In this document: positions 1 to 64,000 of the stretch, piece after piece
Layout: each line of letters begins with the position of its first letter
How positions within the stretch are numbered: the first letter of the stretch is position 1
Assembly (NCBI GenBank): GCA_001577715.1
Contig: LQAA01000069.1
Location: 3,703 to 67,702, forward strand
Direction of reading: 5' to 3'
DNA length: 64,000 bases
From: Candidatus Adiutrix intracellularis
GTDB taxonomy: Bacteria > Desulfobacterota > Desulfarculia > Adiutricales > Adiutricaceae
The notes under the pieces: generated by a model
Databases searched by the model: none
Seen by the model: only the letters and a program-made list of their open reading frames with translations
Told to the model about the DNA's origin: nothing
Program-made: the position numbers and the translations under genes

Positions 1-1740
1 CTGAAAAGAACGGCCGACGAAATACTCATCTATTGGGCGGCTATCTAGCCGTCCAGCCCACCTAATGAATCAACACAACCCTTAATCCAGCCACTGAACC
101 TAGCGACCAATAACCTCCTATCCCCACTCTGGTTGACTCTTTCCACCCCCGGCCCCCGCCCTAACCTATCTGGAACTCAATTCCAACTTGCCCGTAAATC
201 CTGCTACCCCTGTCGAACTAAGCCTACAACTACTAGAGAAATCTAGCCTGGCCAATCCTGTTACGTCTTAGCTCTAACCGGGAAGACTCATTAACTTAAT
301 ACTCGAGGAATTAAGTCTCCCCCCCCTACCCCTCCGGCCAAATCTTTATAGACGAACCCGAAGGCTTCCGCTACTGACCACTAACGCCTCTAATCATTCT
401 AAAACTATCCTTCGAAATTCCCTGCTTAAACCATCCCTGGAGTTTAATTTCCTTTGATCTCGACCGCCTAACTCTGGCCTTAACCCTAACCCGAAACTAG
501 ATCTAGCTGACCGAACGCAACACTTGGCTCACCGCCCACCGGATAGTAATTCACTCCTAGCCACCTGACGAACTCACCCCTCCTCACCGCACCAATCCGA
601 ATCTGCCCCCAGTTTTCGGGAAACTCTAGATAAGGTTAAAAAATAAGTCTGGACCTTCTACTAGCAGCAGCCCCTAACCGAATATTTTCTGACCGCATCC
701 CGCCGGCAAGGGTAAAAAACTATTCTAAACACTCTACTCAACCCTGAGGTCAACAAAATCTAGCCGATACCCTCAGCTATCCACACCCTGTTCATCTACG
801 GCTATCTCATAAACCTAGCCTCCTCCAACTTCCCGGGTTTCATCGCTGTAGTGGATAAACGCCACTTTACTTTCGGCCACTTTATCAAAGAGATTAAAGC
901 GGGCTTAAATCTAGAGCGGCCTCAGCTAACCTCTGATTCTGATAAATCAAGAATAATTACATAGGGTCGATAACGAGCAGCCGCTGAATCTTAACTAGTC
1001 TAGACTATCATCTCCCCCTCCGGCCGTCTGGGCTAACGGTAATTATTCGTAGCCCCCCTACTACGTACGGAATTAATCTCACAACTTCTTACCAACGGCA
1101 GAATCGCGGCCGAGCCAAGGATTGGGCCTACTCCCCCAACTACCCCAAACTACCAGCCGCGCTACCCTATCTACCGACTAATTCCAAATAATACATCATG
1201 AGCAACCATCTGCGATCAAAAATACAGGTCTTCCATAGACCCCCCTCTCCCTCTTCGACTATGGTGAAGCTAAAGTTATTTTTTGAAGGAATTTACCCTT
1301 CCACTACATTATCATCCGTAAAAAGAAATAATGATTATCCTCCTCCTAACAACGGCCGGCCATCGTATCGACCTAATCGGTCTAAGCGTTGGCTATCTAC
1401 CCACCCTTTTCACTAAGCACCTACCCTTAATATGTGCCGCCCCGCCTATCCAACCTTAATTTTCTAGTTCTCTACTAGAGCCACCTGATTCCAAGGAGGC
1501 TACTCGTGTAAAACTTTCATCAAAGCTCCCGCCTAACCTTTCAGAATTAACCCAAAATACTCTGGCCACCTTCGATTCCTTTCTGAGTCTAAAAAATCCG
1601 CTCCAGCAAACTATAGTTCTGGCCCGAGCGCCGAGTAACCTAAGCACCCCGCTCTGGAACCGGACCGCCCTCACGGCGATCTTTACAACTTGAACAAAAA
1701 AAACTACTCTAAAATTTTGTAGCTAAATCCAAAGACTGAA
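1..1740 (+). pseudogene. Decayed protein-coding region of unidentified product (5' part outside window)
   Basis: Plus-strand frames give long Leu-rich protein-like stretches (LKRTADEILIYWAAI*..., FIDEPEGF..., IDLIGLSVGYLP) broken by stops and frameshifts. Base composition is gene-like rather than AT-rich spacer. No family recognised. Confidence 0.35.
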
Positions 1741-1755
1741 GTTATATCCTAAAAA

Positions 1756-2592
1756 TTAAGACCAGTGAAGTTTCTGGCGAAGAATATCGGTAAAATTCCG
1801 GCGTGGGTTGATGATAAGGTTAAGGCCCCTTTTATGACACCGGGCGATAATATGATCACCTGGGTTGAGAGGAATGCTGACCTGGCCGTCAGCGGTGAGA
1901 TGAATATCCTGATCAAAGCTCTCGCTATCCACAATCATTTCTACAGGATAGACAGAGGGTAAAATTAAAGGCCGGCTTGTTAGGCTAAAAGGACAGATAG
2001 GCGTCACCACTACGACTTCGAGAGTAGGATAGATCATAGGACCACCGGCCGAGAGGTTATAGGCCGTAGAGCCAGTAGGGGTGGAAACTATAACCCCATC
2101 GGCCCGGAAGGCCCAACGACCGAAATCCTTGACCTCTAAGTTCAGAGTGATAATACGCGAAAGGGCACCCTTATTAACTACCACTTCATTCAAAACCAAG
2201 ACCTGAGCTATTTTTCGTCCCTTGCGCTTAACAATTACATCTAGGGCCAGACGTTTTTCCCGGCGGAAGCGACCAGCCAAAATTTCGGTTATCATCTCCA
2301 TAAATTGGGCCGGCTCGGTTTCGGCTAGAAAGCCCAAATGACCTAAGTTAACCCCAAAAAGAGGTGTTCCGGTCAAACCCCAAGCTCGGGCCGCATATAA
2401 AAGAGTACCGTCTCCGCCTAGAGAAATGACTAGATCCGGGCTAAAACTGACCAAGGGCTTAATCGGCTCAGCTTGGTCTGAACATTCCAACCAAACCTCA
2501 AGGCCGCGCTTTTCCAAAAATATGGTCACCCACTGGGCAAGTTCGGCGCTAAGTTCGTCGTCTTTATAGATAACAACTACCTGCCGCCACAA
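1756..2592 (-). CDS. nadK: NAD(+) kinase
   Basis: SLGGDGT, GVNLGHLGFL, LNE and DGVIVSTPTGSTAYNLSAGGP motifs; TTG start with GGAGG RBS upstream. Confidence 0.95.
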   Translation of the reverse strand: MWRQVVVIYKDDELSAELAQWVTIFLEKRGLEVWLECSDQAEPIKPLVSFSPDLVISLGGDGTLLYAARAWGLTGTPLFGVNLGHLGFLAETEPAQFMEMITEILAGRFRREKRLALDVIVKRKGRKIAQVLVLNEVVVNKGALSRIITLNLEVKDFGRWAFRADGVIVSTPTGSTAYNLSAGGPMIYPTLEVVVVTPICPFSLTSRPLILPSVYPVEMIVDSESFDQDIHLTADGQVSIPLNPGDHIIARCHKRGLNLIINPRRNFTDILRQKLHWS

Positions 2593-2689
2593 AGTAAGCC
2601 TCCCTTTCTTTTCAAAATGATCGACTTAATTTATCTAAAAAAGTATTATATCACAGCCGGAGCTAGCAGAGACAACTTTATAGGACAAA

Positions 2690-3852
2690 ACGATAAGACA
2701 ATCAAACTCTTCTACCTCATCACCCTAGGCTATGCCAGAAATCTAGTGGATATCGAACGCTTTTCCGCTTTAGCCACCCGTAACCTAGGTCTAACCCTCA
2801 CTACCAATCAGGAAGTGACTGCCCTCAATGTATTTAGCACTTGCACCTTTCTTCAAACCACAGTAGAAACTGTACAGACTTTGAAACCCAGGCCGTAACT
2901 CTTCCTGAAACTTTCACCCACAACCCTAGCCCGCCCCAGGTTTACCGCAGAAAGACAGCCAGTCGGAGGCCACCGGCCCGGAATACCTTTTTTTCGAGCC
3001 TTTTTGAAAATAGCTAAGGGCTGCAACAACCGCTACGCCTATTACCCCCTCCCTCACTGAGAAGATCTCTAGTGATCCCCCTCCTCCTATAACAGTTAGT
3101 AACCGAGGTAGAAGAACTAGCCGCTACCGACGTACGTGAACTGACCCTAATGTACAGAAATTAACTATCTATGGCCGCAACCGAGGCGCGTCCGAAGCGC
3201 TAACTGCTCTACTTAAAAACTTAAACCAATTGCCAAGCTTAAAGACTAAGAACTAAATCTAACCGCTCAGGCCCTGGCAGAAGCTTATAATATTTACTAT
3301 CTTTTTAAAATAAGGAGCTCTATTTTATAGTATATAAAACTTCCATAATACACAAAGAGCGAATCAATATCATCTATAAAATAATCTCCGACGATGGCCA
3401 GAACGAACAAGAACTACCCTTTAACTTTTTAGTAATGAGCGACTTTACCCAAACTGAAACCAGGAAGTCAGGCAAGGTTCCATTAACGAGTACAATTCCA
3501 CTAACGCTACTCAAGATAACTTTGATTCAGTTCTCAAAAACTAAAAACTGAAGCTAACTCTACTCAGAGACGATACCCTTAATAGCGAAAACGAAGGGAT
3601 AATATCTCTAACTATTGAATTAATCTAACTAATTTATGTTCGAAAGCTTCTTTAACTTAGAACTAAAGCTAAAGAACACCTATCCTTATTATAACTGGTA
3701 TTTTTTTAAAGCTTAAGTAAACAACAATAAAAATAAAGCTATAGCAAAATATATTACACTAGCCCTTAAGCTTCGCTTTCTCAAAAAAGATAAGAGTTCA
3801 GACATTATCACTTTGTTAGCATACTCACTCAGGCGACCAAGGAATTATCTTG
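2690..3852 (+). pseudogene. rimO: RimO (ribosomal protein S12 methylthiotransferase) pseudogene
   Basis: LITLGYARNLVDIE...STCTFL matches the UPF0004 N-terminus (SLGCxKNLVDSE...NTCxFI). AFLKIAKGCNNRYAYYPLP is the eroded radical-SAM CxxxCxxC region; EVEELAATDVRELTL follows. Multiple stops and frameshifts. Confidence 0.8.
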
Positions 3853-3878
3853 ACAATATAGTGGAATATTAATAAACT
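3850..3878 (+). promoter_or_regulatory. sigma70 promoter of tRNA-Arg
   Basis: TTGACA (3850-3855), 17 bp, TAAACT (3873-3878), 12 bp before the tRNA. Confidence 0.65.
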
Positions 3879-3890
3879 AAACTAGATTAT

Positions 3891-3967
<77 letters not shown>

Positions 3968-3975
3968 ATTAAATT

Positions 3976-4013
3976 AAGGGCTTCACAGAATAAATTTGGA
4001 GCCCTTGTTTTTT
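3976..4013 (+). terminator. Intrinsic terminator after tRNA-Arg
   Basis: AAGGGCTTC...GGAGCCCTT hairpin followed by GTTTTTT. Confidence 0.6.
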
Positions 4014-4047
4014 GGTAAATTAATTCAACTAGTCACATAATAAACTA

Positions 4048-4346
4048 AATATTAGTTAAAAATAATGTAATATTTAAATTTTTATAATGATACTATTTTT
4101 CTATAATAAAATTATATAGCTATAATATTAATTTATTAAAAAATAGATTCCTTTACTCCCCATTATGTTAATCAAGTTCCTAAAATATTACTCAATTTTT
4201 TGGTTAGTTAGAAAAAATTAACAAAAAATAATTTATTCTTACAAATAATTACAATACTTTATAAAAAGCACCCCTTTAGGTACGATTTTAAATTTATTTA
4301 GTAAGTAAAAAAATTAAATCGTGAAACTCCTCCCGACGAATGCATA
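4048..4346 (+). mobile_element. MITE family copy 1 (~300 bp)
   Basis: Shares the core AAAATAGATTCCTTTACTCCCCATTATGTTAATCAA...TAGGTACGATTTTA with five other loci; right end CCGACGAATGCA; eroded flanking duplication TAATA(AA)CTA/TAATACTA. Confidence 0.75.
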
Positions 4347-4373
4347 ATATACTAAAAATAAATTGGTCTTAAA

Positions 4374-5698
4374 CTAAACTTCCAGCGATTTTTTGCTGAA
4401 ATATGCTAAAATTAATAGTAAAGTATCTATTATTCTAATACATACCTTTATAAATAATACTTTTCTATTAACTTATATCAAATGTTATATTATTATTCGG
4501 TCGTACACACAGATCCAATACTAACTCGTGGTTAACCTCCAGCTATTCCCCTACAAGAATCGTACTGAGAAAACGGAAGGGCTAAAAAGGAACCCTGGCC
4601 AACTTTTCCTGCCTTGTTTCTGATACAATCTATTTGATTAAATGCAACACCAAAGGGAATCTTCCGTTTCAGCCACGGAATCTTTCTTTATCATTTAATT
4701 AAAACTCATAGTCACATTCAGATTATTATAACGCCATGAAAAAATTTAGACCACCAAATTTTATTTCCTCCAAATTAAACCCTAAGTGAGATTTAACCTT
4801 GACTATAATAGTCGCACGCATTATTTCTTCCAAAAATAAATTGGTGACACCCACTCCTCAAGATATATCGAAGGCAGATATCATCCTTTAGCCTAATCTA
4901 GTTACAGCCGCAACAAAAAACAATGTTGGTTCCTAAAAATATTAAAATTATAAAAGTTAAAAAATACCGCTTAGATTACCGTCTTGTATTTAACCGCAGT
5001 TTACGGATTAATTGAAAGTAAAAATCTACAACTGAGTCTTTTCCATGAAAAAAATACTTTAATTTTAAAATTAAAGACAACAGTTTCCTCTTTTCTCGAG
5101 AGGATAAAAGCATTGTAACGGAAGCTATTCTTAATGATATCTATATTATCAAAACTTCGATTACTTCGAAAAAAAATAAGCGTCACCGACTGCGTTTACA
5201 ACTACAAATAATCATCATAAATGGAACGAACCTTCTGTACGGTAAAAACTATCGGAAAAAAATTAGACCACTTTATTGCTATACAGAATCGAGAGTTCAG
5301 ACGCATTTATTTTTGTACGTGTTGGCCTGTTATATTGAATAACACATGCATAAAACCTGGAAAAAATTAACTTTTACCACTAAAGAATTAGTTTAAAAAA
5401 ATCCGCACCCCCATAGCACTAGTGCAAAGCTTAGACAGTACCAAACAAAAAGGACTATGAAGAATTAATTCCAGCTTCTCACCTTCGCAAATATTTTAAC
5501 CAACCTTGCCAGCATCGGCTTCAATATATTTTAAGCACTCTTTAACACGCAAAATACCAACTAAGAACTTTTTACTTTTAACACCACGACCTAACCCTCG
5601 CTTTGATTATAAAAAGTTCTCGATCTGATTCAAATTAAAAATCCTGCCCCTTAAAAATACATTTAATTTAGTATATCGAAGAATGAAAGTTTAAGTTA
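4374..5698 (+). mobile_element. IS1634-family relic with internally deleted, fragmented transposase
   Basis: PPAIPLQESY*ENG..TLANFS (N-terminus), DLTLTIIVARII, LQLSLFHE, DIYIIKTS, ERTFCTVK, RVQTHLFLYVLACYIE*HM. Left end TAAACTAAACTTCCAGCGATT resembles the reverse complement of the right end at 62695-62714. Confidence 0.85.
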
Positions 5699-5849
5699 AC
5701 CAAAAATAATTTTCTCTCTATATCACCGCAATATCTCAAAATATATTTTTCACACAACCAATCCTATTTTCCTCACGAATAATTCTCAATTATATTTTTA
5801 AGCCCGCCATCTTGAACCCCAAGTTCTTAGACCAATACTTTACAAATAA

Positions 5850-6330
5850 TTTGATAAATTTATTAAAAGGCTTTATTGACTTGAGTAAAGCCAATCTACT
5901 AAAAATATATTTAAGGGAAACGCCAGTTAAAGAGATTGATTCCGTATGGCGAAACTAAATGAAGTCAATCTCAACGGCATCAATCTCCATATGGTTATCT
6001 TGGCAAAACCAATTTACAGAAAAATAATCTTGATCGAACTAACCTCACCTGAGTCAATCTTAATAGGGTTAATCCTAATAGATCTCATTTTACTGGAGTC
6101 AATTTAAGCGGAGCAATACTCTTTTTAGTTTAAAAGTTTATTATATTTTATCGAAAGATATCTGGCTATAAATATTGAGGAATATGCTAATCTTTCATCT
6201 AAATCTCAAACACTTTATAAAGCGAAGTTATCACCGACTCCCAAAAATAAATTAGAAACAAAATATCCAAGTCTTTTTTTACCGAAGCCAACTAACTATC
6301 AGCTTTTATCGGAGCTACAGGAAGCGCCAG
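5850..6330 (+). pseudogene. Pentapeptide-repeat protein pseudogene
   Basis: LSKANL..LNEVNLNGINL..TNLT*VNLNRVN..GVNLSGAIL repeats plus a TLYKAKL..KYPSLF tail; stops and frameshifts. Confidence 0.7.
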
Positions 6331-6367
6331 ATAAAAATAAATGAACGACGCGTGATAACTATCCAAC

Positions 6368-6409
6368 TAAAAAGACCGGAAATCATTTATTTTATTAGAT
6401 TTCCGGTCT
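6368..6409 (-). terminator. Intrinsic terminator downstream of tmRNA
   Basis: Perfect 12-bp stem AGACCGGAAATC/GATTTCCGGTCT followed by a T run on the minus strand. Confidence 0.75.
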
Positions 6410-6435
6410 CTATCGAACTCCATCGGATTTTCTAC

Positions 6436-6791
6436 TGGTGGAGGCGGCGGGAATTGAACCCGCGTCCGAAGATTTTCCCCCGAAGTATCTACAGGCTTAG
6501 GCCATTATTTAAATCTCACCCCGATAGCGCCAATGGACAGGCTCTCCCGAAGGCCAGCGAAAAGATTTTCTTATTCCATTTGTCCTTCCACAACCAAATG
6601 AAACCAGCCCATTTAACCACACCCCGCAATCGCCCCGGGCCAGGTCGACTGTAGAATGCTGGCCTAAGCGGCCAGTGCGTACTCGTAAGAGTCTGCTTTT
6701 GTATTTAAATCCCAAATGGATTAACGAGTCACCGGGTCGCTCGGCCTGCCGCTGCGAGTTCAATTATCCCCGTCGAAACCATATCGCCCCC
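6436..6791 (-). ncRNA. ssrA: tmRNA
   Basis: 5' GGGGGCGATATGGTTTCGAC, 3' GGTTCAATTCCCGCCGCCTCCACCA; internal tag frame ending YALAA*. Confidence 0.97.
6664..6696 (-). other. tmRNA tag reading frame ADSYEYALAA*
   Basis: GCA GAC TCT TAC GAG TAC GCA CTG GCC GCT TAG on the minus strand. Confidence 0.9.
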
Positions 6792-6804
6792 TTTATCTTT
6801 ATCT

Positions 6805-6833
6805 AAGATAAATCCTAACCCGCAATATTGCAA
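6805..6833 (-). promoter_or_regulatory. Putative sigma70 promoter of ssrA
   Basis: TTGCAA, 17 bp, TATCTT, 13 bp before the mature 5' end. Confidence 0.5.
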
Positions 6834-7044
6834 GATATTTTTCTATACAGATCTTTCAGACCCTAGCCAAACTCGGGCGTAGCGGTGTTGAAACCGAACT
6901 TAACCGCTACATAAGCTCCGATGACCTTTTTTTAAAAGAAACGCCGTTTAACACAGCGGGTTAATCCATTAACTAAGCGGCGGAGAGGCTATTTATTGGG
7001 TTATTCAACTAAATTAGTGACTAGTTGCAACAGCTTCTATACTG

Positions 7045-8330
7045 AACCTAAGTCAGACAATTTTTTAATTACTTGTGATAAACTGAATAATAATTAAAGC
7101 TGAGCAACCCAGCAAAATATTTTCATAAAACTAAATGGAGAGCCTCTGATAATCAATGGATTAATATTCTAAAAACCACGAAAAAAGCCACCCGAAAACC
7201 CAGGTCCAAAAATAATGACCATTCTATCTATGTTTAATCTTGTCTATACTTAACATGAACTATTTGGACAGAGCATCCAAAGCCCTTTTATAAAGAGCCT
7301 TTAAAACAGCGGAAACTTTCTTTAAAATATAAGCTTCCCCCCCACAGCTAACAAACATACTACTAGTTAAGTTACAAAAAATTATAAAACTAAGTATAAG
7401 ATATGGGTCTTGCCTTCTGAAAAAAGCTGATAGTCAACTAATTTCGAACTTATTAATCCAGTGCTAATGACTTCAAGCAGTATCTAGTCACGATAAATCT
7501 CTCCACAACGTTTGTAACAATAGGCGGCTCCATGATATTCGATAAGCCACCGGAGGGCACAACCAGTTAAATTCATTACTAAACGATATTTTTAGTTAGT
7601 TTAATAATTAACTCCACATTAAAACCGCAGGTTTTTTACTCTAGGGCAAAGATCTTACTTTAACTAGGTATTCGTCAGAAATAATTTCATTTTTAATTTT
7701 TCTAACGGTACTAAAAATATATACTTATAATATTACTCCATTAAAAATAGATTCATCTACTTTCCACTATATTAGTCAACCCCCAAAAATACTAATTAAA
7801 TTTTTGATTAGTCAGAAAATTTATAAAAAATAAATTATTATTTTTTATAAATAATTACAATATTTTATAATAAAGTACTTTTTTAGGTACGATTTTAGAT
7901 TTTTTTAGTAATCAATAAAGTCTAATTGATGAATATGCGATCTTATCAAGTTCTTCAGAGATAAAAAATATTTGAGACTAGGACTTATGCCCTAGTTACG
8001 CTCCGACTTTGCACTTTTCATTGCGCTTCTTTTATTCATGGGGATTGGTAATATTAGACGATGGAGACTTCGATAGGTTCCTAAAATTCTCTCAGGCTCT
8101 AGCTAGATTAATTTCCTATTCGGTAACTTTATCTCGTAAGGTAGTACTCTCTACTCGTAACAGAGCATTCCAATCGCATAAAACATCAAGTGAACATTCA
8201 AATCTATCTATTATTCTAGAAAGCTTAAAATACTGTATTTTACGATTTACTTGATCCTATAATCACAATATACTATGTTTTTATGTTCATTATAACTACA
8301 TATTACTTAATAATTACCATGAACAGTTAA
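7045..8330 (-). mobile_element. IS66-family relic, 3'-truncated, interrupted by a MITE
   Basis: ENFRNLSKSPSSNITNP..KVGA*LGHKS matches NSRNSSKPPSSD..GGQPGH. Homologous to 54612-56153. Terminal TTAACTGTTCA resembles IS66 GTAA-type ends. Confidence 0.85.
7666..7939 (+). mobile_element. MITE family copy 2, inserted in the IS66 relic
   Basis: Absent from the homologous IS66 copy at ~55755-55775; ends AGGTATTCGTCAG / TTGATGAATATGC; shares the family core. Confidence 0.85.
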
Positions 8331-8625
8331 CGATAGCACAAAAAACATCAGAGAAGATAATAACCTTGTTAAGATGAGCAGTCCCCATAAGTAAACTATG
8401 GTTTTATACCTTATAGATGACATAATAAAAGGCCTTTTTAAGCTTGCTATCCGTAATAACCTCTTTCAACTATAGGTGGTTCTTATAAAATAATCTTTAT
8501 AGCCTTAACCATTAAACAAGGTTTTTCCGCAACTTATCAGTTAAACAAAAAACTCTAATCTCTGTTTTGATAAATATTTTTCATTTAATTGAAAATATAC
8601 TTCCCTCGTAAGCTCCCGGCAACGA

Positions 8626-9345
8626 TTAACCGCTATGAAGCCCGAAAGTAGCCCCCAGAGCCGGTGAGTTGAAAATGGACTCAGGCGGCCCCTGGGCTAT
8701 TATGCGGCGATTTAAACAAATGATCCAGTCCGCATGAGCCCGAGCAGTAGGGAGATCATGACTGACCATAAGAATAGTAAAACGATTTTTAAAACCTTCC
8801 AGAAGCTCACAGAGAAGCTGCTCGCCATAGACATCCACCCCAGTGGCAGGCTCGTCCATAATTAGCAAATCCGGTGTCAGGCTCAGGGCCGATGCCAACA
8901 AAACGCGCTGAAATTCACCCCCAGAAAGATCGCCCAACCGGCGTCCGGCTAGACGCTCAGCCCGAACCTGATTCAGCAGTTCTAGAGCCCTGGCCCTAAC
9001 CACCCTAGCCAACCCCAACCATAAAGGACGGTCAGTGAGGCCCAGAGCCAGAAATTCCAACACGGTCAGAGGCAAGCGGCGGTCAAAATCCAAGCGCTGA
9101 GGAACATACCCTAACCGAATTTTAGAAGGATTAAAAATAACTTGCCCTGTTTTTAAAGGAATCTCACCCAGAATACCCCGTATGAGAGTAGTTTTGCCAC
9201 CGCCGTTAGGGCCAATAACAACTGTCTGGCCACCGATGGGTATAACGGCAGACAAGTTATTCAAAATATCTAGTTGCCCCAGTTTAACGGAGACATTTTT
9301 TATTTCCACTGCCCAAGGACGCGGCGAAAAGGCTGAGAGCGTCAT
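8626..9345 (-). CDS. Zn/Mn ABC transporter ATP-binding protein (ZnuC-like)
   Basis: GPNGGGKTT Walker A, LGYVPQ, LSGGEFQRV signature, LLIMDEP, SHD. Confidence 0.9.
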   Translation of the reverse strand: MTLSAFSPRPWAVEIKNVSVKLGQLDILNNLSAVIPIGGQTVVIGPNGGGKTTLIRGILGEIPLKTGQVIFNPSKIRLGYVPQRLDFDRRLPLTVLEFLALGLTDRPLWLGLARVVRARALELLNQVRAERLAGRRLGDLSGGEFQRVLLASALSLTPDLLIMDEPATGVDVYGEQLLCELLEGFKNRFTILMVSHDLPTARAHADWIICLNRRIIAQGPPESIFNSPALGATFGLHSG

Positions 9346-10334
9346 TTTCGCCGGTGCTGGAGGAAAATATCTTCCGGTTTATCCAACTCAGTCGGAGGTT
9401 GGGTGAAAAGTTTTTCTAGAACTTGAAGATCGGCAAACATAATTTTCTGGTAATAGTCCAATGGAGCATCATCCGGACCAGAGGCAACCGGGTCGATAAG
9501 GACCACGGGCAATTTAGCTTCCACCCCCACCAAGCGGGCCAAATCGACCCGCCCGCCCGGATCAGCTAAAATAGCCCGAACGCCAGCCTCCCTGGCCAAG
9601 GTGGATAATTCGAGCAAACGGGCAACCGAAGGAACCGCCTCATCTTCACTTTCAATGATAGCCACGACCGGTAACCCCATCTCCGCCGCTATATAAGCCA
9701 AACTTTCATGACTTATCATAACCGGGGGATGACCAAGTCTAACCCCAATGGTAGCGAACTGATCTCCCAGGCCTTGGAATTCCACAGCTAGCTTATCAGC
9801 CTTAACCCGATAGATTTCCGCTCTATCAGGATCGATAACGGCTAGGCCGGCAGCGATATTGCGAACTAGACTAGCGGCCAGACCGGGGGCAGCAAAAAAA
9901 TGAGGACCTACCCCTCCCTCCTCCCTCCCCCGGAATCGGAGCTGCGCCTCCGCCAGGTTTATGATCAGGGCGGTCTCCGGGCCGCCGCCGGGCAGACCGG
10001 CGGAAGCGTCAATTATTTTCAGACCAGGCTTAGCCACGCTTAAGGCTCTTTTCAAAAAAGTTTCTAGCCTTAAGCCGCCGGTTATCATAAAATCGGCCTG
10101 AGATAAACATTCCAGTTCCACCGAAGTGAGGGTATGATCGTGGGGACAGCCGGCAGCAGTAACCAAAAGACGAGAAGTAAGCTCCTTCCCGCCTTCAAGG
10201 ATATTACGGGTAAACAAGTAGATCGGAAAAATGGTAACCAGAATTTCCTGCCTCGCCCAACCCAGCCGAGCCGGGATCAAAACTAAAACCAGAATTAAAA
10301 CGACGCTCCGCAGAATCAGAATTAATTTTTTCAT
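9342..10334 (-). CDS. Zn/Mn ABC transporter substrate-binding protein (ZnuA/TroA-like)
   Basis: Signal peptide; VTIFPIY, CPHDHTLT, GPHFF and SHES metal-ligand segments; ATGA overlap with the ATPase gene. Confidence 0.85.
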   Translation of the reverse strand: MKKLILILRSVVLILVLVLIPARLGWARQEILVTIFPIYLFTRNILEGGKELTSRLLVTAAGCPHDHTLTSVELECLSQADFMITGGLRLETFLKRALSVAKPGLKIIDASAGLPGGGPETALIINLAEAQLRFRGREEGGVGPHFFAAPGLAASLVRNIAAGLAVIDPDRAEIYRVKADKLAVEFQGLGDQFATIGVRLGHPPVMISHESLAYIAAEMGLPVVAIIESEDEAVPSVARLLELSTLAREAGVRAILADPGGRVDLARLVGVEAKLPVVLIDPVASGPDDAPLDYYQKIMFADLQVLEKLFTQPPTELDKPEDIFLQHRRK

Positions 10335-11059
10335 AGTCTAATCACCTGATTAGCCTCCGCCTAGGCTTTAATAACCTCATATATGTTACTGATACGCTTA
10401 CCTTTAAGCTGGTCTATAAAGTTAAAATATTCTAAGCAATTGCCTTAAGCTATAACCGTGAACCCCCCCTCTACCAAATCACACAAGGCATAAGCTATGA
10501 CTAACTCGCGGGTAGTAAAAAAATCTAATGCTATAAAAGACCAAAAGACAGAAGGGAGGGGTCGGGTATCAAAAAAAAGTAATAGTTAGCTTAGTACCCA
10601 ACGGCTCATCCGCCCGCGCCCATATCCTAGCTGCCGACCAGCACCACGACCCCCCAATTTCGTTCAACTAGCATCGCCAGGATCGCAACTAAAAAACCAA
10701 CGCTAAGATTCCAAGCAGGCTGCAATAAATCAAGAATCAGCTCATCTTCACCTATATCTTCCAAAACGGTCACCAACCGGCAGGGCCGTACAAGACCAAA
10801 ATTTCGGGTTAAGCGGACTCCCGTCCTAAAACTAACCAACATTCCCTCTGCCGGTAAGTCTAAGCTTTCAACTCCGTCCTCTCCAAAAAGACTGAACCGG
10901 AAGCGGCCAAAATCTTATCGTACAGGCCAACAGTCAAAGGACTCCAGCGGCCTTCAGCTAAAGTAACCTGAGTTTTAAAAAGCGTCTGGAGATAAGCTAA
11001 CCCGATCAAATCTAGATGAAAAATGTTAATTATAAAACTATCCACCGTACCCTTCTTCA

Positions 11060-11941
11060 GGCCGATTTAAGTTCGCGAACCCAGGGTGCGACGACGTCGT
11101 AAGCGATACTCCTGATGGAGGCCAAAACCACCAGGGCTACATTTTTAGGCATCAGAAGATGAGTGACATCAGAAGAAATGAAACGCTGGGACGATTTTTT
11201 AACCTTAATTTTCAACTTTCTACCACCATCTATACCGGAACCAGCATAAAATGGTGCTATTTTTAACCGAATACATATCGGCGAAAAGAATCTTTTCTTC
11301 GTTAATTTCGCCAAAAGAAAAATTATACAACACATCAAAAATTAGAGCCTCCAAATTATCCACCGTGACCAGCCCCTAATCGCTGTTTATTTCATTGGGG
11401 TCCAACGGAGCGAAATAACTATTGTACATAGCTATTATATCCAATCTCATCGATATTATAGAGGTAGCGAAAGATATCGGCTACGGCCTGCAGAGGGGCA
11501 CCCTCGACATAAGCTGGTGCTTAACTAAACCTGAACAACTCTTCCAGCTACTAAATGTTGGTGGCTTCTAATATGGCACATAGAGCTTATTATTTTTTTA
11601 TTATGGGATACAGCCAAGTATTTTCACGTCAACTTATAAGACATATTAACCGACGCTTCGGAGGGAACATCCCACTCGAATAAGTTAATTATGGAAAAAC
11701 TATACTGACGTGACAAAACCGTAGCCATGGTAGCACTTCTAATATAATTCTTTTTCAAAAGAAAAATAAACATTAGTTTATCAGGATTATTCTACAACCA
11801 CTTGATGGCTTCTTCTAACTGGCCTCGGGTGATGTACCTGGCTCTCAATAAATAAACGTCCACTATTAGCCAATGGCTTTTAATATTTTGTTTTTTAATT
11901 GTATCGCTTAAAGATGTTCCGCATCAGGCTATTTCACTCAT
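11060..11941 (-). pseudogene. PilB/GspE N-terminal (MshEN-like) domain gene pseudogene
   Basis: YITRGQLEEAIK..LLKKNYI..TVLSRQYSFSIINL..KYLAV..ATNI**LEEL matches the T2SSE/PilB N-terminal domain. Many stops. The 3' limit is uncertain. Confidence 0.6.
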
Positions 11942-11999
11942 ATCCTAATTCTTAAAGAAGATTCTAATAGCCATCACTGACTATTTACATAATAAAATA

Positions 12000-12890
12000 A
12001 CTTGAAAAAACACTTAATTATTATTTTTTTATTATATATCAGCTGAAATATTTTGCAAGCATTTATGAAAGTTAATAACTTAAATGTCGTAGCTAGGAAT
12101 ATAAGGGGAAAATTCGGCGGTCAGAAGAATCCGCTACACCACTGCTTCCGAGTCGGGGCTGGTCAGAATAAGGCTCAAGTAGCGCCGCTCGTAGTAGCCG
12201 CTCCCGGCCCCAGATTGGCGCAGTTCAACAAAAGCACGATCTTGGTCACTAAAACTATGTAGAGGGTCAAGTCGTCAAAAGCAAAGGCGTTGTCCACGTT
12301 TACCCGTTCGTCTGTTCCGACGGGGTAGATCATTAGCAGCCAAACGCCAAATTATAAAGCGACTAACCAAGGATTTTAACCAGGGGATGAACCGGACTCA
12401 CGGCCAGATAATATTTCCAAGACAGATAAGGGAAAGTAACAGTATCTTTCTGCCCCCGTAATTGTTCCCCGATCACCCCAGATCGGCCTCATTCTGAGCC
12501 AAAGCTACAACTAAGCCGGCCAGTTCCCACGGGTAACCTTCCAAGCGCAGCTCTGGATAAAAAAGCCGGAACCCAACCAGAGTAACAAGTAAAAATCAAA
12601 TGGCAGCGTTGCTAGCCGCTATACAAAACCGGACCTGCTCATTCCAATTGAAACACCCAATAATAACCTAGATGTTCTAAATATCAGCCAGAATGCGGGA
12701 AGCATTTTAGGATTATACCCACCAGACACTTACCGAATCGGATGAAAAATTTGACTTCCAGTTCTTTCTCTAATTCGCCAATTTACCAGTTTATACCCCG
12801 CTAAAAGACATAAAAGGCCTGAACTATCCAGGTCAGGTCGAAGCTGTAACTACCCGTATACTAAATAATCTTATTTTTTTAAAGATCCAT
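12000..12890 (-). pseudogene. CysB/Cbl-like LysR regulator pseudogene
   Basis: HTH ..QAFYVF*RGINW*IGELEKELEVKFFIRFGKCL; FYPELRLE; VSPVHPL; VNVDNAF..L..IVL resembles the CysB subfamily. Multiple stops and frameshifts. Confidence 0.7.
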
Positions 12891-13360
12891 AACTTTTACT
12901 TTAAATCAAGCCTCCACCACTTATGTAAACGTTTAAAGAGACCGACCTTTAACCTACTGCCGATGAAAAAATAGCCCCATAATTTTTTGGCCACAACCCT
13001 TGTTCTAGCCGCCGAAATAACTTTCAGTTTCACTGCCACCGTCGAGGTAAAAGATAAAAATTCCACCCACGGCTACGATCGCAACAATTACTTTCATTGG
13101 CCGAGCTATCGGGACGAAAGTCTAGGAGCCATATAGATTCACACCCCCGAATTTTGTACCGCTCTAGAAAGTAAAAACTAACGAGATCAGCATAGCCTCT
13201 ACCATGAATCTACCCCCCACCTCCCCCCGGCCCCCGAGGCCTCAAGGCTCTCTAAAACTTTATCTCTATCATAATGTAACGGACAAGAACTTCATAAAAA
13301 TTATTTTTCAGTGTATAATCTTTTAAAAAATTATAAACTATACTGAAAGGAGTTCCGCCC

Positions 13361-14659
13361 ATGGGCCGCGAGCAATACCGGCAAATCCTGCGTGACCACT
13401 TTCCCGATAAAATTAGTCTAAAAATTGGCAAGACCACTCTAGTTTACCAAAAACAGATTTACGAAATTAAAATCGACCCAGGGCTGGAGACCAGAGGCGG
13501 ATTACGCTACGGCGAAAATCCGGGGCAGGAAGCGGCCATCTACCGCCTAGTAAACGGCAACCTTGCCCTAGCCGGCGTAACCTATGTAGGCCCCGCCGAC
13601 GCTCTAGTCTCAGCCTTGACCAACAGCGAGTCAGCCAATAACAATATCTTCGGCTGCGGTAAACACCCCTCCAAAACTAACCTCACCGATGTTGACGCAG
13701 CCCTGGGTATTCTGCGCTATCTAACCGAAAAACCCACGGTGGTTATCGTCAAACATAACAACCCCTCCGGCGTAGCTACGGGCTCTAACATTAAATCTGC
13801 CTTTGAGCGAGCCTGGCTGGCCGACCCGGTAGCCTCTTTCGGCGGCGCTGCCGTACTAAACCGATCGGTGAATAAGCCCTGCGCCAAGGCCATGAATAAC
13901 CACTACCTCGAAGTAGTGGCTGCCCCGGACTTTGAAGAAAGCGCTCTGGGTATTCTTCTACAAAAAAAAGATCTACGTATTTTTAAAATAAAGAGGATAG
14001 ACAAGTTACAACACTTGGTCGTTAAACGCTTTCTCGATATCAAAAGCCTGATCGATGGCGGCCTAATTCTACAGCAGTCTGCCATTAATACTATTAACTC
14101 GGCCATTGATTTTATACCCGCCGTGGCTGAGCACAGCGGCCGGATCTATCAAGCTCAGCGCCAACCTACCGCCCGCGAACTGAACGACCTTATCTTCGGT
14201 TGGGCAGTGGAACAGGGTGTAATTTCAAACTCAATTCTCTTTGTCAAAAATGAGGCTACCATAGCTATAGGCGCGGGAGGGCAGGATCGGGTAGGTATAG
14301 TTGAGGCAACAGTGGCCAAAGCCTACCGCAACTTTTCTGAAAACCTTGCCCAAAACCACTACCACCAGTCTTTCAAAGAACTGGAGCTGGCCGTGAACAA
14401 GGGGGAAAGCCCCCGAAAAATTCTGGAAGACTTGAACCAGAAAACCCAAACGGCCCAGGGCGGCCTAACCGGCGCCGTCATGATCTCCGACGCCTTCTTT
14501 CCCTTCCGTGACGGGGTCGACACAGCTATCAACCACGGCATCCGGGCCATCGCCCAACCTGGTGGAGCTCTGCGAGACTACGAAGTCATAGAAGCCGTCA
14601 ACCAAGCCCGTCCAAAAGTGGCTATGGTCTTCACCGGACAGCGAGCTTTTAAACACTAA
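13361..14659 (+). CDS. purH: AICAR transformylase (PurH C-terminal domain only)
   Basis: LRYGENPGQEA, IVKHNNPSG, DPVASFGG, EVVAAPDF, SDAFFPFRDG, AQPGGALRD. No N-terminal MGS/IMP cyclohydrolase domain. AAAGGAG RBS. Confidence 0.85.
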   Translation: MGREQYRQILRDHFPDKISLKIGKTTLVYQKQIYEIKIDPGLETRGGLRYGENPGQEAAIYRLVNGNLALAGVTYVGPADALVSALTNSESANNNIFGCGKHPSKTNLTDVDAALGILRYLTEKPTVVIVKHNNPSGVATGSNIKSAFERAWLADPVASFGGAAVLNRSVNKPCAKAMNNHYLEVVAAPDFEESALGILLQKKDLRIFKIKRIDKLQHLVVKRFLDIKSLIDGGLILQQSAINTINSAIDFIPAVAEHSGRIYQAQRQPTARELNDLIFGWAVEQGVISNSILFVKNEATIAIGAGGQDRVGIVEATVAKAYRNFSENLAQNHYHQSFKELELAVNKGESPRKILEDLNQKTQTAQGGLTGAVMISDAFFPFRDGVDTAINHGIRAIAQPGGALRDYEVIEAVNQARPKVAMVFTGQRAFKH

Positions 14660-14681
14660 AATATCTACGAGGAAAAACAAC

Positions 14682-14861
14682 ATGGGCCATATCGGTATCT
14701 GGGAACTAATCATTATCGCTATTTTAATAGTCGTTATTTTCGGCGGCCGTAACCTCCCTGAACTAGGTCGGACTCTAGGCCAGCGCCTGACTAACTTCCG
14801 CCAAACCATAAAAAAGCCAGATGCACCGGCTGGGAAAAAAACAGGAGATGGCAGAAATTGA
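14682..14861 (+). CDS. tatA: Twin-arginine translocase subunit TatA (59 aa; not in the ORF track)
   Basis: MGHIGIWELIIIAILIVVIFGGRNLPELGRTLGQRLTNFR..., with GAGG RBS. Confidence 0.85.
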   Translation: MGHIGIWELIIIAILIVVIFGGRNLPELGRTLGQRLTNFRQTIKKPDAPAGKKTGDGRN

Positions 14862-15100
14862 GACCAGCTAAACTACCCGAAACGATCCGGGCAACGAGCA
14901 ACCTTTACGCCAAACTCCACCAAACTCTGACCGAAACCCAAGCCAGTCTCGCGACCAAAATCAGCCTTAAGACTCTAAAGATACAACTACTTTTCCCCCC
15001 ATCCGAAACAGTAACTGCCCAATCTGACAACAAAACGTTTGCTAAAAAAAATGCCCCCTCCGGACCCGCTAAGCAGCCGCTAACTTTTCCCCTCACCACC
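14858..15100 (+). pseudogene. Probable TatB remnant lacking the N-terminal transmembrane helix
   Basis: RPAKLPETIRATSNLYAKLHQTL resembles the TatB GPxxLP amphipathic helix; lies directly after tatA; no TM segment. Confidence 0.4.
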
Positions 15101-15140
15101 CCATTATTTTTAATTGTTGTAAAATTATACGGAGAAAGTC

Positions 15141-15662
15141 ATGGCAATTATGCCTATCCTGCAATATCCTGATCCCCGACTCCGCCACCAAGCGGAGCCA
15201 GTAGCTAATTTTAACGAGAGCTTAAAAAATCTAGCTGCTGATATGAAGGAAACCATGCTGAAGGCCTCTGGGGCCGGTCTGGCCGCACCACAGATATCTA
15301 TTTTAAAGCAGCTAATCGTCATAGCCGGAGCGGAGAACAACGAAGACTTCGACGACCGGGTGCTGACCCTGATTAACCCGAGAATAATCCACGCCGAAGG
15401 CGAACAGACTACCGACGAGGGTTGCCTGTCACTTTTAGATTTACGCGATCAAGTACTGCGAGCCGCTGAAATTACAGTTGTCTATCAGGATCTGGAGGGC
15501 CTCCAGCAAGAAATAACGGCTTCTGGCAGACGGGCGATCATTCTGCAACATGAAATAGACCATTTGGACGGCATATTATTTATAGACCGACTAAGCCTAC
15601 TTAAGCGCAGCATTTATAAGCGAAAAATAAAAAAAAACCTAAAAGTGGCGGCCGATGACTGA
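15141..15662 (+). CDS. def: Peptide deformylase
   Basis: GAGLAAPQ, EGCLS and QHEIDHLDG motifs. Confidence 0.97.
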   Translation: MAIMPILQYPDPRLRHQAEPVANFNESLKNLAADMKETMLKASGAGLAAPQISILKQLIVIAGAENNEDFDDRVLTLINPRIIHAEGEQTTDEGCLSLLDLRDQVLRAAEITVVYQDLEGLQQEITASGRRAIILQHEIDHLDGILFIDRLSLLKRSIYKRKIKKNLKVAADD

Positions 15663-16599
15663 TTTACGCTTGGTTTTTTTCGGCAGTTCCAAATTCGCCG
15701 TCCCACCGCTTCAAACCCTAGCCGCTGGGCCGGACCCGGTAGTCCTGGTTATTACCCCACCCCCGACCCCGTCCGGCCGGGGTCGAAGATTACAACCAGT
15801 CCCGGCGGCGGTAGCAGCCGAAGCTCTGGGTTTAAATCTCTTTCTCTCCCGTTCGATCCGCTCACCAAAAACTCTAGCCGCTATTCGGGCTGTCCAACCG
15901 GATCTGTTGGTAGTAGCCGCCTTCGGTAGCTTTCTACCTCCCGAATTATTAACCCTAACTCCCTGGCCACCCCTAAATATCCATCCCTCGCTTCTACCCC
16001 GCCACCGAGGTCCAGCTCCAGTTAGTTGGAGCATCATTCATGGTGACGCGGAGGTAGGGGTTTCCATACTTTTTTTAGAAAAAACTATGGACGCCGGACC
16101 AATTCTACGACAACGCGCCTTCCCTGTCGCCGGTAGCTTAGCCGGGGCTGGAGCTTGGGAAAATATTCTAGCCCAGGCCGGGGCCGAAGAGCTTCTAGCC
16201 GCCATAACTGATCTAAAAACAGGACGGGTCAACCCCCAACCCCAAGACCAGGCTCGAGCCACCATCAACCCACTTTTAACTAAAGCCGACGGCCGAGTAG
16301 ATTTTCAGCGCCCAGCCCCAGCTTTGGCCAGGCTGATCAATGGAGTCGACCCCTGGCCCGGTGCAACAACTACTTTCAAAGGACGATTTCTAAAAATTTT
16401 CGGGGCCTCAGCCGGGCCGGCAGCCTCAGTCGCCCGACCCGGCCAGGTACTGAAGTTAGATACCCAAGGCCGTATAGTGACAGCTACCGGTTCAGGAACC
16501 CTAGCTCTAAGCGAATTTCAGCCCGAGGGTAAAAAACGCCTAAAAGCGGCTGATTTCTGGCACGGTTATCACCCGGAAACTCTAGGTGATTTAAATTGA
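15655..16599 (+). CDS. fmt: Methionyl-tRNA formyltransferase
   Basis: VFFGSSKFA, NIHPSLLPRHRGPAP, MDAGPI; follows def. Confidence 0.95.
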   Translation: MTDLRLVFFGSSKFAVPPLQTLAAGPDPVVLVITPPPTPSGRGRRLQPVPAAVAAEALGLNLFLSRSIRSPKTLAAIRAVQPDLLVVAAFGSFLPPELLTLTPWPPLNIHPSLLPRHRGPAPVSWSIIHGDAEVGVSILFLEKTMDAGPILRQRAFPVAGSLAGAGAWENILAQAGAEELLAAITDLKTGRVNPQPQDQARATINPLLTKADGRVDFQRPAPALARLINGVDPWPGATTTFKGRFLKIFGASAGPAASVARPGQVLKLDTQGRIVTATGSGTLALSEFQPEGKKRLKAADFWHGYHPETLGDLN

Positions 16600-17954
16600 A
16601 TCGGGGCCTAACTCTTTCGCTCAACCCTCGTCTAGTGGCCTTTCTAGTCCTTAAAGAAACTGCAGCCGGCCGCCACCCGGAAGAAACTTTAGCCGAACAG
16701 GGTCAGCTTCTACCCCAACGGGATCAGAACCTAGCCGCAGCTCTAACCTATGAGACCCTACGACACCAATCGTTTCTAGACTGGGTGCTACAAAGCCGCC
16801 TCACAATCGGCCGGACTGGGTCGAATCTACGACTAGTACTACGTTTAGGCCTAACCCAGCTTTTATATTTCGACCGTTTAAAAGAACACGCAGCGGTCTC
16901 AGAAACCGTGGCCCTCGCCAAAGACCTCTTGCCCGGCCGAGCCGGACTAGTAAATGCAGTTTTACGGAGTCTTTTACGGACTAGAGCAGCTGGACACCCC
17001 TGGCCGCCGAAACCAACCCTGAGCGGGAACCCAGCAAAAGACCTGGCCCTCAACCACAGTTACCCATCCTGGCTGGTACTAAACCTGCTTCACCGCTTCA
17101 CCCCCAACGAAACCGAAGAAATTCTAGTCGCCGGCAACCGCCCCACCCCACCCACTCTACGCCTTTCACCAGGTCCAGTCGACCGCGAAACTTTCAGCCG
17201 CACCTTACCTTTCGACACCCGCCCAACCCTTTTTTCACCCTGGGGCCTAACCGCCCTCAAATTCGCCGGACGACCAGAAAATTGGCCTGGTTTTGCTGAG
17301 GGTCGTTTCACAGTACAGGACGAAGCTTCTCAGTTATTGGGCCTTCTGACTGGCTCCCTAGCGCCAGGTTCGAAAGTACTAGATGCCTGCTGCGGCCTAG
17401 GAGGCAAAACTCTACTTTTAGCCGCCTTAAACCCGACCGCTCTAATTATAGCCCGGGATAAAGACCCTACCAAACTGGAGCGACTGCAGGTTGAAGCCGG
17501 CCGCCTAGGCCTAACCAATATTCAAACTGAAAGAGGAGACTCACTAGCCGAACGACCGGAAAACACTGCCACCTATGATCTGGTTCTAGTAGATGCGCCA
17601 TGCAGCGGTCTCGGGGTCATCCGCCGCCGACCTGACTTAAAATGGAATAAAAGCACCACCGACCTATCGCGCCTAGCCGCCCTACAATTCACTCTACTAA
17701 CCGCCGCATCTAGGACCGTTAAACCCGGCGGCCGCCTAATTTACGGCGTCTGCAGTTTTAGTGAAGCCGAAGGGCCGGAAGTAGCTAAAAAGTTTCACTC
17801 CAACCGGCCGGATTTTCGCCCTGCCCCCACCGAAGCCTGGCCAGAATCCCTGCGCCCTCATCTGGGACCGGGACCCAGCCTAACCCTCTGGCCTCACCGC
17901 CACCAAACCGACGGCTTCTTCTGGGCCATCTGGCATCGCCTTTCACCGGCCTAG
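16596..17954 (+). CDS. rsmB: 16S rRNA m5C967 methyltransferase RsmB/Sun
   Basis: NusB-like N-terminus, QDEASQ, LDACCGLGGKT, DAPCSGLG; def-fmt-rsmB synteny. Confidence 0.92.
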   Translation: MNRGLTLSLNPRLVAFLVLKETAAGRHPEETLAEQGQLLPQRDQNLAAALTYETLRHQSFLDWVLQSRLTIGRTGSNLRLVLRLGLTQLLYFDRLKEHAAVSETVALAKDLLPGRAGLVNAVLRSLLRTRAAGHPWPPKPTLSGNPAKDLALNHSYPSWLVLNLLHRFTPNETEEILVAGNRPTPPTLRLSPGPVDRETFSRTLPFDTRPTLFSPWGLTALKFAGRPENWPGFAEGRFTVQDEASQLLGLLTGSLAPGSKVLDACCGLGGKTLLLAALNPTALIIARDKDPTKLERLQVEAGRLGLTNIQTERGDSLAERPENTATYDLVLVDAPCSGLGVIRRRPDLKWNKSTTDLSRLAALQFTLLTAASRTVKPGGRLIYGVCSFSEAEGPEVAKKFHSNRPDFRPAPTEAWPESLRPHLGPGPSLTLWPHRHQTDGFFWAIWHRLSPA

Positions 17955-19277
17955 GATAAAGACCCCTACCCCCAGATAAATGATTAGACTCACCACATCG
18001 CTAGTCGAAGTAACCACCGGGCCAGAAGCAAGGGCCGGGTCTATATGGAGAACTTTGAACATAAAGGGAATGATCGTACCCAGAGTGGTGGAGACGATGA
18101 TGGCCGTAACTATAGCCCCCCCCACGGCTACACCCAAGCTGAAGGCAGAATGGAACAGACCCACGCCCAAGGCTATAACTAGCCCTAGAGTAGCAGCAAT
18201 AAAAAAAGAAATACGAACTTCCCGAAAAATATTACGCCAGACCCGGCCTTCGACGATGCGACCCTTGGCAAGGCCACGCACAGTAATGGTAGCCGACTGG
18301 GAACCAACCGCCCCGGACAGACCCATAATCATAGGGACAAAGGGTATTAGAGCCAGCAAGCTAAGAGACGAAATTTCTAGATAAGATAGTATGGCGCTAG
18401 TAATAAAACCGCTACCTAAATTAAACAACAACCAGGGTATTCTAAGAGTAGCTATTTTAAAGGTACCGCTAGAATAAACTTCTTCCTCAGACGACCCAGC
18501 TAAGCGATAAAAATCTTGGTCGACTTCTTTGTGGACAACATCCATGATGTCGTCAAAGGTGATACGACCTAACAGACGACCGTGATCATCAATGACAGGA
18601 GCAGCCTGAATATCGTATTTCTGAAAATTCTGAGCCACCGTCTCCTGGTCTTCATTGATCCTAACCACCAGGGGCGGCGGGTTCATGAGCTCTTCCATAG
18701 CTTGATCCGGCCAAGCCAATAGAAGTTGCCGCATGGTTACCTGGCCCCGCAGTACCCCACTCTGATCCACCACAAAAATATAATAAATGTCGGTATTATC
18801 ATCCATACCCCGAATACGGTCAACCACCCCTGCCACACTTTCTTCTTCGACAGCGGAAACTAATTCTACCTGCATCAGACCGCCGGCTGTCTCCTCATCA
18901 TAGAGCATCAAACGACGGAGGCCATCAGCCTCTTTACCCTCGATGGTGGCCAGCACTTTATCAGCCTCATCACCTGATAGTTCGGCCACGATGTCAGCGG
19001 CATCGTCGGAATCCATCTCTGCCACCAACTCACTGAGCTGTTCCACCGGCATTTCAGCAGCTACCTGTTCCCGCGAACCCTCACTCATTTCCACCAAAAC
19101 ATCCGACCCCTGTTCAATATCCATGAGGGATATGACTTTAATGGTGTCTTCCAGATCTAGAGGATTTAGTATTTCCGCCACGTCCGCTGGATGCATTTCC
19201 TTAAGTATTGCAACCAGTTCCGCTTCGCGGCCTTCATCTAAGAAAGCTTTAAGATTGCGCTGCACCACTGTTTTCAT
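17943..19277 (-). CDS. mgtE: Magnesium transporter MgtE
   Basis: HPADVAE N-domain, ETAGGLM, CBS pair, PWL, G..GSQ..T..VRGLA and DPALASGP transmembrane motifs. Confidence 0.95.
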   Translation of the reverse strand: MKTVVQRNLKAFLDEGREAELVAILKEMHPADVAEILNPLDLEDTIKVISLMDIEQGSDVLVEMSEGSREQVAAEMPVEQLSELVAEMDSDDAADIVAELSGDEADKVLATIEGKEADGLRRLMLYDEETAGGLMQVELVSAVEEESVAGVVDRIRGMDDNTDIYYIFVVDQSGVLRGQVTMRQLLLAWPDQAMEELMNPPPLVVRINEDQETVAQNFQKYDIQAAPVIDDHGRLLGRITFDDIMDVVHKEVDQDFYRLAGSSEEEVYSSGTFKIATLRIPWLLFNLGSGFITSAILSYLEISSLSLLALIPFVPMIMGLSGAVGSQSATITVRGLAKGRIVEGRVWRNIFREVRISFFIAATLGLVIALGVGLFHSAFSLGVAVGGAIVTAIIVSTTLGTIIPFMFKVLHIDPALASGPVVTSTSDVVSLIIYLGVGVFILGR

Positions 19278-20068
19278 AGCTTACTTCTTTTCCCCTTCCA
19301 GAGAAACACCCGCGAGTGACCAACCCACCTAAAAAAACAGGACCAGAGTTTACCGATGAACCATAGGCCACGATTAGCCAGAGCCAAGCTATTTAAAGTT
19401 GTCTCCTACGTCCCAGCCACCAAATCCAGACTAGTTTTCCCACCAACCAATGCAAAAAGGCGGCATTAAGCTAAAATCACAATACTCAACTTTTGAGTCG
19501 ATGGTCGTCACCAAATCGCTCATATAGCCGTTAATTAACAATAGATTTATTACTACATCACATTCTAGTTCATTTAGACTAACCCCAGATTTATCACCGT
19601 CGCACACCACCAAGGACCGGCCAAAGACCACAAAATTACCGACCTAATGAGAGGAAAATCTACCAACCCATCAGGGCGCCAAAAGCGCTCCCCATCCCAG
19701 GCCCCAACCCCCACCTTAATAGGTGAATTTCCGTTTACCCGCCAAGAGTTCTAAGTCCAACACAAAATTCCGGTGGCTCTGATAGATTAACAGAGAGAAT
19801 TATCCCTCAGCTAGATTCGCCTCTTCCACGAAATATCCCCCGCCCAGAGATCAAATTTTTCCGGCTGGCCGTCGGTCAAGCTTTAGAAAAACAAAACTAA
19901 ACACCCATAAAGCCCCGACAACTCATATAGACGCCGATCTAGTGAAACAACCCCTAAGTATAGCTGCTCGCCACGAAGAAGAACAGCAATGACCTAAAAT
20001 ATTGAAACAACATAGCAGCACCTCTACAGCTAGTAAATGGAACTAGTGAAAGCCGAACGAATAAAAAA

Positions 20069-21130
20069 TCAGCGGGTTTTAACGAGAACCCAGGCCTCGT
20101 CATAAAGGCGGTTAGCCCCACCCAAATCTTCGAGGTATTCCATATTTTTTAAAGCCTCCTCATCAGGATAGATAGCGGGATTAGCTAAATCTTCCGGGGA
20201 AATAAAAACCTTGGCAGCGGCGTTGGGAGTGGCATAGCGATTAAAGGTAACCAGCCGAGCTCCCACTTCCGGTTCCAGTATAAAGTTAATAAAAGCGTGG
20301 GCATCCTTAGGGTTTGGTGCATTTTTGGGTATAGTTATGAGGTCGGTCCAGACTTCGCAACCTTCCCGAGGTAATAAATATTCGACCTCTGAATCTTCCT
20401 TGTGACCACGAATAGCCTCACCACTATAAACCTGGGCGACAACGGCCACGCCACTCATAACCTTATTTAGGCCACCTACCCCACCATCAAAACCAAAAAA
20501 GGTAGGTCGATTCTTGGCAGCAATTAGAAGTTTAGCGGCCTGTTCAATCTCTTTGGGATTGGTAGTGTTAAGGGAATAACCCAAATATTTTAAAGCCGTA
20601 CCTAAAGCATCGCGTGCCGTATCGAAAATAATGAAACTACCTAACTCGGCCTGAGGGTTATAAAACAAACCCCAGGTGTCGAGACCTTCCGTCTGCTTAC
20701 CCAACCCTTTACGCACTACTAAGCCGCTGGTACCCCATTGATAAGGGACGCTGTAACGATTACCCGGATCGACATCCAGTTTAGTAAAGCGGGGTTCCAA
20801 ATTTTTTAGATTAGGCAGAAGGCGATGATCCAGAGGCTGAATGAGATCTAGATTCCTGAGGCTGGCCATAAAATAGGTGGAAGGAACGATAAGGTCATAC
20901 TGGCTCTGCCCACCGCTCTGCAGCTTAGCCACCATTTCTTCATTAGATTCATAATAGTCCAACTTGACCCGAATCCCGGTTTTTTTCTCAAAGTCACTAA
21001 CCACACTAGGGTCGATATATTCTGACCAGATAAAAATCGTAATCGAGCCCATGGCAAAAGAGTCGGCAGCTAAGGCCGGACCCAAAGCAAAAAAAATGGC
21101 CAATAAAATAAGAACGGCGAATTTTTTCAT
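20069..21130 (-). CDS. potD: Spermidine/putrescine ABC transporter substrate-binding protein
   Basis: WSEYIDP, YESNEEM, YDLIVPS, DPGNRYSVPYQWG, PREG; signal peptide. Confidence 0.88.
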   Translation of the reverse strand: MKKFAVLILLAIFFALGPALAADSFAMGSITIFIWSEYIDPSVVSDFEKKTGIRVKLDYYESNEEMVAKLQSGGQSQYDLIVPSTYFMASLRNLDLIQPLDHRLLPNLKNLEPRFTKLDVDPGNRYSVPYQWGTSGLVVRKGLGKQTEGLDTWGLFYNPQAELGSFIIFDTARDALGTALKYLGYSLNTTNPKEIEQAAKLLIAAKNRPTFFGFDGGVGGLNKVMSGVAVVAQVYSGEAIRGHKEDSEVEYLLPREGCEVWTDLITIPKNAPNPKDAHAFINFILEPEVGARLVTFNRYATPNAAAKVFISPEDLANPAIYPDEEALKNMEYLEDLGGANRLYDEAWVLVKTR

Positions 21131-21899
21131 TTATTAGGTATCTCCCTATCAATATCGCCGGCCAAGACTAGCGATCTTATATATAATTAGCGAATTCTTT
21201 ATCCTGCAACATAATACAACCTTTGAGTCGGCCCACCATCAGTTTATTTATAACTATGGTTACCACGAGCTTGTATCTAAAAACTGAGTATTCGTTTTTC
21301 CTAACCTTAGAATCTATTGGTAAAGGCAATGTGAAGCTGTTTGTAGGCGACGGCTTTGGGGTAATGACTGGTGTATTAGAATATTTATTCATCTGAAAAG
21401 TGCTTAATCACATAACCACCCAAAAAATTCAGGGTGGCAGAAATACGATCATTTTTGCTACGTTCCAGAAGAATGTCAGCCTGACGAAAAACTTTTTGTG
21501 CTATTCATCTATCTTGGGCACACCCGTTTCTAAATTAACGTTTCATAACATAGCGAAACTTCCTTTAGCTTAAATATTGAACTAAACATATCTCCGGACG
21601 GCAGTTAAAGCAAAGCCAGCAGTGAAACTAAAACAATTATTAACCGGACGGCGATCCAAACCACCTTCATTAATTTTTTATTATACCTAAAATAGCGGGA
21701 CGGGGCAACGACCGATCTTTACGGCCCCAAATAATTTAATCTGCCCTTCTACAATACAACTATACTCACGCATGAACATTTAAAAAACTGGGGATTACGA
21801 ATAAAAATGGCGACTACAACAACGGATTGACACAAAATTAAATTGAAATTACTGAGCGATAAGAATAAAATAACAATAATTAGATAGTAATGCGCATAA

Positions 21900-22620
21900 T
21901 ACCTTAAAAAAGTAAATAACTCTCGCATCTATAAGGCGAAACCTATCCTACACGATATTTTATCCGTAGTTCTGTAACTCCACATACTGCGCATTAAATT
22001 AAGGAATATCAAATTCCTCATATTGAATATTCCCCAGAGACAGAAACGCTTTGACGTGAACTACGAAATTGACGGGGCGGAGCTAGTAAAGGTCGAAATG
22101 TAGTCTGGGGTAATACGCGACGCTAATACCGGTAACGCACACGTCAATCTGAAGAATTACTCTATTTTTATTTATACGGTTTATATTCTTCACAAGATAA
22201 CGGAGGAATACGCTATACAGACTGTTTCGCAACTTTAACGTAACTTTAATTCCCCGCGCATGAGGATTTTTTAACCCGCTTTAATCTTCCGAAACGCAAA
22301 AGATGAAGCACTTTCGGATACTATCGACATTATTTTCATCGAACTTTTAAAGTTCAGAAAAATATTAAAGACGCCATGGAGCTAAAGGGCTCCTATGAAA
22401 ATATAGAATATTTTCTTCGCAGCAAATGGCAGACCGAAATACAGAGAAGTATTGGAAAAAATAATTCATGCAAGAAAAGAAACAAAAATAGCTAGTATAT
22501 TATTGGCAGGTATCAGCAGTGACCTGGAACAGATAGATTAGGATCACGTAATATATTGAGAAAGAGAAACATGAGTTTACCCGAAAGTTTATCAGACGGA
22601 ACAGACCGATAGGTGAAAAC
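21900..22620 (+). pseudogene. Rpn-family (PD-(D/E)xK_2) nuclease/transposase-like pseudogene
   Basis: KRFDVN..VKVEM* (D..D..E-M-Q motif), NLKNYSI.YL..L.SSQ, LSDTIDIIFIEL, IASILLAGIS.D; frameshifted. Confidence 0.7.
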
Positions 22621-22915
22621 ATAAAAAAATACAAAATTATCCCCCTCTGAAATCGAAAGATTACAACGTGGTTAACCGGAATAACTGTTTCTACCGCTCC
22701 ATCAATTATCTCTCCATAAAAATATTGAAAGTAATGGTCGCGTATCCACTCTTAAACAACTCAATCGTTGATTAAGTCTTCAAGCTATTTTTATAATTAA
22801 TAACCCTCAAATTAAGCGAATATTTTTAAACGGACGTCTGCGACGAAATATTTTCAGTCCCCTCCATTTGAACGCGGTGGCTGCCCCCAAAAAAAATATC
22901 CGCCTGAACTGAACC

Positions 22916-24171
22916 CTACGATTCTAATCTTGTTATATTTTATATTTAATCTATCGAAACATACTTGAATTTATATTAAATTATATTAAAATATACCCAC
23001 GAGCCATTTGAAGAAAAATATATTCTTGCCTTGGGAGCAGGCTGAAGAAGCACCAGGTAAACATTTCGGTCAAAATACTCATTATTCCATATCTAACACA
23101 TACTTAGCTGAATTTTCTGTTTTTTTATATGGAATTCTTCCTTTCTGACTCACCAACGCACTCTTCAAGGACTGTATAGTCGTCCCAATTTACAAACTCT
23201 TTTTCAAAGCGTATAAATTCCTATAAAATACATTATCGAAATTGCTCTACAAAAAAATATTCCGACGGTGACATAGAGTGCTTTCACAGACTTTTAGTAG
23301 TAGCCTTTGTCACACTGGGCTAAAATATAGACCTGCCCCTAGCTCTAGAATTTATAATCCCGCAAGATATAGGTATAAAAAATAAAACTGCGAATAAAAA
23401 ACTACTGCGCGCTGATTGGATAAATAGACTTTAAAAGTTAAAGAACTGCGCCCCATATTTATTGGGTAATAACCTTTATACTCACCAACCATTCCACAAA
23501 AAATTTTTAATTCTGAGTTTAGATTTATCTTTACCTGTAACTATTCTAGCCACAAGACTTTACAAGAGTATTTTTCTGGAGTTAAGCTGGACGGCTTATC
23601 TTTAGGTAAGCTCATTCTAAGCAAAAACCGAATAAAACATCAGGATAATTAGTTAGAATAAATTTTAATTCGCAATAATGAAATTTCTTTGAATGGCAAC
23701 TGAATCCATCTTTAAATAGCAAATTCCGCCGATAAAATAAAGTCTTTGATCTGTAACTTCATTACCGACTTTAAATCTTCCAAACACAACATTGAAAGTT
23801 TACTCAGATACGCTAATAGTTAGTGGAAAAGAAAAAATAAAACCTCTAACTTCTTAAAAAATAACAGCTACCTTTTGAAGTATAAATTCAGATACGAAAA
23901 AAAATCCTCGCCGCACTCCTGGTAGTATTTATTTTACCGACCTTCATCATACATAGCGTTTGCTAGTTGATCAAAATACTATGGCAGAAAGCGCAAAATA
24001 GTTTCAATACTAAAAGCCATCTCTTCATTAATTCTTGATCCATCATAATGTATCACCTCTTCACCTCCCAGGATGCGCTCCTTAAGACTATCATATCAGG
24101 CATCCCAGCATCACAAATACGCTAATCTAATCTTCATTCTTAATCATATAACCTTAGAATGAGAATTATTA
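22916..24171 (+). mobile_element. ISNCY-type IS relic A with both ends
   Basis: FLTHQR..NLQTLF, LPLALEFIIPQD, homology to 48740-49704. Left 70 bp is homologous to 36107-36180. Right IR TTAGAATGAGAATTATTA. Confidence 0.8.
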
Positions 24172-24189
24172 TAATTACAAGAATAGGGC

Positions 24190-24218
24190 TTTAAGAATTA
24201 AAAATAAAATGATAAAAT
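24190..24218 (+). promoter_or_regulatory. sigma70 promoter of ahcY
   Basis: TTTAAG, 17 bp, TAAAAT with extended TG; predicted start site coincides with the riboswitch 5' end. Confidence 0.55.
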
Positions 24219-24225
24219 AAATCTT

Positions 24226-24299
24226 TTCGTGAGGGAGTGCTGCAAAAAAATAAATCTTTTCAGGCTCGTATAATAACGGCACTCACTATTTTGGGAGTG
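24226..24299 (+). promoter_or_regulatory. SAH riboswitch with SD-sequestering hairpin
   Basis: GAGGGAGTGCTGC...CAGGCTCG...AACGGCACTCA matches the SAH riboswitch consensus; lies directly upstream of ahcY. Confidence 0.8.
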
Positions 24300-24306
24300 T
24301 AACTAA

Positions 24307-25698
24307 ATGGATTACAAAATTGCCGATTTATCACTGGCTGATTGGGGCCGCAAAGAATTAAACATAGCCGAAACCGAAATGCCGGGGCTAATGGCCCTCC
24401 GGACCAAATATAGTCAAGCTAAACCCCTAACGGGCGCCCGCATTGCTGGCTCTCTTCACATGACCATTCAGACCGGAGTTTTAATGGAAACTCTGGTAAT
24501 CCTAGGCGCGCAGTTGCGCTGGGCTTCCTGCAATATCTTTTCTACCCAGGATCACGCAGCTGCGGCCATGGTTCAAAACGGCATTCCTACCTTCGCCTAC
24601 AAAGGCGAAAGTCTGGCGGACTATTGGGAGTATTGCCACCGAATTTTAGACTGGCCGACCGACCAGCCCGCCAACATGATTCTGGACGACGGTGGTGATG
24701 CCACCTTACTGATTACTCTGGGAGCTAGAGCGGAAAAAGACCCGGCGGCGCTAGCCACTCCCGACAGCAAAGAAACCTCTGTTCTGTTCGCAACCATTAA
24801 ACGTTATCTAACCCAAGATAAGAACTGGTATTCCCGGCGCCTAACCCACCTCAAGGGGGTAACTGAGGAAACCACCACCGGCGTCCATCGCCTGTATCAA
24901 ATGCAGGCGGCCGGCATTTTACCTTTCCCAGCTATCAACGTTAACGATTCAGTGACCAAATCGAAATTTGACAACCTGTACGGCTGCCGAGAAAGTTTGA
25001 TCGATGGTCTCAAGAGAGCTACCGATGTTATGATAGCCGGTAAAATAGCAACAGTTTTAGGCTACGGAGACGTGGGTAAGGGTTGTGCACAGAGCCTCCG
25101 TAGTCTGGGGGCCACAGTCTGGATCACGGAGATCGACCCTATTTGTGCTCTGCAGGCCGCTATGGAAGGTTATCGCGTGGTGCGACTAGAAGAAATAGTC
25201 GACCAAGCCGACATCTTCGTCACTGCTACTGGTAACACCAATGTTATTACCCACGACCACCTTAGGGCCATGCACAACCAGGCTATTGTTTGTAATATCG
25301 GCCATTTCGACAGCGAAATTGATGTAATATCTCTAAAACAATATAAGTGGGATAACATCAAACCTCAGGTCGATCACATAATTTTCCCCGACGGCAAGCG
25401 CATTATTTTACTAGCCGAGGGGCGACTGGTCAACCTAGGCTGTGCCACGGGACACCCTAGTTTCGTTATGAGCACCAGCTTCACTAACCAGGTTTTGGCC
25501 CAAATGGAATTATTCAACAACCAAAATGGTAAATACCAAAATAAGGTCTATACCCTACCCAAACACCTGGACGAAATGGTGGCCCGTCTACACCTGAACC
25601 GCATCGGAGCTAAGCTAACTACTCTAACCGAAGCCCAAGCTAAATACATCGGCGTGACCGTGGACGGTCCCTACAAAGCTGACTATTACCGCTATTAA
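24307..25698 (+). CDS. ahcY: S-adenosylhomocysteine hydrolase
   Basis: [51 protein letters not shown]-terminal YRY. Confidence 0.98.
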
Positions 25699-25712
25699 TT
25701 TTTAGGTTTAAT

Positions 25713-25806
25713 GGAGAGGTACCGAAGAGGTCGTAACGGGGACGACTCGAAATCGTCTTGTCGGCGATGAACCGACACGTGGGTTCGAATCCCACCCTCT
25801 CCGCCA
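25713..25806 (+). tRNA. tRNA-Ser(CGA)
   Basis: GGAGAGG/CCTCTCC acceptor stem, GACGA-CTCGAAA-TCGTC anticodon arm, long variable arm, GGTTCGAATCC, CCA. Confidence 0.97.
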
Positions 25807-25899
25807 AATTATAGTAACATAACATTCCATATAGACCTACCTATAATAAAATAAATAATTTAAATCTTTTTTGTTCCTTATAATCGCAATAAAAATATT

Positions 25900-26847
25900 A
25901 ACTTTCTATAGAATAGCCCGTAACACGCTGACGAGGGAGACCTGTATATCTATCTACCCCCAACTAGGGTGAAGCTCTGGCAAATTAATTATCATTTTAA
26001 TGAAAAAAAGAAACTACTGACTCTGGGAGCTTGCCTAATGATAGCCCTGGTGGATACCCGCTAGAAATTACTTAAGTCGAAGTGTAACTGGTCGCTTCCA
26101 TTAACCCATTGGCCGCTAAGGAAGCCGTAAAAGAGCTCGTAAGGGCCGATATAAAAATGCTTTTGAACTTCTGGTTAGAAAGTACATCAGAAATCGCCGT
26201 AAGGAAAATAAGACCATTTATACCAAGAATATCTTAGCCAAGCTGGAAAAAGATGTTTCCCAAATTACCGAAGGCGTAAACGTCACAGAAAGGACGGCCC
26301 CGCAATTATTAACGACCCTGCGGCGGATTAAAGAACGAAACGCGATGAACACGGCTAGGCGATGCATGATTTACTGTAGTTAGGTCTTCAATTTGCCATT
26401 ACCACGGGCCTGGCTTCCCGAGACATTGCTGCCAACTTACATGGGGCCTTGAAGATTCCAGCCCAACGATATATAACCAATATAATCGACCCGGTCAAGA
26501 TTGGCGAACAGCTCAGGGTTATTACACCTACGCTGGAGGCCCTCCAACTAGGCTAACCCTGCTTATGGCACTGTTTACATTTACGCGTCCAACTGAACTC
26601 CGCACCTAGGGTTTATCCGAGAATAAATGACCGCTCACAAATTTCGAACGACAACCACTACCTTCTTAAATAAAAAAAGTTATAATTGCAACTAGATTGA
26701 ATACCAACTAACCCATAAGCAAAGAAATACTATTAGAGTCGCCTATACTATGCTAAATATTTATTGAAACACCGAAAAACAATGTAAAACTAGGCTGACT
26801 ATTTAGTTAAATTTCAGGCCGAAAAAAATAATAATGAAAGAAGGTAA
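25900..26847 (+). pseudogene. P4-like tyrosine integrase pseudogene next to tRNA-Ser
   Basis: ADEGDLYIY..KLWQINYHF..KLLTLG (Arm domain), LEKDV, LRRIKER, RPTELR, HKFR, IEYQLTH..RVAY, ADYL. Internal deletion, stops and frameshifts. Confidence 0.85.
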
Positions 26848-26871
26848 AAAGTCTTACTGATTAATTTAATA

Positions 26872-27916
26872 AAACACACAAATAAATAAGCCCTCAGTTT
26901 GAATTCTCTGTTACATTACCTCCTGTCCGAACTTGAGTATGGGAGGGCTCATACGGAAGACAACACGATCAAACGAGACAAGTTCACAATTTCGCCTGCT
27001 CTGAACGACCTAATCAGAGTTTATCTTGAATTTCGGCAGGATTGTTCAGAAAGTCTCAATCTAAAAATCGTCAAAAAGTTCCTTGAAGACCTTTTTAACT
27101 TTATGAAAAAAATTAGACAAAGAACGGCCGGAACCGAATATTTTCTAGCTGTAACGCAGATAGGAAATATAATGTTACGGTTTCAGGAAAATCAAAAAAC
27201 CTAAATTTAAAGCTATTGTACGATGAAGTAATAAAAATAAATAAGATTGCTTTGATAATAAAAAAATTGAATGCCGCAAAAAAAAAGATCAAGCTGAGAA
27301 GGTACCAGATCTTTCCCAGGATTATTATAACAATGATAGACAAGCTGCTCTGTCCACATAAATGAGCTTAATCTTCTCGACTCCAGCCTCCACCAAAAGA
27401 CTAACAGAACTAACAAACAAAAAATAGCTTCCCTTCTTAACTAATCCCTGAGCTAGATACGCTTCCGTTTAAAATAATCTTTTAAATCATACTGAAAATA
27501 GCACGTTAGATACAAGGATTAAACTCTTATACGGCGACCTAGAAAGTCTTAACGCGAAATACCCCATAAATATAAACGAGGAGCCCATACAAGTCGTAAT
27601 CAATACTGTAGCTAAAAGCAAGTTCAACTTGACTAAATACTTGAATAACAACAAAGATAACATCGATTACAATTCATATCTAAGAATAAGGTTGGTTCAT
27701 CAGTAACGGAGCGGGAACAGAACCGTACTTTAACAACGATTGAAGCACCCTGGAATGTTTTGAAATATTAAAAATAGCCAGTGCATCCTAACCCTAATAT
27801 CCACGACCAAGAATAAATTTTAGAAACAAGCTATTGAAAAGACTCTCTTTAGAAGCTATAAACTTGAAAAGGACATCTGAGTTAAAGAATAAAAAATACT
27901 TCTTTTTTTGTACCCC
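26872..27916 (+). mobile_element. ISLre2-like (UPF0236 Mutator-type) IS relic A, internally deleted
   Basis: LDTLPFKI, VINTV fused to YLNNNKDNIDY, SGNRTVL*QRLKHPGM. Homologous to 62976-64000. Right end CTTCTTTTTTTGTACCCC is an inverted match to the left end GAGATGCCAAAAAAATAAG of copy B. Confidence 0.75.
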
Positions 27917-27931
27917 ACTGTAAGAAATCTC

Positions 27932-27959
27932 TTAACAAAGTTATTTCCACTTTTAAACT
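27932..27959 (+). promoter_or_regulatory. Possible sigma70 promoter of the former pfkA
   Basis: TTAACA, 16 bp, TAAACT; begins 15 bp after the putative IS right end. Confidence 0.35.
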
Positions 27960-28141
27960 ACTACCGATTGTGGTTAAAATTGGTCCGATTCCCAAAATAA
28001 TCCTAATAAGGTCGGTCGGCCCCATTCTATAACTCAAGCCAAGATTTTGCGTCTTGATTATTATCCCCGATTATTTTAAAATGAATTAAAAGTTGTAGAT
28101 TATAAATAGCTTTAATAAAAAATTTTTAAAAGAGAACCCTC

Positions 28142-28606
28142 ATGAGCTTAAAAATAGGTATTTTAACCAATACCAATGCTTACGCCAGCTTAAGTAGTAC
28201 CGCCAAGTGGGTAACCAAGATAACCACAAACCCCCAATTAGACACCTACCACAGCGAGGCTTTCGAAGTAATAGGTCTGTGGGAGGATTGGACGGACCTG
28301 ATTAAGATCGACCCCACTTACCTGGCTTCGGTAGAATACTGGGCATGGCCTCTAAACGAGTTAACCGCTCGAACCTGGGACCACCAGGGCGATAATGTTC
28401 TAGGCAGCTCCCGCACCAACTCCTTCAACCCCAAAAATGATTTCAACCATATAACTACCTTCCACAACGGCCAGATTACATCGATTTCCCTAAAACAGAT
28501 CCTAGAACATATATATATAGTGGATGTGGATAGACTCTATAACCCTGTTTCCTGTAGCGACCACCGCTCTTCTATACTGCCATGGTCGTTCAAAGTAAGG
28601 GCCTGA
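28142..28606 (+). pseudogene. pfkA: 6-phosphofructokinase N-terminal remnant
   Basis: KIGILT..KWVTK..FEVIGL..W..RTWD.QG..LGSSRTNSFNPKND. The GGD motif is lost (NTN), and the frame ends before the GGDD/PKTIDND region. Confidence 0.7.
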
Positions 28607-28611
28607 CAAAA

Positions 28612-29349
28612 ATGCGGTCTGTCCGTTTCCTAACCCATCTTGGGTTTCTTCTTCTAGTCATCTTCTGGGCATCAACTGCCCCGGCTCAACCCAGCCCGTT
28701 CCTGACAACCACTCCTTCACCAAGATCCAATCCAACTCTAGGAGCCGCTGGACCGGCCGCGGCCGACTTAACCCGCATCTTCACCGTAGGTACCCGCTGG
28801 GCTATGTACAGCGCGCCCCAAAACGGTCGACTAACCCGTGAAGACTTCGAATTTCTAGTTAAATCTATCAGGAAAACACAATTCGCCGCTGAAAACGTGC
28901 AAGTTGTGGTCATAATCCACAACAGCGGTATTCAGGGCACTATTGGCCTGGTGGAAAAACGAAATCAGCGACTAACTAGCGCTTTTATTACCCCTAACGG
29001 CCCTTCGCCCTTTGAACTATGGCATCGGGTAGGCTACCGTTGTAACCCGGAAAAAATTTTGGCCGACTACCAGGAGAACATCTTGGCAGCTGAAGAGACC
29101 TACCACGATCTACCCTTGTTGTTCACCGGAATAACTAAGCGGGTAGCCAAAGATAACCGGGGGCGGGTCTTCGTAGAATTCAGCCTTAACCATTCCGACC
29201 TAACTTTAGCTTGCTATCCTTGGCCGGAATCCCCCCAAGGACTAGATCTCAAAAACCTTAAAACCGGCCAGCATATAGATGTAAGCGGACAATTTATTGA
29301 ATATTATATCGGCGGCCTCAAATTACGAAATTGCCTTTTCAGCCGCTGA
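28612..29349 (+). CDS. Secreted protein with a C-terminal tRNA_anti-like OB fold
   Basis: Signal peptide MRSVRFLTHLGFLLLVIFWASTAPA; C-terminal YQENILAAEETY..FTG..V..LKTGQ.I.VSG..LRNC pattern. Confidence 0.65.
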   Translation: MRSVRFLTHLGFLLLVIFWASTAPAQPSPFLTTTPSPRSNPTLGAAGPAAADLTRIFTVGTRWAMYSAPQNGRLTREDFEFLVKSIRKTQFAAENVQVVVIIHNSGIQGTIGLVEKRNQRLTSAFITPNGPSPFELWHRVGYRCNPEKILADYQENILAAEETYHDLPLLFTGITKRVAKDNRGRVFVEFSLNHSDLTLACYPWPESPQGLDLKNLKTGQHIDVSGQFIEYYIGGLKLRNCLFSR

Positions 29350-29693
29350 ATCCGCATGTAAGCTTATACTTTCACAAATCACTCTATACTTAAATTTTTG
29401 ACCGTACACGCTTAAAAACTAACTATATTATTATGATCTACAGATCGCCCCCCTAACATTAAAAATAACGCTTATTATCGCATTAAGCCCGGTTTAATCA
29501 GCGGCCGCTCTTTAAATCGCCCCCTAGTAAAAAACCCAGAAAATTAATTCGCTATCCAGTATTCGGAGTAATTAGTCAGGCTATAATATTCTTTTCCCCA
29601 GTTCCCCAGGGATAACGATCTACATAATCACCTGATTAAATTAATCTATGCGAAAATCTATTTCAAAATTACGCTGACCGCCCAAATGTATTA

Positions 29694-29948
29694 CATCTTT
29701 ATCAAGAATAATTTCACACTTAAAAAAATTTTTATTGTACTTATTTATAATAATTAACCAACTTATTTTTTTGTTAATTTTTCTTAACTACACAAAAAAT
29801 TAAACAACATTTTGAAAGCTCAACTAACATAATAAAGAGTAAAGGAATCTATTTTAGTAGATTAATATTATAATTATATACTATTACTACAAAAAAATTA
29901 ACCCAACTGGAAAAATTAACAACATAAAATTACTTTTGGCGAGGGTAT
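29694..29948 (-). mobile_element. MITE family copy 3
   Basis: Reverse-complement core TAAAGAGTAAAGGAATCTATTTTAGTAGATTAAT; eroded IRs; flanks AATGTATTA/AATATATCT. Confidence 0.75.
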
Positions 29949-32007
29949 AATATATCTAAATACTGAAATACATAAATTATATTCCCTCCCCAATGACCCC
30001 CACGAAGCTTACCTCCTGTGCCCTCCTAGAATCGAATCTAGCCAGGTTACCCACCATTTATGTACAATATATCGATCATTAATCAGTACGAAATTTTTAA
30101 ATCTATCCCCAAAAACTACCGTCAGATGTTTTTTTATTAATCCTTTTTAGATTCTCAACACCAACGCCGACTCGACCAAGTACGGGGTAACCCTGCTAAA
30201 AAGCTTCAGGCCAAAACAAAAAAAGAAAAAATTCTTTATCTAAAATTCATGCTGGATAGCCCGATGTCCCCTCCCAGCATCAGCACCAACGCAAATCTAA
30301 ATTCCCGCTTTACGGCAGCCATTCAAGAAAAGAATAGGAGAACCCTGAAGCGCCTGTTAGATGAAACTTATGAGGCCTGAAAATATAACCTCTACCTCCA
30401 AAATAATATTAATAATTATATTATTTTGAGTAAAAACCTCTTCCTGCTTTATCATAAAAACAAGGTCCCTCTTGTGTTTACCACCGACGTTCCTAAAATC
30501 CTATGCAGCACCCTAACCAAGCAATATGCACCAACCAACCTACAGAATAAAGAAAGGCAGGAACCGAAAAACATCACCGGAGTTTTTTAATCTGATCGTC
30601 AAATAATCGACAACATTTTCCGATTACTAACTAAATCCCGGTATCCGGTATGAGGTAGTTTGTTCCTAGCTGGACTGACCAAACAAAAACTAAACCCCAT
30701 CTCAAATCAAATAACGAAACTTTCCATATTTCAGGGTGGCCAATTCCAACAGACGTCTGTTAGAAGACACCGGCCCGGCGGAGTCTAGATTATGGACCAG
30801 CCAAAAAGTAACGCCGAGGATAACCAAAATCTGAGAGCCCTGGTACCCCTGACACGACTCCAGACGTCGGTTTAAAAAGCCGAGTTCAGATATCGCCCCA
30901 CGAAGCAATACCCGAATTAAGCGCACCGTACCTTCTCCAACATCTATGCAACAATAGCCAGAACTTCATCCAGGTTAAATTTGCTTAAAGCCAAGCTAGC
31001 TGGTACCCCGCCAGAAACCCTGGTTTAAATCAACCAAGCCACCTAAGTCGGAGCTAAGAGATAGAGAGGCTGGCAACAAGTCGTAGGCCACCAACCTATA
31101 GATCGGGAAGAAAGTTTCCAGTACCTAAACGGCGCATGAAGAGCCTTCCCATAAAGCCAGATCCAATTAATCGAAACTAGGCTAAGAAGAAACTCAAAAG
31201 TCTGAAACTAACCCGACCATAGAGATATTTTTTCCTAAGACCTTCATCTTTCTATAAGGTTGAAGAAACGGTGATCACCAGAAAAGCTACCGGAAGTAGA
31301 GATAAAAGCAAAATTAGAACAGTCCAACCCACCACTTTTCCAGAGCTAATATAACTATTCTCCGACCTGGTTTCAAGCTAAGGTCTCCACCTTAACCTTT
31401 CTACTATCGGCTGATCTAGGCTAATAATTAAATTATTACTTACCACCTAAAATCGCAAGTCTTAGCCAGCAAGTCTAATCTTTAGTAAAGACGTCTTATT
31501 TATAGCTCCAGCCATAAATCCAACCATACCAACCAACCTAGGTGGACATAGCAGATATGCTGAAATATTTTCAAGCTATTCAGAACCCCGTATTCATCCA
31601 GGATCTAGCCTACGCAGGCCATGGTGACAGCAATTGTTTTACCAACGAACCCATTCTGACCCAGAGAGGCGATAGTAAAACAGCGATTAAGAAAAACTTT
31701 TAACTGGTCAAAAACGTCGACCCAGTAAACAAAAGTAGCCAGAACCAAAACCGCAGCGTGATGCAACTAAAAGTAAATAGTTTTATATCATCATCCTGGA
31801 AACATTTGTCGCCGTTATGCTAGCAAGTCTCACAAACCAAACTAAGTTTAATATCCAACCCGAATAAATTAAGCACTTCCATCTAACCACTGGCCTCGGC
31901 CACACCTTCGCCCACGGCCCGGCTCAAAGTGTTAGAATTAGAACCCTTACAAGAACTACTTAATATTATAATCGTTATCTGTCCAATTTTTACGGCCCTC
32001 CTGAAAG

Positions 32008-32787
32008 CTAATCCACAGCTACAGCAGCTAGGCGAAATAAAATAAAAACCTCCTGGTTGCCGGCGGGTCCGGCCAATCGGGAAGGGGCCCGGCCGGCCTC
32101 GGAGCGAGGTGGGGTTAAAAACAACCCCAGGGCACTAATTTTATCCACCGCCGCTTTAATCGCAGCCGGATCCCGCACCACCCCTTTTTTACCCACCTGA
32201 GCCCGACCAACTTCAAATTGAGGCTTAACTAGAGCCAGAAGCCACCCTTCCGGCCGCAAGAGACAGGCCGCCTGAGGTAGGACTAATTCTAAAGAAATAA
32301 AGGAAACATCCATAGTTATTAAATCAAAACTCTGACTAGATAGTTCCGTCGCTAAGCGCCGAGCATTAAGCCCTTCCACCAAGGTCACTCGCGGGTCGGC
32401 TCTTAGACGGGAATCGATTAAATTACGCCCCACATCAACTGCTATCACCCTAACCGCTCCATACTGCAAAAGGCAATCAGTAAAACCGCCGGTGGAAGCA
32501 CCCACATCCAAAGCCACTAGACCGGCCGGATCTAGCCCCAGATCCTGAAGTGCCCCTTCCAGTTTTAACCCCCCCCGACTAACGAAACGCCGCCGAGGGG
32601 TCAAGGTAAAAACCGTACCGTCAGGTAATTTTTCTCCAGCTTTCAGCACTGGACGATCCCTAGCCCGAACGCCTCCAGCCATAATCAAAGCTTGAGCTTG
32701 GCTACGGCTTTGGGCCAATCCCGCCTCGGTTAGCAACTCATCGGCTCTTTTACGGGTTAGAATTTTTTTAGCGTAATCGATAAGCAT
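32008..32787 (-). CDS. tlyA: TlyA-family rRNA 2'-O-methyltransferase
   Basis: S4 domain, FVSRGGLKL, LDVGASTGGFTD, DVSFISL, LVKPQFE, GN.E. Confidence 0.93.
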   Translation of the reverse strand: MLIDYAKKILTRKRADELLTEAGLAQSRSQAQALIMAGGVRARDRPVLKAGEKLPDGTVFTLTPRRRFVSRGGLKLEGALQDLGLDPAGLVALDVGASTGGFTDCLLQYGAVRVIAVDVGRNLIDSRLRADPRVTLVEGLNARRLATELSSQSFDLITMDVSFISLELVLPQAACLLRPEGWLLALVKPQFEVGRAQVGKKGVVRDPAAIKAAVDKISALGLFLTPPRSEAGRAPSRLAGPAGNQEVFILFRLAAVAVD

Positions 32788-32833
32788 AACTATAAAATAT
32801 TATTTTTTACCAAAACAAGTAAGCAGTTAAAAT

Positions 32834-33397
32834 TTAAAACTCCATAATTTCTTTTTCTTTAGTCACCACTATGACCTCAGCTTGCCTAATAAAATCGTCA
32901 GTCATTTTTTGCACTTTAGTTTCGGCCTTACTCAGATCATCTTCGCTTATTTCCTTATTTTTTTTAAGATCTTTCAGCATTTCATTAGCATCTCGGCGAA
33001 TATTGCGAATGGCTACCCGACCCTCTTCAGCATTTTTTTTAATCAACTTCAGAAGATCTTTCCGACGTTCCTGAGTAAGAATGGGGATGATGATACGAAT
33101 TACTTTACCATCGTTTTGGGGAGTTAAACCTAATTCCGACTTCAGAATAGCTTTTTCAATTTCACCCATAGCTTGAGCGTCCCAGGGTTGAATCATCAAC
33201 AGATGCGGATCAGGAGTGATAACCGAAGCCATCTGGGTTAAAGGGGTGGGGACGCCATAATAGTCAGCAACTAAACCATCTAAAAGAGCCGGGGTAGCTC
33301 GCCCGGTACGAATTTTGATAAAACTTTTACCCAGAGCCAGAACGGCTTTCCCCATGCGATCCATAAGATCACCATAAATGTCATCTACCCTGCTCAT
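32834..33397 (-). CDS. frr: Ribosome recycling factor
   Basis: IRTGRA, PQNDG, RVAIRNIRRDAN, KEKEIM. Confidence 0.97.
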   Translation of the reverse strand: MSRVDDIYGDLMDRMGKAVLALGKSFIKIRTGRATPALLDGLVADYYGVPTPLTQMASVITPDPHLLMIQPWDAQAMGEIEKAILKSELGLTPQNDGKVIRIIIPILTQERRKDLLKLIKKNAEEGRVAIRNIRRDANEMLKDLKKNKEISEDDLSKAETKVQKMTDDFIRQAEVIVVTKEKEIMEF

Positions 33398-33424
33398 GCT
33401 ATAGAACTCCCATTCAGATAAAAG

Positions 33425-34144
33425 CTAGTCGCCCGAAACCATGGTGCCCACCGGTTGACCCAAAAGAGCACGTCTGATATTACCGAACTTGAGGAGATTG
33501 AAGACCAGAAGGGGAATCTTATTTTCCATAGCTAAGGAAAAAGCAGTGGTATCCATAACTTCCAATCGATCGTGGATGGCCCCCATATAGGTCAAAGTGG
33601 AATGAAGAACGGCCCCCGGGTCTTTACGAGGATCGCGATCATAAATGCCGTCGACATTGGTGGCCTTAAGAATGATGTCAGCCCCGATTTCGCTAGCCCT
33701 AAGAACGGCAGCGGTGTCGGTAGTGAAATAGGGGTTACCGGTGCCACTAGCAAAGATGACCACCCGACCCTTTTCCAGGTGACGGATAGCTCGACGGCGG
33801 ATGAAAGGCTCAGTAAACTGATACATGCTGATGGCGCTCTGAACCCGGGTCGCTAACCCCTGGCGTTCCAGAGCGTCCTGCATGGCTAGGGCGTTGATGA
33901 CTGTGGCCAACATACCCATATGGTCGCCGGTAACCCGATTCAGACCCCGCTCGGCCAAAATCTGACCTCTAAAAATATTGCCCCCGCCGATAACCACACC
34001 AATCCGGACTCCACCCAAAGCCACTTCAGCCACCTGAGCGGCGATATTTTCCAAAGTATCGGGGCAGAGGCCGAAACCTCTCTCCCCTTGCAAGGCTTCA
34101 CCGGATAGTTTCAACATGATGGTTTTATATTTATATTCGGTCAT
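33425..34144 (-). CDS. pyrH: UMP kinase
   Basis: LKLSGEAL, GGGNIFRG, DHMGMLAT, GNPYFTTD, DGIYDRDP. Confidence 0.98.
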   Translation of the reverse strand: MTEYKYKTIMLKLSGEALQGERGFGLCPDTLENIAAQVAEVALGGVRIGVVIGGGNIFRGQILAERGLNRVTGDHMGMLATVINALAMQDALERQGLATRVQSAISMYQFTEPFIRRRAIRHLEKGRVVIFASGTGNPYFTTDTAAVLRASEIGADIILKATNVDGIYDRDPRKDPGAVLHSTLTYMGAIHDRLEVMDTTAFSLAMENKIPLLVFNLLKFGNIRRALLGQPVGTMVSGD

Positions 34145-34208
34145 AAACCGCTTCCCATCTTCACATAAACTAACAGCGGCCCTCCGAGGCCGCCATTAAA
34201 GTCGGAGC

Positions 34209-35108
34209 TTATTCAGCCTCGGTAACTGTTTCGCTCGATAGTTCCTCGCCCAGCTGAAAACGGGTAAAAGAGAGAACTTTAGCCCAACCTACAACCCCAA
34301 CAGAACTCTTCAATAGGGCCGAGACCGAAGTTTTACCCGTGGCGTCACGAACGTAAGGTTGTTCCAGCAAAGCCACCTCGGTATAAAATTTCTGAATCTG
34401 ACCCTGCATGATTTTGTCCCACATGTTTTCCGGTTTGCCGCTCTCAGCTAGTTTAGCCCGAAAAATATCCTTTTCCCGTTCTAAAAGATCGAAAGGTATC
34501 TCTCCAACAGTGCAGGCCACCGGATTGGCCGCCGCGATATGCATGGCTAGGTTGTGAGCCAAGTCAAAAGCGTCCGGACCCATTTTTTCAACCGCCACTT
34601 CCACCAGCACCCCCAAACGCCCAGGACCGTGGATATAAGTATGGAAAAAAGCTCCGGCTGAGGCTTCGCGCGCAATAAAACGACGAAGATTAATATTTTC
34701 ACCGATAGTACCAACCAAAGCCTTCATAGCCTCATCCACCACACCACCAACCGGTAACGGAGCGGCCAAGAGAGTCATCAAATCGACAGGAATAGGAATA
34801 GCCAGCAACAGACCCAGAATATCGGCGGCCAGTTTCTGAAAACCTTCGTTTTTAGCCACAAAATCAGTTTCACAGTTTAGTTCCAGAAGGGCGGCTTTTT
34901 GATAATCGCCGCTCGTTCCGGCCACAATCAAGCCCTCACGGGTAATCCGACCAGCCCGTTTACGAGCAATCATCAAGCCTTTCTGGCGCAGCCAATCCAC
35001 AGCTTTTTCTAAATTACCCTCACACTCACCCAAAGCTTTTTTACAATCCATCATACCGGAATTAGTTTTATCCCGTAATTCTTTAACCATTTTAGCAGTT
35101 ATTTCCAT
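34209..35108 (-). CDS. tsf: Elongation factor Ts
   Basis: VKELRDKT.GMMDCKKAL, ELNCETDFV, IGENI, AMHIAA, RFQLGE. Confidence 0.98.
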   Translation of the reverse strand: MEITAKMVKELRDKTNSGMMDCKKALGECEGNLEKAVDWLRQKGLMIARKRAGRITREGLIVAGTSGDYQKAALLELNCETDFVAKNEGFQKLAADILGLLLAIPIPVDLMTLLAAPLPVGGVVDEAMKALVGTIGENINLRRFIAREASAGAFFHTYIHGPGRLGVLVEVAVEKMGPDAFDLAHNLAMHIAAANPVACTVGEIPFDLLEREKDIFRAKLAESGKPENMWDKIMQGQIQKFYTEVALLEQPYVRDATGKTSVSALLKSSVGVVGWAKVLSFTRFQLGEELSSETVTEAE

Positions 35109-35123
35109 AATGTCGCTTCCTCA

Positions 35124-35939
35124 TCAAACCAATTCGGTTGGGGTGTCTACAGCTTCCGGTTCGACAAAGCCGGTTTTTTCACCCGCTCTAGCTTCAGCGG
35201 CTTCAAAAACACTCTCAGCTTCCGTCGTGGTGGAACTTCCCCGAGCCATTTCTTCCCAACGGGTCCGACCCTCTAAACAAGCGTCAGCCATCTTGGAAGT
35301 CATGAGCTTGATAGCCCGAATGGCATCGTCGTTACCGGGAATAATATAATCAACCTCATCAGGGTCGCAATTGGTGTCCACCACAGCTACCACTGGAATT
35401 CCCAGGCGGCGTGCCTCAGCAGTGGCGATGCTTTCCCGACGGGGATCGATAACAAAAATAGCCCCCGGCAAGCGATCCATGTCTTTGATGCCACCCAAAT
35501 TGGCCTTAAGCTTAATCATTTGGTGTTCAAAACCGATGATCTCTTTTTTATGGTAAAGATTAATAGTGCCGTCAGCCTTCATTTTTTCCAGTTTTTTAAG
35601 ACGGTCAATGCTTTTTTTAATAGTTACGAAGTTAGTCAAGGTACCACCTAGCCAGCGGGAACTAATGTGGAACATGCCGGCCCGGTTAGCCTCATCGCTG
35701 ATAGCATCGGCCGCCTGTTTCTTAGTACCGACAAAAAGAACGCTGCGCCCCTGGGCCACAGTGTCAGCCAAAAAGCTGTAAGCGGTCTTGAAGAGATGAA
35801 CCGTTTTTTGTAAATCTATAATATAAATGCTGTTTCTGGCCCCAAAAATATAGGGTTTCATTTTAGGGTTCCAACGACGGGTCTGGTGACCGAAGTGGAC
35901 GCCGGCTTCCAACAATTGTTTCATGCTAATCTGAGACAT
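35124..35939 (-). CDS. rpsB: 30S ribosomal protein S2
   Basis: [36 protein letters not shown]. Confidence 0.98.
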
Positions 35940-35959
35940 CAATTCGCCTTTCTTCTAGT

Positions 35960-36047
35960 ATGGTTTAGCCTCCGCCGACCGCTTTTAATGTTCCTTCCAC
36001 CGGGAACCCCAGCACCTTAGGAACGCGGGTTCAACCCGGCGTGCGAT
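35960..36047 (-). ncRNA. rpsB 5' leader (S2 autoregulatory / t44-like RNA)
   Basis: CGCACGCCGG...CGGCGGAGGCTAAACC closing helix and conserved tail, upstream of rpsB. Confidence 0.65.
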
Positions 36048-36060
36048 TTGAAATTTTTTA

Positions 36061-36089
36061 TTATTATCACAACTGAAAGTATCTGGCAA
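36061..36089 (-). promoter_or_regulatory. sigma70 promoter of rpsB-tsf
   Basis: TTGCCA, 17 bp, TAATAA; lies just upstream of the leader RNA. Confidence 0.65.
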
Positions 36090-36106
36090 GATCTAGTTCT
36101 AGCTTT

Positions 36107-37053
36107 CAGTAACTCTCATTTTAGCATATTTTGTATTGAGCCTATCACAATATACTTTAACTTATGTTAATATATATTTAAAAGGTATTTAGAAAAATGG
36201 AATAACACTAATCAAAAAATACTTACCCCAATTTTGCGAAAAATAACTTAATGAGGTGACAACTGTTGTAAAACGCCGTTACTATACCTTATATATTCTG
36301 ATCAAGACTAACCATCTAATGGTTGGCAGGTCAAAAGTAAGAGCCTCTGTTTAAAAGCAGACCTCTCAAAACGATAGACTAACCATAATTATACCGAAAT
36401 ACTGAAAGTGAACCACTTACAATTTTAGATGTTTCCCTATGAATAGCGCACAGACTATTTCGCAAACTAAATATTTCTATTGCCTAGCATTGTCAGTATC
36501 TTTAATTACAACTAAAAGGTTTATAAGCTCTTAGAAAAGTTTGAACAGTTACTCAAGTCAAAGCTAATTAATAACCCTGTTCTAAATAATAATGCAGATG
36601 AACCCTCATATAGAATATAGCTACCAAAAAAGTCTAGCTATATCTGACCTCAGCGCCTCTCTACATCAGGTATTCCTTACACCAAAATATAGTCTTGAAA
36701 TAATGACCGAAATAAGCACACTACCTAAATAGTCAGGACTATTCCTATCATGGTCACTAGAAATTTTACTATACTTATATCGAAAATCTCCATGTTCTCT
36801 AAAACGCACCCCATTTAAAAAAACATACTACCGCTAAAAAAGACGCTAGCTAAAGTTAGGCAGGGAAAATAATTTCACTACTCAAATATCTGAATAATAA
36901 ATTGAAACCGCCGATAGTCATCTGATCAACATATATCACATCTTCACCTCCTAGAGTACACTCCCCAAGACTATCATACTAGGCGTTCCCCCAACGTAAA
37001 TATACTAAGTTAGCCTTCATTTTCATCATGTAACTCTAAAATAAGAAATATCA
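36107..37053 (+). mobile_element. ISNCY-type relic B: both ends kept, interior replaced by an IS66 fragment
   Basis: Left IR CAGTAACTCTCATTTTAG, right IR CTAAAATAAGAAATATCA. 36905-37053 is homologous to 24030-24171 and 49570-49704. Confidence 0.75.
36330..36880 (+). pseudogene. IS66-family TnpC fragment (different subgroup from the 7 kb and 55 kb copies)
   Basis: LQF*MFPYE*RTDYFAN*IFL.SIVSIFNYN*KVYKLLEKFEQLLKSKLINNPVLN..ADE.SY matches YQLIPYxR..F.D...S.G.IFN.N...Y..LE.FE...K..L....L.ADET. Confidence 0.65.
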
Positions 37054-37070
37054 CTAATTACAGAGTAGTC

Positions 37071-37099
37071 TTGCCTTTTAAGCTTAGACGTGTTATTAT
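37071..37099 (+). promoter_or_regulatory. sigma70 promoter of rpsF-rpsR-rplI
   Basis: TTGCCT, 17 bp, TATTAT with extended TG. Confidence 0.65.
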
Positions 37100-37190
37100 A
37101 ATACTTTCTAATTTAGAATTTTAGAGGCGCGACAGCCCTCGGCCATCCTCGCCCCACCATCGACGGGGCCGAAGTCCATGAGGAGATAAC

Positions 37191-37652
37191 ATGTATTCCA
37201 GAAGGTATGAAACATTAATCCTGCTGGCCCCTAACCTAGAGGCCACTAAATTGGAAACCTTTAAAAATAAGGTTGAAGGTATTTTTAGTGCCGGCGAAGG
37301 CCAGATCGTTCGCTTTGAAGACTGGGGGCGCCGTCGCCTAGCTTACCCAATCAAGAAAGAACTATTCGGTTATTATCTACTTTATGATTTTCAGGGTCGC
37401 CCGAAATTAGCCACCGAGCTGGAACGAAACCTAAAAATTGATGAAACAGTTTTTAAGTATCTGACCCTAGTGTTAAGTAAAAACTTCACTAATAATGATT
37501 TACTTAAAGCTAAGGAAAAGCTACTGATTGAGGCGGCCCATCGCGAAGCAGAAAAAGTCCAGCGCGAAGTGGCAGAAGGCGGAAACGAAAGCGAAAATGA
37601 AGTTGAAGGCGATATCGAAACTAAAGCCGAAACTTTCGATGATGAAGAGTAG
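37191..37652 (+). CDS. rpsF: 30S ribosomal protein S6
   Basis: RRYETL, EDWGRRRLAYPIKK, acidic tail; GAGGAG RBS. Confidence 0.97.
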   Translation: MYSRRYETLILLAPNLEATKLETFKNKVEGIFSAGEGQIVRFEDWGRRRLAYPIKKELFGYYLLYDFQGRPKLATELERNLKIDETVFKYLTLVLSKNFTNNDLLKAKEKLLIEAAHREAEKVQREVAEGGNESENEVEGDIETKAETFDDEE

Positions 37653-37666
37653 AAAGGAAATAAGCT

Positions 37667-37957
37667 ATGTACGATAATGCCGATGATAAAAATCCCCGCC
37701 ACGCTAGAAACAAAAAAAGAATTTTTCATCGCCGTAAGGTCTGCCGTTTTTGCGTTGACCATATTAATGACATCGACTATAAAGATTCCCGTACCCTTCG
37801 CAATTTTGTTACCGAACGGGGCAAAATAGTTCCCCGTCGTATTAGCGGCAACTGCGCTAAGCATCAACGCCTTTTAACTCAAACTATCATGCGAGCCCGT
37901 TTTATGGCACTATTGCCCTATACGGCCATGGTACCGTCCTCCAGCGGCCCATACTAG
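37667..37957 (+). CDS. rpsR: 30S ribosomal protein S18
   Basis: [34 protein letters not shown]. Confidence 0.98.
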
Positions 37958-37965
37958 GAGGCACT

Positions 37966-38436
37966 ATGAAAATAATTCTTGTTAAAGATGCCGATAATTT
38001 AGGTTTGGCCGGTCAGGTTCTGAATGTGGCTGCAGGCTATGCCCGTAATTTTTTGCTGCCCACTGGCGTTGCATTATCTGCTACCGATAGCAACCTTAAA
38101 ATGTTAGCTAGAAAACGGACTGAGTTCGAGGCCAGAGCCGTGGCCGAAAAAAATCAGGCTCTGGATCTGAAAAATAAACTGGCCGAAATCCGTCTGATCT
38201 TTAATCGCAAGGCTGGAGAAAAGGGTAAGCTTTACGGGGCCGTTACAGCTATGGATATAAGTGACGCCCTCAAAACCAAAGGCTATAACTTGGATCGTCG
38301 GCGTTTAAAACTAACTGAGCCTTTCAAGACCGTAGGTGATTACGAAGTTTCTCTGAGGCTTCACCCTGAGGTAACAGGTTCATTTAAAATTTCAGTGCTG
38401 CCTGAAGATAGGTTGGGACCAGGCGGAACTATCTGA
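37966..38436 (+). CDS. rplI: 50S ribosomal protein L9
   Basis: MKIIL..NLG.AG..V..GYARNFLLP, GKLYGAVT, LHPEV. Confidence 0.97.
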   Translation: MKIILVKDADNLGLAGQVLNVAAGYARNFLLPTGVALSATDSNLKMLARKRTEFEARAVAEKNQALDLKNKLAEIRLIFNRKAGEKGKLYGAVTAMDISDALKTKGYNLDRRRLKLTEPFKTVGDYEVSLRLHPEVTGSFKISVLPEDRLGPGGTI

Positions 38437-38474
38437 TTTCACTTCGTCTTCGTGATGAGGATTTATTATCCGAC

Positions 38475-38507
38475 CCGGCCTGAAAAAAAATCAGGCCGGT
38501 CTTTTTT
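38475..38507 (+). terminator. Intrinsic terminator between rplI and dnaB
   Basis: CCGGCCTGA/TCAGGCCGG stem followed by TCTTTTTT. Confidence 0.8.
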
Positions 38508-38542
38508 CTATCCCACCGGCTCTCAGCCAAGAATAATTCACT

Positions 38543-39949
38543 ATGCCCAATGAGCATAATAATATTTTAGGCGATCAGACCCCCTCCAGCCTGGAAGCGG
38601 AAGAAGCCCTTTTGGGAGCCATCCTGCTTGATTCCCCCATCGCCTTACCCACCGCTCTGGAAACTGGTCTCAAAGAAGACGATTTTTTCAAAAAAGCCCA
38701 TGCCGAAATATTCAACGTTTTTATTCAACTTGATAAAGAAAACCAACCGGTGGATCAAGTAACTGTAGGGGAGGCTCTTAAAGGGCGGGGGGCTCTGGAA
38801 AGGTGCGGTGGGCCAACTTTCCTAGCAAAGCTCTACGACGGTTCGGGTATCGCCGCTCATGTGGCCCGTTACGCCCGCATCATAATTGACCGAGCCATTC
38901 TCCGGCGTCTGATTAGCATCTCGACTTCCATCTCCGAATCCTGCCATGGATCCCCTCCCAATGTGGATGAGTTACTAGATCGAGCCGAGATAGCTATTTT
39001 AGAGGTCAGGTCAAATCGTAGCAATTCCAGCGGTTTTTCAAGTGTTTCAAGTGAGATGGAGCGCACTTTTACATCTTTAATGGATCTCAGAATAAAAAAT
39101 AAAGATGGCCAAGGTCTTACCGGCATCTCTTCCGGATTTAAGGATTTAGATGAACTGACCGGCGGGTTTCAGCCTTCCGATCTCATAATTCTGGCCGGCC
39201 GGCCAGGCATGGGTAAAACCGCTATGGGTCTGAATCTAGCTTTAAATGCGGCCATTCCTAACCAGAGACAATTTTACCGCCAACTCCCCGCCGTATCCGT
39301 GGCTATCTTCAGCCTGGAGATGGGCCGCGACCAACTTCTCCAACGCCTCATCTGTCAAGTGGGTGGTTTTAATTTGAAAAAATTGCGTACCGGCGATATT
39401 CAAAACGACGACATCCCCCGCCTAACCGGAGCCATCAGCTATCTGGAAAAAGCCCAGATTTTCATCGATGATACCGCTGCCATCTCAGTCATGGAACTCC
39501 GAGCCAAGGCTCGCCGGCTTAAAACTAATCTTATGAAAAAAGGTTCCGATTTGAGCCTAATCATGGTTGATTATCTCCAGCTCATGCGTAGTAGTGACCG
39601 CGCCGACAACCGAGAACAAGAGATCAGCGAAATAAGCCGCTCCCTTAAAGGTCTAGCTAAAGAACTGAAACTACCCATTCTAGCCCTTTCTCAGTTGAAT
39701 CGCCGAATAGAAGAGCGCACAGATAAAAAACCCCAACTCTCTGATCTACGCGAATCCGGGGCCATAGAACAGGACGCCGACCTCATCACTTTCATCTTCC
39801 GCCCCGGTTTATACAAAAAAGATGACGAAACTCTCCGCGGCCAAGCTGAACTCACCATCGGCAAACATCGCAACGGACCTACCGGAAAGATAGACCTCTA
39901 CTTCAAAGAAGAATTTTCCACTTTCCAACCGGTGGACAAAAAGTCGTAA
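38543..39949 (+). CDS. dnaB: Replicative DNA helicase
   Basis: AGRPGMGKT, FSLEM, VDYLQLM, LSQLNR, DLRESGAIEQDAD, KHRNGPTG; no intein. Confidence 0.98.
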   Translation: MPNEHNNILGDQTPSSLEAEEALLGAILLDSPIALPTALETGLKEDDFFKKAHAEIFNVFIQLDKENQPVDQVTVGEALKGRGALERCGGPTFLAKLYDGSGIAAHVARYARIIIDRAILRRLISISTSISESCHGSPPNVDELLDRAEIAILEVRSNRSNSSGFSSVSSEMERTFTSLMDLRIKNKDGQGLTGISSGFKDLDELTGGFQPSDLIILAGRPGMGKTAMGLNLALNAAIPNQRQFYRQLPAVSVAIFSLEMGRDQLLQRLICQVGGFNLKKLRTGDIQNDDIPRLTGAISYLEKAQIFIDDTAAISVMELRAKARRLKTNLMKKGSDLSLIMVDYLQLMRSSDRADNREQEISEISRSLKGLAKELKLPILALSQLNRRIEERTDKKPQLSDLRESGAIEQDADLITFIFRPGLYKKDDETLRGQAELTIGKHRNGPTGKIDLYFKEEFSTFQPVDKKS

Positions 39950-39955
39950 CCTCGA

Positions 39956-41641
39956 TTAACGGCTTCGTTGTAGTTCGCCAGCAGCCCAGACGGCTAGCTG
40001 TTCTCGATTAATCTTAGCGTTATGGCGCACATCCACCGGTAAAGCCCGGTGCTTAAGGAAAGTATTTATACTAAGTGTGTGGGGGTTAGCTTTAGCCAAA
40101 GCCGCTAGTTCGGTGGTAAGGGCTACCCAGTCCCTGGGCCGAAAAGCCAGGTTAGGTTCAATAATGATGATAGGCTTTTGGTGCCCAGATGGGCCCACAC
40201 CCACTAGAGCCGAACGCCGAACCTGGAAGTGGTTATTGAAGATTATCTCGCAGGGAATGCTAAACAGGATACCCTGCCCAGTAACAACCCGATGGGCTTT
40301 CCGGCCACAGAACCACAGGCGACCAACGTCGTCAATCCAGCCGACATCACCCATGCGCCGCCAGAACTTGCCTTCTTCTGACTCCATTCCAGCCCCAGCC
40401 GCCGGAATAATGGAACAAGCCGTATCCTGAGGCCGGTTAAAATAACTTCGACTGACCATTGGACCCTGGACTATAATTTCACCAATTTCACCATTGGGCA
40501 GTTTTAAAGCCTCGGTAAAGCAGCTAATGGGCTCGTCACTTATTTTAATGACGGCCAATTTAACGCCAGCCAGAGGGCGACCTACGCATATACCGAAGCC
40601 CTGTTCAGTCATAAGTTTAGTTTCGTTTAAAATTTCTATAGCATCAATACACGACAAAGGTACGCCCTCGGTGGCGCCATATGGAGTTAAAAGTTTGGCT
40701 CCCGGGCTCATCAAAGCGGTAAAGGCGGCCACGGCTTGCGGAGAAACTGGGGCTCCGGCAGAAATAACCAGTTTCAAAGTTGGCAACACCAGACGGTGCT
40801 CGTGACCGAAGTCAGCCAGTTTGCCCAGAAGAGTGGGTGAAGCAAAGAGGCTGGTCACCTGGTGCCGGATAATAGGTTCAACCAACTGCCTAGGGTCGGC
40901 CCGACTGGGACGACTAGGATCAAAACCCGGAATAACTGAGGTTAGGCCCAGGACCGAGGCAAAAAGACCAAAAGGGGGAAAGGTTGCCAAATCCACCCCC
41001 CCTTCAGCCAAATCAAACCCTTGGCTGATAGCTTCAACCTGGGCCGCGAACATGGCATGGGTATAGATAACTCCCTTAGCCGGACCGGTAGAACCGGAAG
41101 TAAAGAGAATCGCCGCAGGTTGATCCGGACAAGGGGGTACTGGTATTAATTTTCCGGTTTGATCGGGACTGAGCTGTTTCAGTATTTCCGCTAAAGTTGA
41201 CCCTCCCCAACCCCACTTGCGGCCAACAGTCACCCGCATTTTTAGACCCTGAGAAATTTTCGGGATAAAAAAACTCAAAAGATGAGCCCGAGTGAGACCT
41301 GCCAAGCCTGAAGGCTGAATCTCAGCCAAGCAACGCAGCGTCATTTTTAAACCCATGCCGGGATCTACCAGCACTAAGGGCAACCCGGCCTTAAACAAAC
41401 CGAACACTATGATGACAAAATCAATCCCCGGCTTGGTCATAACCAGAACACGAGAGCCGGGCAAAAAACCGGAACTAATTAAATGGATGGCCAGACGGGA
41501 AGAGCCTTCATCCAATTCCCGAAAACTAACTTTGATACGGCCCAAAACGTCCGGCTGGTTTTCAGCGATGATTGCCAGTTTATCCGGCCATTTCTGAGCA
41601 GCTTCCACCAGCTTCTCGGCAATATTAAAACTTGGATTCAT
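39956..41641 (-). CDS. oleC: OleC-type olefin beta-lactone synthetase (AMP-forming ligase)
   Basis: FTSGSTGPAKG, TPYGATE, RMGDVG, WFCGRKAHRV and the OleC-type C-terminal PVDVRHNAKI. Start at ATG 41641 overlaps the oleB stop (TAATG). Confidence 0.8.
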   Translation of the reverse strand: MNPSFNIAEKLVEAAQKWPDKLAIIAENQPDVLGRIKVSFRELDEGSSRLAIHLISSGFLPGSRVLVMTKPGIDFVIIVFGLFKAGLPLVLVDPGMGLKMTLRCLAEIQPSGLAGLTRAHLLSFFIPKISQGLKMRVTVGRKWGWGGSTLAEILKQLSPDQTGKLIPVPPCPDQPAAILFTSGSTGPAKGVIYTHAMFAAQVEAISQGFDLAEGGVDLATFPPFGLFASVLGLTSVIPGFDPSRPSRADPRQLVEPIIRHQVTSLFASPTLLGKLADFGHEHRLVLPTLKLVISAGAPVSPQAVAAFTALMSPGAKLLTPYGATEGVPLSCIDAIEILNETKLMTEQGFGICVGRPLAGVKLAVIKISDEPISCFTEALKLPNGEIGEIIVQGPMVSRSYFNRPQDTACSIIPAAGAGMESEEGKFWRRMGDVGWIDDVGRLWFCGRKAHRVVTGQGILFSIPCEIIFNNHFQVRRSALVGVGPSGHQKPIIIIEPNLAFRPRDWVALTTELAALAKANPHTLSINTFLKHRALPVDVRHNAKINREQLAVWAAGELQRSR

Positions 41642-42573
41642 TAAGTTAATCCGCCCAGAAAATTTTCCACAAAAGCAAAAGCGCGTTCCGGTTCGTCTTC
41701 TAAAAGATAGTGACCAGCCTCGGGCAGAATTAAAGTCTGAGCCTGGGGCAACCGTTCGCACCAATCAAAAAAAATCTGGCGATTAAAAACAAAATCCTGA
41801 AGACCCCACAAGAGGGCCAAAGGCTTATGGCTCAAAGCAATTGTGAAATTACAGTCGATTTGCCGCAAGCACTCGAAACTAGGGTGAGTGGTAGTCAAGG
41901 GAATATCTTCAATGAAGCGGGCTAAGGCTAAGCGATCTTTTGCTTGTGCGTAAGGAGCCAAGAAGCCGTGCCGAACAGCAGCGGTCAACCCCTTAACTGA
42001 GCCGAAGGCCGCTGTACCTCGGGCGAAATAGTTACAAGATTGGGCCACCAACCAATCGCCCAACAGGGCTAAGTATTTAAATAAGGCCAGCCTGAAAGGC
42101 AGACGATAACAGCTGGGAAATCGGAGCCCGGTGTTCAAAAGAGTGATTGAGGCTACCCGGTCCGGATTTTCCCCAGCCCAAGCCAGAGCGATAGGTCCGC
42201 CCCAATCGTGAACAATCAAATGAACCGGAGTTGAGAGCTGCCAATGATCCATAAGTAAGCCAAAATCACGGGCCCGGTCGACGAGGCGGAAGCCGTATTC
42301 AGTAGCCGTCGGCCGCGAAGAAAGACCCATCCCCAGATGATCCGGAGCCAAACAACGATAAGCGGGGGTTAGGCGCGCTATTAGCCGGCGATAGAAAAAT
42401 GACCAGGTAGGGTTGCCGTGAATTAAAACTACTGGTGGTCCAGCACCTTCATCCACATAATGAAGCTCCAAGCCATCCGGCCTGGGGTAATAATGAGACG
42501 CAAAGGGATATTCGGACAACTCAGGAGGCGGGGGGCGGTGACTACCCCCCGGACGCACCGATTTTTCATTCAT
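41641..42573 (-). CDS. oleB: OleB-type alpha/beta hydrolase (haloalkane-dehalogenase-like beta-lactone decarboxylase)
   Basis: HGNPTWSFFYR, APDHLGMGLS, VHDWGG nucleophile, WG..DFVF, AGHYLLED; directly upstream of oleC. Confidence 0.8.
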   Translation of the reverse strand: MNEKSVRPGGSHRPPPPELSEYPFASHYYPRPDGLELHYVDEGAGPPVVLIHGNPTWSFFYRRLIARLTPAYRCLAPDHLGMGLSSRPTATEYGFRLVDRARDFGLLMDHWQLSTPVHLIVHDWGGPIALAWAGENPDRVASITLLNTGLRFPSCYRLPFRLALFKYLALLGDWLVAQSCNYFARGTAAFGSVKGLTAAVRHGFLAPYAQAKDRLALARFIEDIPLTTTHPSFECLRQIDCNFTIALSHKPLALLWGLQDFVFNRQIFFDWCERLPQAQTLILPEAGHYLLEDEPERAFAFVENFLGGLT

Positions 42574-42676
42574 ACTTATCCACCTGTCTATTTTTTGACA
42601 CTCAACGTAATTGAAACTCCACTATATTACTTCTTTACATTATAAAGAACCCCCCGAAAATGCAAAGAACCTCGGT

Positions 42677-51758: not shown

Positions 51759-53396
51759 ATGAAAAAAATGCTCAAAAAAAAAATTAATCTGGCCCTGACT
51801 AACCTGAATCTCGCCCCCCCCACTCCAGACCGAAATAACTTCACGGTGGAAGAGCCCCGTGACCGGGAGCATGGGCACCTGGCCACTAATGCGGCCCTGG
51901 TTCTGGCTAAATCTCTCGGCCGGAAACCCCGCGAACTGGCCGAATTGATCATTAAAAATCTGACCGACCCTGAGGGCTACATAGAAAAGGCCGAAGTGGC
52001 CGGCCCCGGGTTTATCAACTTTACTCTGAGCCTCAAATGGTGGGCCTGGGCCTTGGCCGATCTTTTACGAACCGGCCCCGCTTACGGCCGAGCCGCTGCT
52101 AGAGGCCAAAAAATTATGCTGGAATTTGTCTCAGCCAACCCCACAGGCCCGCTACATGTGGGCCACGGCCGGGGGGCAGCTATAGGTGACGCTCTAGCCC
52201 GCATTTTGAACTGGGTCGGTTATGAAGTTTCCCGGGAATATTACATAAACGATACTGGACGCCAGATGCGTATTCTAGGGGAATCGGTTTTAGCTCGTCT
52301 ACAGGAACTACAAGGTAGTACAGAACCTTTTCCTGAAGACCACTATCGAGGGACCTATATTATGGAACTGGCCCAGAAAGTTCTGGCAGAAAAAGGCCCA
52401 GAAATTCTGGATCTTCCTAAAGATGAAGCGGTGACTTACCTGGCTGATTTCGCCGGAGACCAGATTCTGGTGAGTATCAAGAACGATTTAGCCACCTTCA
52501 AAGTGGAATACCAAACTTGGTTTTCAGAAAAATCTCTACACCGAGAAGGGCAGGTAGAAAAAGTCCTGAGTTTTTTGAAAGAAAAAAATCATTTATACGA
52601 ACAAGATGACGCTCTATGGTTTAATACCGAACCTTTCGGGGACGACAAAAACCGGGTTCTCGTTAAAAGCAGCGGTGAAAGGACCTATTTTGCTACCGAC
52701 ATAGCCTATCACTGGAATAAATTTCAACGAGGCTTTAGTGAACTGGTTAATGTCCTAGGCGCTGACCACCATGGCTATGTGCCCCGCCTCAAGGCCGCCA
52801 CTACCGCCCTAGGCAATAACCCTAGCAGCATAACAGTTCTTTTGGTTCAATTTGTAAATCTAGTACGCGATGGTCAGCCCGTGGCTATGAGCACCCGGAC
52901 CGGGGAATTTATAACCCTGAAAGAAGTACTAAATGAAGTAGGAGTGGATGCAGCCCGCTTTATTTTTCTGACCCGCAGCCCAGATACCCCGCTAGAATTC
53001 GATTTAAATCTAGCCCGCACTCAGACCCGCGACAACCCCGTCTATTATGTCCAATATGTTGGCGCCCGCATCGAAAGTATACTGAAAAACGCTCCCCCCG
53101 CCCCGGTGGAGACGAACCTACTGCTCTTGGCCCAGCCTGAGGAATCTAATCTTATAAAACATCTAACTAACTTTCCCGAACTGATAGAAATAGCTGCAAC
53201 CCGGCGAGAACCACACCTGCTGGCAACCTATCTCACTGTTTTGGCCCGCCTCTTCCACCATTATTACAGCCAGCACCATGTCATAGTCCCAAACCTAGCC
53301 CTAGCCGCCGCTCGACTAGAACTAATCCGGGCTGTCCGCTTAGTCGTTCATCTGGGCCTCAATCTTCTAGGCGTATCCTCTCCTGATCAAATGTAA
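51759..53396 (+). CDS. argS: Arginine--tRNA ligase
   Basis: EFVSANPTGPLHVGH, REYYINDTG, GADHHGY, MSTRTG, NPVYYVQY. Confidence 0.98.
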   Translation: MKKMLKKKINLALTNLNLAPPTPDRNNFTVEEPRDREHGHLATNAALVLAKSLGRKPRELAELIIKNLTDPEGYIEKAEVAGPGFINFTLSLKWWAWALADLLRTGPAYGRAAARGQKIMLEFVSANPTGPLHVGHGRGAAIGDALARILNWVGYEVSREYYINDTGRQMRILGESVLARLQELQGSTEPFPEDHYRGTYIMELAQKVLAEKGPEILDLPKDEAVTYLADFAGDQILVSIKNDLATFKVEYQTWFSEKSLHREGQVEKVLSFLKEKNHLYEQDDALWFNTEPFGDDKNRVLVKSSGERTYFATDIAYHWNKFQRGFSELVNVLGADHHGYVPRLKAATTALGNNPSSITVLLVQFVNLVRDGQPVAMSTRTGEFITLKEVLNEVGVDAARFIFLTRSPDTPLEFDLNLARTQTRDNPVYYVQYVGARIESILKNAPPAPVETNLLLLAQPEESNLIKHLTNFPELIEIAATRREPHLLATYLTVLARLFHHYYSQHHVIVPNLALAAARLELIRAVRLVVHLGLNLLGVSSPDQM

Positions 53397-53559
53397 AATT
53401 GATATTCAGCCGGCGCGATCAGAACCTGCTCCGTCTGAAAAAACTCCTAACGGAACTCAGAACAGAGGAAGAAGTAGAATTTATTAATATAGTTAAGATA
53501 TATCTATTATCCTATCCTCTATCCTAGAAAAATCGGACTAGAATTCGACTCCGAGAGAG

Positions 53560-54085
53560 CAAACGGTGATCAAATCCCAACCGTCCCCTGGCAAAGAGAT
53601 TTGGGGATTAGAATCATTGGTTTAGTTTTAACCTAAGTTTTCTGCTAAACATATTAACCGGACGCGGGCCTTTATGAAAAACCGGCTGAAATAAATACCC
53701 CTAACCCTTCATCATCCCTACACGGCTAGATAATCTGGATCCGCCCAGACCCCTGGAGATTAACAACCCCCTTTAATTTTATACTTCCCGAAGCTGAGGC
53801 CGCCGAAAATTCGTAAAAACAAAACCAACTGCGGAAGATGATAATCAAACCACTATTTCAATAGTGGCCGAAAACAAAAGTCCTGCCACGGTTCAGACGA
53901 TAGCCGAAGATTAGGATTGTTTCGCCGCTCAAATGGTGATAACGGCCGGTAAAGATAAAGCTTAACATCGTCTAGATAAACTTAAAATCCAAAATTCCCC
54001 TACCTATACCTATTTTTACCACATTAACTCTAATTGTTTTCTGATCCGAATGAGCCGCTTTGCTACTAACTTAAAGTCCCATAAA
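53560..54085 (+). pseudogene. SPOR-domain protein pseudogene
   Basis: N-terminal GLVLT*VF segment and C-terminal FAAQM..A...DKLK...Y...FLIRMSRF resembling SPOR; follows argS; many stops. Confidence 0.45.
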
Positions 54086-54223
54086 TAAAAGTATGATAAT
54101 ATATTAATGTTAAGATAATAAAATTATATCGCTATAACAAAATCGTGTTCATCTAAATATCATTAACATATTAAATATTTTTAATACATCAACCAGCTTT
54201 AAATAAAGCTTTATTAATAATTA

Positions 54224-54491
54224 TACATCCATCAAACGCAAATTTATTTTTTTATTTTTCTAGTGATGCTAAAATATTATAATTATAGTGTTGATCTATT
54301 AAAATAGATTCCTTTACTCCCCATTATGTTAATCAAACTCCTAAAATACTAATCAATTTTTAATCAGTTAGAAAAATTTAACAAAAAATTATGTTATTAT
54401 TATATTTTATAATAAAAATGCTCTTTTAAGTATAATTTTAGATTTTTTTGATACATAAAAAATAATTATAAAATTCCCCCTAACGAATGTG
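54224..54491 (+). mobile_element. MITE family copy 5 (268 bp) with perfect 9-bp TSD
   Basis: TAATAATTA at 54215-54223 and 54492-54500; IRs TACATCCATCAA / CTAACGAATGTG; family core. Confidence 0.88.
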
Positions 54492-54611
54492 TAATAATTA
54501 TTGATTGAATCACCTACCTTAGTCTGGTGGTTTAAATAACTAATGATATAGTTTATCACTAAATAATCGATGCTACTTTATCTAATCTCATTTTATAATC
54601 TTCCACGGGGC

Positions 54612-56153
54612 GTATTTTTTACAGGTTAAAATTTACAAATTAGTAGTGAAGAATGGGCCTACTTTGTATAAAAAATTTGATAGCCTGGCGCAAAAATTAA
54701 AATAGAAAATACTTACTCATAGTACAAGTGATAATAACCGTCTAGATGCACTCTGATCAGTTACGCTCAACTTCAGAATAAGTTCCCTGAATGTCAACCC
54801 TGTTCAAAACCACAAAGCGAATGATTAGCTTGATTAAATTATTGGTAAGCTCAATTTCCAGGTTGACGATAAAGCACAAATTTGACTCGTAATCTTTACG
54901 GAAACGCCTAGTTAAATTCTTAGCTCCTTTTACCACCGGGACCTTGAGTTCTTATTTTATAAGCGTTCTCCACATTTTTGCAATTTATCATGGATAGTTA
55001 TATCGGCTTCCGTTCTAAACAAATATGATAAAACCGAAACAGGCCTCGTAATTATTCCAGAAGCCTTACCCTATAACTTCGAGTTTCCGAGCCCTGGTTT
55101 TCTGATAGAAATCGTGCGCCCTTAATGAACTGAACCAAACAAAATTAAGCCTGTGCCGGACAATTTTTTAAATACTTGTGATAGGCTGAATAGTAATCAC
55201 AGCTGAGCAATCCAATAAAATCTTTTCCCAAAACTAATTAAAGAACCTCTAACAATAGATGGGCCGATATTCTAAACATCACGAAAAAAAGCGGCTCAAA
55301 AAATCCAAGTCTAAAAATAATAACTATCTTCTTTATGTCCGATCCTGTCTGTATTTAACAAGACTATTCGGGTAGAGCCTCTAAACCATTTTCAGAAGGT
55401 GGCTTCAAATCAACGGAGATTTTCTTTGAGATATTAGTTATTTCTCTACGGCTGACAAGGCATCCCAATACTTCAGCTACAAAAGACTACACGAACAAGT
55501 ACGAAATATAGGTCTTACCTTTTAAAAAAACAAGACAAATAGCCAACTTCGGACCTATGAATCCAGTGTTACTAACTTTAGACAGTGTCTAGCAATGATA
55601 AATCTCTCCACAACGTTACAACAGCAAGTGGCTCCACAATATTCGGTAAGCCGCTAGAGATTAATAATTAGCCCATTTTATTATCATATGATGTCTTTAT
55701 CTTGTTCGGTAATTAACTCTCCATCGCAACCGCAGATTTCTAGCTCTAAAGCAAAGATTCTAACTTTATCAAGTTCTTCAAAAATAAAAAACCTACGCAA
55801 ATAGGACTCTTGCTCTAACTGCGCTCCAAACTTTACGCTTTTTACCGTGTTTCTTCTGTTGAAGGAAATTGCTAATATCAGACGATAATGACTTTGATAA
55901 ATTACTAGATTTCTTTCAAGCTCCAGCCAATTTAGTTTTTAGTTTGGTATCTTTATACCGTAAGGTAATATCTTCTACTCATAACAGAATGTTTCGTTAC
56001 ATAAAACTTCAAACACACATCCCAATTCGTCCAAATGCTAGAAAACTTAAAATATTATATCTTGCGATTTGCTTGATTCTATGATCACAACACGACATAC
56101 TTTTATGTTGACGTACAATTATATCTTATTTGATAATCACCGTGAACAGTTAA
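54612..56153 (-). mobile_element. IS66-family relic, near full length, transposase pseudogenised
   Basis: SSNLSKSLSSD, ICGCDGEL, C..CGEIYH, GPKL, SCDYYSAY, FCLVQFIK, TNN..K..IRFVVL.R..QGT.SE; ends TTAACTGTTCACGG and CCTGTAAAAAAATAC. Confidence 0.9.
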
Positions 56154-56323
56154 TATATTTTTTGAGATCCTAATTATACATTTAAATAGCGTTAGCCAAA
56201 ATAATAGGGTCTATTATCAAGCTGACTCCATAGAAACTATTATAATAAAAATATTTAAGCTTGGCCTAAGCGACCTCACCATGACCCGATTTCAAATTTA
56301 TCCCTGCCTCTGTCATTTCAATT

Positions 56324-57049
56324 TCACCAGGAACCGTCGGTCAAAAGGTCATGCAAAACCTTCTGGGCGCGGGCACCTAAGAGAACTAATTTTTCACCGG
56401 GCAAAGGAGGCAGAGGCGGGCCTATTCTAACCCGGATAACCCCAGGGCAGGGATAAAGACGACCAGCCGGCCATAAAGCCCCAGCGTTTTTAATGGCCAC
56501 CGGCACTAGCAAGGCTCCGTTACGCCGGGCTAAAATTAAAGCCCCCTTCTTGAAAGGTAAAAGTAACGTTACCCCCCGGTTACGAGTACCCTCGGGGAAG
56601 ATAGATAAAATTTCGCCCCGACTTAACCGAGCCCCGGCTTCCTCCATCATTTGCCGGGCCGCCTCGGAACCACCGCTCCGGTCCACCAGCAAATGAACCC
56701 GGGCTAGAGCCCAGCCAAAAAAAGGAATGGAGCCCAAAGAGGCTTTAGCCACCCAAGAAACAGGTAACCCCGTAGCTAGGGCTACAGTGGGAATATCTAA
56801 AAGAGAACTGTGGTTAGCGTAAAGAATAAAGCCGCCGTTCGAGACTGGAAGATTTTCCCGACCCAACACCCTAAGGCGGATACCGGCTGGAATTAACACT
56901 ACGCGGCCCCAGACGGTGTTAGAAATATAACGAGCTAGCCGAATAGAAACTAGACTTAACAACAGGGAAACCGTGCCACACATGACGGTCAAAGTAACCA
57001 GCACCGGTAAATACCAAACCGGGTAAAGTAGTCGAAGCAAACAGTTCAT
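56324..57049 (-). CDS. plsC: 1-acyl-sn-glycerol-3-phosphate acyltransferase
   Basis: NHSSLLD, VDR, FPEGTR, VPVAI; ATGA overlap with the upstream gene. Confidence 0.92.
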   Translation of the reverse strand: MNCLLRLLYPVWYLPVLVTLTVMCGTVSLLLSLVSIRLARYISNTVWGRVVLIPAGIRLRVLGRENLPVSNGGFILYANHSSLLDIPTVALATGLPVSWVAKASLGSIPFFGWALARVHLLVDRSGGSEAARQMMEEAGARLSRGEILSIFPEGTRNRGVTLLLPFKKGALILARRNGALLVPVAIKNAGALWPAGRLYPCPGVIRVRIGPPLPPLPGEKLVLLGARAQKVLHDLLTDGSW

Positions 57050-57618
57050 GGATTCTGTTTCATTAACCACTGGTTTAAGCGGGGTAGTTCCACTTTTGGC
57101 CAGTCCTCTCCCAAGCGTAAGTTCAAAAAATTTTTGAAGAGAGCTTCCAAAAGAGCCAACAGTTCATTCAGTAGAGCCACCCGCTCCAAAAAACGACCAA
57201 CCTCGGTCTCCACCCCCTCTTCCCCTTCACTAAAAGTCTTAGGAAATTTTATGGCCTGGGGGGTTAAAGTATCAGCGGATAATGTTAGTCCCCATTCCTT
57301 ATTGTCTTCATTACGAATTTTTAAACGACCCCGGCTTACTTTCTTACCCTGTCTTAGGCCGGTATGAGCCTCGGCCCACTTAGCATTCGGGTCCTGACAG
57401 CTGATGACTTTCCGATCGGCCCCTTCGCCGCTGTCCAAAGTCAGACGACTTTCAAACCACACTTCAATGTAGCCCTGGGGTTTAATCTTTAACAAGTTCC
57501 CATCCAGTTCAGAACTTATCCACAACCAGGTTAAAAATTCCCGGCCCAAAAAGAACTTATCCCGCCATAAATCTAAAAAGACTACTGGTTCCGGCGGCAG
57601 AGATTCCATCCCCGTCAT
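57046..57618 (-). CDS. RdgC-like protein, C-terminal half
   Basis: EFLTWL..ISC..GKKV..LTL.AD.L..IKF..GRF..LLNEL..LF resembles the RdgC C-terminal region; lies directly after the N-half gene. Confidence 0.6.
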   Translation of the reverse strand: MTGMESLPPEPVVFLDLWRDKFFLGREFLTWLWISSELDGNLLKIKPQGYIEVWFESRLTLDSGEGADRKVISCQDPNAKWAEAHTGLRQGKKVSRGRLKIRNEDNKEWGLTLSADTLTPQAIKFPKTFSEGEEGVETEVGRFLERVALLNELLALLEALFKNFLNLRLGEDWPKVELPRLNQWLMKQNP

Positions 57619-57636
57619 TTTTCCCCCACCCTCTCT

Positions 57637-58248
57637 TCAAGCCAACCAAATCGGCGAAGCCTTTAAATTCAAAAGAACCTGGCGTAATTCCCCAGTAACC
57701 ATTTCCAAGCCCAGAGTTACCGGAACCAGCATTTCCAAAGCTAGACCGAAGGTGTGGCTCCACAACTCCTCGAAACTTAGCCGCCGCTTTTCCCCAGCAG
57801 CGGCTAACCAAATTTCATTTTCCTGGATCAACCACAGCACTTCCATAAGTTCCGTATTGAGCAGGGTCCGGCGCAACAAATCCGACCTCACTACCTCTCT
57901 TAACCCTTTTCTAACTACGCTATTGGGATACTGGCCGGTCTTAGTCAAATGCTGAGCCTCGCGGATAGCACAGTAACGGTTAAGGACAGTATTAGGGAGT
58001 CGGCGACTGTCTAGACGAAGAGTGAAAGCTAAAAGCCCCCCAAAACGATAGGTGGCCGGATTGAAATTGCTATCCAGGTGGTTGAAAAATTCCACCCAGC
58101 CCAAGCTACGTTCTTCGGGCGTATGCTCTATATCCACAAAAGCGTTACCGGCCAACCGGCTGCTTAGATATTCATCAGTCAGGATTTCCGGCGGCTCTTC
58201 CCTAACTCGGTAACGAGTCAAGGCAAGAGAGCCCTTAATAATACCCAT
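57637..58248 (-). CDS. rdgC: Recombination-associated protein RdgC, N-terminal half
   Basis: LTRYRV..F.DI..GWV..LRLD.RRLP..V...GQ....KGLRE.V..DLL.R..VLW.....F.EL...TFG. Confidence 0.7.
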   Translation of the reverse strand: MGIIKGSLALTRYRVREEPPEILTDEYLSSRLAGNAFVDIEHTPEERSLGWVEFFNHLDSNFNPATYRFGGLLAFTLRLDSRRLPNTVLNRYCAIREAQHLTKTGQYPNSVVRKGLREVVRSDLLRRTLLNTELMEVLWLIQENEIWLAAAGEKRRLSFEELWSHTFGLALEMLVPVTLGLEMVTGELRQVLLNLKASPIWLA

Positions 58249-59341
58249 AAAGATTTTCCTTCCCGACCGGGTAGCGACTTCTTAAACCCGCGTCCAGCTG
58301 TTTCCAGAACATCATAATCAATCTATAACTCAGATACAAGCCCGAAAAATGGCGGCCGTCCCGACCCTTTATCGCAGCCTGAAACTCAGCTGGAGTCGAA
58401 ACCTCCGTTTCCAGAGCAACAACCATCAAAGTAATTGTCGCTCTAATCCACAAGATTCTAACGAGTTCCCCCCAGGCCCGCTTTGCACTAACGCGGATAA
58501 TTAGGAAAGTCGCACTAGAGTCAGCCAGTCAGACTAAAATCTATTTACAACCCACCCTTAAAATCTTAACTAAAATCCAGGTATCAATGATAAAAATAGA
58601 TTCAGGCATACTTATTTTACTCTTTCTTCGTATTTACGATACCTGTATTTTTAAAAAACGTTTAGTTTAAAAAATATCATTTAATTTCAATATTATCAAA
58701 ATAAATAGTACTATTTACCTGATTATTTAATTTTAGTTAGTTAATTTTAGACTAAATATTATACAAGAATAGTGTAATTATAAACTGAATTTCATACTAG
58801 TAGATTTTTTATGCACAGGCCCATTTAACGACCGCCTTACAGAGCCAGACCCTAGACAAGATTCTAACTGACGTCTAAACCCTACGATGGCGTAGTTGAC
58901 GCCATCTATGGTCTGGAGTAACACTTGGAAACTAGCTGGCTTTCAGGGAATTTTCTATAATTTCTACCAAGAGTAAGGTCTTTCGATCACACTACTGGAA
59001 GAGACTCCGACCGCTCGGAGCCGGTATAGTCGGAGAACCCATAAAACAACCCCCGCCGAGGGCGGGGGCGGAAGCTACACCTGGGCCTAAAGCGCGATTA
59101 GAGCAGACTCATCACCTTATCGATCATCACCGTTATTTTTCTAAATCTACCCAGCTGCCACAAAAAAAATGCCTAACCCGGCCGCAATCATACATGAGCA
59201 GCACCACCTAGCCGCCTTCAACTATTAAGCGGCCATGGGGAAAAATCATTTCGTCAAGATGCAACGGAAAAGATGGGTTTATTTTCTACGAGCCAATCTA
59301 ACCTTGGCTGCTTCAGGAAATCTCTTTCACAATTCTAAAAT

Positions 59342-60721
59342 TTAGCGACCGCTAGCACTAGGGGGAGAAGAAAGAAAGCGATTTTTTAGAATATCAAGAA
59401 CTCGGTTACGGACGCCAACATAGTTAGGACCATTTAGAAGAATGACAAAACTTATGGGACGGCCGGGGTTGTCCGGACGCTCCAAATAACCAGCCATAGT
59501 TTTGATATCACTCATAGTACCGGTTTTAAAAAGAATCAGACCTTTATCTCCGGGAGTCAGCAGATAACGATCAGGTTCGCTAACTTTCAGTATACCGGCC
59601 ATCTGCCGGGCAGTCAAGGTAGTCTGGCGACTCAGGCCACTACCGTCACCCATAGTGATAGGTTTAAGGCCATGCCGTTGAAAGAAAAAATTCATGGCCT
59701 GCTGGGATTTTACCAAAGTAGCTGGTGGACCATAAAGTTCAGCCCCCAGACTCAAAAAAATCTGGTTAGTTATGAAATTATTAGAGTATTTAATAAGCTC
59801 CCTCACTAAATCCTCCAAAGTTTTGGAAGATTCATGACGATAAAATATTTTGCGTTGTTCCGGGGCGGGGTGGCCGGTAAAAATTACCCCGTACATACGA
59901 ATACCAGCTTCTTCCAGATGAGCCTTAAAGGTCTCCCCAGCGTTAAATTCTGCCTCTTCGGGGCTCTCGGAAATATTAAGTTGATAGGTGCCGCCCTCCT
60001 TGTTCTGAGCGGCTAGTTTTAGAGCCAGGGGGGTTACGGGGAGATGAGCAGCAGCTCTAATAACCTGCCCCTTTTTAGTTTTTTGAAAACTCACGGTATT
60101 AAAGTTAACGCTGAAAGCCCCGTTATAGGCGTCATAAAGCGCGCGAGTCTGAGTGTTACCGTCTAAAATAAGATTAGCTTCAAAATAAGAATCGTCAATG
60201 TAAAGATGGCGGACTTCTTTCAGCCCCCGTTTTTGCAATTCTCGGACAATAACAACTAATTCTTCCGACACAAGATATGGGTCCCCGTAACCCACTATCC
60301 ATAAATCGTTGGTCTTTGTCAGCAAAAAATCAGTTTTAAAACGAAAATCAGGTCCTAAAAATTCAAGCGCGGCCTCGGATGTGACTATTTTAAGTATAGA
60401 AGCGGGAACGTAAAGTTTCTCGGCATTATAGGCATATAATTCCCGAGGGCGACCCTGGGGAGCGTGAGTATCCACAAGCAGCACCGCACCATCTCTGACC
60501 AGAGTCAGCAAATTTTGGGGCCAGGGAAGAGATTCTGGTCTAGGAGCGACTGGGCGGGCTGATTTTTTTTTAGTCTTAGCTAAAGATTGCTTTTGTTTTG
60601 GTTTGTCAGCGGAGCGAGCATAAAGAGTAGACGACAACCATAAGCCCTGACCGAGAAAAATAAAGGAAAAAGCCAGAGTGATAAGAAAGTTGACATGTCG
60701 AAAATATTTACCAGTTTTCAT
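59342..60721 (-). CDS. dacB: D-Ala-D-Ala carboxypeptidase/endopeptidase PBP4 (peptidase S13)
   Basis: PASILK (SxxK), SNN (SxN), KTG, DGSGLSR; signal/TM N-terminus; GGAGG RBS. Confidence 0.9.
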   Translation of the reverse strand: MKTGKYFRHVNFLITLAFSFIFLGQGLWLSSTLYARSADKPKQKQSLAKTKKKSARPVAPRPESLPWPQNLLTLVRDGAVLLVDTHAPQGRPRELYAYNAEKLYVPASILKIVTSEAALEFLGPDFRFKTDFLLTKTNDLWIVGYGDPYLVSEELVVIVRELQKRGLKEVRHLYIDDSYFEANLILDGNTQTRALYDAYNGAFSVNFNTVSFQKTKKGQVIRAAAHLPVTPLALKLAAQNKEGGTYQLNISESPEEAEFNAGETFKAHLEEAGIRMYGVIFTGHPAPEQRKIFYRHESSKTLEDLVRELIKYSNNFITNQIFLSLGAELYGPPATLVKSQQAMNFFFQRHGLKPITMGDGSGLSRQTTLTARQMAGILKVSEPDRYLLTPGDKGLILFKTGTMSDIKTMAGYLERPDNPGRPISFVILLNGPNYVGVRNRVLDILKNRFLSSPPSASGR

Positions 60722-60772
60722 GATAAATATCCCTCCATAACCCAGATGGAACGGCTAATTTGGGCCGGCGGG

Positions 60773-61400
60773 ATGAAATACGCCAAATTTCTAGTCCTAC
60801 TAACTCTGGTCCTATCTCTGGCCAGTTGCGATTCCTCCTTTTTTTCCGCCAAGGACTACGACTGCTCTTATATGGTTAAAAGTAAGCATTATCATATTTT
60901 AGCTTTAACTAAAGAATTTCGGGAAAGAGGAGTAGCCTCTTGGTACAGATAACCCTTCCACGGCCGCAAAAAACAGCGGAAAAATTTACGGTATAAATAA
61001 AATCACGGCGGCCCATAAAATTCAACCCCTACACACCTAAGTTAAAGTATATGAATCTAGAAAACTACTAAATTATAAACATTCACATCAAAAACTGGAA
61101 CTCATTTATAGATAGCCAGGTTACTAATCTTAGCCGGGGCGAAATCCGACTTATGAAACATACTCGACCCACTGGGAACAGCTAAGCTAAGCATCCAAAC
61201 TATCACCGGTAGTAAAGCCCGGTAACCGCCACCGACGAACAGGCTTAACCAACGACATTTAAATCTTATAGCCTCAAGCCTATACCGGAAAGAAGCCGCC
61301 CCCCCATCTAACTTTGGATATAGCTACGACCCCGGCCACCAACTAATTTAATTAAACTAACTAACCTCTTCTCCATATAGTTAGTCACTTTCAACCCTAC
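60773..61400 (+). pseudogene. rlpA: Septal ring lytic transglycosylase RlpA pseudogene
   Basis: Lipobox LASC, GVASWYR*PFHGRK, TAAHK..P.HT*VKV, NLENY; stops and frameshifts. The 3' limit is approximate. Confidence 0.8.
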
Positions 61401-61544
61401 ACTGGAGGCTAGAATGTGGTCGGCCAATTTTTATGATTATTTTAATACTCTTTAAATAGAAAGGCAAGTTGCTTAGACTTATTTTTACCCCCAGTCCCCT
61501 TTGGATTTAGGCTAAAACCTGTTAAAATAAAACTATACTAAGAG

Positions 61545-62710
61545 TGTTTCGGATATTCACGTGATAAAAAGGGAGGTAAGTATCAGATAAATTTATAGTC
61601 TATTAGCTAATAGAGACGAGAACTCCATATCTATTAACGCCTAGCTAGGTAATACTTCTGATTCAACCATATTCATCCCGACGATTGAAAAAATCAGGGT
61701 TAAATTTAGGCTGGGTAAAGTAGTGACTGTAAGGTGATTCGAGGATGTAAGGGGCTAAAAATATAACCCTTCTGCAAGCCATGAGAGATATAGGTTAGAC
61801 AAATGTCTTAAACTTTACATTTATACGGGGGTTACTTGATAATCATAAAATACAGCTTACTTTTTTTGACAAGATAGAACTTTTTTAATTTATTGCGCTG
61901 GACGAATATTCAGGAGAAAGACTGATAGTCTACCGTAATTTATTTCTAGTCGATAAGCGGGTCAAAACCAGAAAGGAACTGTTGATCACCATCCAAAAAA
62001 ATCTGGAGCAAATCGGGGCTAATTTTTAAGTCGAACGTTTATAGGGGCGAGGATACTATAGATCTAGTTGTCAAGCAGAAGATAATTAGTATAGAGCAAA
62101 AGTCGATTTTGAATGGAATCTATATGATTAGAGCATTAATTAATAAAGATAAAATGAGCTCGAAGTAATGCGTCCACACTTATAAAAATTTCCCTAGGTA
62201 GAACGGACTTTCAAAATAGTAAAGAGCGTTGCCATAAAATATAACCTATACTTCAACTAACTGGAACAAAGAGTCAGGGCTCATGTTTTTTTATGTATGT
62301 TAGCTTATCATGTCGAATGGCATATGGGGGAGACTTAGTAAGAATTGATCTTTATCGATAAAGAAATAACAATTAAAAAATACCAGGCTTTAGTTAGCCC
62401 AGCTGGGGAAGAGGCTGCCTAGCTAAAAAACCTCAGTTAAAAACTTAGCTGGGATTCTTGTTCAAAGCTATAACAGTTTACTCCTCAATTTAGTTAACAT
62501 CTGTTTAAACATCTGTTAAGTGAACTGAAATGATTAGAATCAAACTAGCAAAAATGCTACATCCACTCAGATAAATTTATTCACCCCGCTGTAATGAAAG
62601 GTCTTCGATTTGCTCCAATCCATAAATCGTGTCTAGTAAATAAATATTATCTTTTAAAATGATATCTTGAAATAATAAATAAATAATATTAATTAATCGC
62701 GGAACTTCAG
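61545..62710 (+). mobile_element. IS1634-family relic, 5'-truncated
   Basis: FGYSRDKK, GNTSD..IEKIRVKF, VERTFK, RVRAHVFLCMLAYHVEWHM; right end GGAACTTCAG. Confidence 0.85.
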
Positions 62711-62718
62711 TTTAAATA

Positions 62719-62970
62719 AACATTCGCCAGGAAGAACTTAATAATTGGAATCTTCCACTCACTAAATAAATCTAAAAATCGTACCTAAAAGAACATTCTT
62801 ATTATACCTAATTACGATCCTTTATAAAAACAAGATGCCTCATTTTTTATTATTTTTTTTTCTAACTAATCAATTTTTTGATCAGCATTTTGGAAGCTCG
62901 ACTAACATAATAAAGAACAAAAAATCTATTTTAGTAGATTAACATTATAATTATATAATATTATTATAAC
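62719..62970 (-). mobile_element. MITE family copy 6, truncated at the ISLre2-like element
   Basis: AACATTCGCCAG IR, AAAATCGTACCTAAAA, ATCAGCATTTTGGAAGCTCGACTAACATAATAAAG, AAATCTATTTTAGTAGATTAA; second IR missing. Confidence 0.8.
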
Positions 62971-62975
62971 CACTC

Positions 62976-64000
62976 GAGATGCCAAAAAAATAAGCGCTTG
63001 GTTTAATTTATCTATTATACTGGCTCCTATCCAGGCTTCAGGATTGATAGTTTATATGAAAAACGATGGGACTAAACGAGATAAACTCATAATTTAGCCT
63101 GCTCTAAATGACCTAGTTAGAGTGTGTCTTAAACTTCGATAAATTAAGTTAAGCCCCTGTCCTATGAAATGCTGAAAATAAACGTGGATACTTTGATAGG
63201 TAAAAAAATCGACTGTAGTGAAAAAAATTAACTACGGAAGTACCAATTTTTTTCTAGAACTGTTATAATAATAATGGTTATCCTACCGTTCACGCGAATG
63301 GACTTAATTTCTTTGACCCTAGCCAACGCTAAAAGGCTAAAGAAACCAACAGGTAAAAAGATAGCTTCCCCTCTCGATAAAGCCCTTAGGTTAGATACGC
63401 TTCCATTTAAAATAACCGTTTAAATCATGTTAAAAATAGCGCATTAGGAGTAACGGCTAAACTCTTATGCGGCGACCCAAAAAATCTTGGCGCGCAACAA
63501 CACTCCCATAAACGTAACCAAAGATACCTTACGAGCCGTAATCAATACTGTGGGAGAACCAGTATTTAGAAACAATTAAGCCAAGACCAAGAAGGTTTAT
63601 AGCCACATCAATTCTTAAAGATTATTATTTCCGAAGGTCGAAAATAACTATACATTGTACCTTGAAGTCGACTGGGCTATGTTGTACACCAGTCAAAAAG
63701 ATAAAGAGAAGTTGACTTATAAGGGAAACAAGCTTAGCGCGGCTTTCTCTATTAAATTTTTACCTACCATCATAATAATACTTGCATACACACGCCCCAA
63801 ATTTCATCAAGTTCATATTCAGCAACGATCAAATCAAATACCACCCCTAGACCAATAAATTATTCGAATTTATAAAGACCAACTAAATCACAGAGGTCTT
63901 AAGTTAAGATAAGAAACCTTAGTAAACGTCTAATAGTCGAAAACAAATTCACACTAATTAGATATTTAGAAAATAACAACGGCAATATCAATTACGCTTC
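62976..64000 (+). mobile_element. ISLre2-like (UPF0236) IS relic B, running off the window
   Basis: PLDKALRLDTLPFKIT, AVINTVG, LYLEVDWAMLYT..KGNKL, YLENNNGNINY; homologous to 26872-27916. Confidence 0.78.

Follow-up and report, generated by a model that had tools for sequence, protein, structure and literature searches.

Fossil copies of a ~300-bp miniature inverted-repeat element with IS1634-type ends in the genome of Candidatus Adiutrix intracellularis

The window considered in this study, a 64,000-nucleotide stretch of one contig (C69) of Candidatus Adiutrix intracellularis, contains six AT-rich units of similar sequence, which raises the questions of whether they form a single family, what dispersed them and whether they are still moving or have acquired a function. 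A nhmmer profile was built from the six window copies and searched against the 2.08-Mb genome, a draft assembly of 155 contigs that is 91.6% complete, with the reversed genome as control. It yielded 87 matches (36 near full length), which account for 0.91% of the DNA and are spread over 56 contigs on both strands, against none in the reversed genome. All six window copies could be aligned with one another (E-values of 1e-51 to 1e-64), and in the aligned copies the similarity breaks off abruptly at both ends. Full copies are 266–307 bp long, AT-rich and non-coding. The six repeats are, therefore, genuine copies of a MITE (miniature inverted-repeat transposable element) of about 300 bp, as indicated by their inverted-repeat ends, flanking duplications, lack of coding capacity, many dispersed copies and the pairs of filled and empty sites described below. 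A preliminary description, made from the window alone, had already proposed a non-autonomous element without an ORF at these positions and strands, from which the nhmmer coordinates differ by only a few bases. The family and its six loci were thus confirmed, while the length and position given for the inverted repeats, the length of the duplications and a specially conserved core had to be revised. With respect to coding capacity, open frames reach at most 65 aa in any copy, and of the 44 copies exceeding 250 bp not one can be read through in any frame; this also speaks against a palindromic element of the Rickettsia type, which inserts in frame into genes.

Three of the window copies lie on the forward strand. 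The first (4046..4346, 301 bp; nhmmer 4051-4343) is full length and is flanked by the 6-bp duplication ATAAAC (4040-4045) / ATATAC (4347-4352), with 5 of 6 positions matching. The second (7665..7941, 277 bp; nhmmer 7667-7934) lies between TTTAAC (7659-7664) and CTTATC (7942-7947), and its insertion target was one copy of another decayed repeat. The third (54222..54493, ~272 bp; nhmmer 54225-54491) has an internal deletion and AATAAT on both sides, the right end being offset by 1 nt; it additionally carries a fortuitous 10-bp repeat, TAATAATTAT. The other three copies are on the reverse strand. The one at 29683..29949 (nhmmer 29683-29946, profile positions 3-273) has an intact left end (TATACCCTCGCC...), and on the right the end with its inverted repeat is either missing or diverged. 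The copy at 45828..46133 (306 bp; nhmmer 45831-46129) is full length, with the duplication TTTAAC / TTTAAT (5 of 6 positions), and its left end is 30 bp upstream of the ATG (46163) of an intact alpha-glucan phosphorylase gene. The last one (62717..62975; nhmmer 62720-62975) is 5'-truncated (profile positions 49-300), so that the left end is absent and the right end intact. Four of the six copies belong to larger repetitive tracts, in agreement with the earlier observation of four copies in or beside other IS relics, and those at 29683..29949 and 45828..46133 are solitary. The tract adjoining the first copy holds a short IS1634-family transposase relic on the forward strand (5256..5414; C69:8958-9116), a weak match with two stops, and another with one stop (62198..62326; C69:65900-66028, forward strand) is found in the tract next to the last copy.

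The element ends and the duplications were then defined from the whole family. Both termini read CACACATTCGTCAGGAG and are part of a longer, imperfect inverted repeat (about 26 bp), composed of YAY plus ACATTCGTCAGGAG followed by AATTT, with about 23 matches in 26 positions. The repeat is consequently longer than the 12-13 bp initially assigned and ends 3 nt further out, as the empty sites also indicate. In the flanks, the excess of direct repeats was confined to positions 4-9 beyond ACATTC (57% match versus 42% in permuted pairs, z = 5.7). The duplication of about 9 bp previously assumed was rejected, since that register gave a z of only 1.8, and was replaced by one of 6 bp with a palindromic, AT-rich target of consensus nTWWAn. 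Three paralogous empty sites fit this length and show the outer 3 nt to be part of the element. One of them belongs to the second window copy: a sister copy of the repeat that it interrupted (55150-55827) lacks the MITE and has the 6-bp target once, at 55765..55770 on the forward strand, within ...CTAAC-TTTATC-AAGTTC.... The other two, those of C134_2965 and C91_62411, are both inside IS200-type relics. An orthologous empty site was also sought for the copy next to the phosphorylase gene in another genome (G004), in which the gene upstream of the phosphorylase is a different one and synteny is lost. Two MITE copies have perfect flanking repeats of 9-10 bp, with the register shifted by one base, which we read as chance extensions combined with 1-nt indels at the ends. 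Duplications of variable length have been reported for some IS1634 members (PMC2266710).

In relation to the mobilising enzyme, the preliminary description had stated that the inverted repeats matched no insertion sequence (IS) end in the window and had left the transposase without a name. The search for a transposase flanked by the same repeats was successful: the 17-bp termini are common to the MITE and to a 1.7-1.8-kb IS1634-family element of the same genome, which has at least seven decayed copies. Given that this partner lies outside the window, the former statement is compatible with our results, and the transposase can now be assigned to the IS1634 family. In this regard, the relic at 5256..5414 cannot be counted among the copies of the partner, the search of contig C69 with the partner IS having given no match. 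The reading frame of the partner, although full of stops, matches NF033559 (IS1634 family transposase) with E = 7e-16; the copies in this genome score below the cut-off of that profile because they are degraded. A near-intact copy of 1811 bp was found in a congener (G009), with the end inverted repeats ATATTCGTCAGGAG and ACATTCGTCAGAAC and ORFs of 154 and 365 aa, a single stop being reported in the frame. The 365-aa ORF reached 216 bits versus NF033559 (cut-off, 100), and the IS is 70.6% identical over its full length to the IS consensus of the present genome. IS1634 members are characterized by a length of 1500-2000 bp, ends of the form C-----YT and AT-rich duplications of 5-6 bp (PMC2266710). 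The ends studied here agree with that form, as CACACATTCG has C at position 1 and TT at positions 7-8. Taken together, size, ends, AT-rich duplications and transposase profile liken the partner to the IS1634 elements described by De Palmenaer et al. (2008; PMC2266710), from which the MITE differs in being a non-autonomous derivative without a transposase gene. The MITE ends thus appear to have served a DDE transposase of the IS1634 family as recognition sequence, and this enzyme, as we infer from these sequence features, once moved the element.

Beyond the terminal 17 nt, no significant similarity was detected, the alignment of the subterminal 55 nt of the MITE with the IS ends giving z values of 1.2-1.6 (p about 0.1). 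Hence, the MITE-IS link rests on the termini together with the duplication and target features, and the idea that the MITE is an internally deleted copy of the IS is unsupported. At a matching distance from the right end, the motif ATTTTAGATTTATTTGG (versus ATTTTAAATGTATTTGG in the counterpart) is suggestive at most. This restricted sharing, and the fact that no clear 6-bp duplication was seen around the IS of the congener, would suit mobilisation by a different transposase, the IS1634-type termini being either convergent or captured. We consider this very unlikely. Chance does not account for a 17-mer that two repeat families, each defined independently, have in common at both ends, and the 14-mer AYATTCGTCAGGAG, with up to one mismatch, occurs 24 times in the genome, almost always at MITE or IS ends, versus once in the backwards control. 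In addition, the published IS1634 signature (PMC2266710) is present in the C-----YT ends and the AT-rich duplication of 6 bp, and the copies of MITE and IS are similar in age.

The whole set of data is, with high probability, explained by a MITE of about 300 bp with IS1634-type ends that was mobilised in trans and is now extinct. According to this explanation, the transposase encoded by the 1.7-1.8-kb IS would have bound the MITE ends in trans and, by a 6-bp staggered cut, brought the element into AT-rich targets of the form nTWWAn; repair of the cut would have produced the duplications. In this lineage, once it had split from the sampled congeners, the element would have multiplied to about 80 loci, most of them in AT-rich intergenic regions or in DNA that was already dead, older IS200-type relics included. 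Later, all IS1634 transposase genes of the genome would have become pseudogenes, and their loss would have left the MITE unable to move and subject to neutral decay with a GC-to-AT mutation bias.

The state of the copies is in agreement with such a history. Stop codons interrupt all 41 IS1634 transposase fragments of the genome. Pairwise identity among MITE copies is 71%, with a maximum of 82%, and the copies are about 19% diverged from their consensus; those of the IS, at 61-73% pairwise identity, are of similar age. Columns with G or C are conserved to 63%, versus 85% for those with A or T, and once the GC-to-AT mutation bias was removed, conservation along the element was flat. Consequently, the conserved core noted at first showed no special conservation after correction for base-specific mutation rates. 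The MITE family is dead, and it appears to decay neutrally. In a draft of 155 contigs with 91.6% completeness, an intact partner IS might lie in the unassembled 8% or in collapsed repeats and the family might still be active. This is hardly credible in view of the interrupted transposases and of a pairwise identity that never exceeds 82%; moreover, matches of more than 95% identity within the assembly were nearly all overlaps of contig ends or short non-coding duplicates, and neither the MITE nor any IS1634 element whose frame is open was among them.

It could also be argued that the element, or its interior, was co-opted as a small RNA or as a promoter or terminator cassette and is maintained by selection. 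The copies do fold better than shuffled sequences (z about −2 for either strand and −3.5 in the case of the consensus), and one of them stops 30 bp short of an intact gene, on its upstream side. However, this signal is symmetric between the strands, which is what DNA palindromes and inverted-repeat ends would be expected to produce. The folding check proposed at the outset gave no sign of a structured RNA: RNAalifold found no consensus structure (0.0 kcal/mol on both strands), and no Rfam match appeared at the gathering threshold or even at E <= 1. Promoter-like sites were not more frequent than in shuffled sequence, which speaks against a cassette as well. With the flat base-corrected conservation added, co-option under selection is extremely improbable. 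Considering that the interior is not recognisably derived from the partner IS, it may be captured DNA; that such DNA now provides neighbouring genes with transcription signals in some copies, for example upstream of the glucan phosphorylase, is unlikely.

The comparison with related genomes, which the preliminary description had also proposed, covered 49 others of the same order, 10 congeners included, and was made first with one copy and afterwards with the consensus. It revealed no member of the family, just weak AT-rich partial matches without element ends. Likewise, a gapped search with the perfect inverted repeats gave 0 matches in public genome and 0 in metagenome contig collections. To judge from these searches, the family is lineage-specific. 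Erosion of the genome is heavy, with just 57% of it covered by ORFs of 100 aa or more, and an expansion during host restriction, as suggested earlier, is plausible. The named sequences closest to its MutL come from deltaproteobacterial MAGs and do not exceed 45% identity, and its features are perhaps those of a lineage of endosymbionts of termite-gut flagellates.

MITEs linked to IS1634 and with 6-bp duplications are already known from Methanosarcina, where the partners are ISMba11 and ISMac10 and the elements, present in tens of copies, measure 247-249 bp and have 18-20-bp inverted repeats; for that of M. barkeri, a direct repeat of 6 bp was reported (Kamoun et al., 2013; PMC3852290). They resemble the present family in the IS family of the partner, the size (247-249 versus ~300 bp), the inverted repeats, the 6-bp repeat and a copy number in the tens. 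However, they are archaeal, reside beside intact partners and have no sequence similarity to the family reported here, which is bacterial (of a deltaproteobacterial lineage), occupies about 80 loci, is about 19% diverged from its consensus and has only pseudogenised partners. A lineage-specific burst in the eroding, repeat-rich genome of a symbiont was likewise described for MITECca01 of the Cardinium endosymbiont cOegib, with 169 copies covering 3.5% of the chromosome, mostly located, as here, in intergenic regions and inside other mobile elements (PMC9769881). MITECca01 nevertheless derives from an IS982-family element and has the sequence downstream of its left repeat in common with the parent, intact copies of which are believed to maintain it to this day, whereas the present element is of IS1634 type, has the termini alone in common with its partner and is extinct. 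Terminal repeats and duplication are also common to Nezha of Nostoc/Anabaena and its putative partner ISNpu3, the best copy of which is in another species (PMC3184786), just as the near-intact partner is found here only in a congener; unlike our old, decayed family, whose sequence is unrelated, Nezha is considered to have moved recently, on the basis of orthologous sites with and without the element.

The finding is an ordinary, though neatly documented, fossil of a mobile-element burst and opens no new mechanism or question. To the IS1634-linked MITEs, known until now from Methanosarcina, it contributes a bacterial case, and it ties the element to a specific IS1634-type partner. Its value lies mainly in annotation, as one dead MITE family makes up about 1% of the genome and several of the AT-rich islands of the window. 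Since the MITE, its IS1634-type partner and the IS200-type relics all show pairwise identities of ~61-77%, they offer a rough internal clock. The same relics also yield a mutation spectrum of genome erosion, with strong GC-to-AT transitions.

The six copies of the ~300-bp MITE in the window (c1 to c6) aligned over ~300 columns with a mean column identity of 73%, and the same units were recovered by an independent repeat search. A profile HMM built from them gave matches at 4051-4343 (c1), 7667-7934 (c2) and 54225-54491 (c3) on the + strand and at 29683-29946 (c4), 45831-46129 (c5) and 62720-62975 (c6) on the - strand, all within a few bases of the units named in the preliminary description. 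In the whole genome (a draft assembly of 2.08 Mb in 155 contigs, with the window at C69:3703-67702), 87 matches were found at E < 1e-3, 36 of them spanning nearly the whole model, while the reversed genome gave none with the same profile. Together, the 87 matches add up to 18.8 kb, which is 0.91% of the genome sequence. Three copies lie inside 2.3 kb of contig C71 (10112-12444) and a head-to-head, overlapping pair is present on contig C55 (22142-22405), which suggests insertion into or beside earlier copies.

For end mapping, the 36 full copies were aligned with 50-nt flanks, and similarity was sharply lost at both sides. The three flank positions adjoining ACATTC, previously taken as the terminal core, were nearly fixed, with a left triplet Y-A-Y (A in 35 of 36 copies) and a right triplet R-T-R (T in 32 of 36). 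Therefore, the true termini are CACACATTCGTCAGGAG. The inverted repeats of 12-13 bp originally described are present, but the ends lie 3 nt further out and the matches continue (AATTT...) to ~26 bp. Direct repeats between the flanks occurred in one register only, at positions 4-9 of each side, as a 6-bp duplication directly outside the three terminal nucleotides. The match in this register was 57% vs. 42% in permuted flank pairs (z = 5.7), and the duplicated hexamer showed a palindromic preference, nTWWAn. The 9-bp duplication abutting ACATTC that had been proposed was rejected, given its z of 1.8 and the 6 bp indicated by empty sites. Copy c2 interrupts one copy (7047-8004) of another decayed repeat (73-82% identity), whose sister at 55150-55827 is continuous with a single TTTATC; likewise, two MITE copies outside the window, C134_2965 and C91_62411 (named by contig and position), interrupt IS200-type relics of which many sisters are uninterrupted. 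In all three cases the paralogous empty site lacked the outer 3 nt, and 6 bp had been duplicated upon insertion, which settles both the ends and the length of the duplication. Perfect flanking repeats of 9-10 bp, one base out of register, were found at c3 and at one copy outside the window on the same contig; these probably led to the earlier value of ~9 bp, and we interpret them as chance extensions combined with 1-nt indels at the ends.

When the terminal 14-mer was sought elsewhere in the genome than in the MITE matches, a second, longer repeat family (1.7-1.8 kb) was revealed that starts with the same terminal sequence. Its copies, on contigs C33, C105/C106, C87, C65, C21, C52 and C16, showed 61-73% mutual identity; the left ends read CACACATTCATCAAGAG on C33 and CATACATTCGTCG... 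on C65, and the right end on C52 read ...CTTCTGACAAATGTGTG. Their stop-ridden frame matched NF033559, IS1634 family transposase (E = 7e-16), and a six-frame scan of the genome detected 41 IS1634-type fragments, all of them with stop codons. Elements of the IS1634 family are 1500-2000 bp long, end in C-----YT and duplicate AT-rich tracts of 5-6 bp (PMC2266710), a description that fits this partner IS and also the ends and duplication of the MITE. Beyond the 17-nt termini, no significant similarity was found between the MITE and the partner IS. It had been suggested that a transposase flanked by the same inverted repeats be sought; the IS1634-type partner answers to this, and we infer that its transposase mobilised the MITE.

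When the order was searched with a stitched pseudo-protein, a near-intact relative of the partner IS was found in a congener (genome G009, contig C95; L095:1101-2911). It is 1811 bp long, with ATATTCGTCAGGAG at one end and inverted ACATTCGTCAGAAC at the other, and is 70.6% identical end to end to the IS consensus of the present genome. The search reported a single stop inside a 570-aa frame; the ORFs comprise 154 and 365 aa, scoring 72 and 216 bits, respectively, on NF033559 (cut-off 100). The flanks, TTTATT and ATAAAG, contain no direct repeat and no obvious duplication, and this element may be the product of recombination between copies, or else its ends may have been placed one base off. 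G009 contained no MITE, and apart from one probable chance site the terminal motif was confined there to the IS.

The full MITE copies showed 71% pairwise identity (range 62-82%) and 81% identity to the consensus, with a unimodal distribution, as is typical of a single old burst and subsequent independent decay. Copies of the partner IS have diverged as much as those of the MITE. C>T and G>A changes, at 31-32% of consensus C/G sites, predominated in the MITE, with A>G and T>C at 9-10% of sites, and G/C columns are consequently less conserved (63%) than A/T columns (85%). Base-corrected conservation was flat, within +/-0.09 in 15-nt windows, and the "conserved core" noted initially is thus a composition effect.

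An order-wide search with a single MITE copy and then with the consensus, covering 49 other genomes including 10 congeners, gave only weak AT-rich partial matches, and a gapped pattern of two perfect termini at MITE spacing had no match in 185,579 species genomes or in the metagenome contigs. IS1634-linked MITEs of ~250 bp are known from Methanosarcina; their inverted repeats measure 18-20 bp, and duplications of 6 bp were reported for one of them (PMC3852290). In addition, a lineage-specific MITE burst with an IS982-family parent has been reported in the eroding endosymbiont genome of Cardinium (PMC9769881), and with Nezha/ISNpu3 there is an earlier case of a MITE whose best partner is found in another species (PMC3184786). 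The present family belongs to the same known kind; particular to it is that it is bacterial, is extinct along with its partner and has only the termini in common with it.

RNAalifold yielded no consensus structure of the MITE on either strand; single copies folded better than shuffled controls by ~2 SD, on one strand as on the other, as DNA with inverted-repeat ends is expected to do. No Rfam match reached the gathering threshold, c1 having none even at E <= 1, and sites resembling promoters were no commoner within c1 and c5 and their surroundings than in shuffled sequence. No copy contains an ORF, as already stated in the preliminary description, and none is read through in frame. Copy c5 (region 45828-46163) lies upstream of an intact alpha-glucan phosphorylase gene (846 aa; TIGR02094, 850 bits), with its end 30 bp from the start codon. 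Two tRNA genes and a tmRNA gene (178 bits) are located at 3891-3964, 6436-6791 and 25713-25803; c1 follows the first tRNA (3891-3964) at a distance of 82 bp downstream, and at C12:1038-1332 a comparable tRNA, whose downstream flank is also similar, is present without the MITE.

The MITE flanks average 37% G+C vs. 43% in the genome, and larger repetitive tracts enclose four of the six copies in the window, in agreement with the earlier remark that four are in or next to other IS relics. In this strongly eroded genome, only 57% of the sequence is covered by ORFs of 100 aa or more, as is 54% of the window; in free-living bacteria this coverage typically exceeds 80%. The low value points to heavy pseudogenisation and would fit a recently host-restricted organism. 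The commonest repeat in the genome, found nowhere on the window contig, is a decayed IS200/IS605-type element with 49 Y1_Tnp (PF01797) fragments, of which almost all contain stops and which show ~65-77% mutual identity (e.g., C134:2970-3170, C91:62549-62770 and C106:1051-1371); its relics contain at least two inserted MITE copies. Further families of decayed repeats with 73-82% identity were located in the window at 23136-24167, 36927-37050 and 48728-49701, and at 27454-27609 and 63392-63551. Two AT-rich non-coding segments, 61530-62287 and 36412-36925, have second copies at C39:5023-5780 (99.7%) and C87:5765-6278 (97.9%), respectively, and these duplicates are much younger than all IS and MITE relics. 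Most of the remaining pairs in the assembly with more than 95% identity were overlaps of contig ends, which suggests assembly redundancy. Finally, MutL had its nearest named relatives in deltaproteobacterial MAGs, with identities of no more than 45%.

Follow-up and report, generated by a model that had tools for sequence, protein, structure and literature searches.

An intact oleB–oleC pair in a decaying Candidatus Adiutrix genome as one of three scattered loci of a probable OleABCD olefin pathway

The oleB–oleC locus and its products

The window, i.e., the whole 64-kb stretch of DNA that was analyzed, lies on contig C69 of the genome of Candidatus Adiutrix intracellularis, a 91.6% complete draft of 2.08 Mb in 155 contigs; PMC7608387 makes mention of a complete symbiont genome, Adiu2019. 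It contains two adjacent genes, oleB and oleC, with more than 21 kb of flanking sequence on either side, and the features of the locus are as follows:

41641..42573, minus strand: oleB, 310-aa haloalkane-dehalogenase-like alpha/beta-hydrolase, predicted to decarboxylate beta-lactones
39956..41641, minus strand: oleC, 561-aa adenylating enzyme of the ANL superfamily, predicted to act as an olefin beta-lactone synthetase
41639..41643, minus strand: TAATG overlap of oleB stop and oleC start, read from the sequence; translational coupling
42639..42666, minus strand: sigma-70-like promoter match (TTTGCA, 16-nt spacer, TATAAT) in the mutL-oleB spacer
42677..44521, minus strand: mutL, upstream neighbour, context only (TIGR00585, 487 bits)
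38543..39949, plus strand: dnaB, convergent downstream neighbour, context only (TIGR00665, 498 bits)

Both genes are full length and carry all motifs quoted for them in the first-pass annotation, whose description of a TAATG overlap and of mutL and dnaB as flanking genes is likewise borne out. The oleC frame is open from position 41764, while its true start is the ATG at 41641-41639, which shares bases with the oleB stop codon TAA at 41643-41641. The oleB ATG is preceded by a Shine-Dalgarno-like GGTGGA, and the 103-bp mutL-oleB spacer holds a candidate promoter with 10 of 12 consensus matches, a pattern match returned by a consensus scan. The dnaB stop codon is located 6 bp from that of oleC. 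Plus-strand ORFs of 80-117 aa within oleC were dismissed as antisense noise.

The OleB protein exhibits the motifs HGNP (residue 52), HDWGG (122), DFVF (260) and GHY (287), the last three of which are conserved in all ten aligned OleB orthologues, and it thereby possesses the Asp nucleophile (within HDWGG), catalytic His and acid residue of an alpha/beta-hydrolase. It matches Pfam Abhydrolase_1 (PF00561) with 100 bits, can be aligned over its whole length with haloalkane dehalogenase structures and retains 59 of 61 family-invariant columns. An NCBIfam search returned no OleB-specific model; its top matches were haloalkane dehalogenase models, all of which scored under their cut-offs (158 versus 466 and 142 versus 241). 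Sequence alone does not set OleB apart from other haloalkane-dehalogenase-like proteins of subfamily III, and it is the gene context that supports its assignment: oleB is positioned directly upstream of oleC here and in ten of ten related loci. Furthermore, a 47%-identical homologue bears the JGI name cis-3-alkyl-4-acyloxetan-2-one decarboxylase, and OleB is 36% identical to the OleB proteins of contiguous oleABCD clusters in two distant loci (L007 and L008).

The OleC protein combines the ANL fold (AMP-binding PF00501, 168 bits) with the core adenylation motifs, i.e., FTSGSTG at residue 180, YGATE at 321, GDVG at 431 and PVDVRHNAKI at 535, and it retains 143 of 148 family-invariant columns. 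It passes the broad ‘fatty acid CoA ligase family’ model PRK09274 (620 bits versus a cut-off of 478 bits) and scores under the equivalog cut-offs of NF045786 (545 versus 900 bits) and NF045785 (507 versus 850 bits). The next non-Ole family reaches 146 bits, and the scores of the OleC-specific models are 3.5 times those of any acyl-CoA ligase model. Homologues with 46-48% identity carry the JGI name olefin beta-lactone synthetase, and oleC is associated in the genome with oleB, oleA and oleD. By its model scores, OleC is a divergent member of an OleC-like clade rather than a strict equivalog. Taken together, motifs, model scores, gene context and co-occurrence with oleA and oleD uphold the initial naming of the two genes as oleB and oleC.

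oleA, oleD and a Pfa-type operon elsewhere in the genome

The earlier observation that oleA and oleD are absent from the neighbourhood holds across the whole window, in which no OleA-type or OleD-type gene was found. The genome search proposed at that stage located both genes on other contigs, where they represent the only KASIII-like match and the only strong 3-beta-HSD-like match, respectively, of the genome:

G000:C141:32312-33361: oleA, OleA thiolase
G000:C12:3591-4610: oleD, OleD reductase, last gene of the pfa operon

OleA scores 344 bits against PRK09258 (cut-off 285 bits) compared to 66 against the fabH model TIGR00747 (cut-off 292). In a PDB search its twelve best matches, which we take to be Xanthomonas OleA structures, attain 235-240 bits, as opposed to 61 bits for the best FabH-type chain. 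The OleA segment EPSTASIIQHRLDLGGHIKSLDIGNACL fits the published OleA pattern EPxx[AS]x(14,18)DxxNACL (PMC7158056), and the motifs HQVS and GNMGP are also present. The possibility that this single KASIII-like gene represents FabH was rejected, as the OleA model, the PDB scores and the OleA pattern all favour OleA. For OleD, which carries GGQGFLG and YPYSK motifs, the best family is the OleD model NF042422 (327 bits), accompanied by NF042423 (279 bits), both under the 580-bit cut-off; PF01073 scores 131 bits and the next-best family, HpnA, 104 bits. As both OleC and OleD score under the strict NCBIfam equivalog cut-offs, they are to be regarded as divergent members rather than textbook orthologues.

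The operon that ends in oleD has the order PPTase, pfaD, pfaA, pfaBC, DUF459/esterase and oleD, with oleD coupled to the preceding gene by a 4-bp ATGA overlap. PfaD belongs to family TIGR02814 (564 bits versus a cut-off of 449 bits), PfaA is a KS-ACPx4-KR protein with four LGLDSI ACP motifs, and PfaBC has the architecture KS-CLF-AT-DH2 followed by two C-terminal HTH domains. These three proteins and the PPTase, the components of a Pfa-type synthase, are thus united in one operon on C12. In this genome and in six others of the genus, a single contig carries both pfaD and oleD at a distance of ~16 kb. Such linkage was seen only within the genus, the two genes being placed on different contigs in the remaining genera of the family. 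The genome also encodes acpP and fabF of a type II FAS, while a canonical FabH was found in none of the 11 genus genomes.

Distribution, layout and selection

The phyletic survey comprised 41 genomes, i.e., 25 of the family, three of a sister family and 13 of further relatives. Gaps in incomplete MAGs excepted, oleA, oleC and oleD co-occur in all 25 family genomes, and also in the three sister-family genomes. Across the collection, oleC was found in 27 genomes, oleA in 28, oleD in 25 and pfaD in 24, exclusively in these clades, and none of the four was detected in the 13 further relatives. Within the family, pfaD shows the phyletic pattern of the ole genes. No family genome that is at least 90% complete has oleC without both oleA and oleD, gaps being restricted to MAGs of 58-87% completeness.

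With one exception, the three ole loci occupy separate contigs in every member of the family. The exception (G004) is a single contig of 4.48 Mb on which the three loci are located at 0.25, 1.27 and 2.69 Mb, i.e., ~1 Mb or more apart, with pfaA, pfaBC, the DUF459/esterase gene and oleD in one block and pfaD just upstream. In public records this near-complete genome is named Deltaproteobacteria bacterium Smac51. The orthologues in the distant loci L007 and L008, on the other hand, form a contiguous pfaC-oleA-oleB-oleC-oleD cluster. A canonical oleABCD cluster, whether contiguous or within the ~5 kb or six genes applied in published surveys (PMC7064751, PMC7158056), is not formed in the genome under study, where the genes are distributed over three contigs. 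The idea that the three loci adjoin one another across contig breaks was rejected, given that oleBC has flanks of more than 21 kb, that 32 kb of a 46-kb contig precede oleA and that G004 is split likewise. The split of the ole loci is ancestral and not a product of genome decay, since the same separation is seen family-wide, including in G004 and in relatives with genomes of 3-4.7 Mb; its occurrence in the latter also means that it is not the mark of a host-dependent lifestyle.

The first-pass annotation had described the genome as decaying, and in the window ORFs of at least 100 aa indeed account for just 52% of the sequence, with low-GC gaps of 1-3.8 kb, and a gene adjoining oleA is a stop-riddled pseudogene. 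The pfa ORFs of 7 kb and 5.2 kb are still open, as are, in total, ~17 kb of pfa ORFs and four ole genes. To gauge selection, dN/dS values were calculated against two closer metagenomic relatives, L031 and L030, the latter by codon alignment due to a 1-codon indel. L031 is 91% identical and has the order mutL-oleB-oleC-dnaB and the TAATG as in the window; L030 has mutL upstream and an ATGA overlap between oleB and oleC. Values for oleB are 0.08-0.15 against L031 and 0.08-0.19 over both relatives, and those for oleC are 0.15-0.26 against L031, compared to 0.15-0.26 for mutL, 0.10-0.19 for an AI-2E permease and 0.03-0.04 for dnaB. Against genus relatives with 58-67% identity dS is saturated, partly because GC3 shifts between ~0.5 and 0.7; the Ole proteins share 56-67% amino acid identity with these relatives, other orthologue pairs 43-81%. 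The dN/dS comparison that had been suggested thus reveals no relaxed selection, oleB and oleC being constrained at the level of the neighbouring mutL. Both genes are intact and under purifying selection, and the earlier proposal that a decaying genome is keeping them is sustained by their intact ORFs, by the retention of nearly all invariant residues and by dN/dS values of 0.08-0.26.

Proposed pathway, alternative readings and known systems

In all likelihood, oleBC is one of three scattered loci that jointly supply all four genes of a head-to-head olefin pathway, OleABCD. The activities of the enzymes, their substrate and their product are assigned by homology with the characterized Xanthomonas and Shewanella enzymes, according to which OleA (C141) would catalyze a non-decarboxylative Claisen condensation of two long acyl chains and OleD (C12) would reduce the resulting beta-keto acid, after which OleC is predicted to convert the 2-alkyl-3-hydroxy acid to a beta-lactone in an ATP-dependent manner and OleB would decarboxylate this lactone to a cis-olefin. 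The OleBCD complex is normally encoded by one operon, and its assembly needs the partners in matched amounts, a need with which the translational coupling of oleB and oleC is in keeping; co-regulation of the three ole loci would have to be assumed. The host is most likely an intracellular symbiont of termite-gut flagellates, as judged from the names of its relatives.

Regarding the acyl donors, oleD terminates a Pfa-type operon and is translationally coupled within it, which makes it somewhat more likely than not that these are Pfa-made polyunsaturated chains and that the product is a long-chain, polyunsaturated C31:9-type hydrocarbon. A Pfa-Ole link with a C31:9 product has been described in Shewanella and in Geobacter bemidjiensis (PMC6463001, PMC3098273, PMC4882568). 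A less probable, though possible, reading is that the complete pathway draws on type II FAS chains and generates mono-unsaturated or saturated-chain olefins as in Xanthomonas, Pfa making a separate lipid and oleD being merely adjacent to its genes. The presence of acpP and fabF means that ordinary acyl chains could be substrates, the other genera do not have oleD and pfaD on a shared contig, and Shulse and Allen reported that pfa genes need not be linked to ole genes (PMC3098273). This reading is countered, however, by the translational coupling of oleD into the pfa operon and its ~16-kb distance from pfaD in six other genus genomes, by the ole-like phyletic pattern of pfaD in the family and by the failure to find a canonical FabH in any of the 11 genus genomes; moreover, the Shewanella OleA accepts only the Pfa-derived 16:4 chain despite the presence of FAS II (PMC6463001).

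The first-pass annotation had left a choice between oleA and oleD residing elsewhere and a stand-alone OleBC module, and it is the former that is corroborated, by the genes on C141 and C12. An OleBC pair that dispensed with OleA and OleD and processed beta-hydroxy acids or lactones of other, possibly host, origin would agree with the remoteness of oleBC from oleA and oleD and with its own putative promoter-like site, yet it is very unlikely: both oleA and oleD exist in intact form and strictly accompany oleC across the 41 genomes, no family genome of at least 90% completeness has oleC without both, and relatives with genomes of 3-4.7 Mb display the same separation. As oleA, oleBC, oleD and the pfa synthase co-occur throughout the family, the stand-alone reading is unsupported, and OleBC is in all likelihood not such a module but part of a known hydrocarbon pathway whose genes are dispersed. 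It is hardly credible that the genes are mis-named, oleB encoding a true haloalkane dehalogenase, oleC a generic fatty-acyl-CoA ligase, and neither contributing to olefin formation. Dehalogenase models are the best NCBIfam matches of OleB, many databases name its homologues accordingly, and OleC clears only the broad ‘fatty acid CoA ligase family’ cut-off; however, those dehalogenase scores are far under cut-off, the OleC-specific models greatly outscore any acyl-CoA ligase model, the L007 and L008 orthologues are part of a contiguous ole cluster, and the co-occurrence with oleA and oleD likewise speaks against mis-naming. Similarly, the heavy pseudogenization of the genome might suggest a decaying relic, i.e., genes that look intact and are no longer used, which is extremely improbable in view of dN/dS values like those of neighbouring housekeeping genes, the retention of nearly all family-invariant residues and the open state of the four ole genes and the ~17 kb of pfa ORFs.

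The locus, which had appeared to represent an orphan OleBC with unknown substrates, is accordingly recast as part of an Ole pathway that is complete though scattered and is connected with a Pfa synthase. A costly hydrocarbon pathway is kept under purifying selection in a pseudogene-rich obligate intracellular symbiont. This speaks for the importance of bacterial membrane olefins even where the intracellular habitat is anoxic and stable. Since no canonical FabH was found in the genus, Pfa-Ole may not be an accessory ‘secondary lipid’ route; in a speculative and rather unlikely extension, it may be central to membrane-lipid synthesis, with its polyunsaturated hydrocarbon or the Pfa product being essential for life in the flagellate and the PfaBC HTH domains linking the abundance of the synthase to transcription at the dispersed ole loci. 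If true, this would explain why ~22 kb of pfa and ole sequence is intact at three loci amid decay. The family-wide three-locus split furthermore implies that surveys requiring gene clustering (PMC7064751, PMC7158056) would miss this termite- and cockroach-gut lineage.

Among known systems, that of the Geobacter type, with C31:9 in G. bemidjiensis, likewise unites the four Ole families with a Pfa-type synthase that includes a pfaBC fusion and pfaD, its hosts are likewise strict anaerobes of the former class Deltaproteobacteria, and the expected product is likewise a long-chain polyunsaturated hydrocarbon. It differs in being a single tandem cluster, whereas here three loci are present (a solitary oleA, oleBC, and oleD closing the pfa operon), a DUF459/esterase gene is inserted between pfaBC and oleD, PfaBC possesses two C-terminal HTH domains and the host is a genome-eroded endosymbiont. 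The oleABCD and pfaABCDE genes of Shewanella oneidensis MR-1 and Photobacterium profundum represent a similar functional Pfa-Ole link, in which OleA takes the Pfa-bound acyl chain and OleBCD finish the olefin, with the pfa and ole operons adjacent or apart (PMC6463001). Their oleABCD genes constitute one contiguous operon, unlike the split observed here, and the Shewanella-type models match only moderately (OleC 507 versus 850 bits, OleD 279 versus 580 bits). The OleABCD proteins of Xanthomonas campestris are the biochemically and structurally characterized reference, which OleA matches at 235-240 bits. OleA also retains the residues aligned to Xanthomonas Glu117, Cys143, His285 and Asn315. 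As in Xanthomonas, OleB keeps the Asp/His/Asp set and HDWGG, and OleC the ANL core motifs, while the Xanthomonas pathway uses FAS II acyl-CoAs and is encoded by a single gene cluster, and the proteins described here score under the Xanthomonas-type equivalog cut-offs. Finally, the oleACD beta-lactone clusters for lipstatin and nocardiolactone share the OleA/OleC/OleD chemistry up to the beta-lactone, but lack oleB and release the lactone, whereas here oleB is present and coupled to oleC (PMC7064751).

The oleB-oleC locus in the window

Genes of the oleB-oleC locus (window positions)
38543-39949, converging on oleC: dnaB, downstream neighbour
41641-39956, minus strand: oleC, 561 aa from the ATG at 41641-41639
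41641-42573, minus strand: oleB, ORF of 310 aa
42677-44521, minus strand, as oleB and oleC: mutL, upstream neighbour

The first-pass annotation had described full-length oleB and oleC genes with catalytic motifs, joined by a TAATG overlap and flanked by mutL and dnaB, all of which was confirmed in the sequence. The open oleC frame spans 41764 to 39956, the biologically sensible start being the ATG that overlaps the oleB stop codon. The motifs HDWGG, GHY, HGNP and DFVF were found in OleB, and FTSGSTG, PVDVRHNAKI, YGATE and GDVG in OleC. Two elements, both of them pattern matches only, lie in the 103-bp mutL-oleB spacer: a sigma-70-like one (TTTGCA, 16-nt spacer, TATAAT) and GGTGGA, which resembles a Shine-Dalgarno sequence. 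The stop codons of dnaB and oleC are 6 bp apart, with no terminator-like hairpin between them (39949-39956), and given this convergence the two transcripts would collide.

OleC scores 620 bits against NCBIfam PRK09274 (cut-off 478) and 545 and 507 bits against two OleC equivalog models, short of the strict cut-offs (900 and 850) yet 3.5 times what the best model for ordinary acyl-CoA ligases gives (146 bits). JGI applies the name olefin beta-lactone synthetase to homologues that share 46-48% identity with it. OleB is an alpha/beta hydrolase which can be aligned over its full length with haloalkane dehalogenases, while falling under the cut-off of every NCBIfam dehalogenase model, and a homologue with 47% identity bears the name cis-3-alkyl-4-acyloxetan-2-one decarboxylase, i.e., the OleB activity. 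As the OleB of X. campestris itself counts as a haloalkane-dehalogenase-like enzyme of subfamily III (PMC10503415), OleB function cannot be read from sequence alone, and gene context must decide.

OleA, OleD and the pfa operon

Genes on other contigs of the window's own genome, G000 (L019 is the C12 locus)
G000:C141:32312-33361: single KASIII-type gene, oleA
G000:C141:30930-31868, minus strand: pyruvate-kinase-like pseudogene beside oleA
G000:C12:3591-4610: predicted oleD
G000:C12:4607-6556 (L019:1607-3556), minus strand: DUF459/SGNH-esterase protein, 649 aa, between pfaBC and oleD
G000:C12:6561-13562 (L019:3561-10562), minus strand: PfaBC-like megasynthase, 2333 aa

The window corresponds to C69:3703-67702 of an assembly of 2.08 Mb (155 contigs, 43% GC). 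Its nearest named relatives are Candidatus Adiutrix MAGs of termite-gut origin, and the organism is most likely 'Ca. Adiutrix intracellularis' or something very close to it. Domain searches of the assembly returned one KASIII-type gene and one strong 3-beta-HSD/SDR match. The former scores 344 bits against PRK09258 (cut-off 285) and only 66 bits against the fabH model, while its 12 best PDB matches, which we take to be Xanthomonas OleA structures, score 235-240 bits, compared to 61 bits for the highest-scoring chain of FabH type. It also fits EPxx[AS]x(14,18)DxxNACL, a published signature of OleA (PMC7158056), and on these three results it is identified as OleA. The SDR match fits two OleD models best (327 and 279 bits, each short of the 580-bit cut-off), the next family scoring 104 bits. 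The earlier interpretation is thus partly supported: of its two proposals, that oleA and oleD lie elsewhere in the genome is correct, while a stand-alone OleBC module acting on host-derived substrates finds no support. A complete but dispersed Ole olefin pathway is likely present in this genome.

The oleD gene is the last of a co-directional block on C12, in the order PPTase, PfaD (TIGR02814, 564 bits versus a 449-bit cut-off), PfaA (KS, four ACP and KR domains), PfaBC (KS-CLF-AT-DH2), the DUF459/SGNH-plus-esterase protein and oleD. The gene of the penultimate protein shares an ATGA overlap with oleD and is also conserved in the related genome G004; besides a membrane anchor at its N-terminus, the protein has one DUF459/SGNH (176 bits) and one esterase domain (79 bits). 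In marine bacteria this position is held by the PfaT thioesterase, and the protein may serve as a partner in acyl release or lipid handling.

The C-terminus of PfaBC carries two helix-turn-helix domains of the XRE type (PF01381, 60 bits; residues about 2197-2328). The fusion is in frame and kept in G004 (a single tblastn HSP to residue 2332), and these domains are absent from the PfaC proteins of two distant MAG loci, L007 and L008; a PUFA-synthase subunit with a DNA-binding tail is unusual.

Selection and distribution among relatives

Relaxed selection, raised in the first-pass annotation, was checked by dN/dS, calculated by three methods against L031, a close metagenomic relative (91% DNA identity, same gene order). 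Values were 0.08-0.15 for oleB, 0.15-0.26 for oleC, 0.15-0.26 for mutL, 0.10-0.19 for the AI-2E permease and 0.03-0.04 for dnaB, with 0.09-0.19 for oleB against a second such relative, L030; oleB and oleC are therefore under purifying selection. OleB retains 59 of 61 columns invariant in nine orthologues, and OleC 143 of 148 in ten, no worse than other genus members. Identities to genus relatives (OleB 56-62%, OleC 61-66%, OleA 67%, OleD 59%, PfaBC 65%) are within the range covered by other pairs of orthologues (43-81%). Selection clearly maintains the ole genes. The remark that the genome is decaying was also borne out around them: ORFs of at least 100 aa cover only 52% of the window, gaps of about 3-3.8 kb at 34-35% GC lie at 2593-6351, 21131-24306 and 53397-56323, and the pyruvate-kinase-like gene beside oleA has many stops, while its G004 orthologue is intact, a picture that fits extensive pseudogenisation.

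The search covered 41 genomes: that of the window, 10 further members of the genus, 14 more from the family, nine from the order and seven from the class. Positives (oleC 27, oleA 28, oleD 25, pfaD 24) occur only in the family and in three members of a single sister family, and all four genes are absent from the other 13. Among family members, the few absences fall in MAGs of 58-87% completeness; the one exception is G015, which lacks pfaD at 93% completeness.

Within the family, oleA, oleBC and oleD always occupy separate contigs, apart from the single-contig case of G004, where they lie at 0.25, 1.27 and 2.69 Mb of the 4.48-Mb main contig. This family-wide conservation, G004 included, indicates that the split is old and stable rather than a by-product of symbiont genome erosion. 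G004 keeps the pfaA-pfaBC-DUF459/esterase-oleD block with pfaD just upstream. In the window's genome and six others of the genus, a single contig carries both pfaD and oleD, some 16 kb from each other. In the sister family (G027, G029, G033) oleA adjoins oleD and oleBC is apart, while L007 and L008 hold a gapless pfaC-oleA-oleB-oleC-oleD cluster. These two are metagenome-assembled records titled 'uncultured Klebsiella sp.'; to our knowledge Klebsiella would not be expected to carry a cluster of this kind, and the taxonomic label of these bins therefore looks doubtful. The position of oleBC between mutL and dnaB is shared only with L030 and L031, the two nearest metagenomic relatives, and not with other genus members, and is thus specific to this symbiont lineage. 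In three genus relatives, the gene directly upstream of oleB encodes a ~170-aa membrane protein with a weak match to DUF2269 (29 bits).

Genes for the ~170-aa membrane protein
L026:9137-9661, L001:8581-9081 and L002:978-1481: relatives
G000:C81:5376-5882: own copy, intact, on a contig other than that of oleBC

Proposed pathway and comparison with known systems

We infer all activities and the product by homology with characterised enzymes (PMC6463001, PMC7064751, PMC7158056). OleA would condense two acyl chains head to head, OleD would reduce the beta-keto acid so formed, OleC would form the beta-lactone, and OleB would decarboxylate it to a cis-olefin. The characterised OleB, OleC and OleD form one assembly, and the tight oleB-oleC coupling fits this.

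As regards substrates, the location of oleD inside the pfa operon and the single phyletic pattern of pfa and ole favour Pfa-derived polyunsaturated chains, as in Shewanella (16:4 to 31:9) and Geobacter bemidjiensis, where such chains feed Ole (PMC3098273, PMC4882568), and by this analogy we lean slightly towards them. The main alternative is that Ole draws on ordinary FAS II chains, in line with the presence of acpP and fabF (G000:C155:11466-12987, at the very end of the contig). None of the 11 genus genomes, G000 included, yielded a canonical FabH (TIGR00747 above cut-off), and in most of them OleA is the only KASIII-like gene.

Pfa-linked or unlinked ole genes in varying configurations were described by Shulse and Allen (PMC3098273), and Pfa-linked ole genes in anaerobic Deltaproteobacteria are already known. 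Surveys that demanded clustered ole genes, within six genes (PMC7064751) or plus or minus 5 kb (PMC7158056), would have left this lineage out. Particular to the present case are the consistent three-locus layout throughout a family of gut symbionts, an oleD gene that within the genus has been captured by the pfa operon, and ole genes that purifying selection has retained although the endosymbiont genome is eroding.
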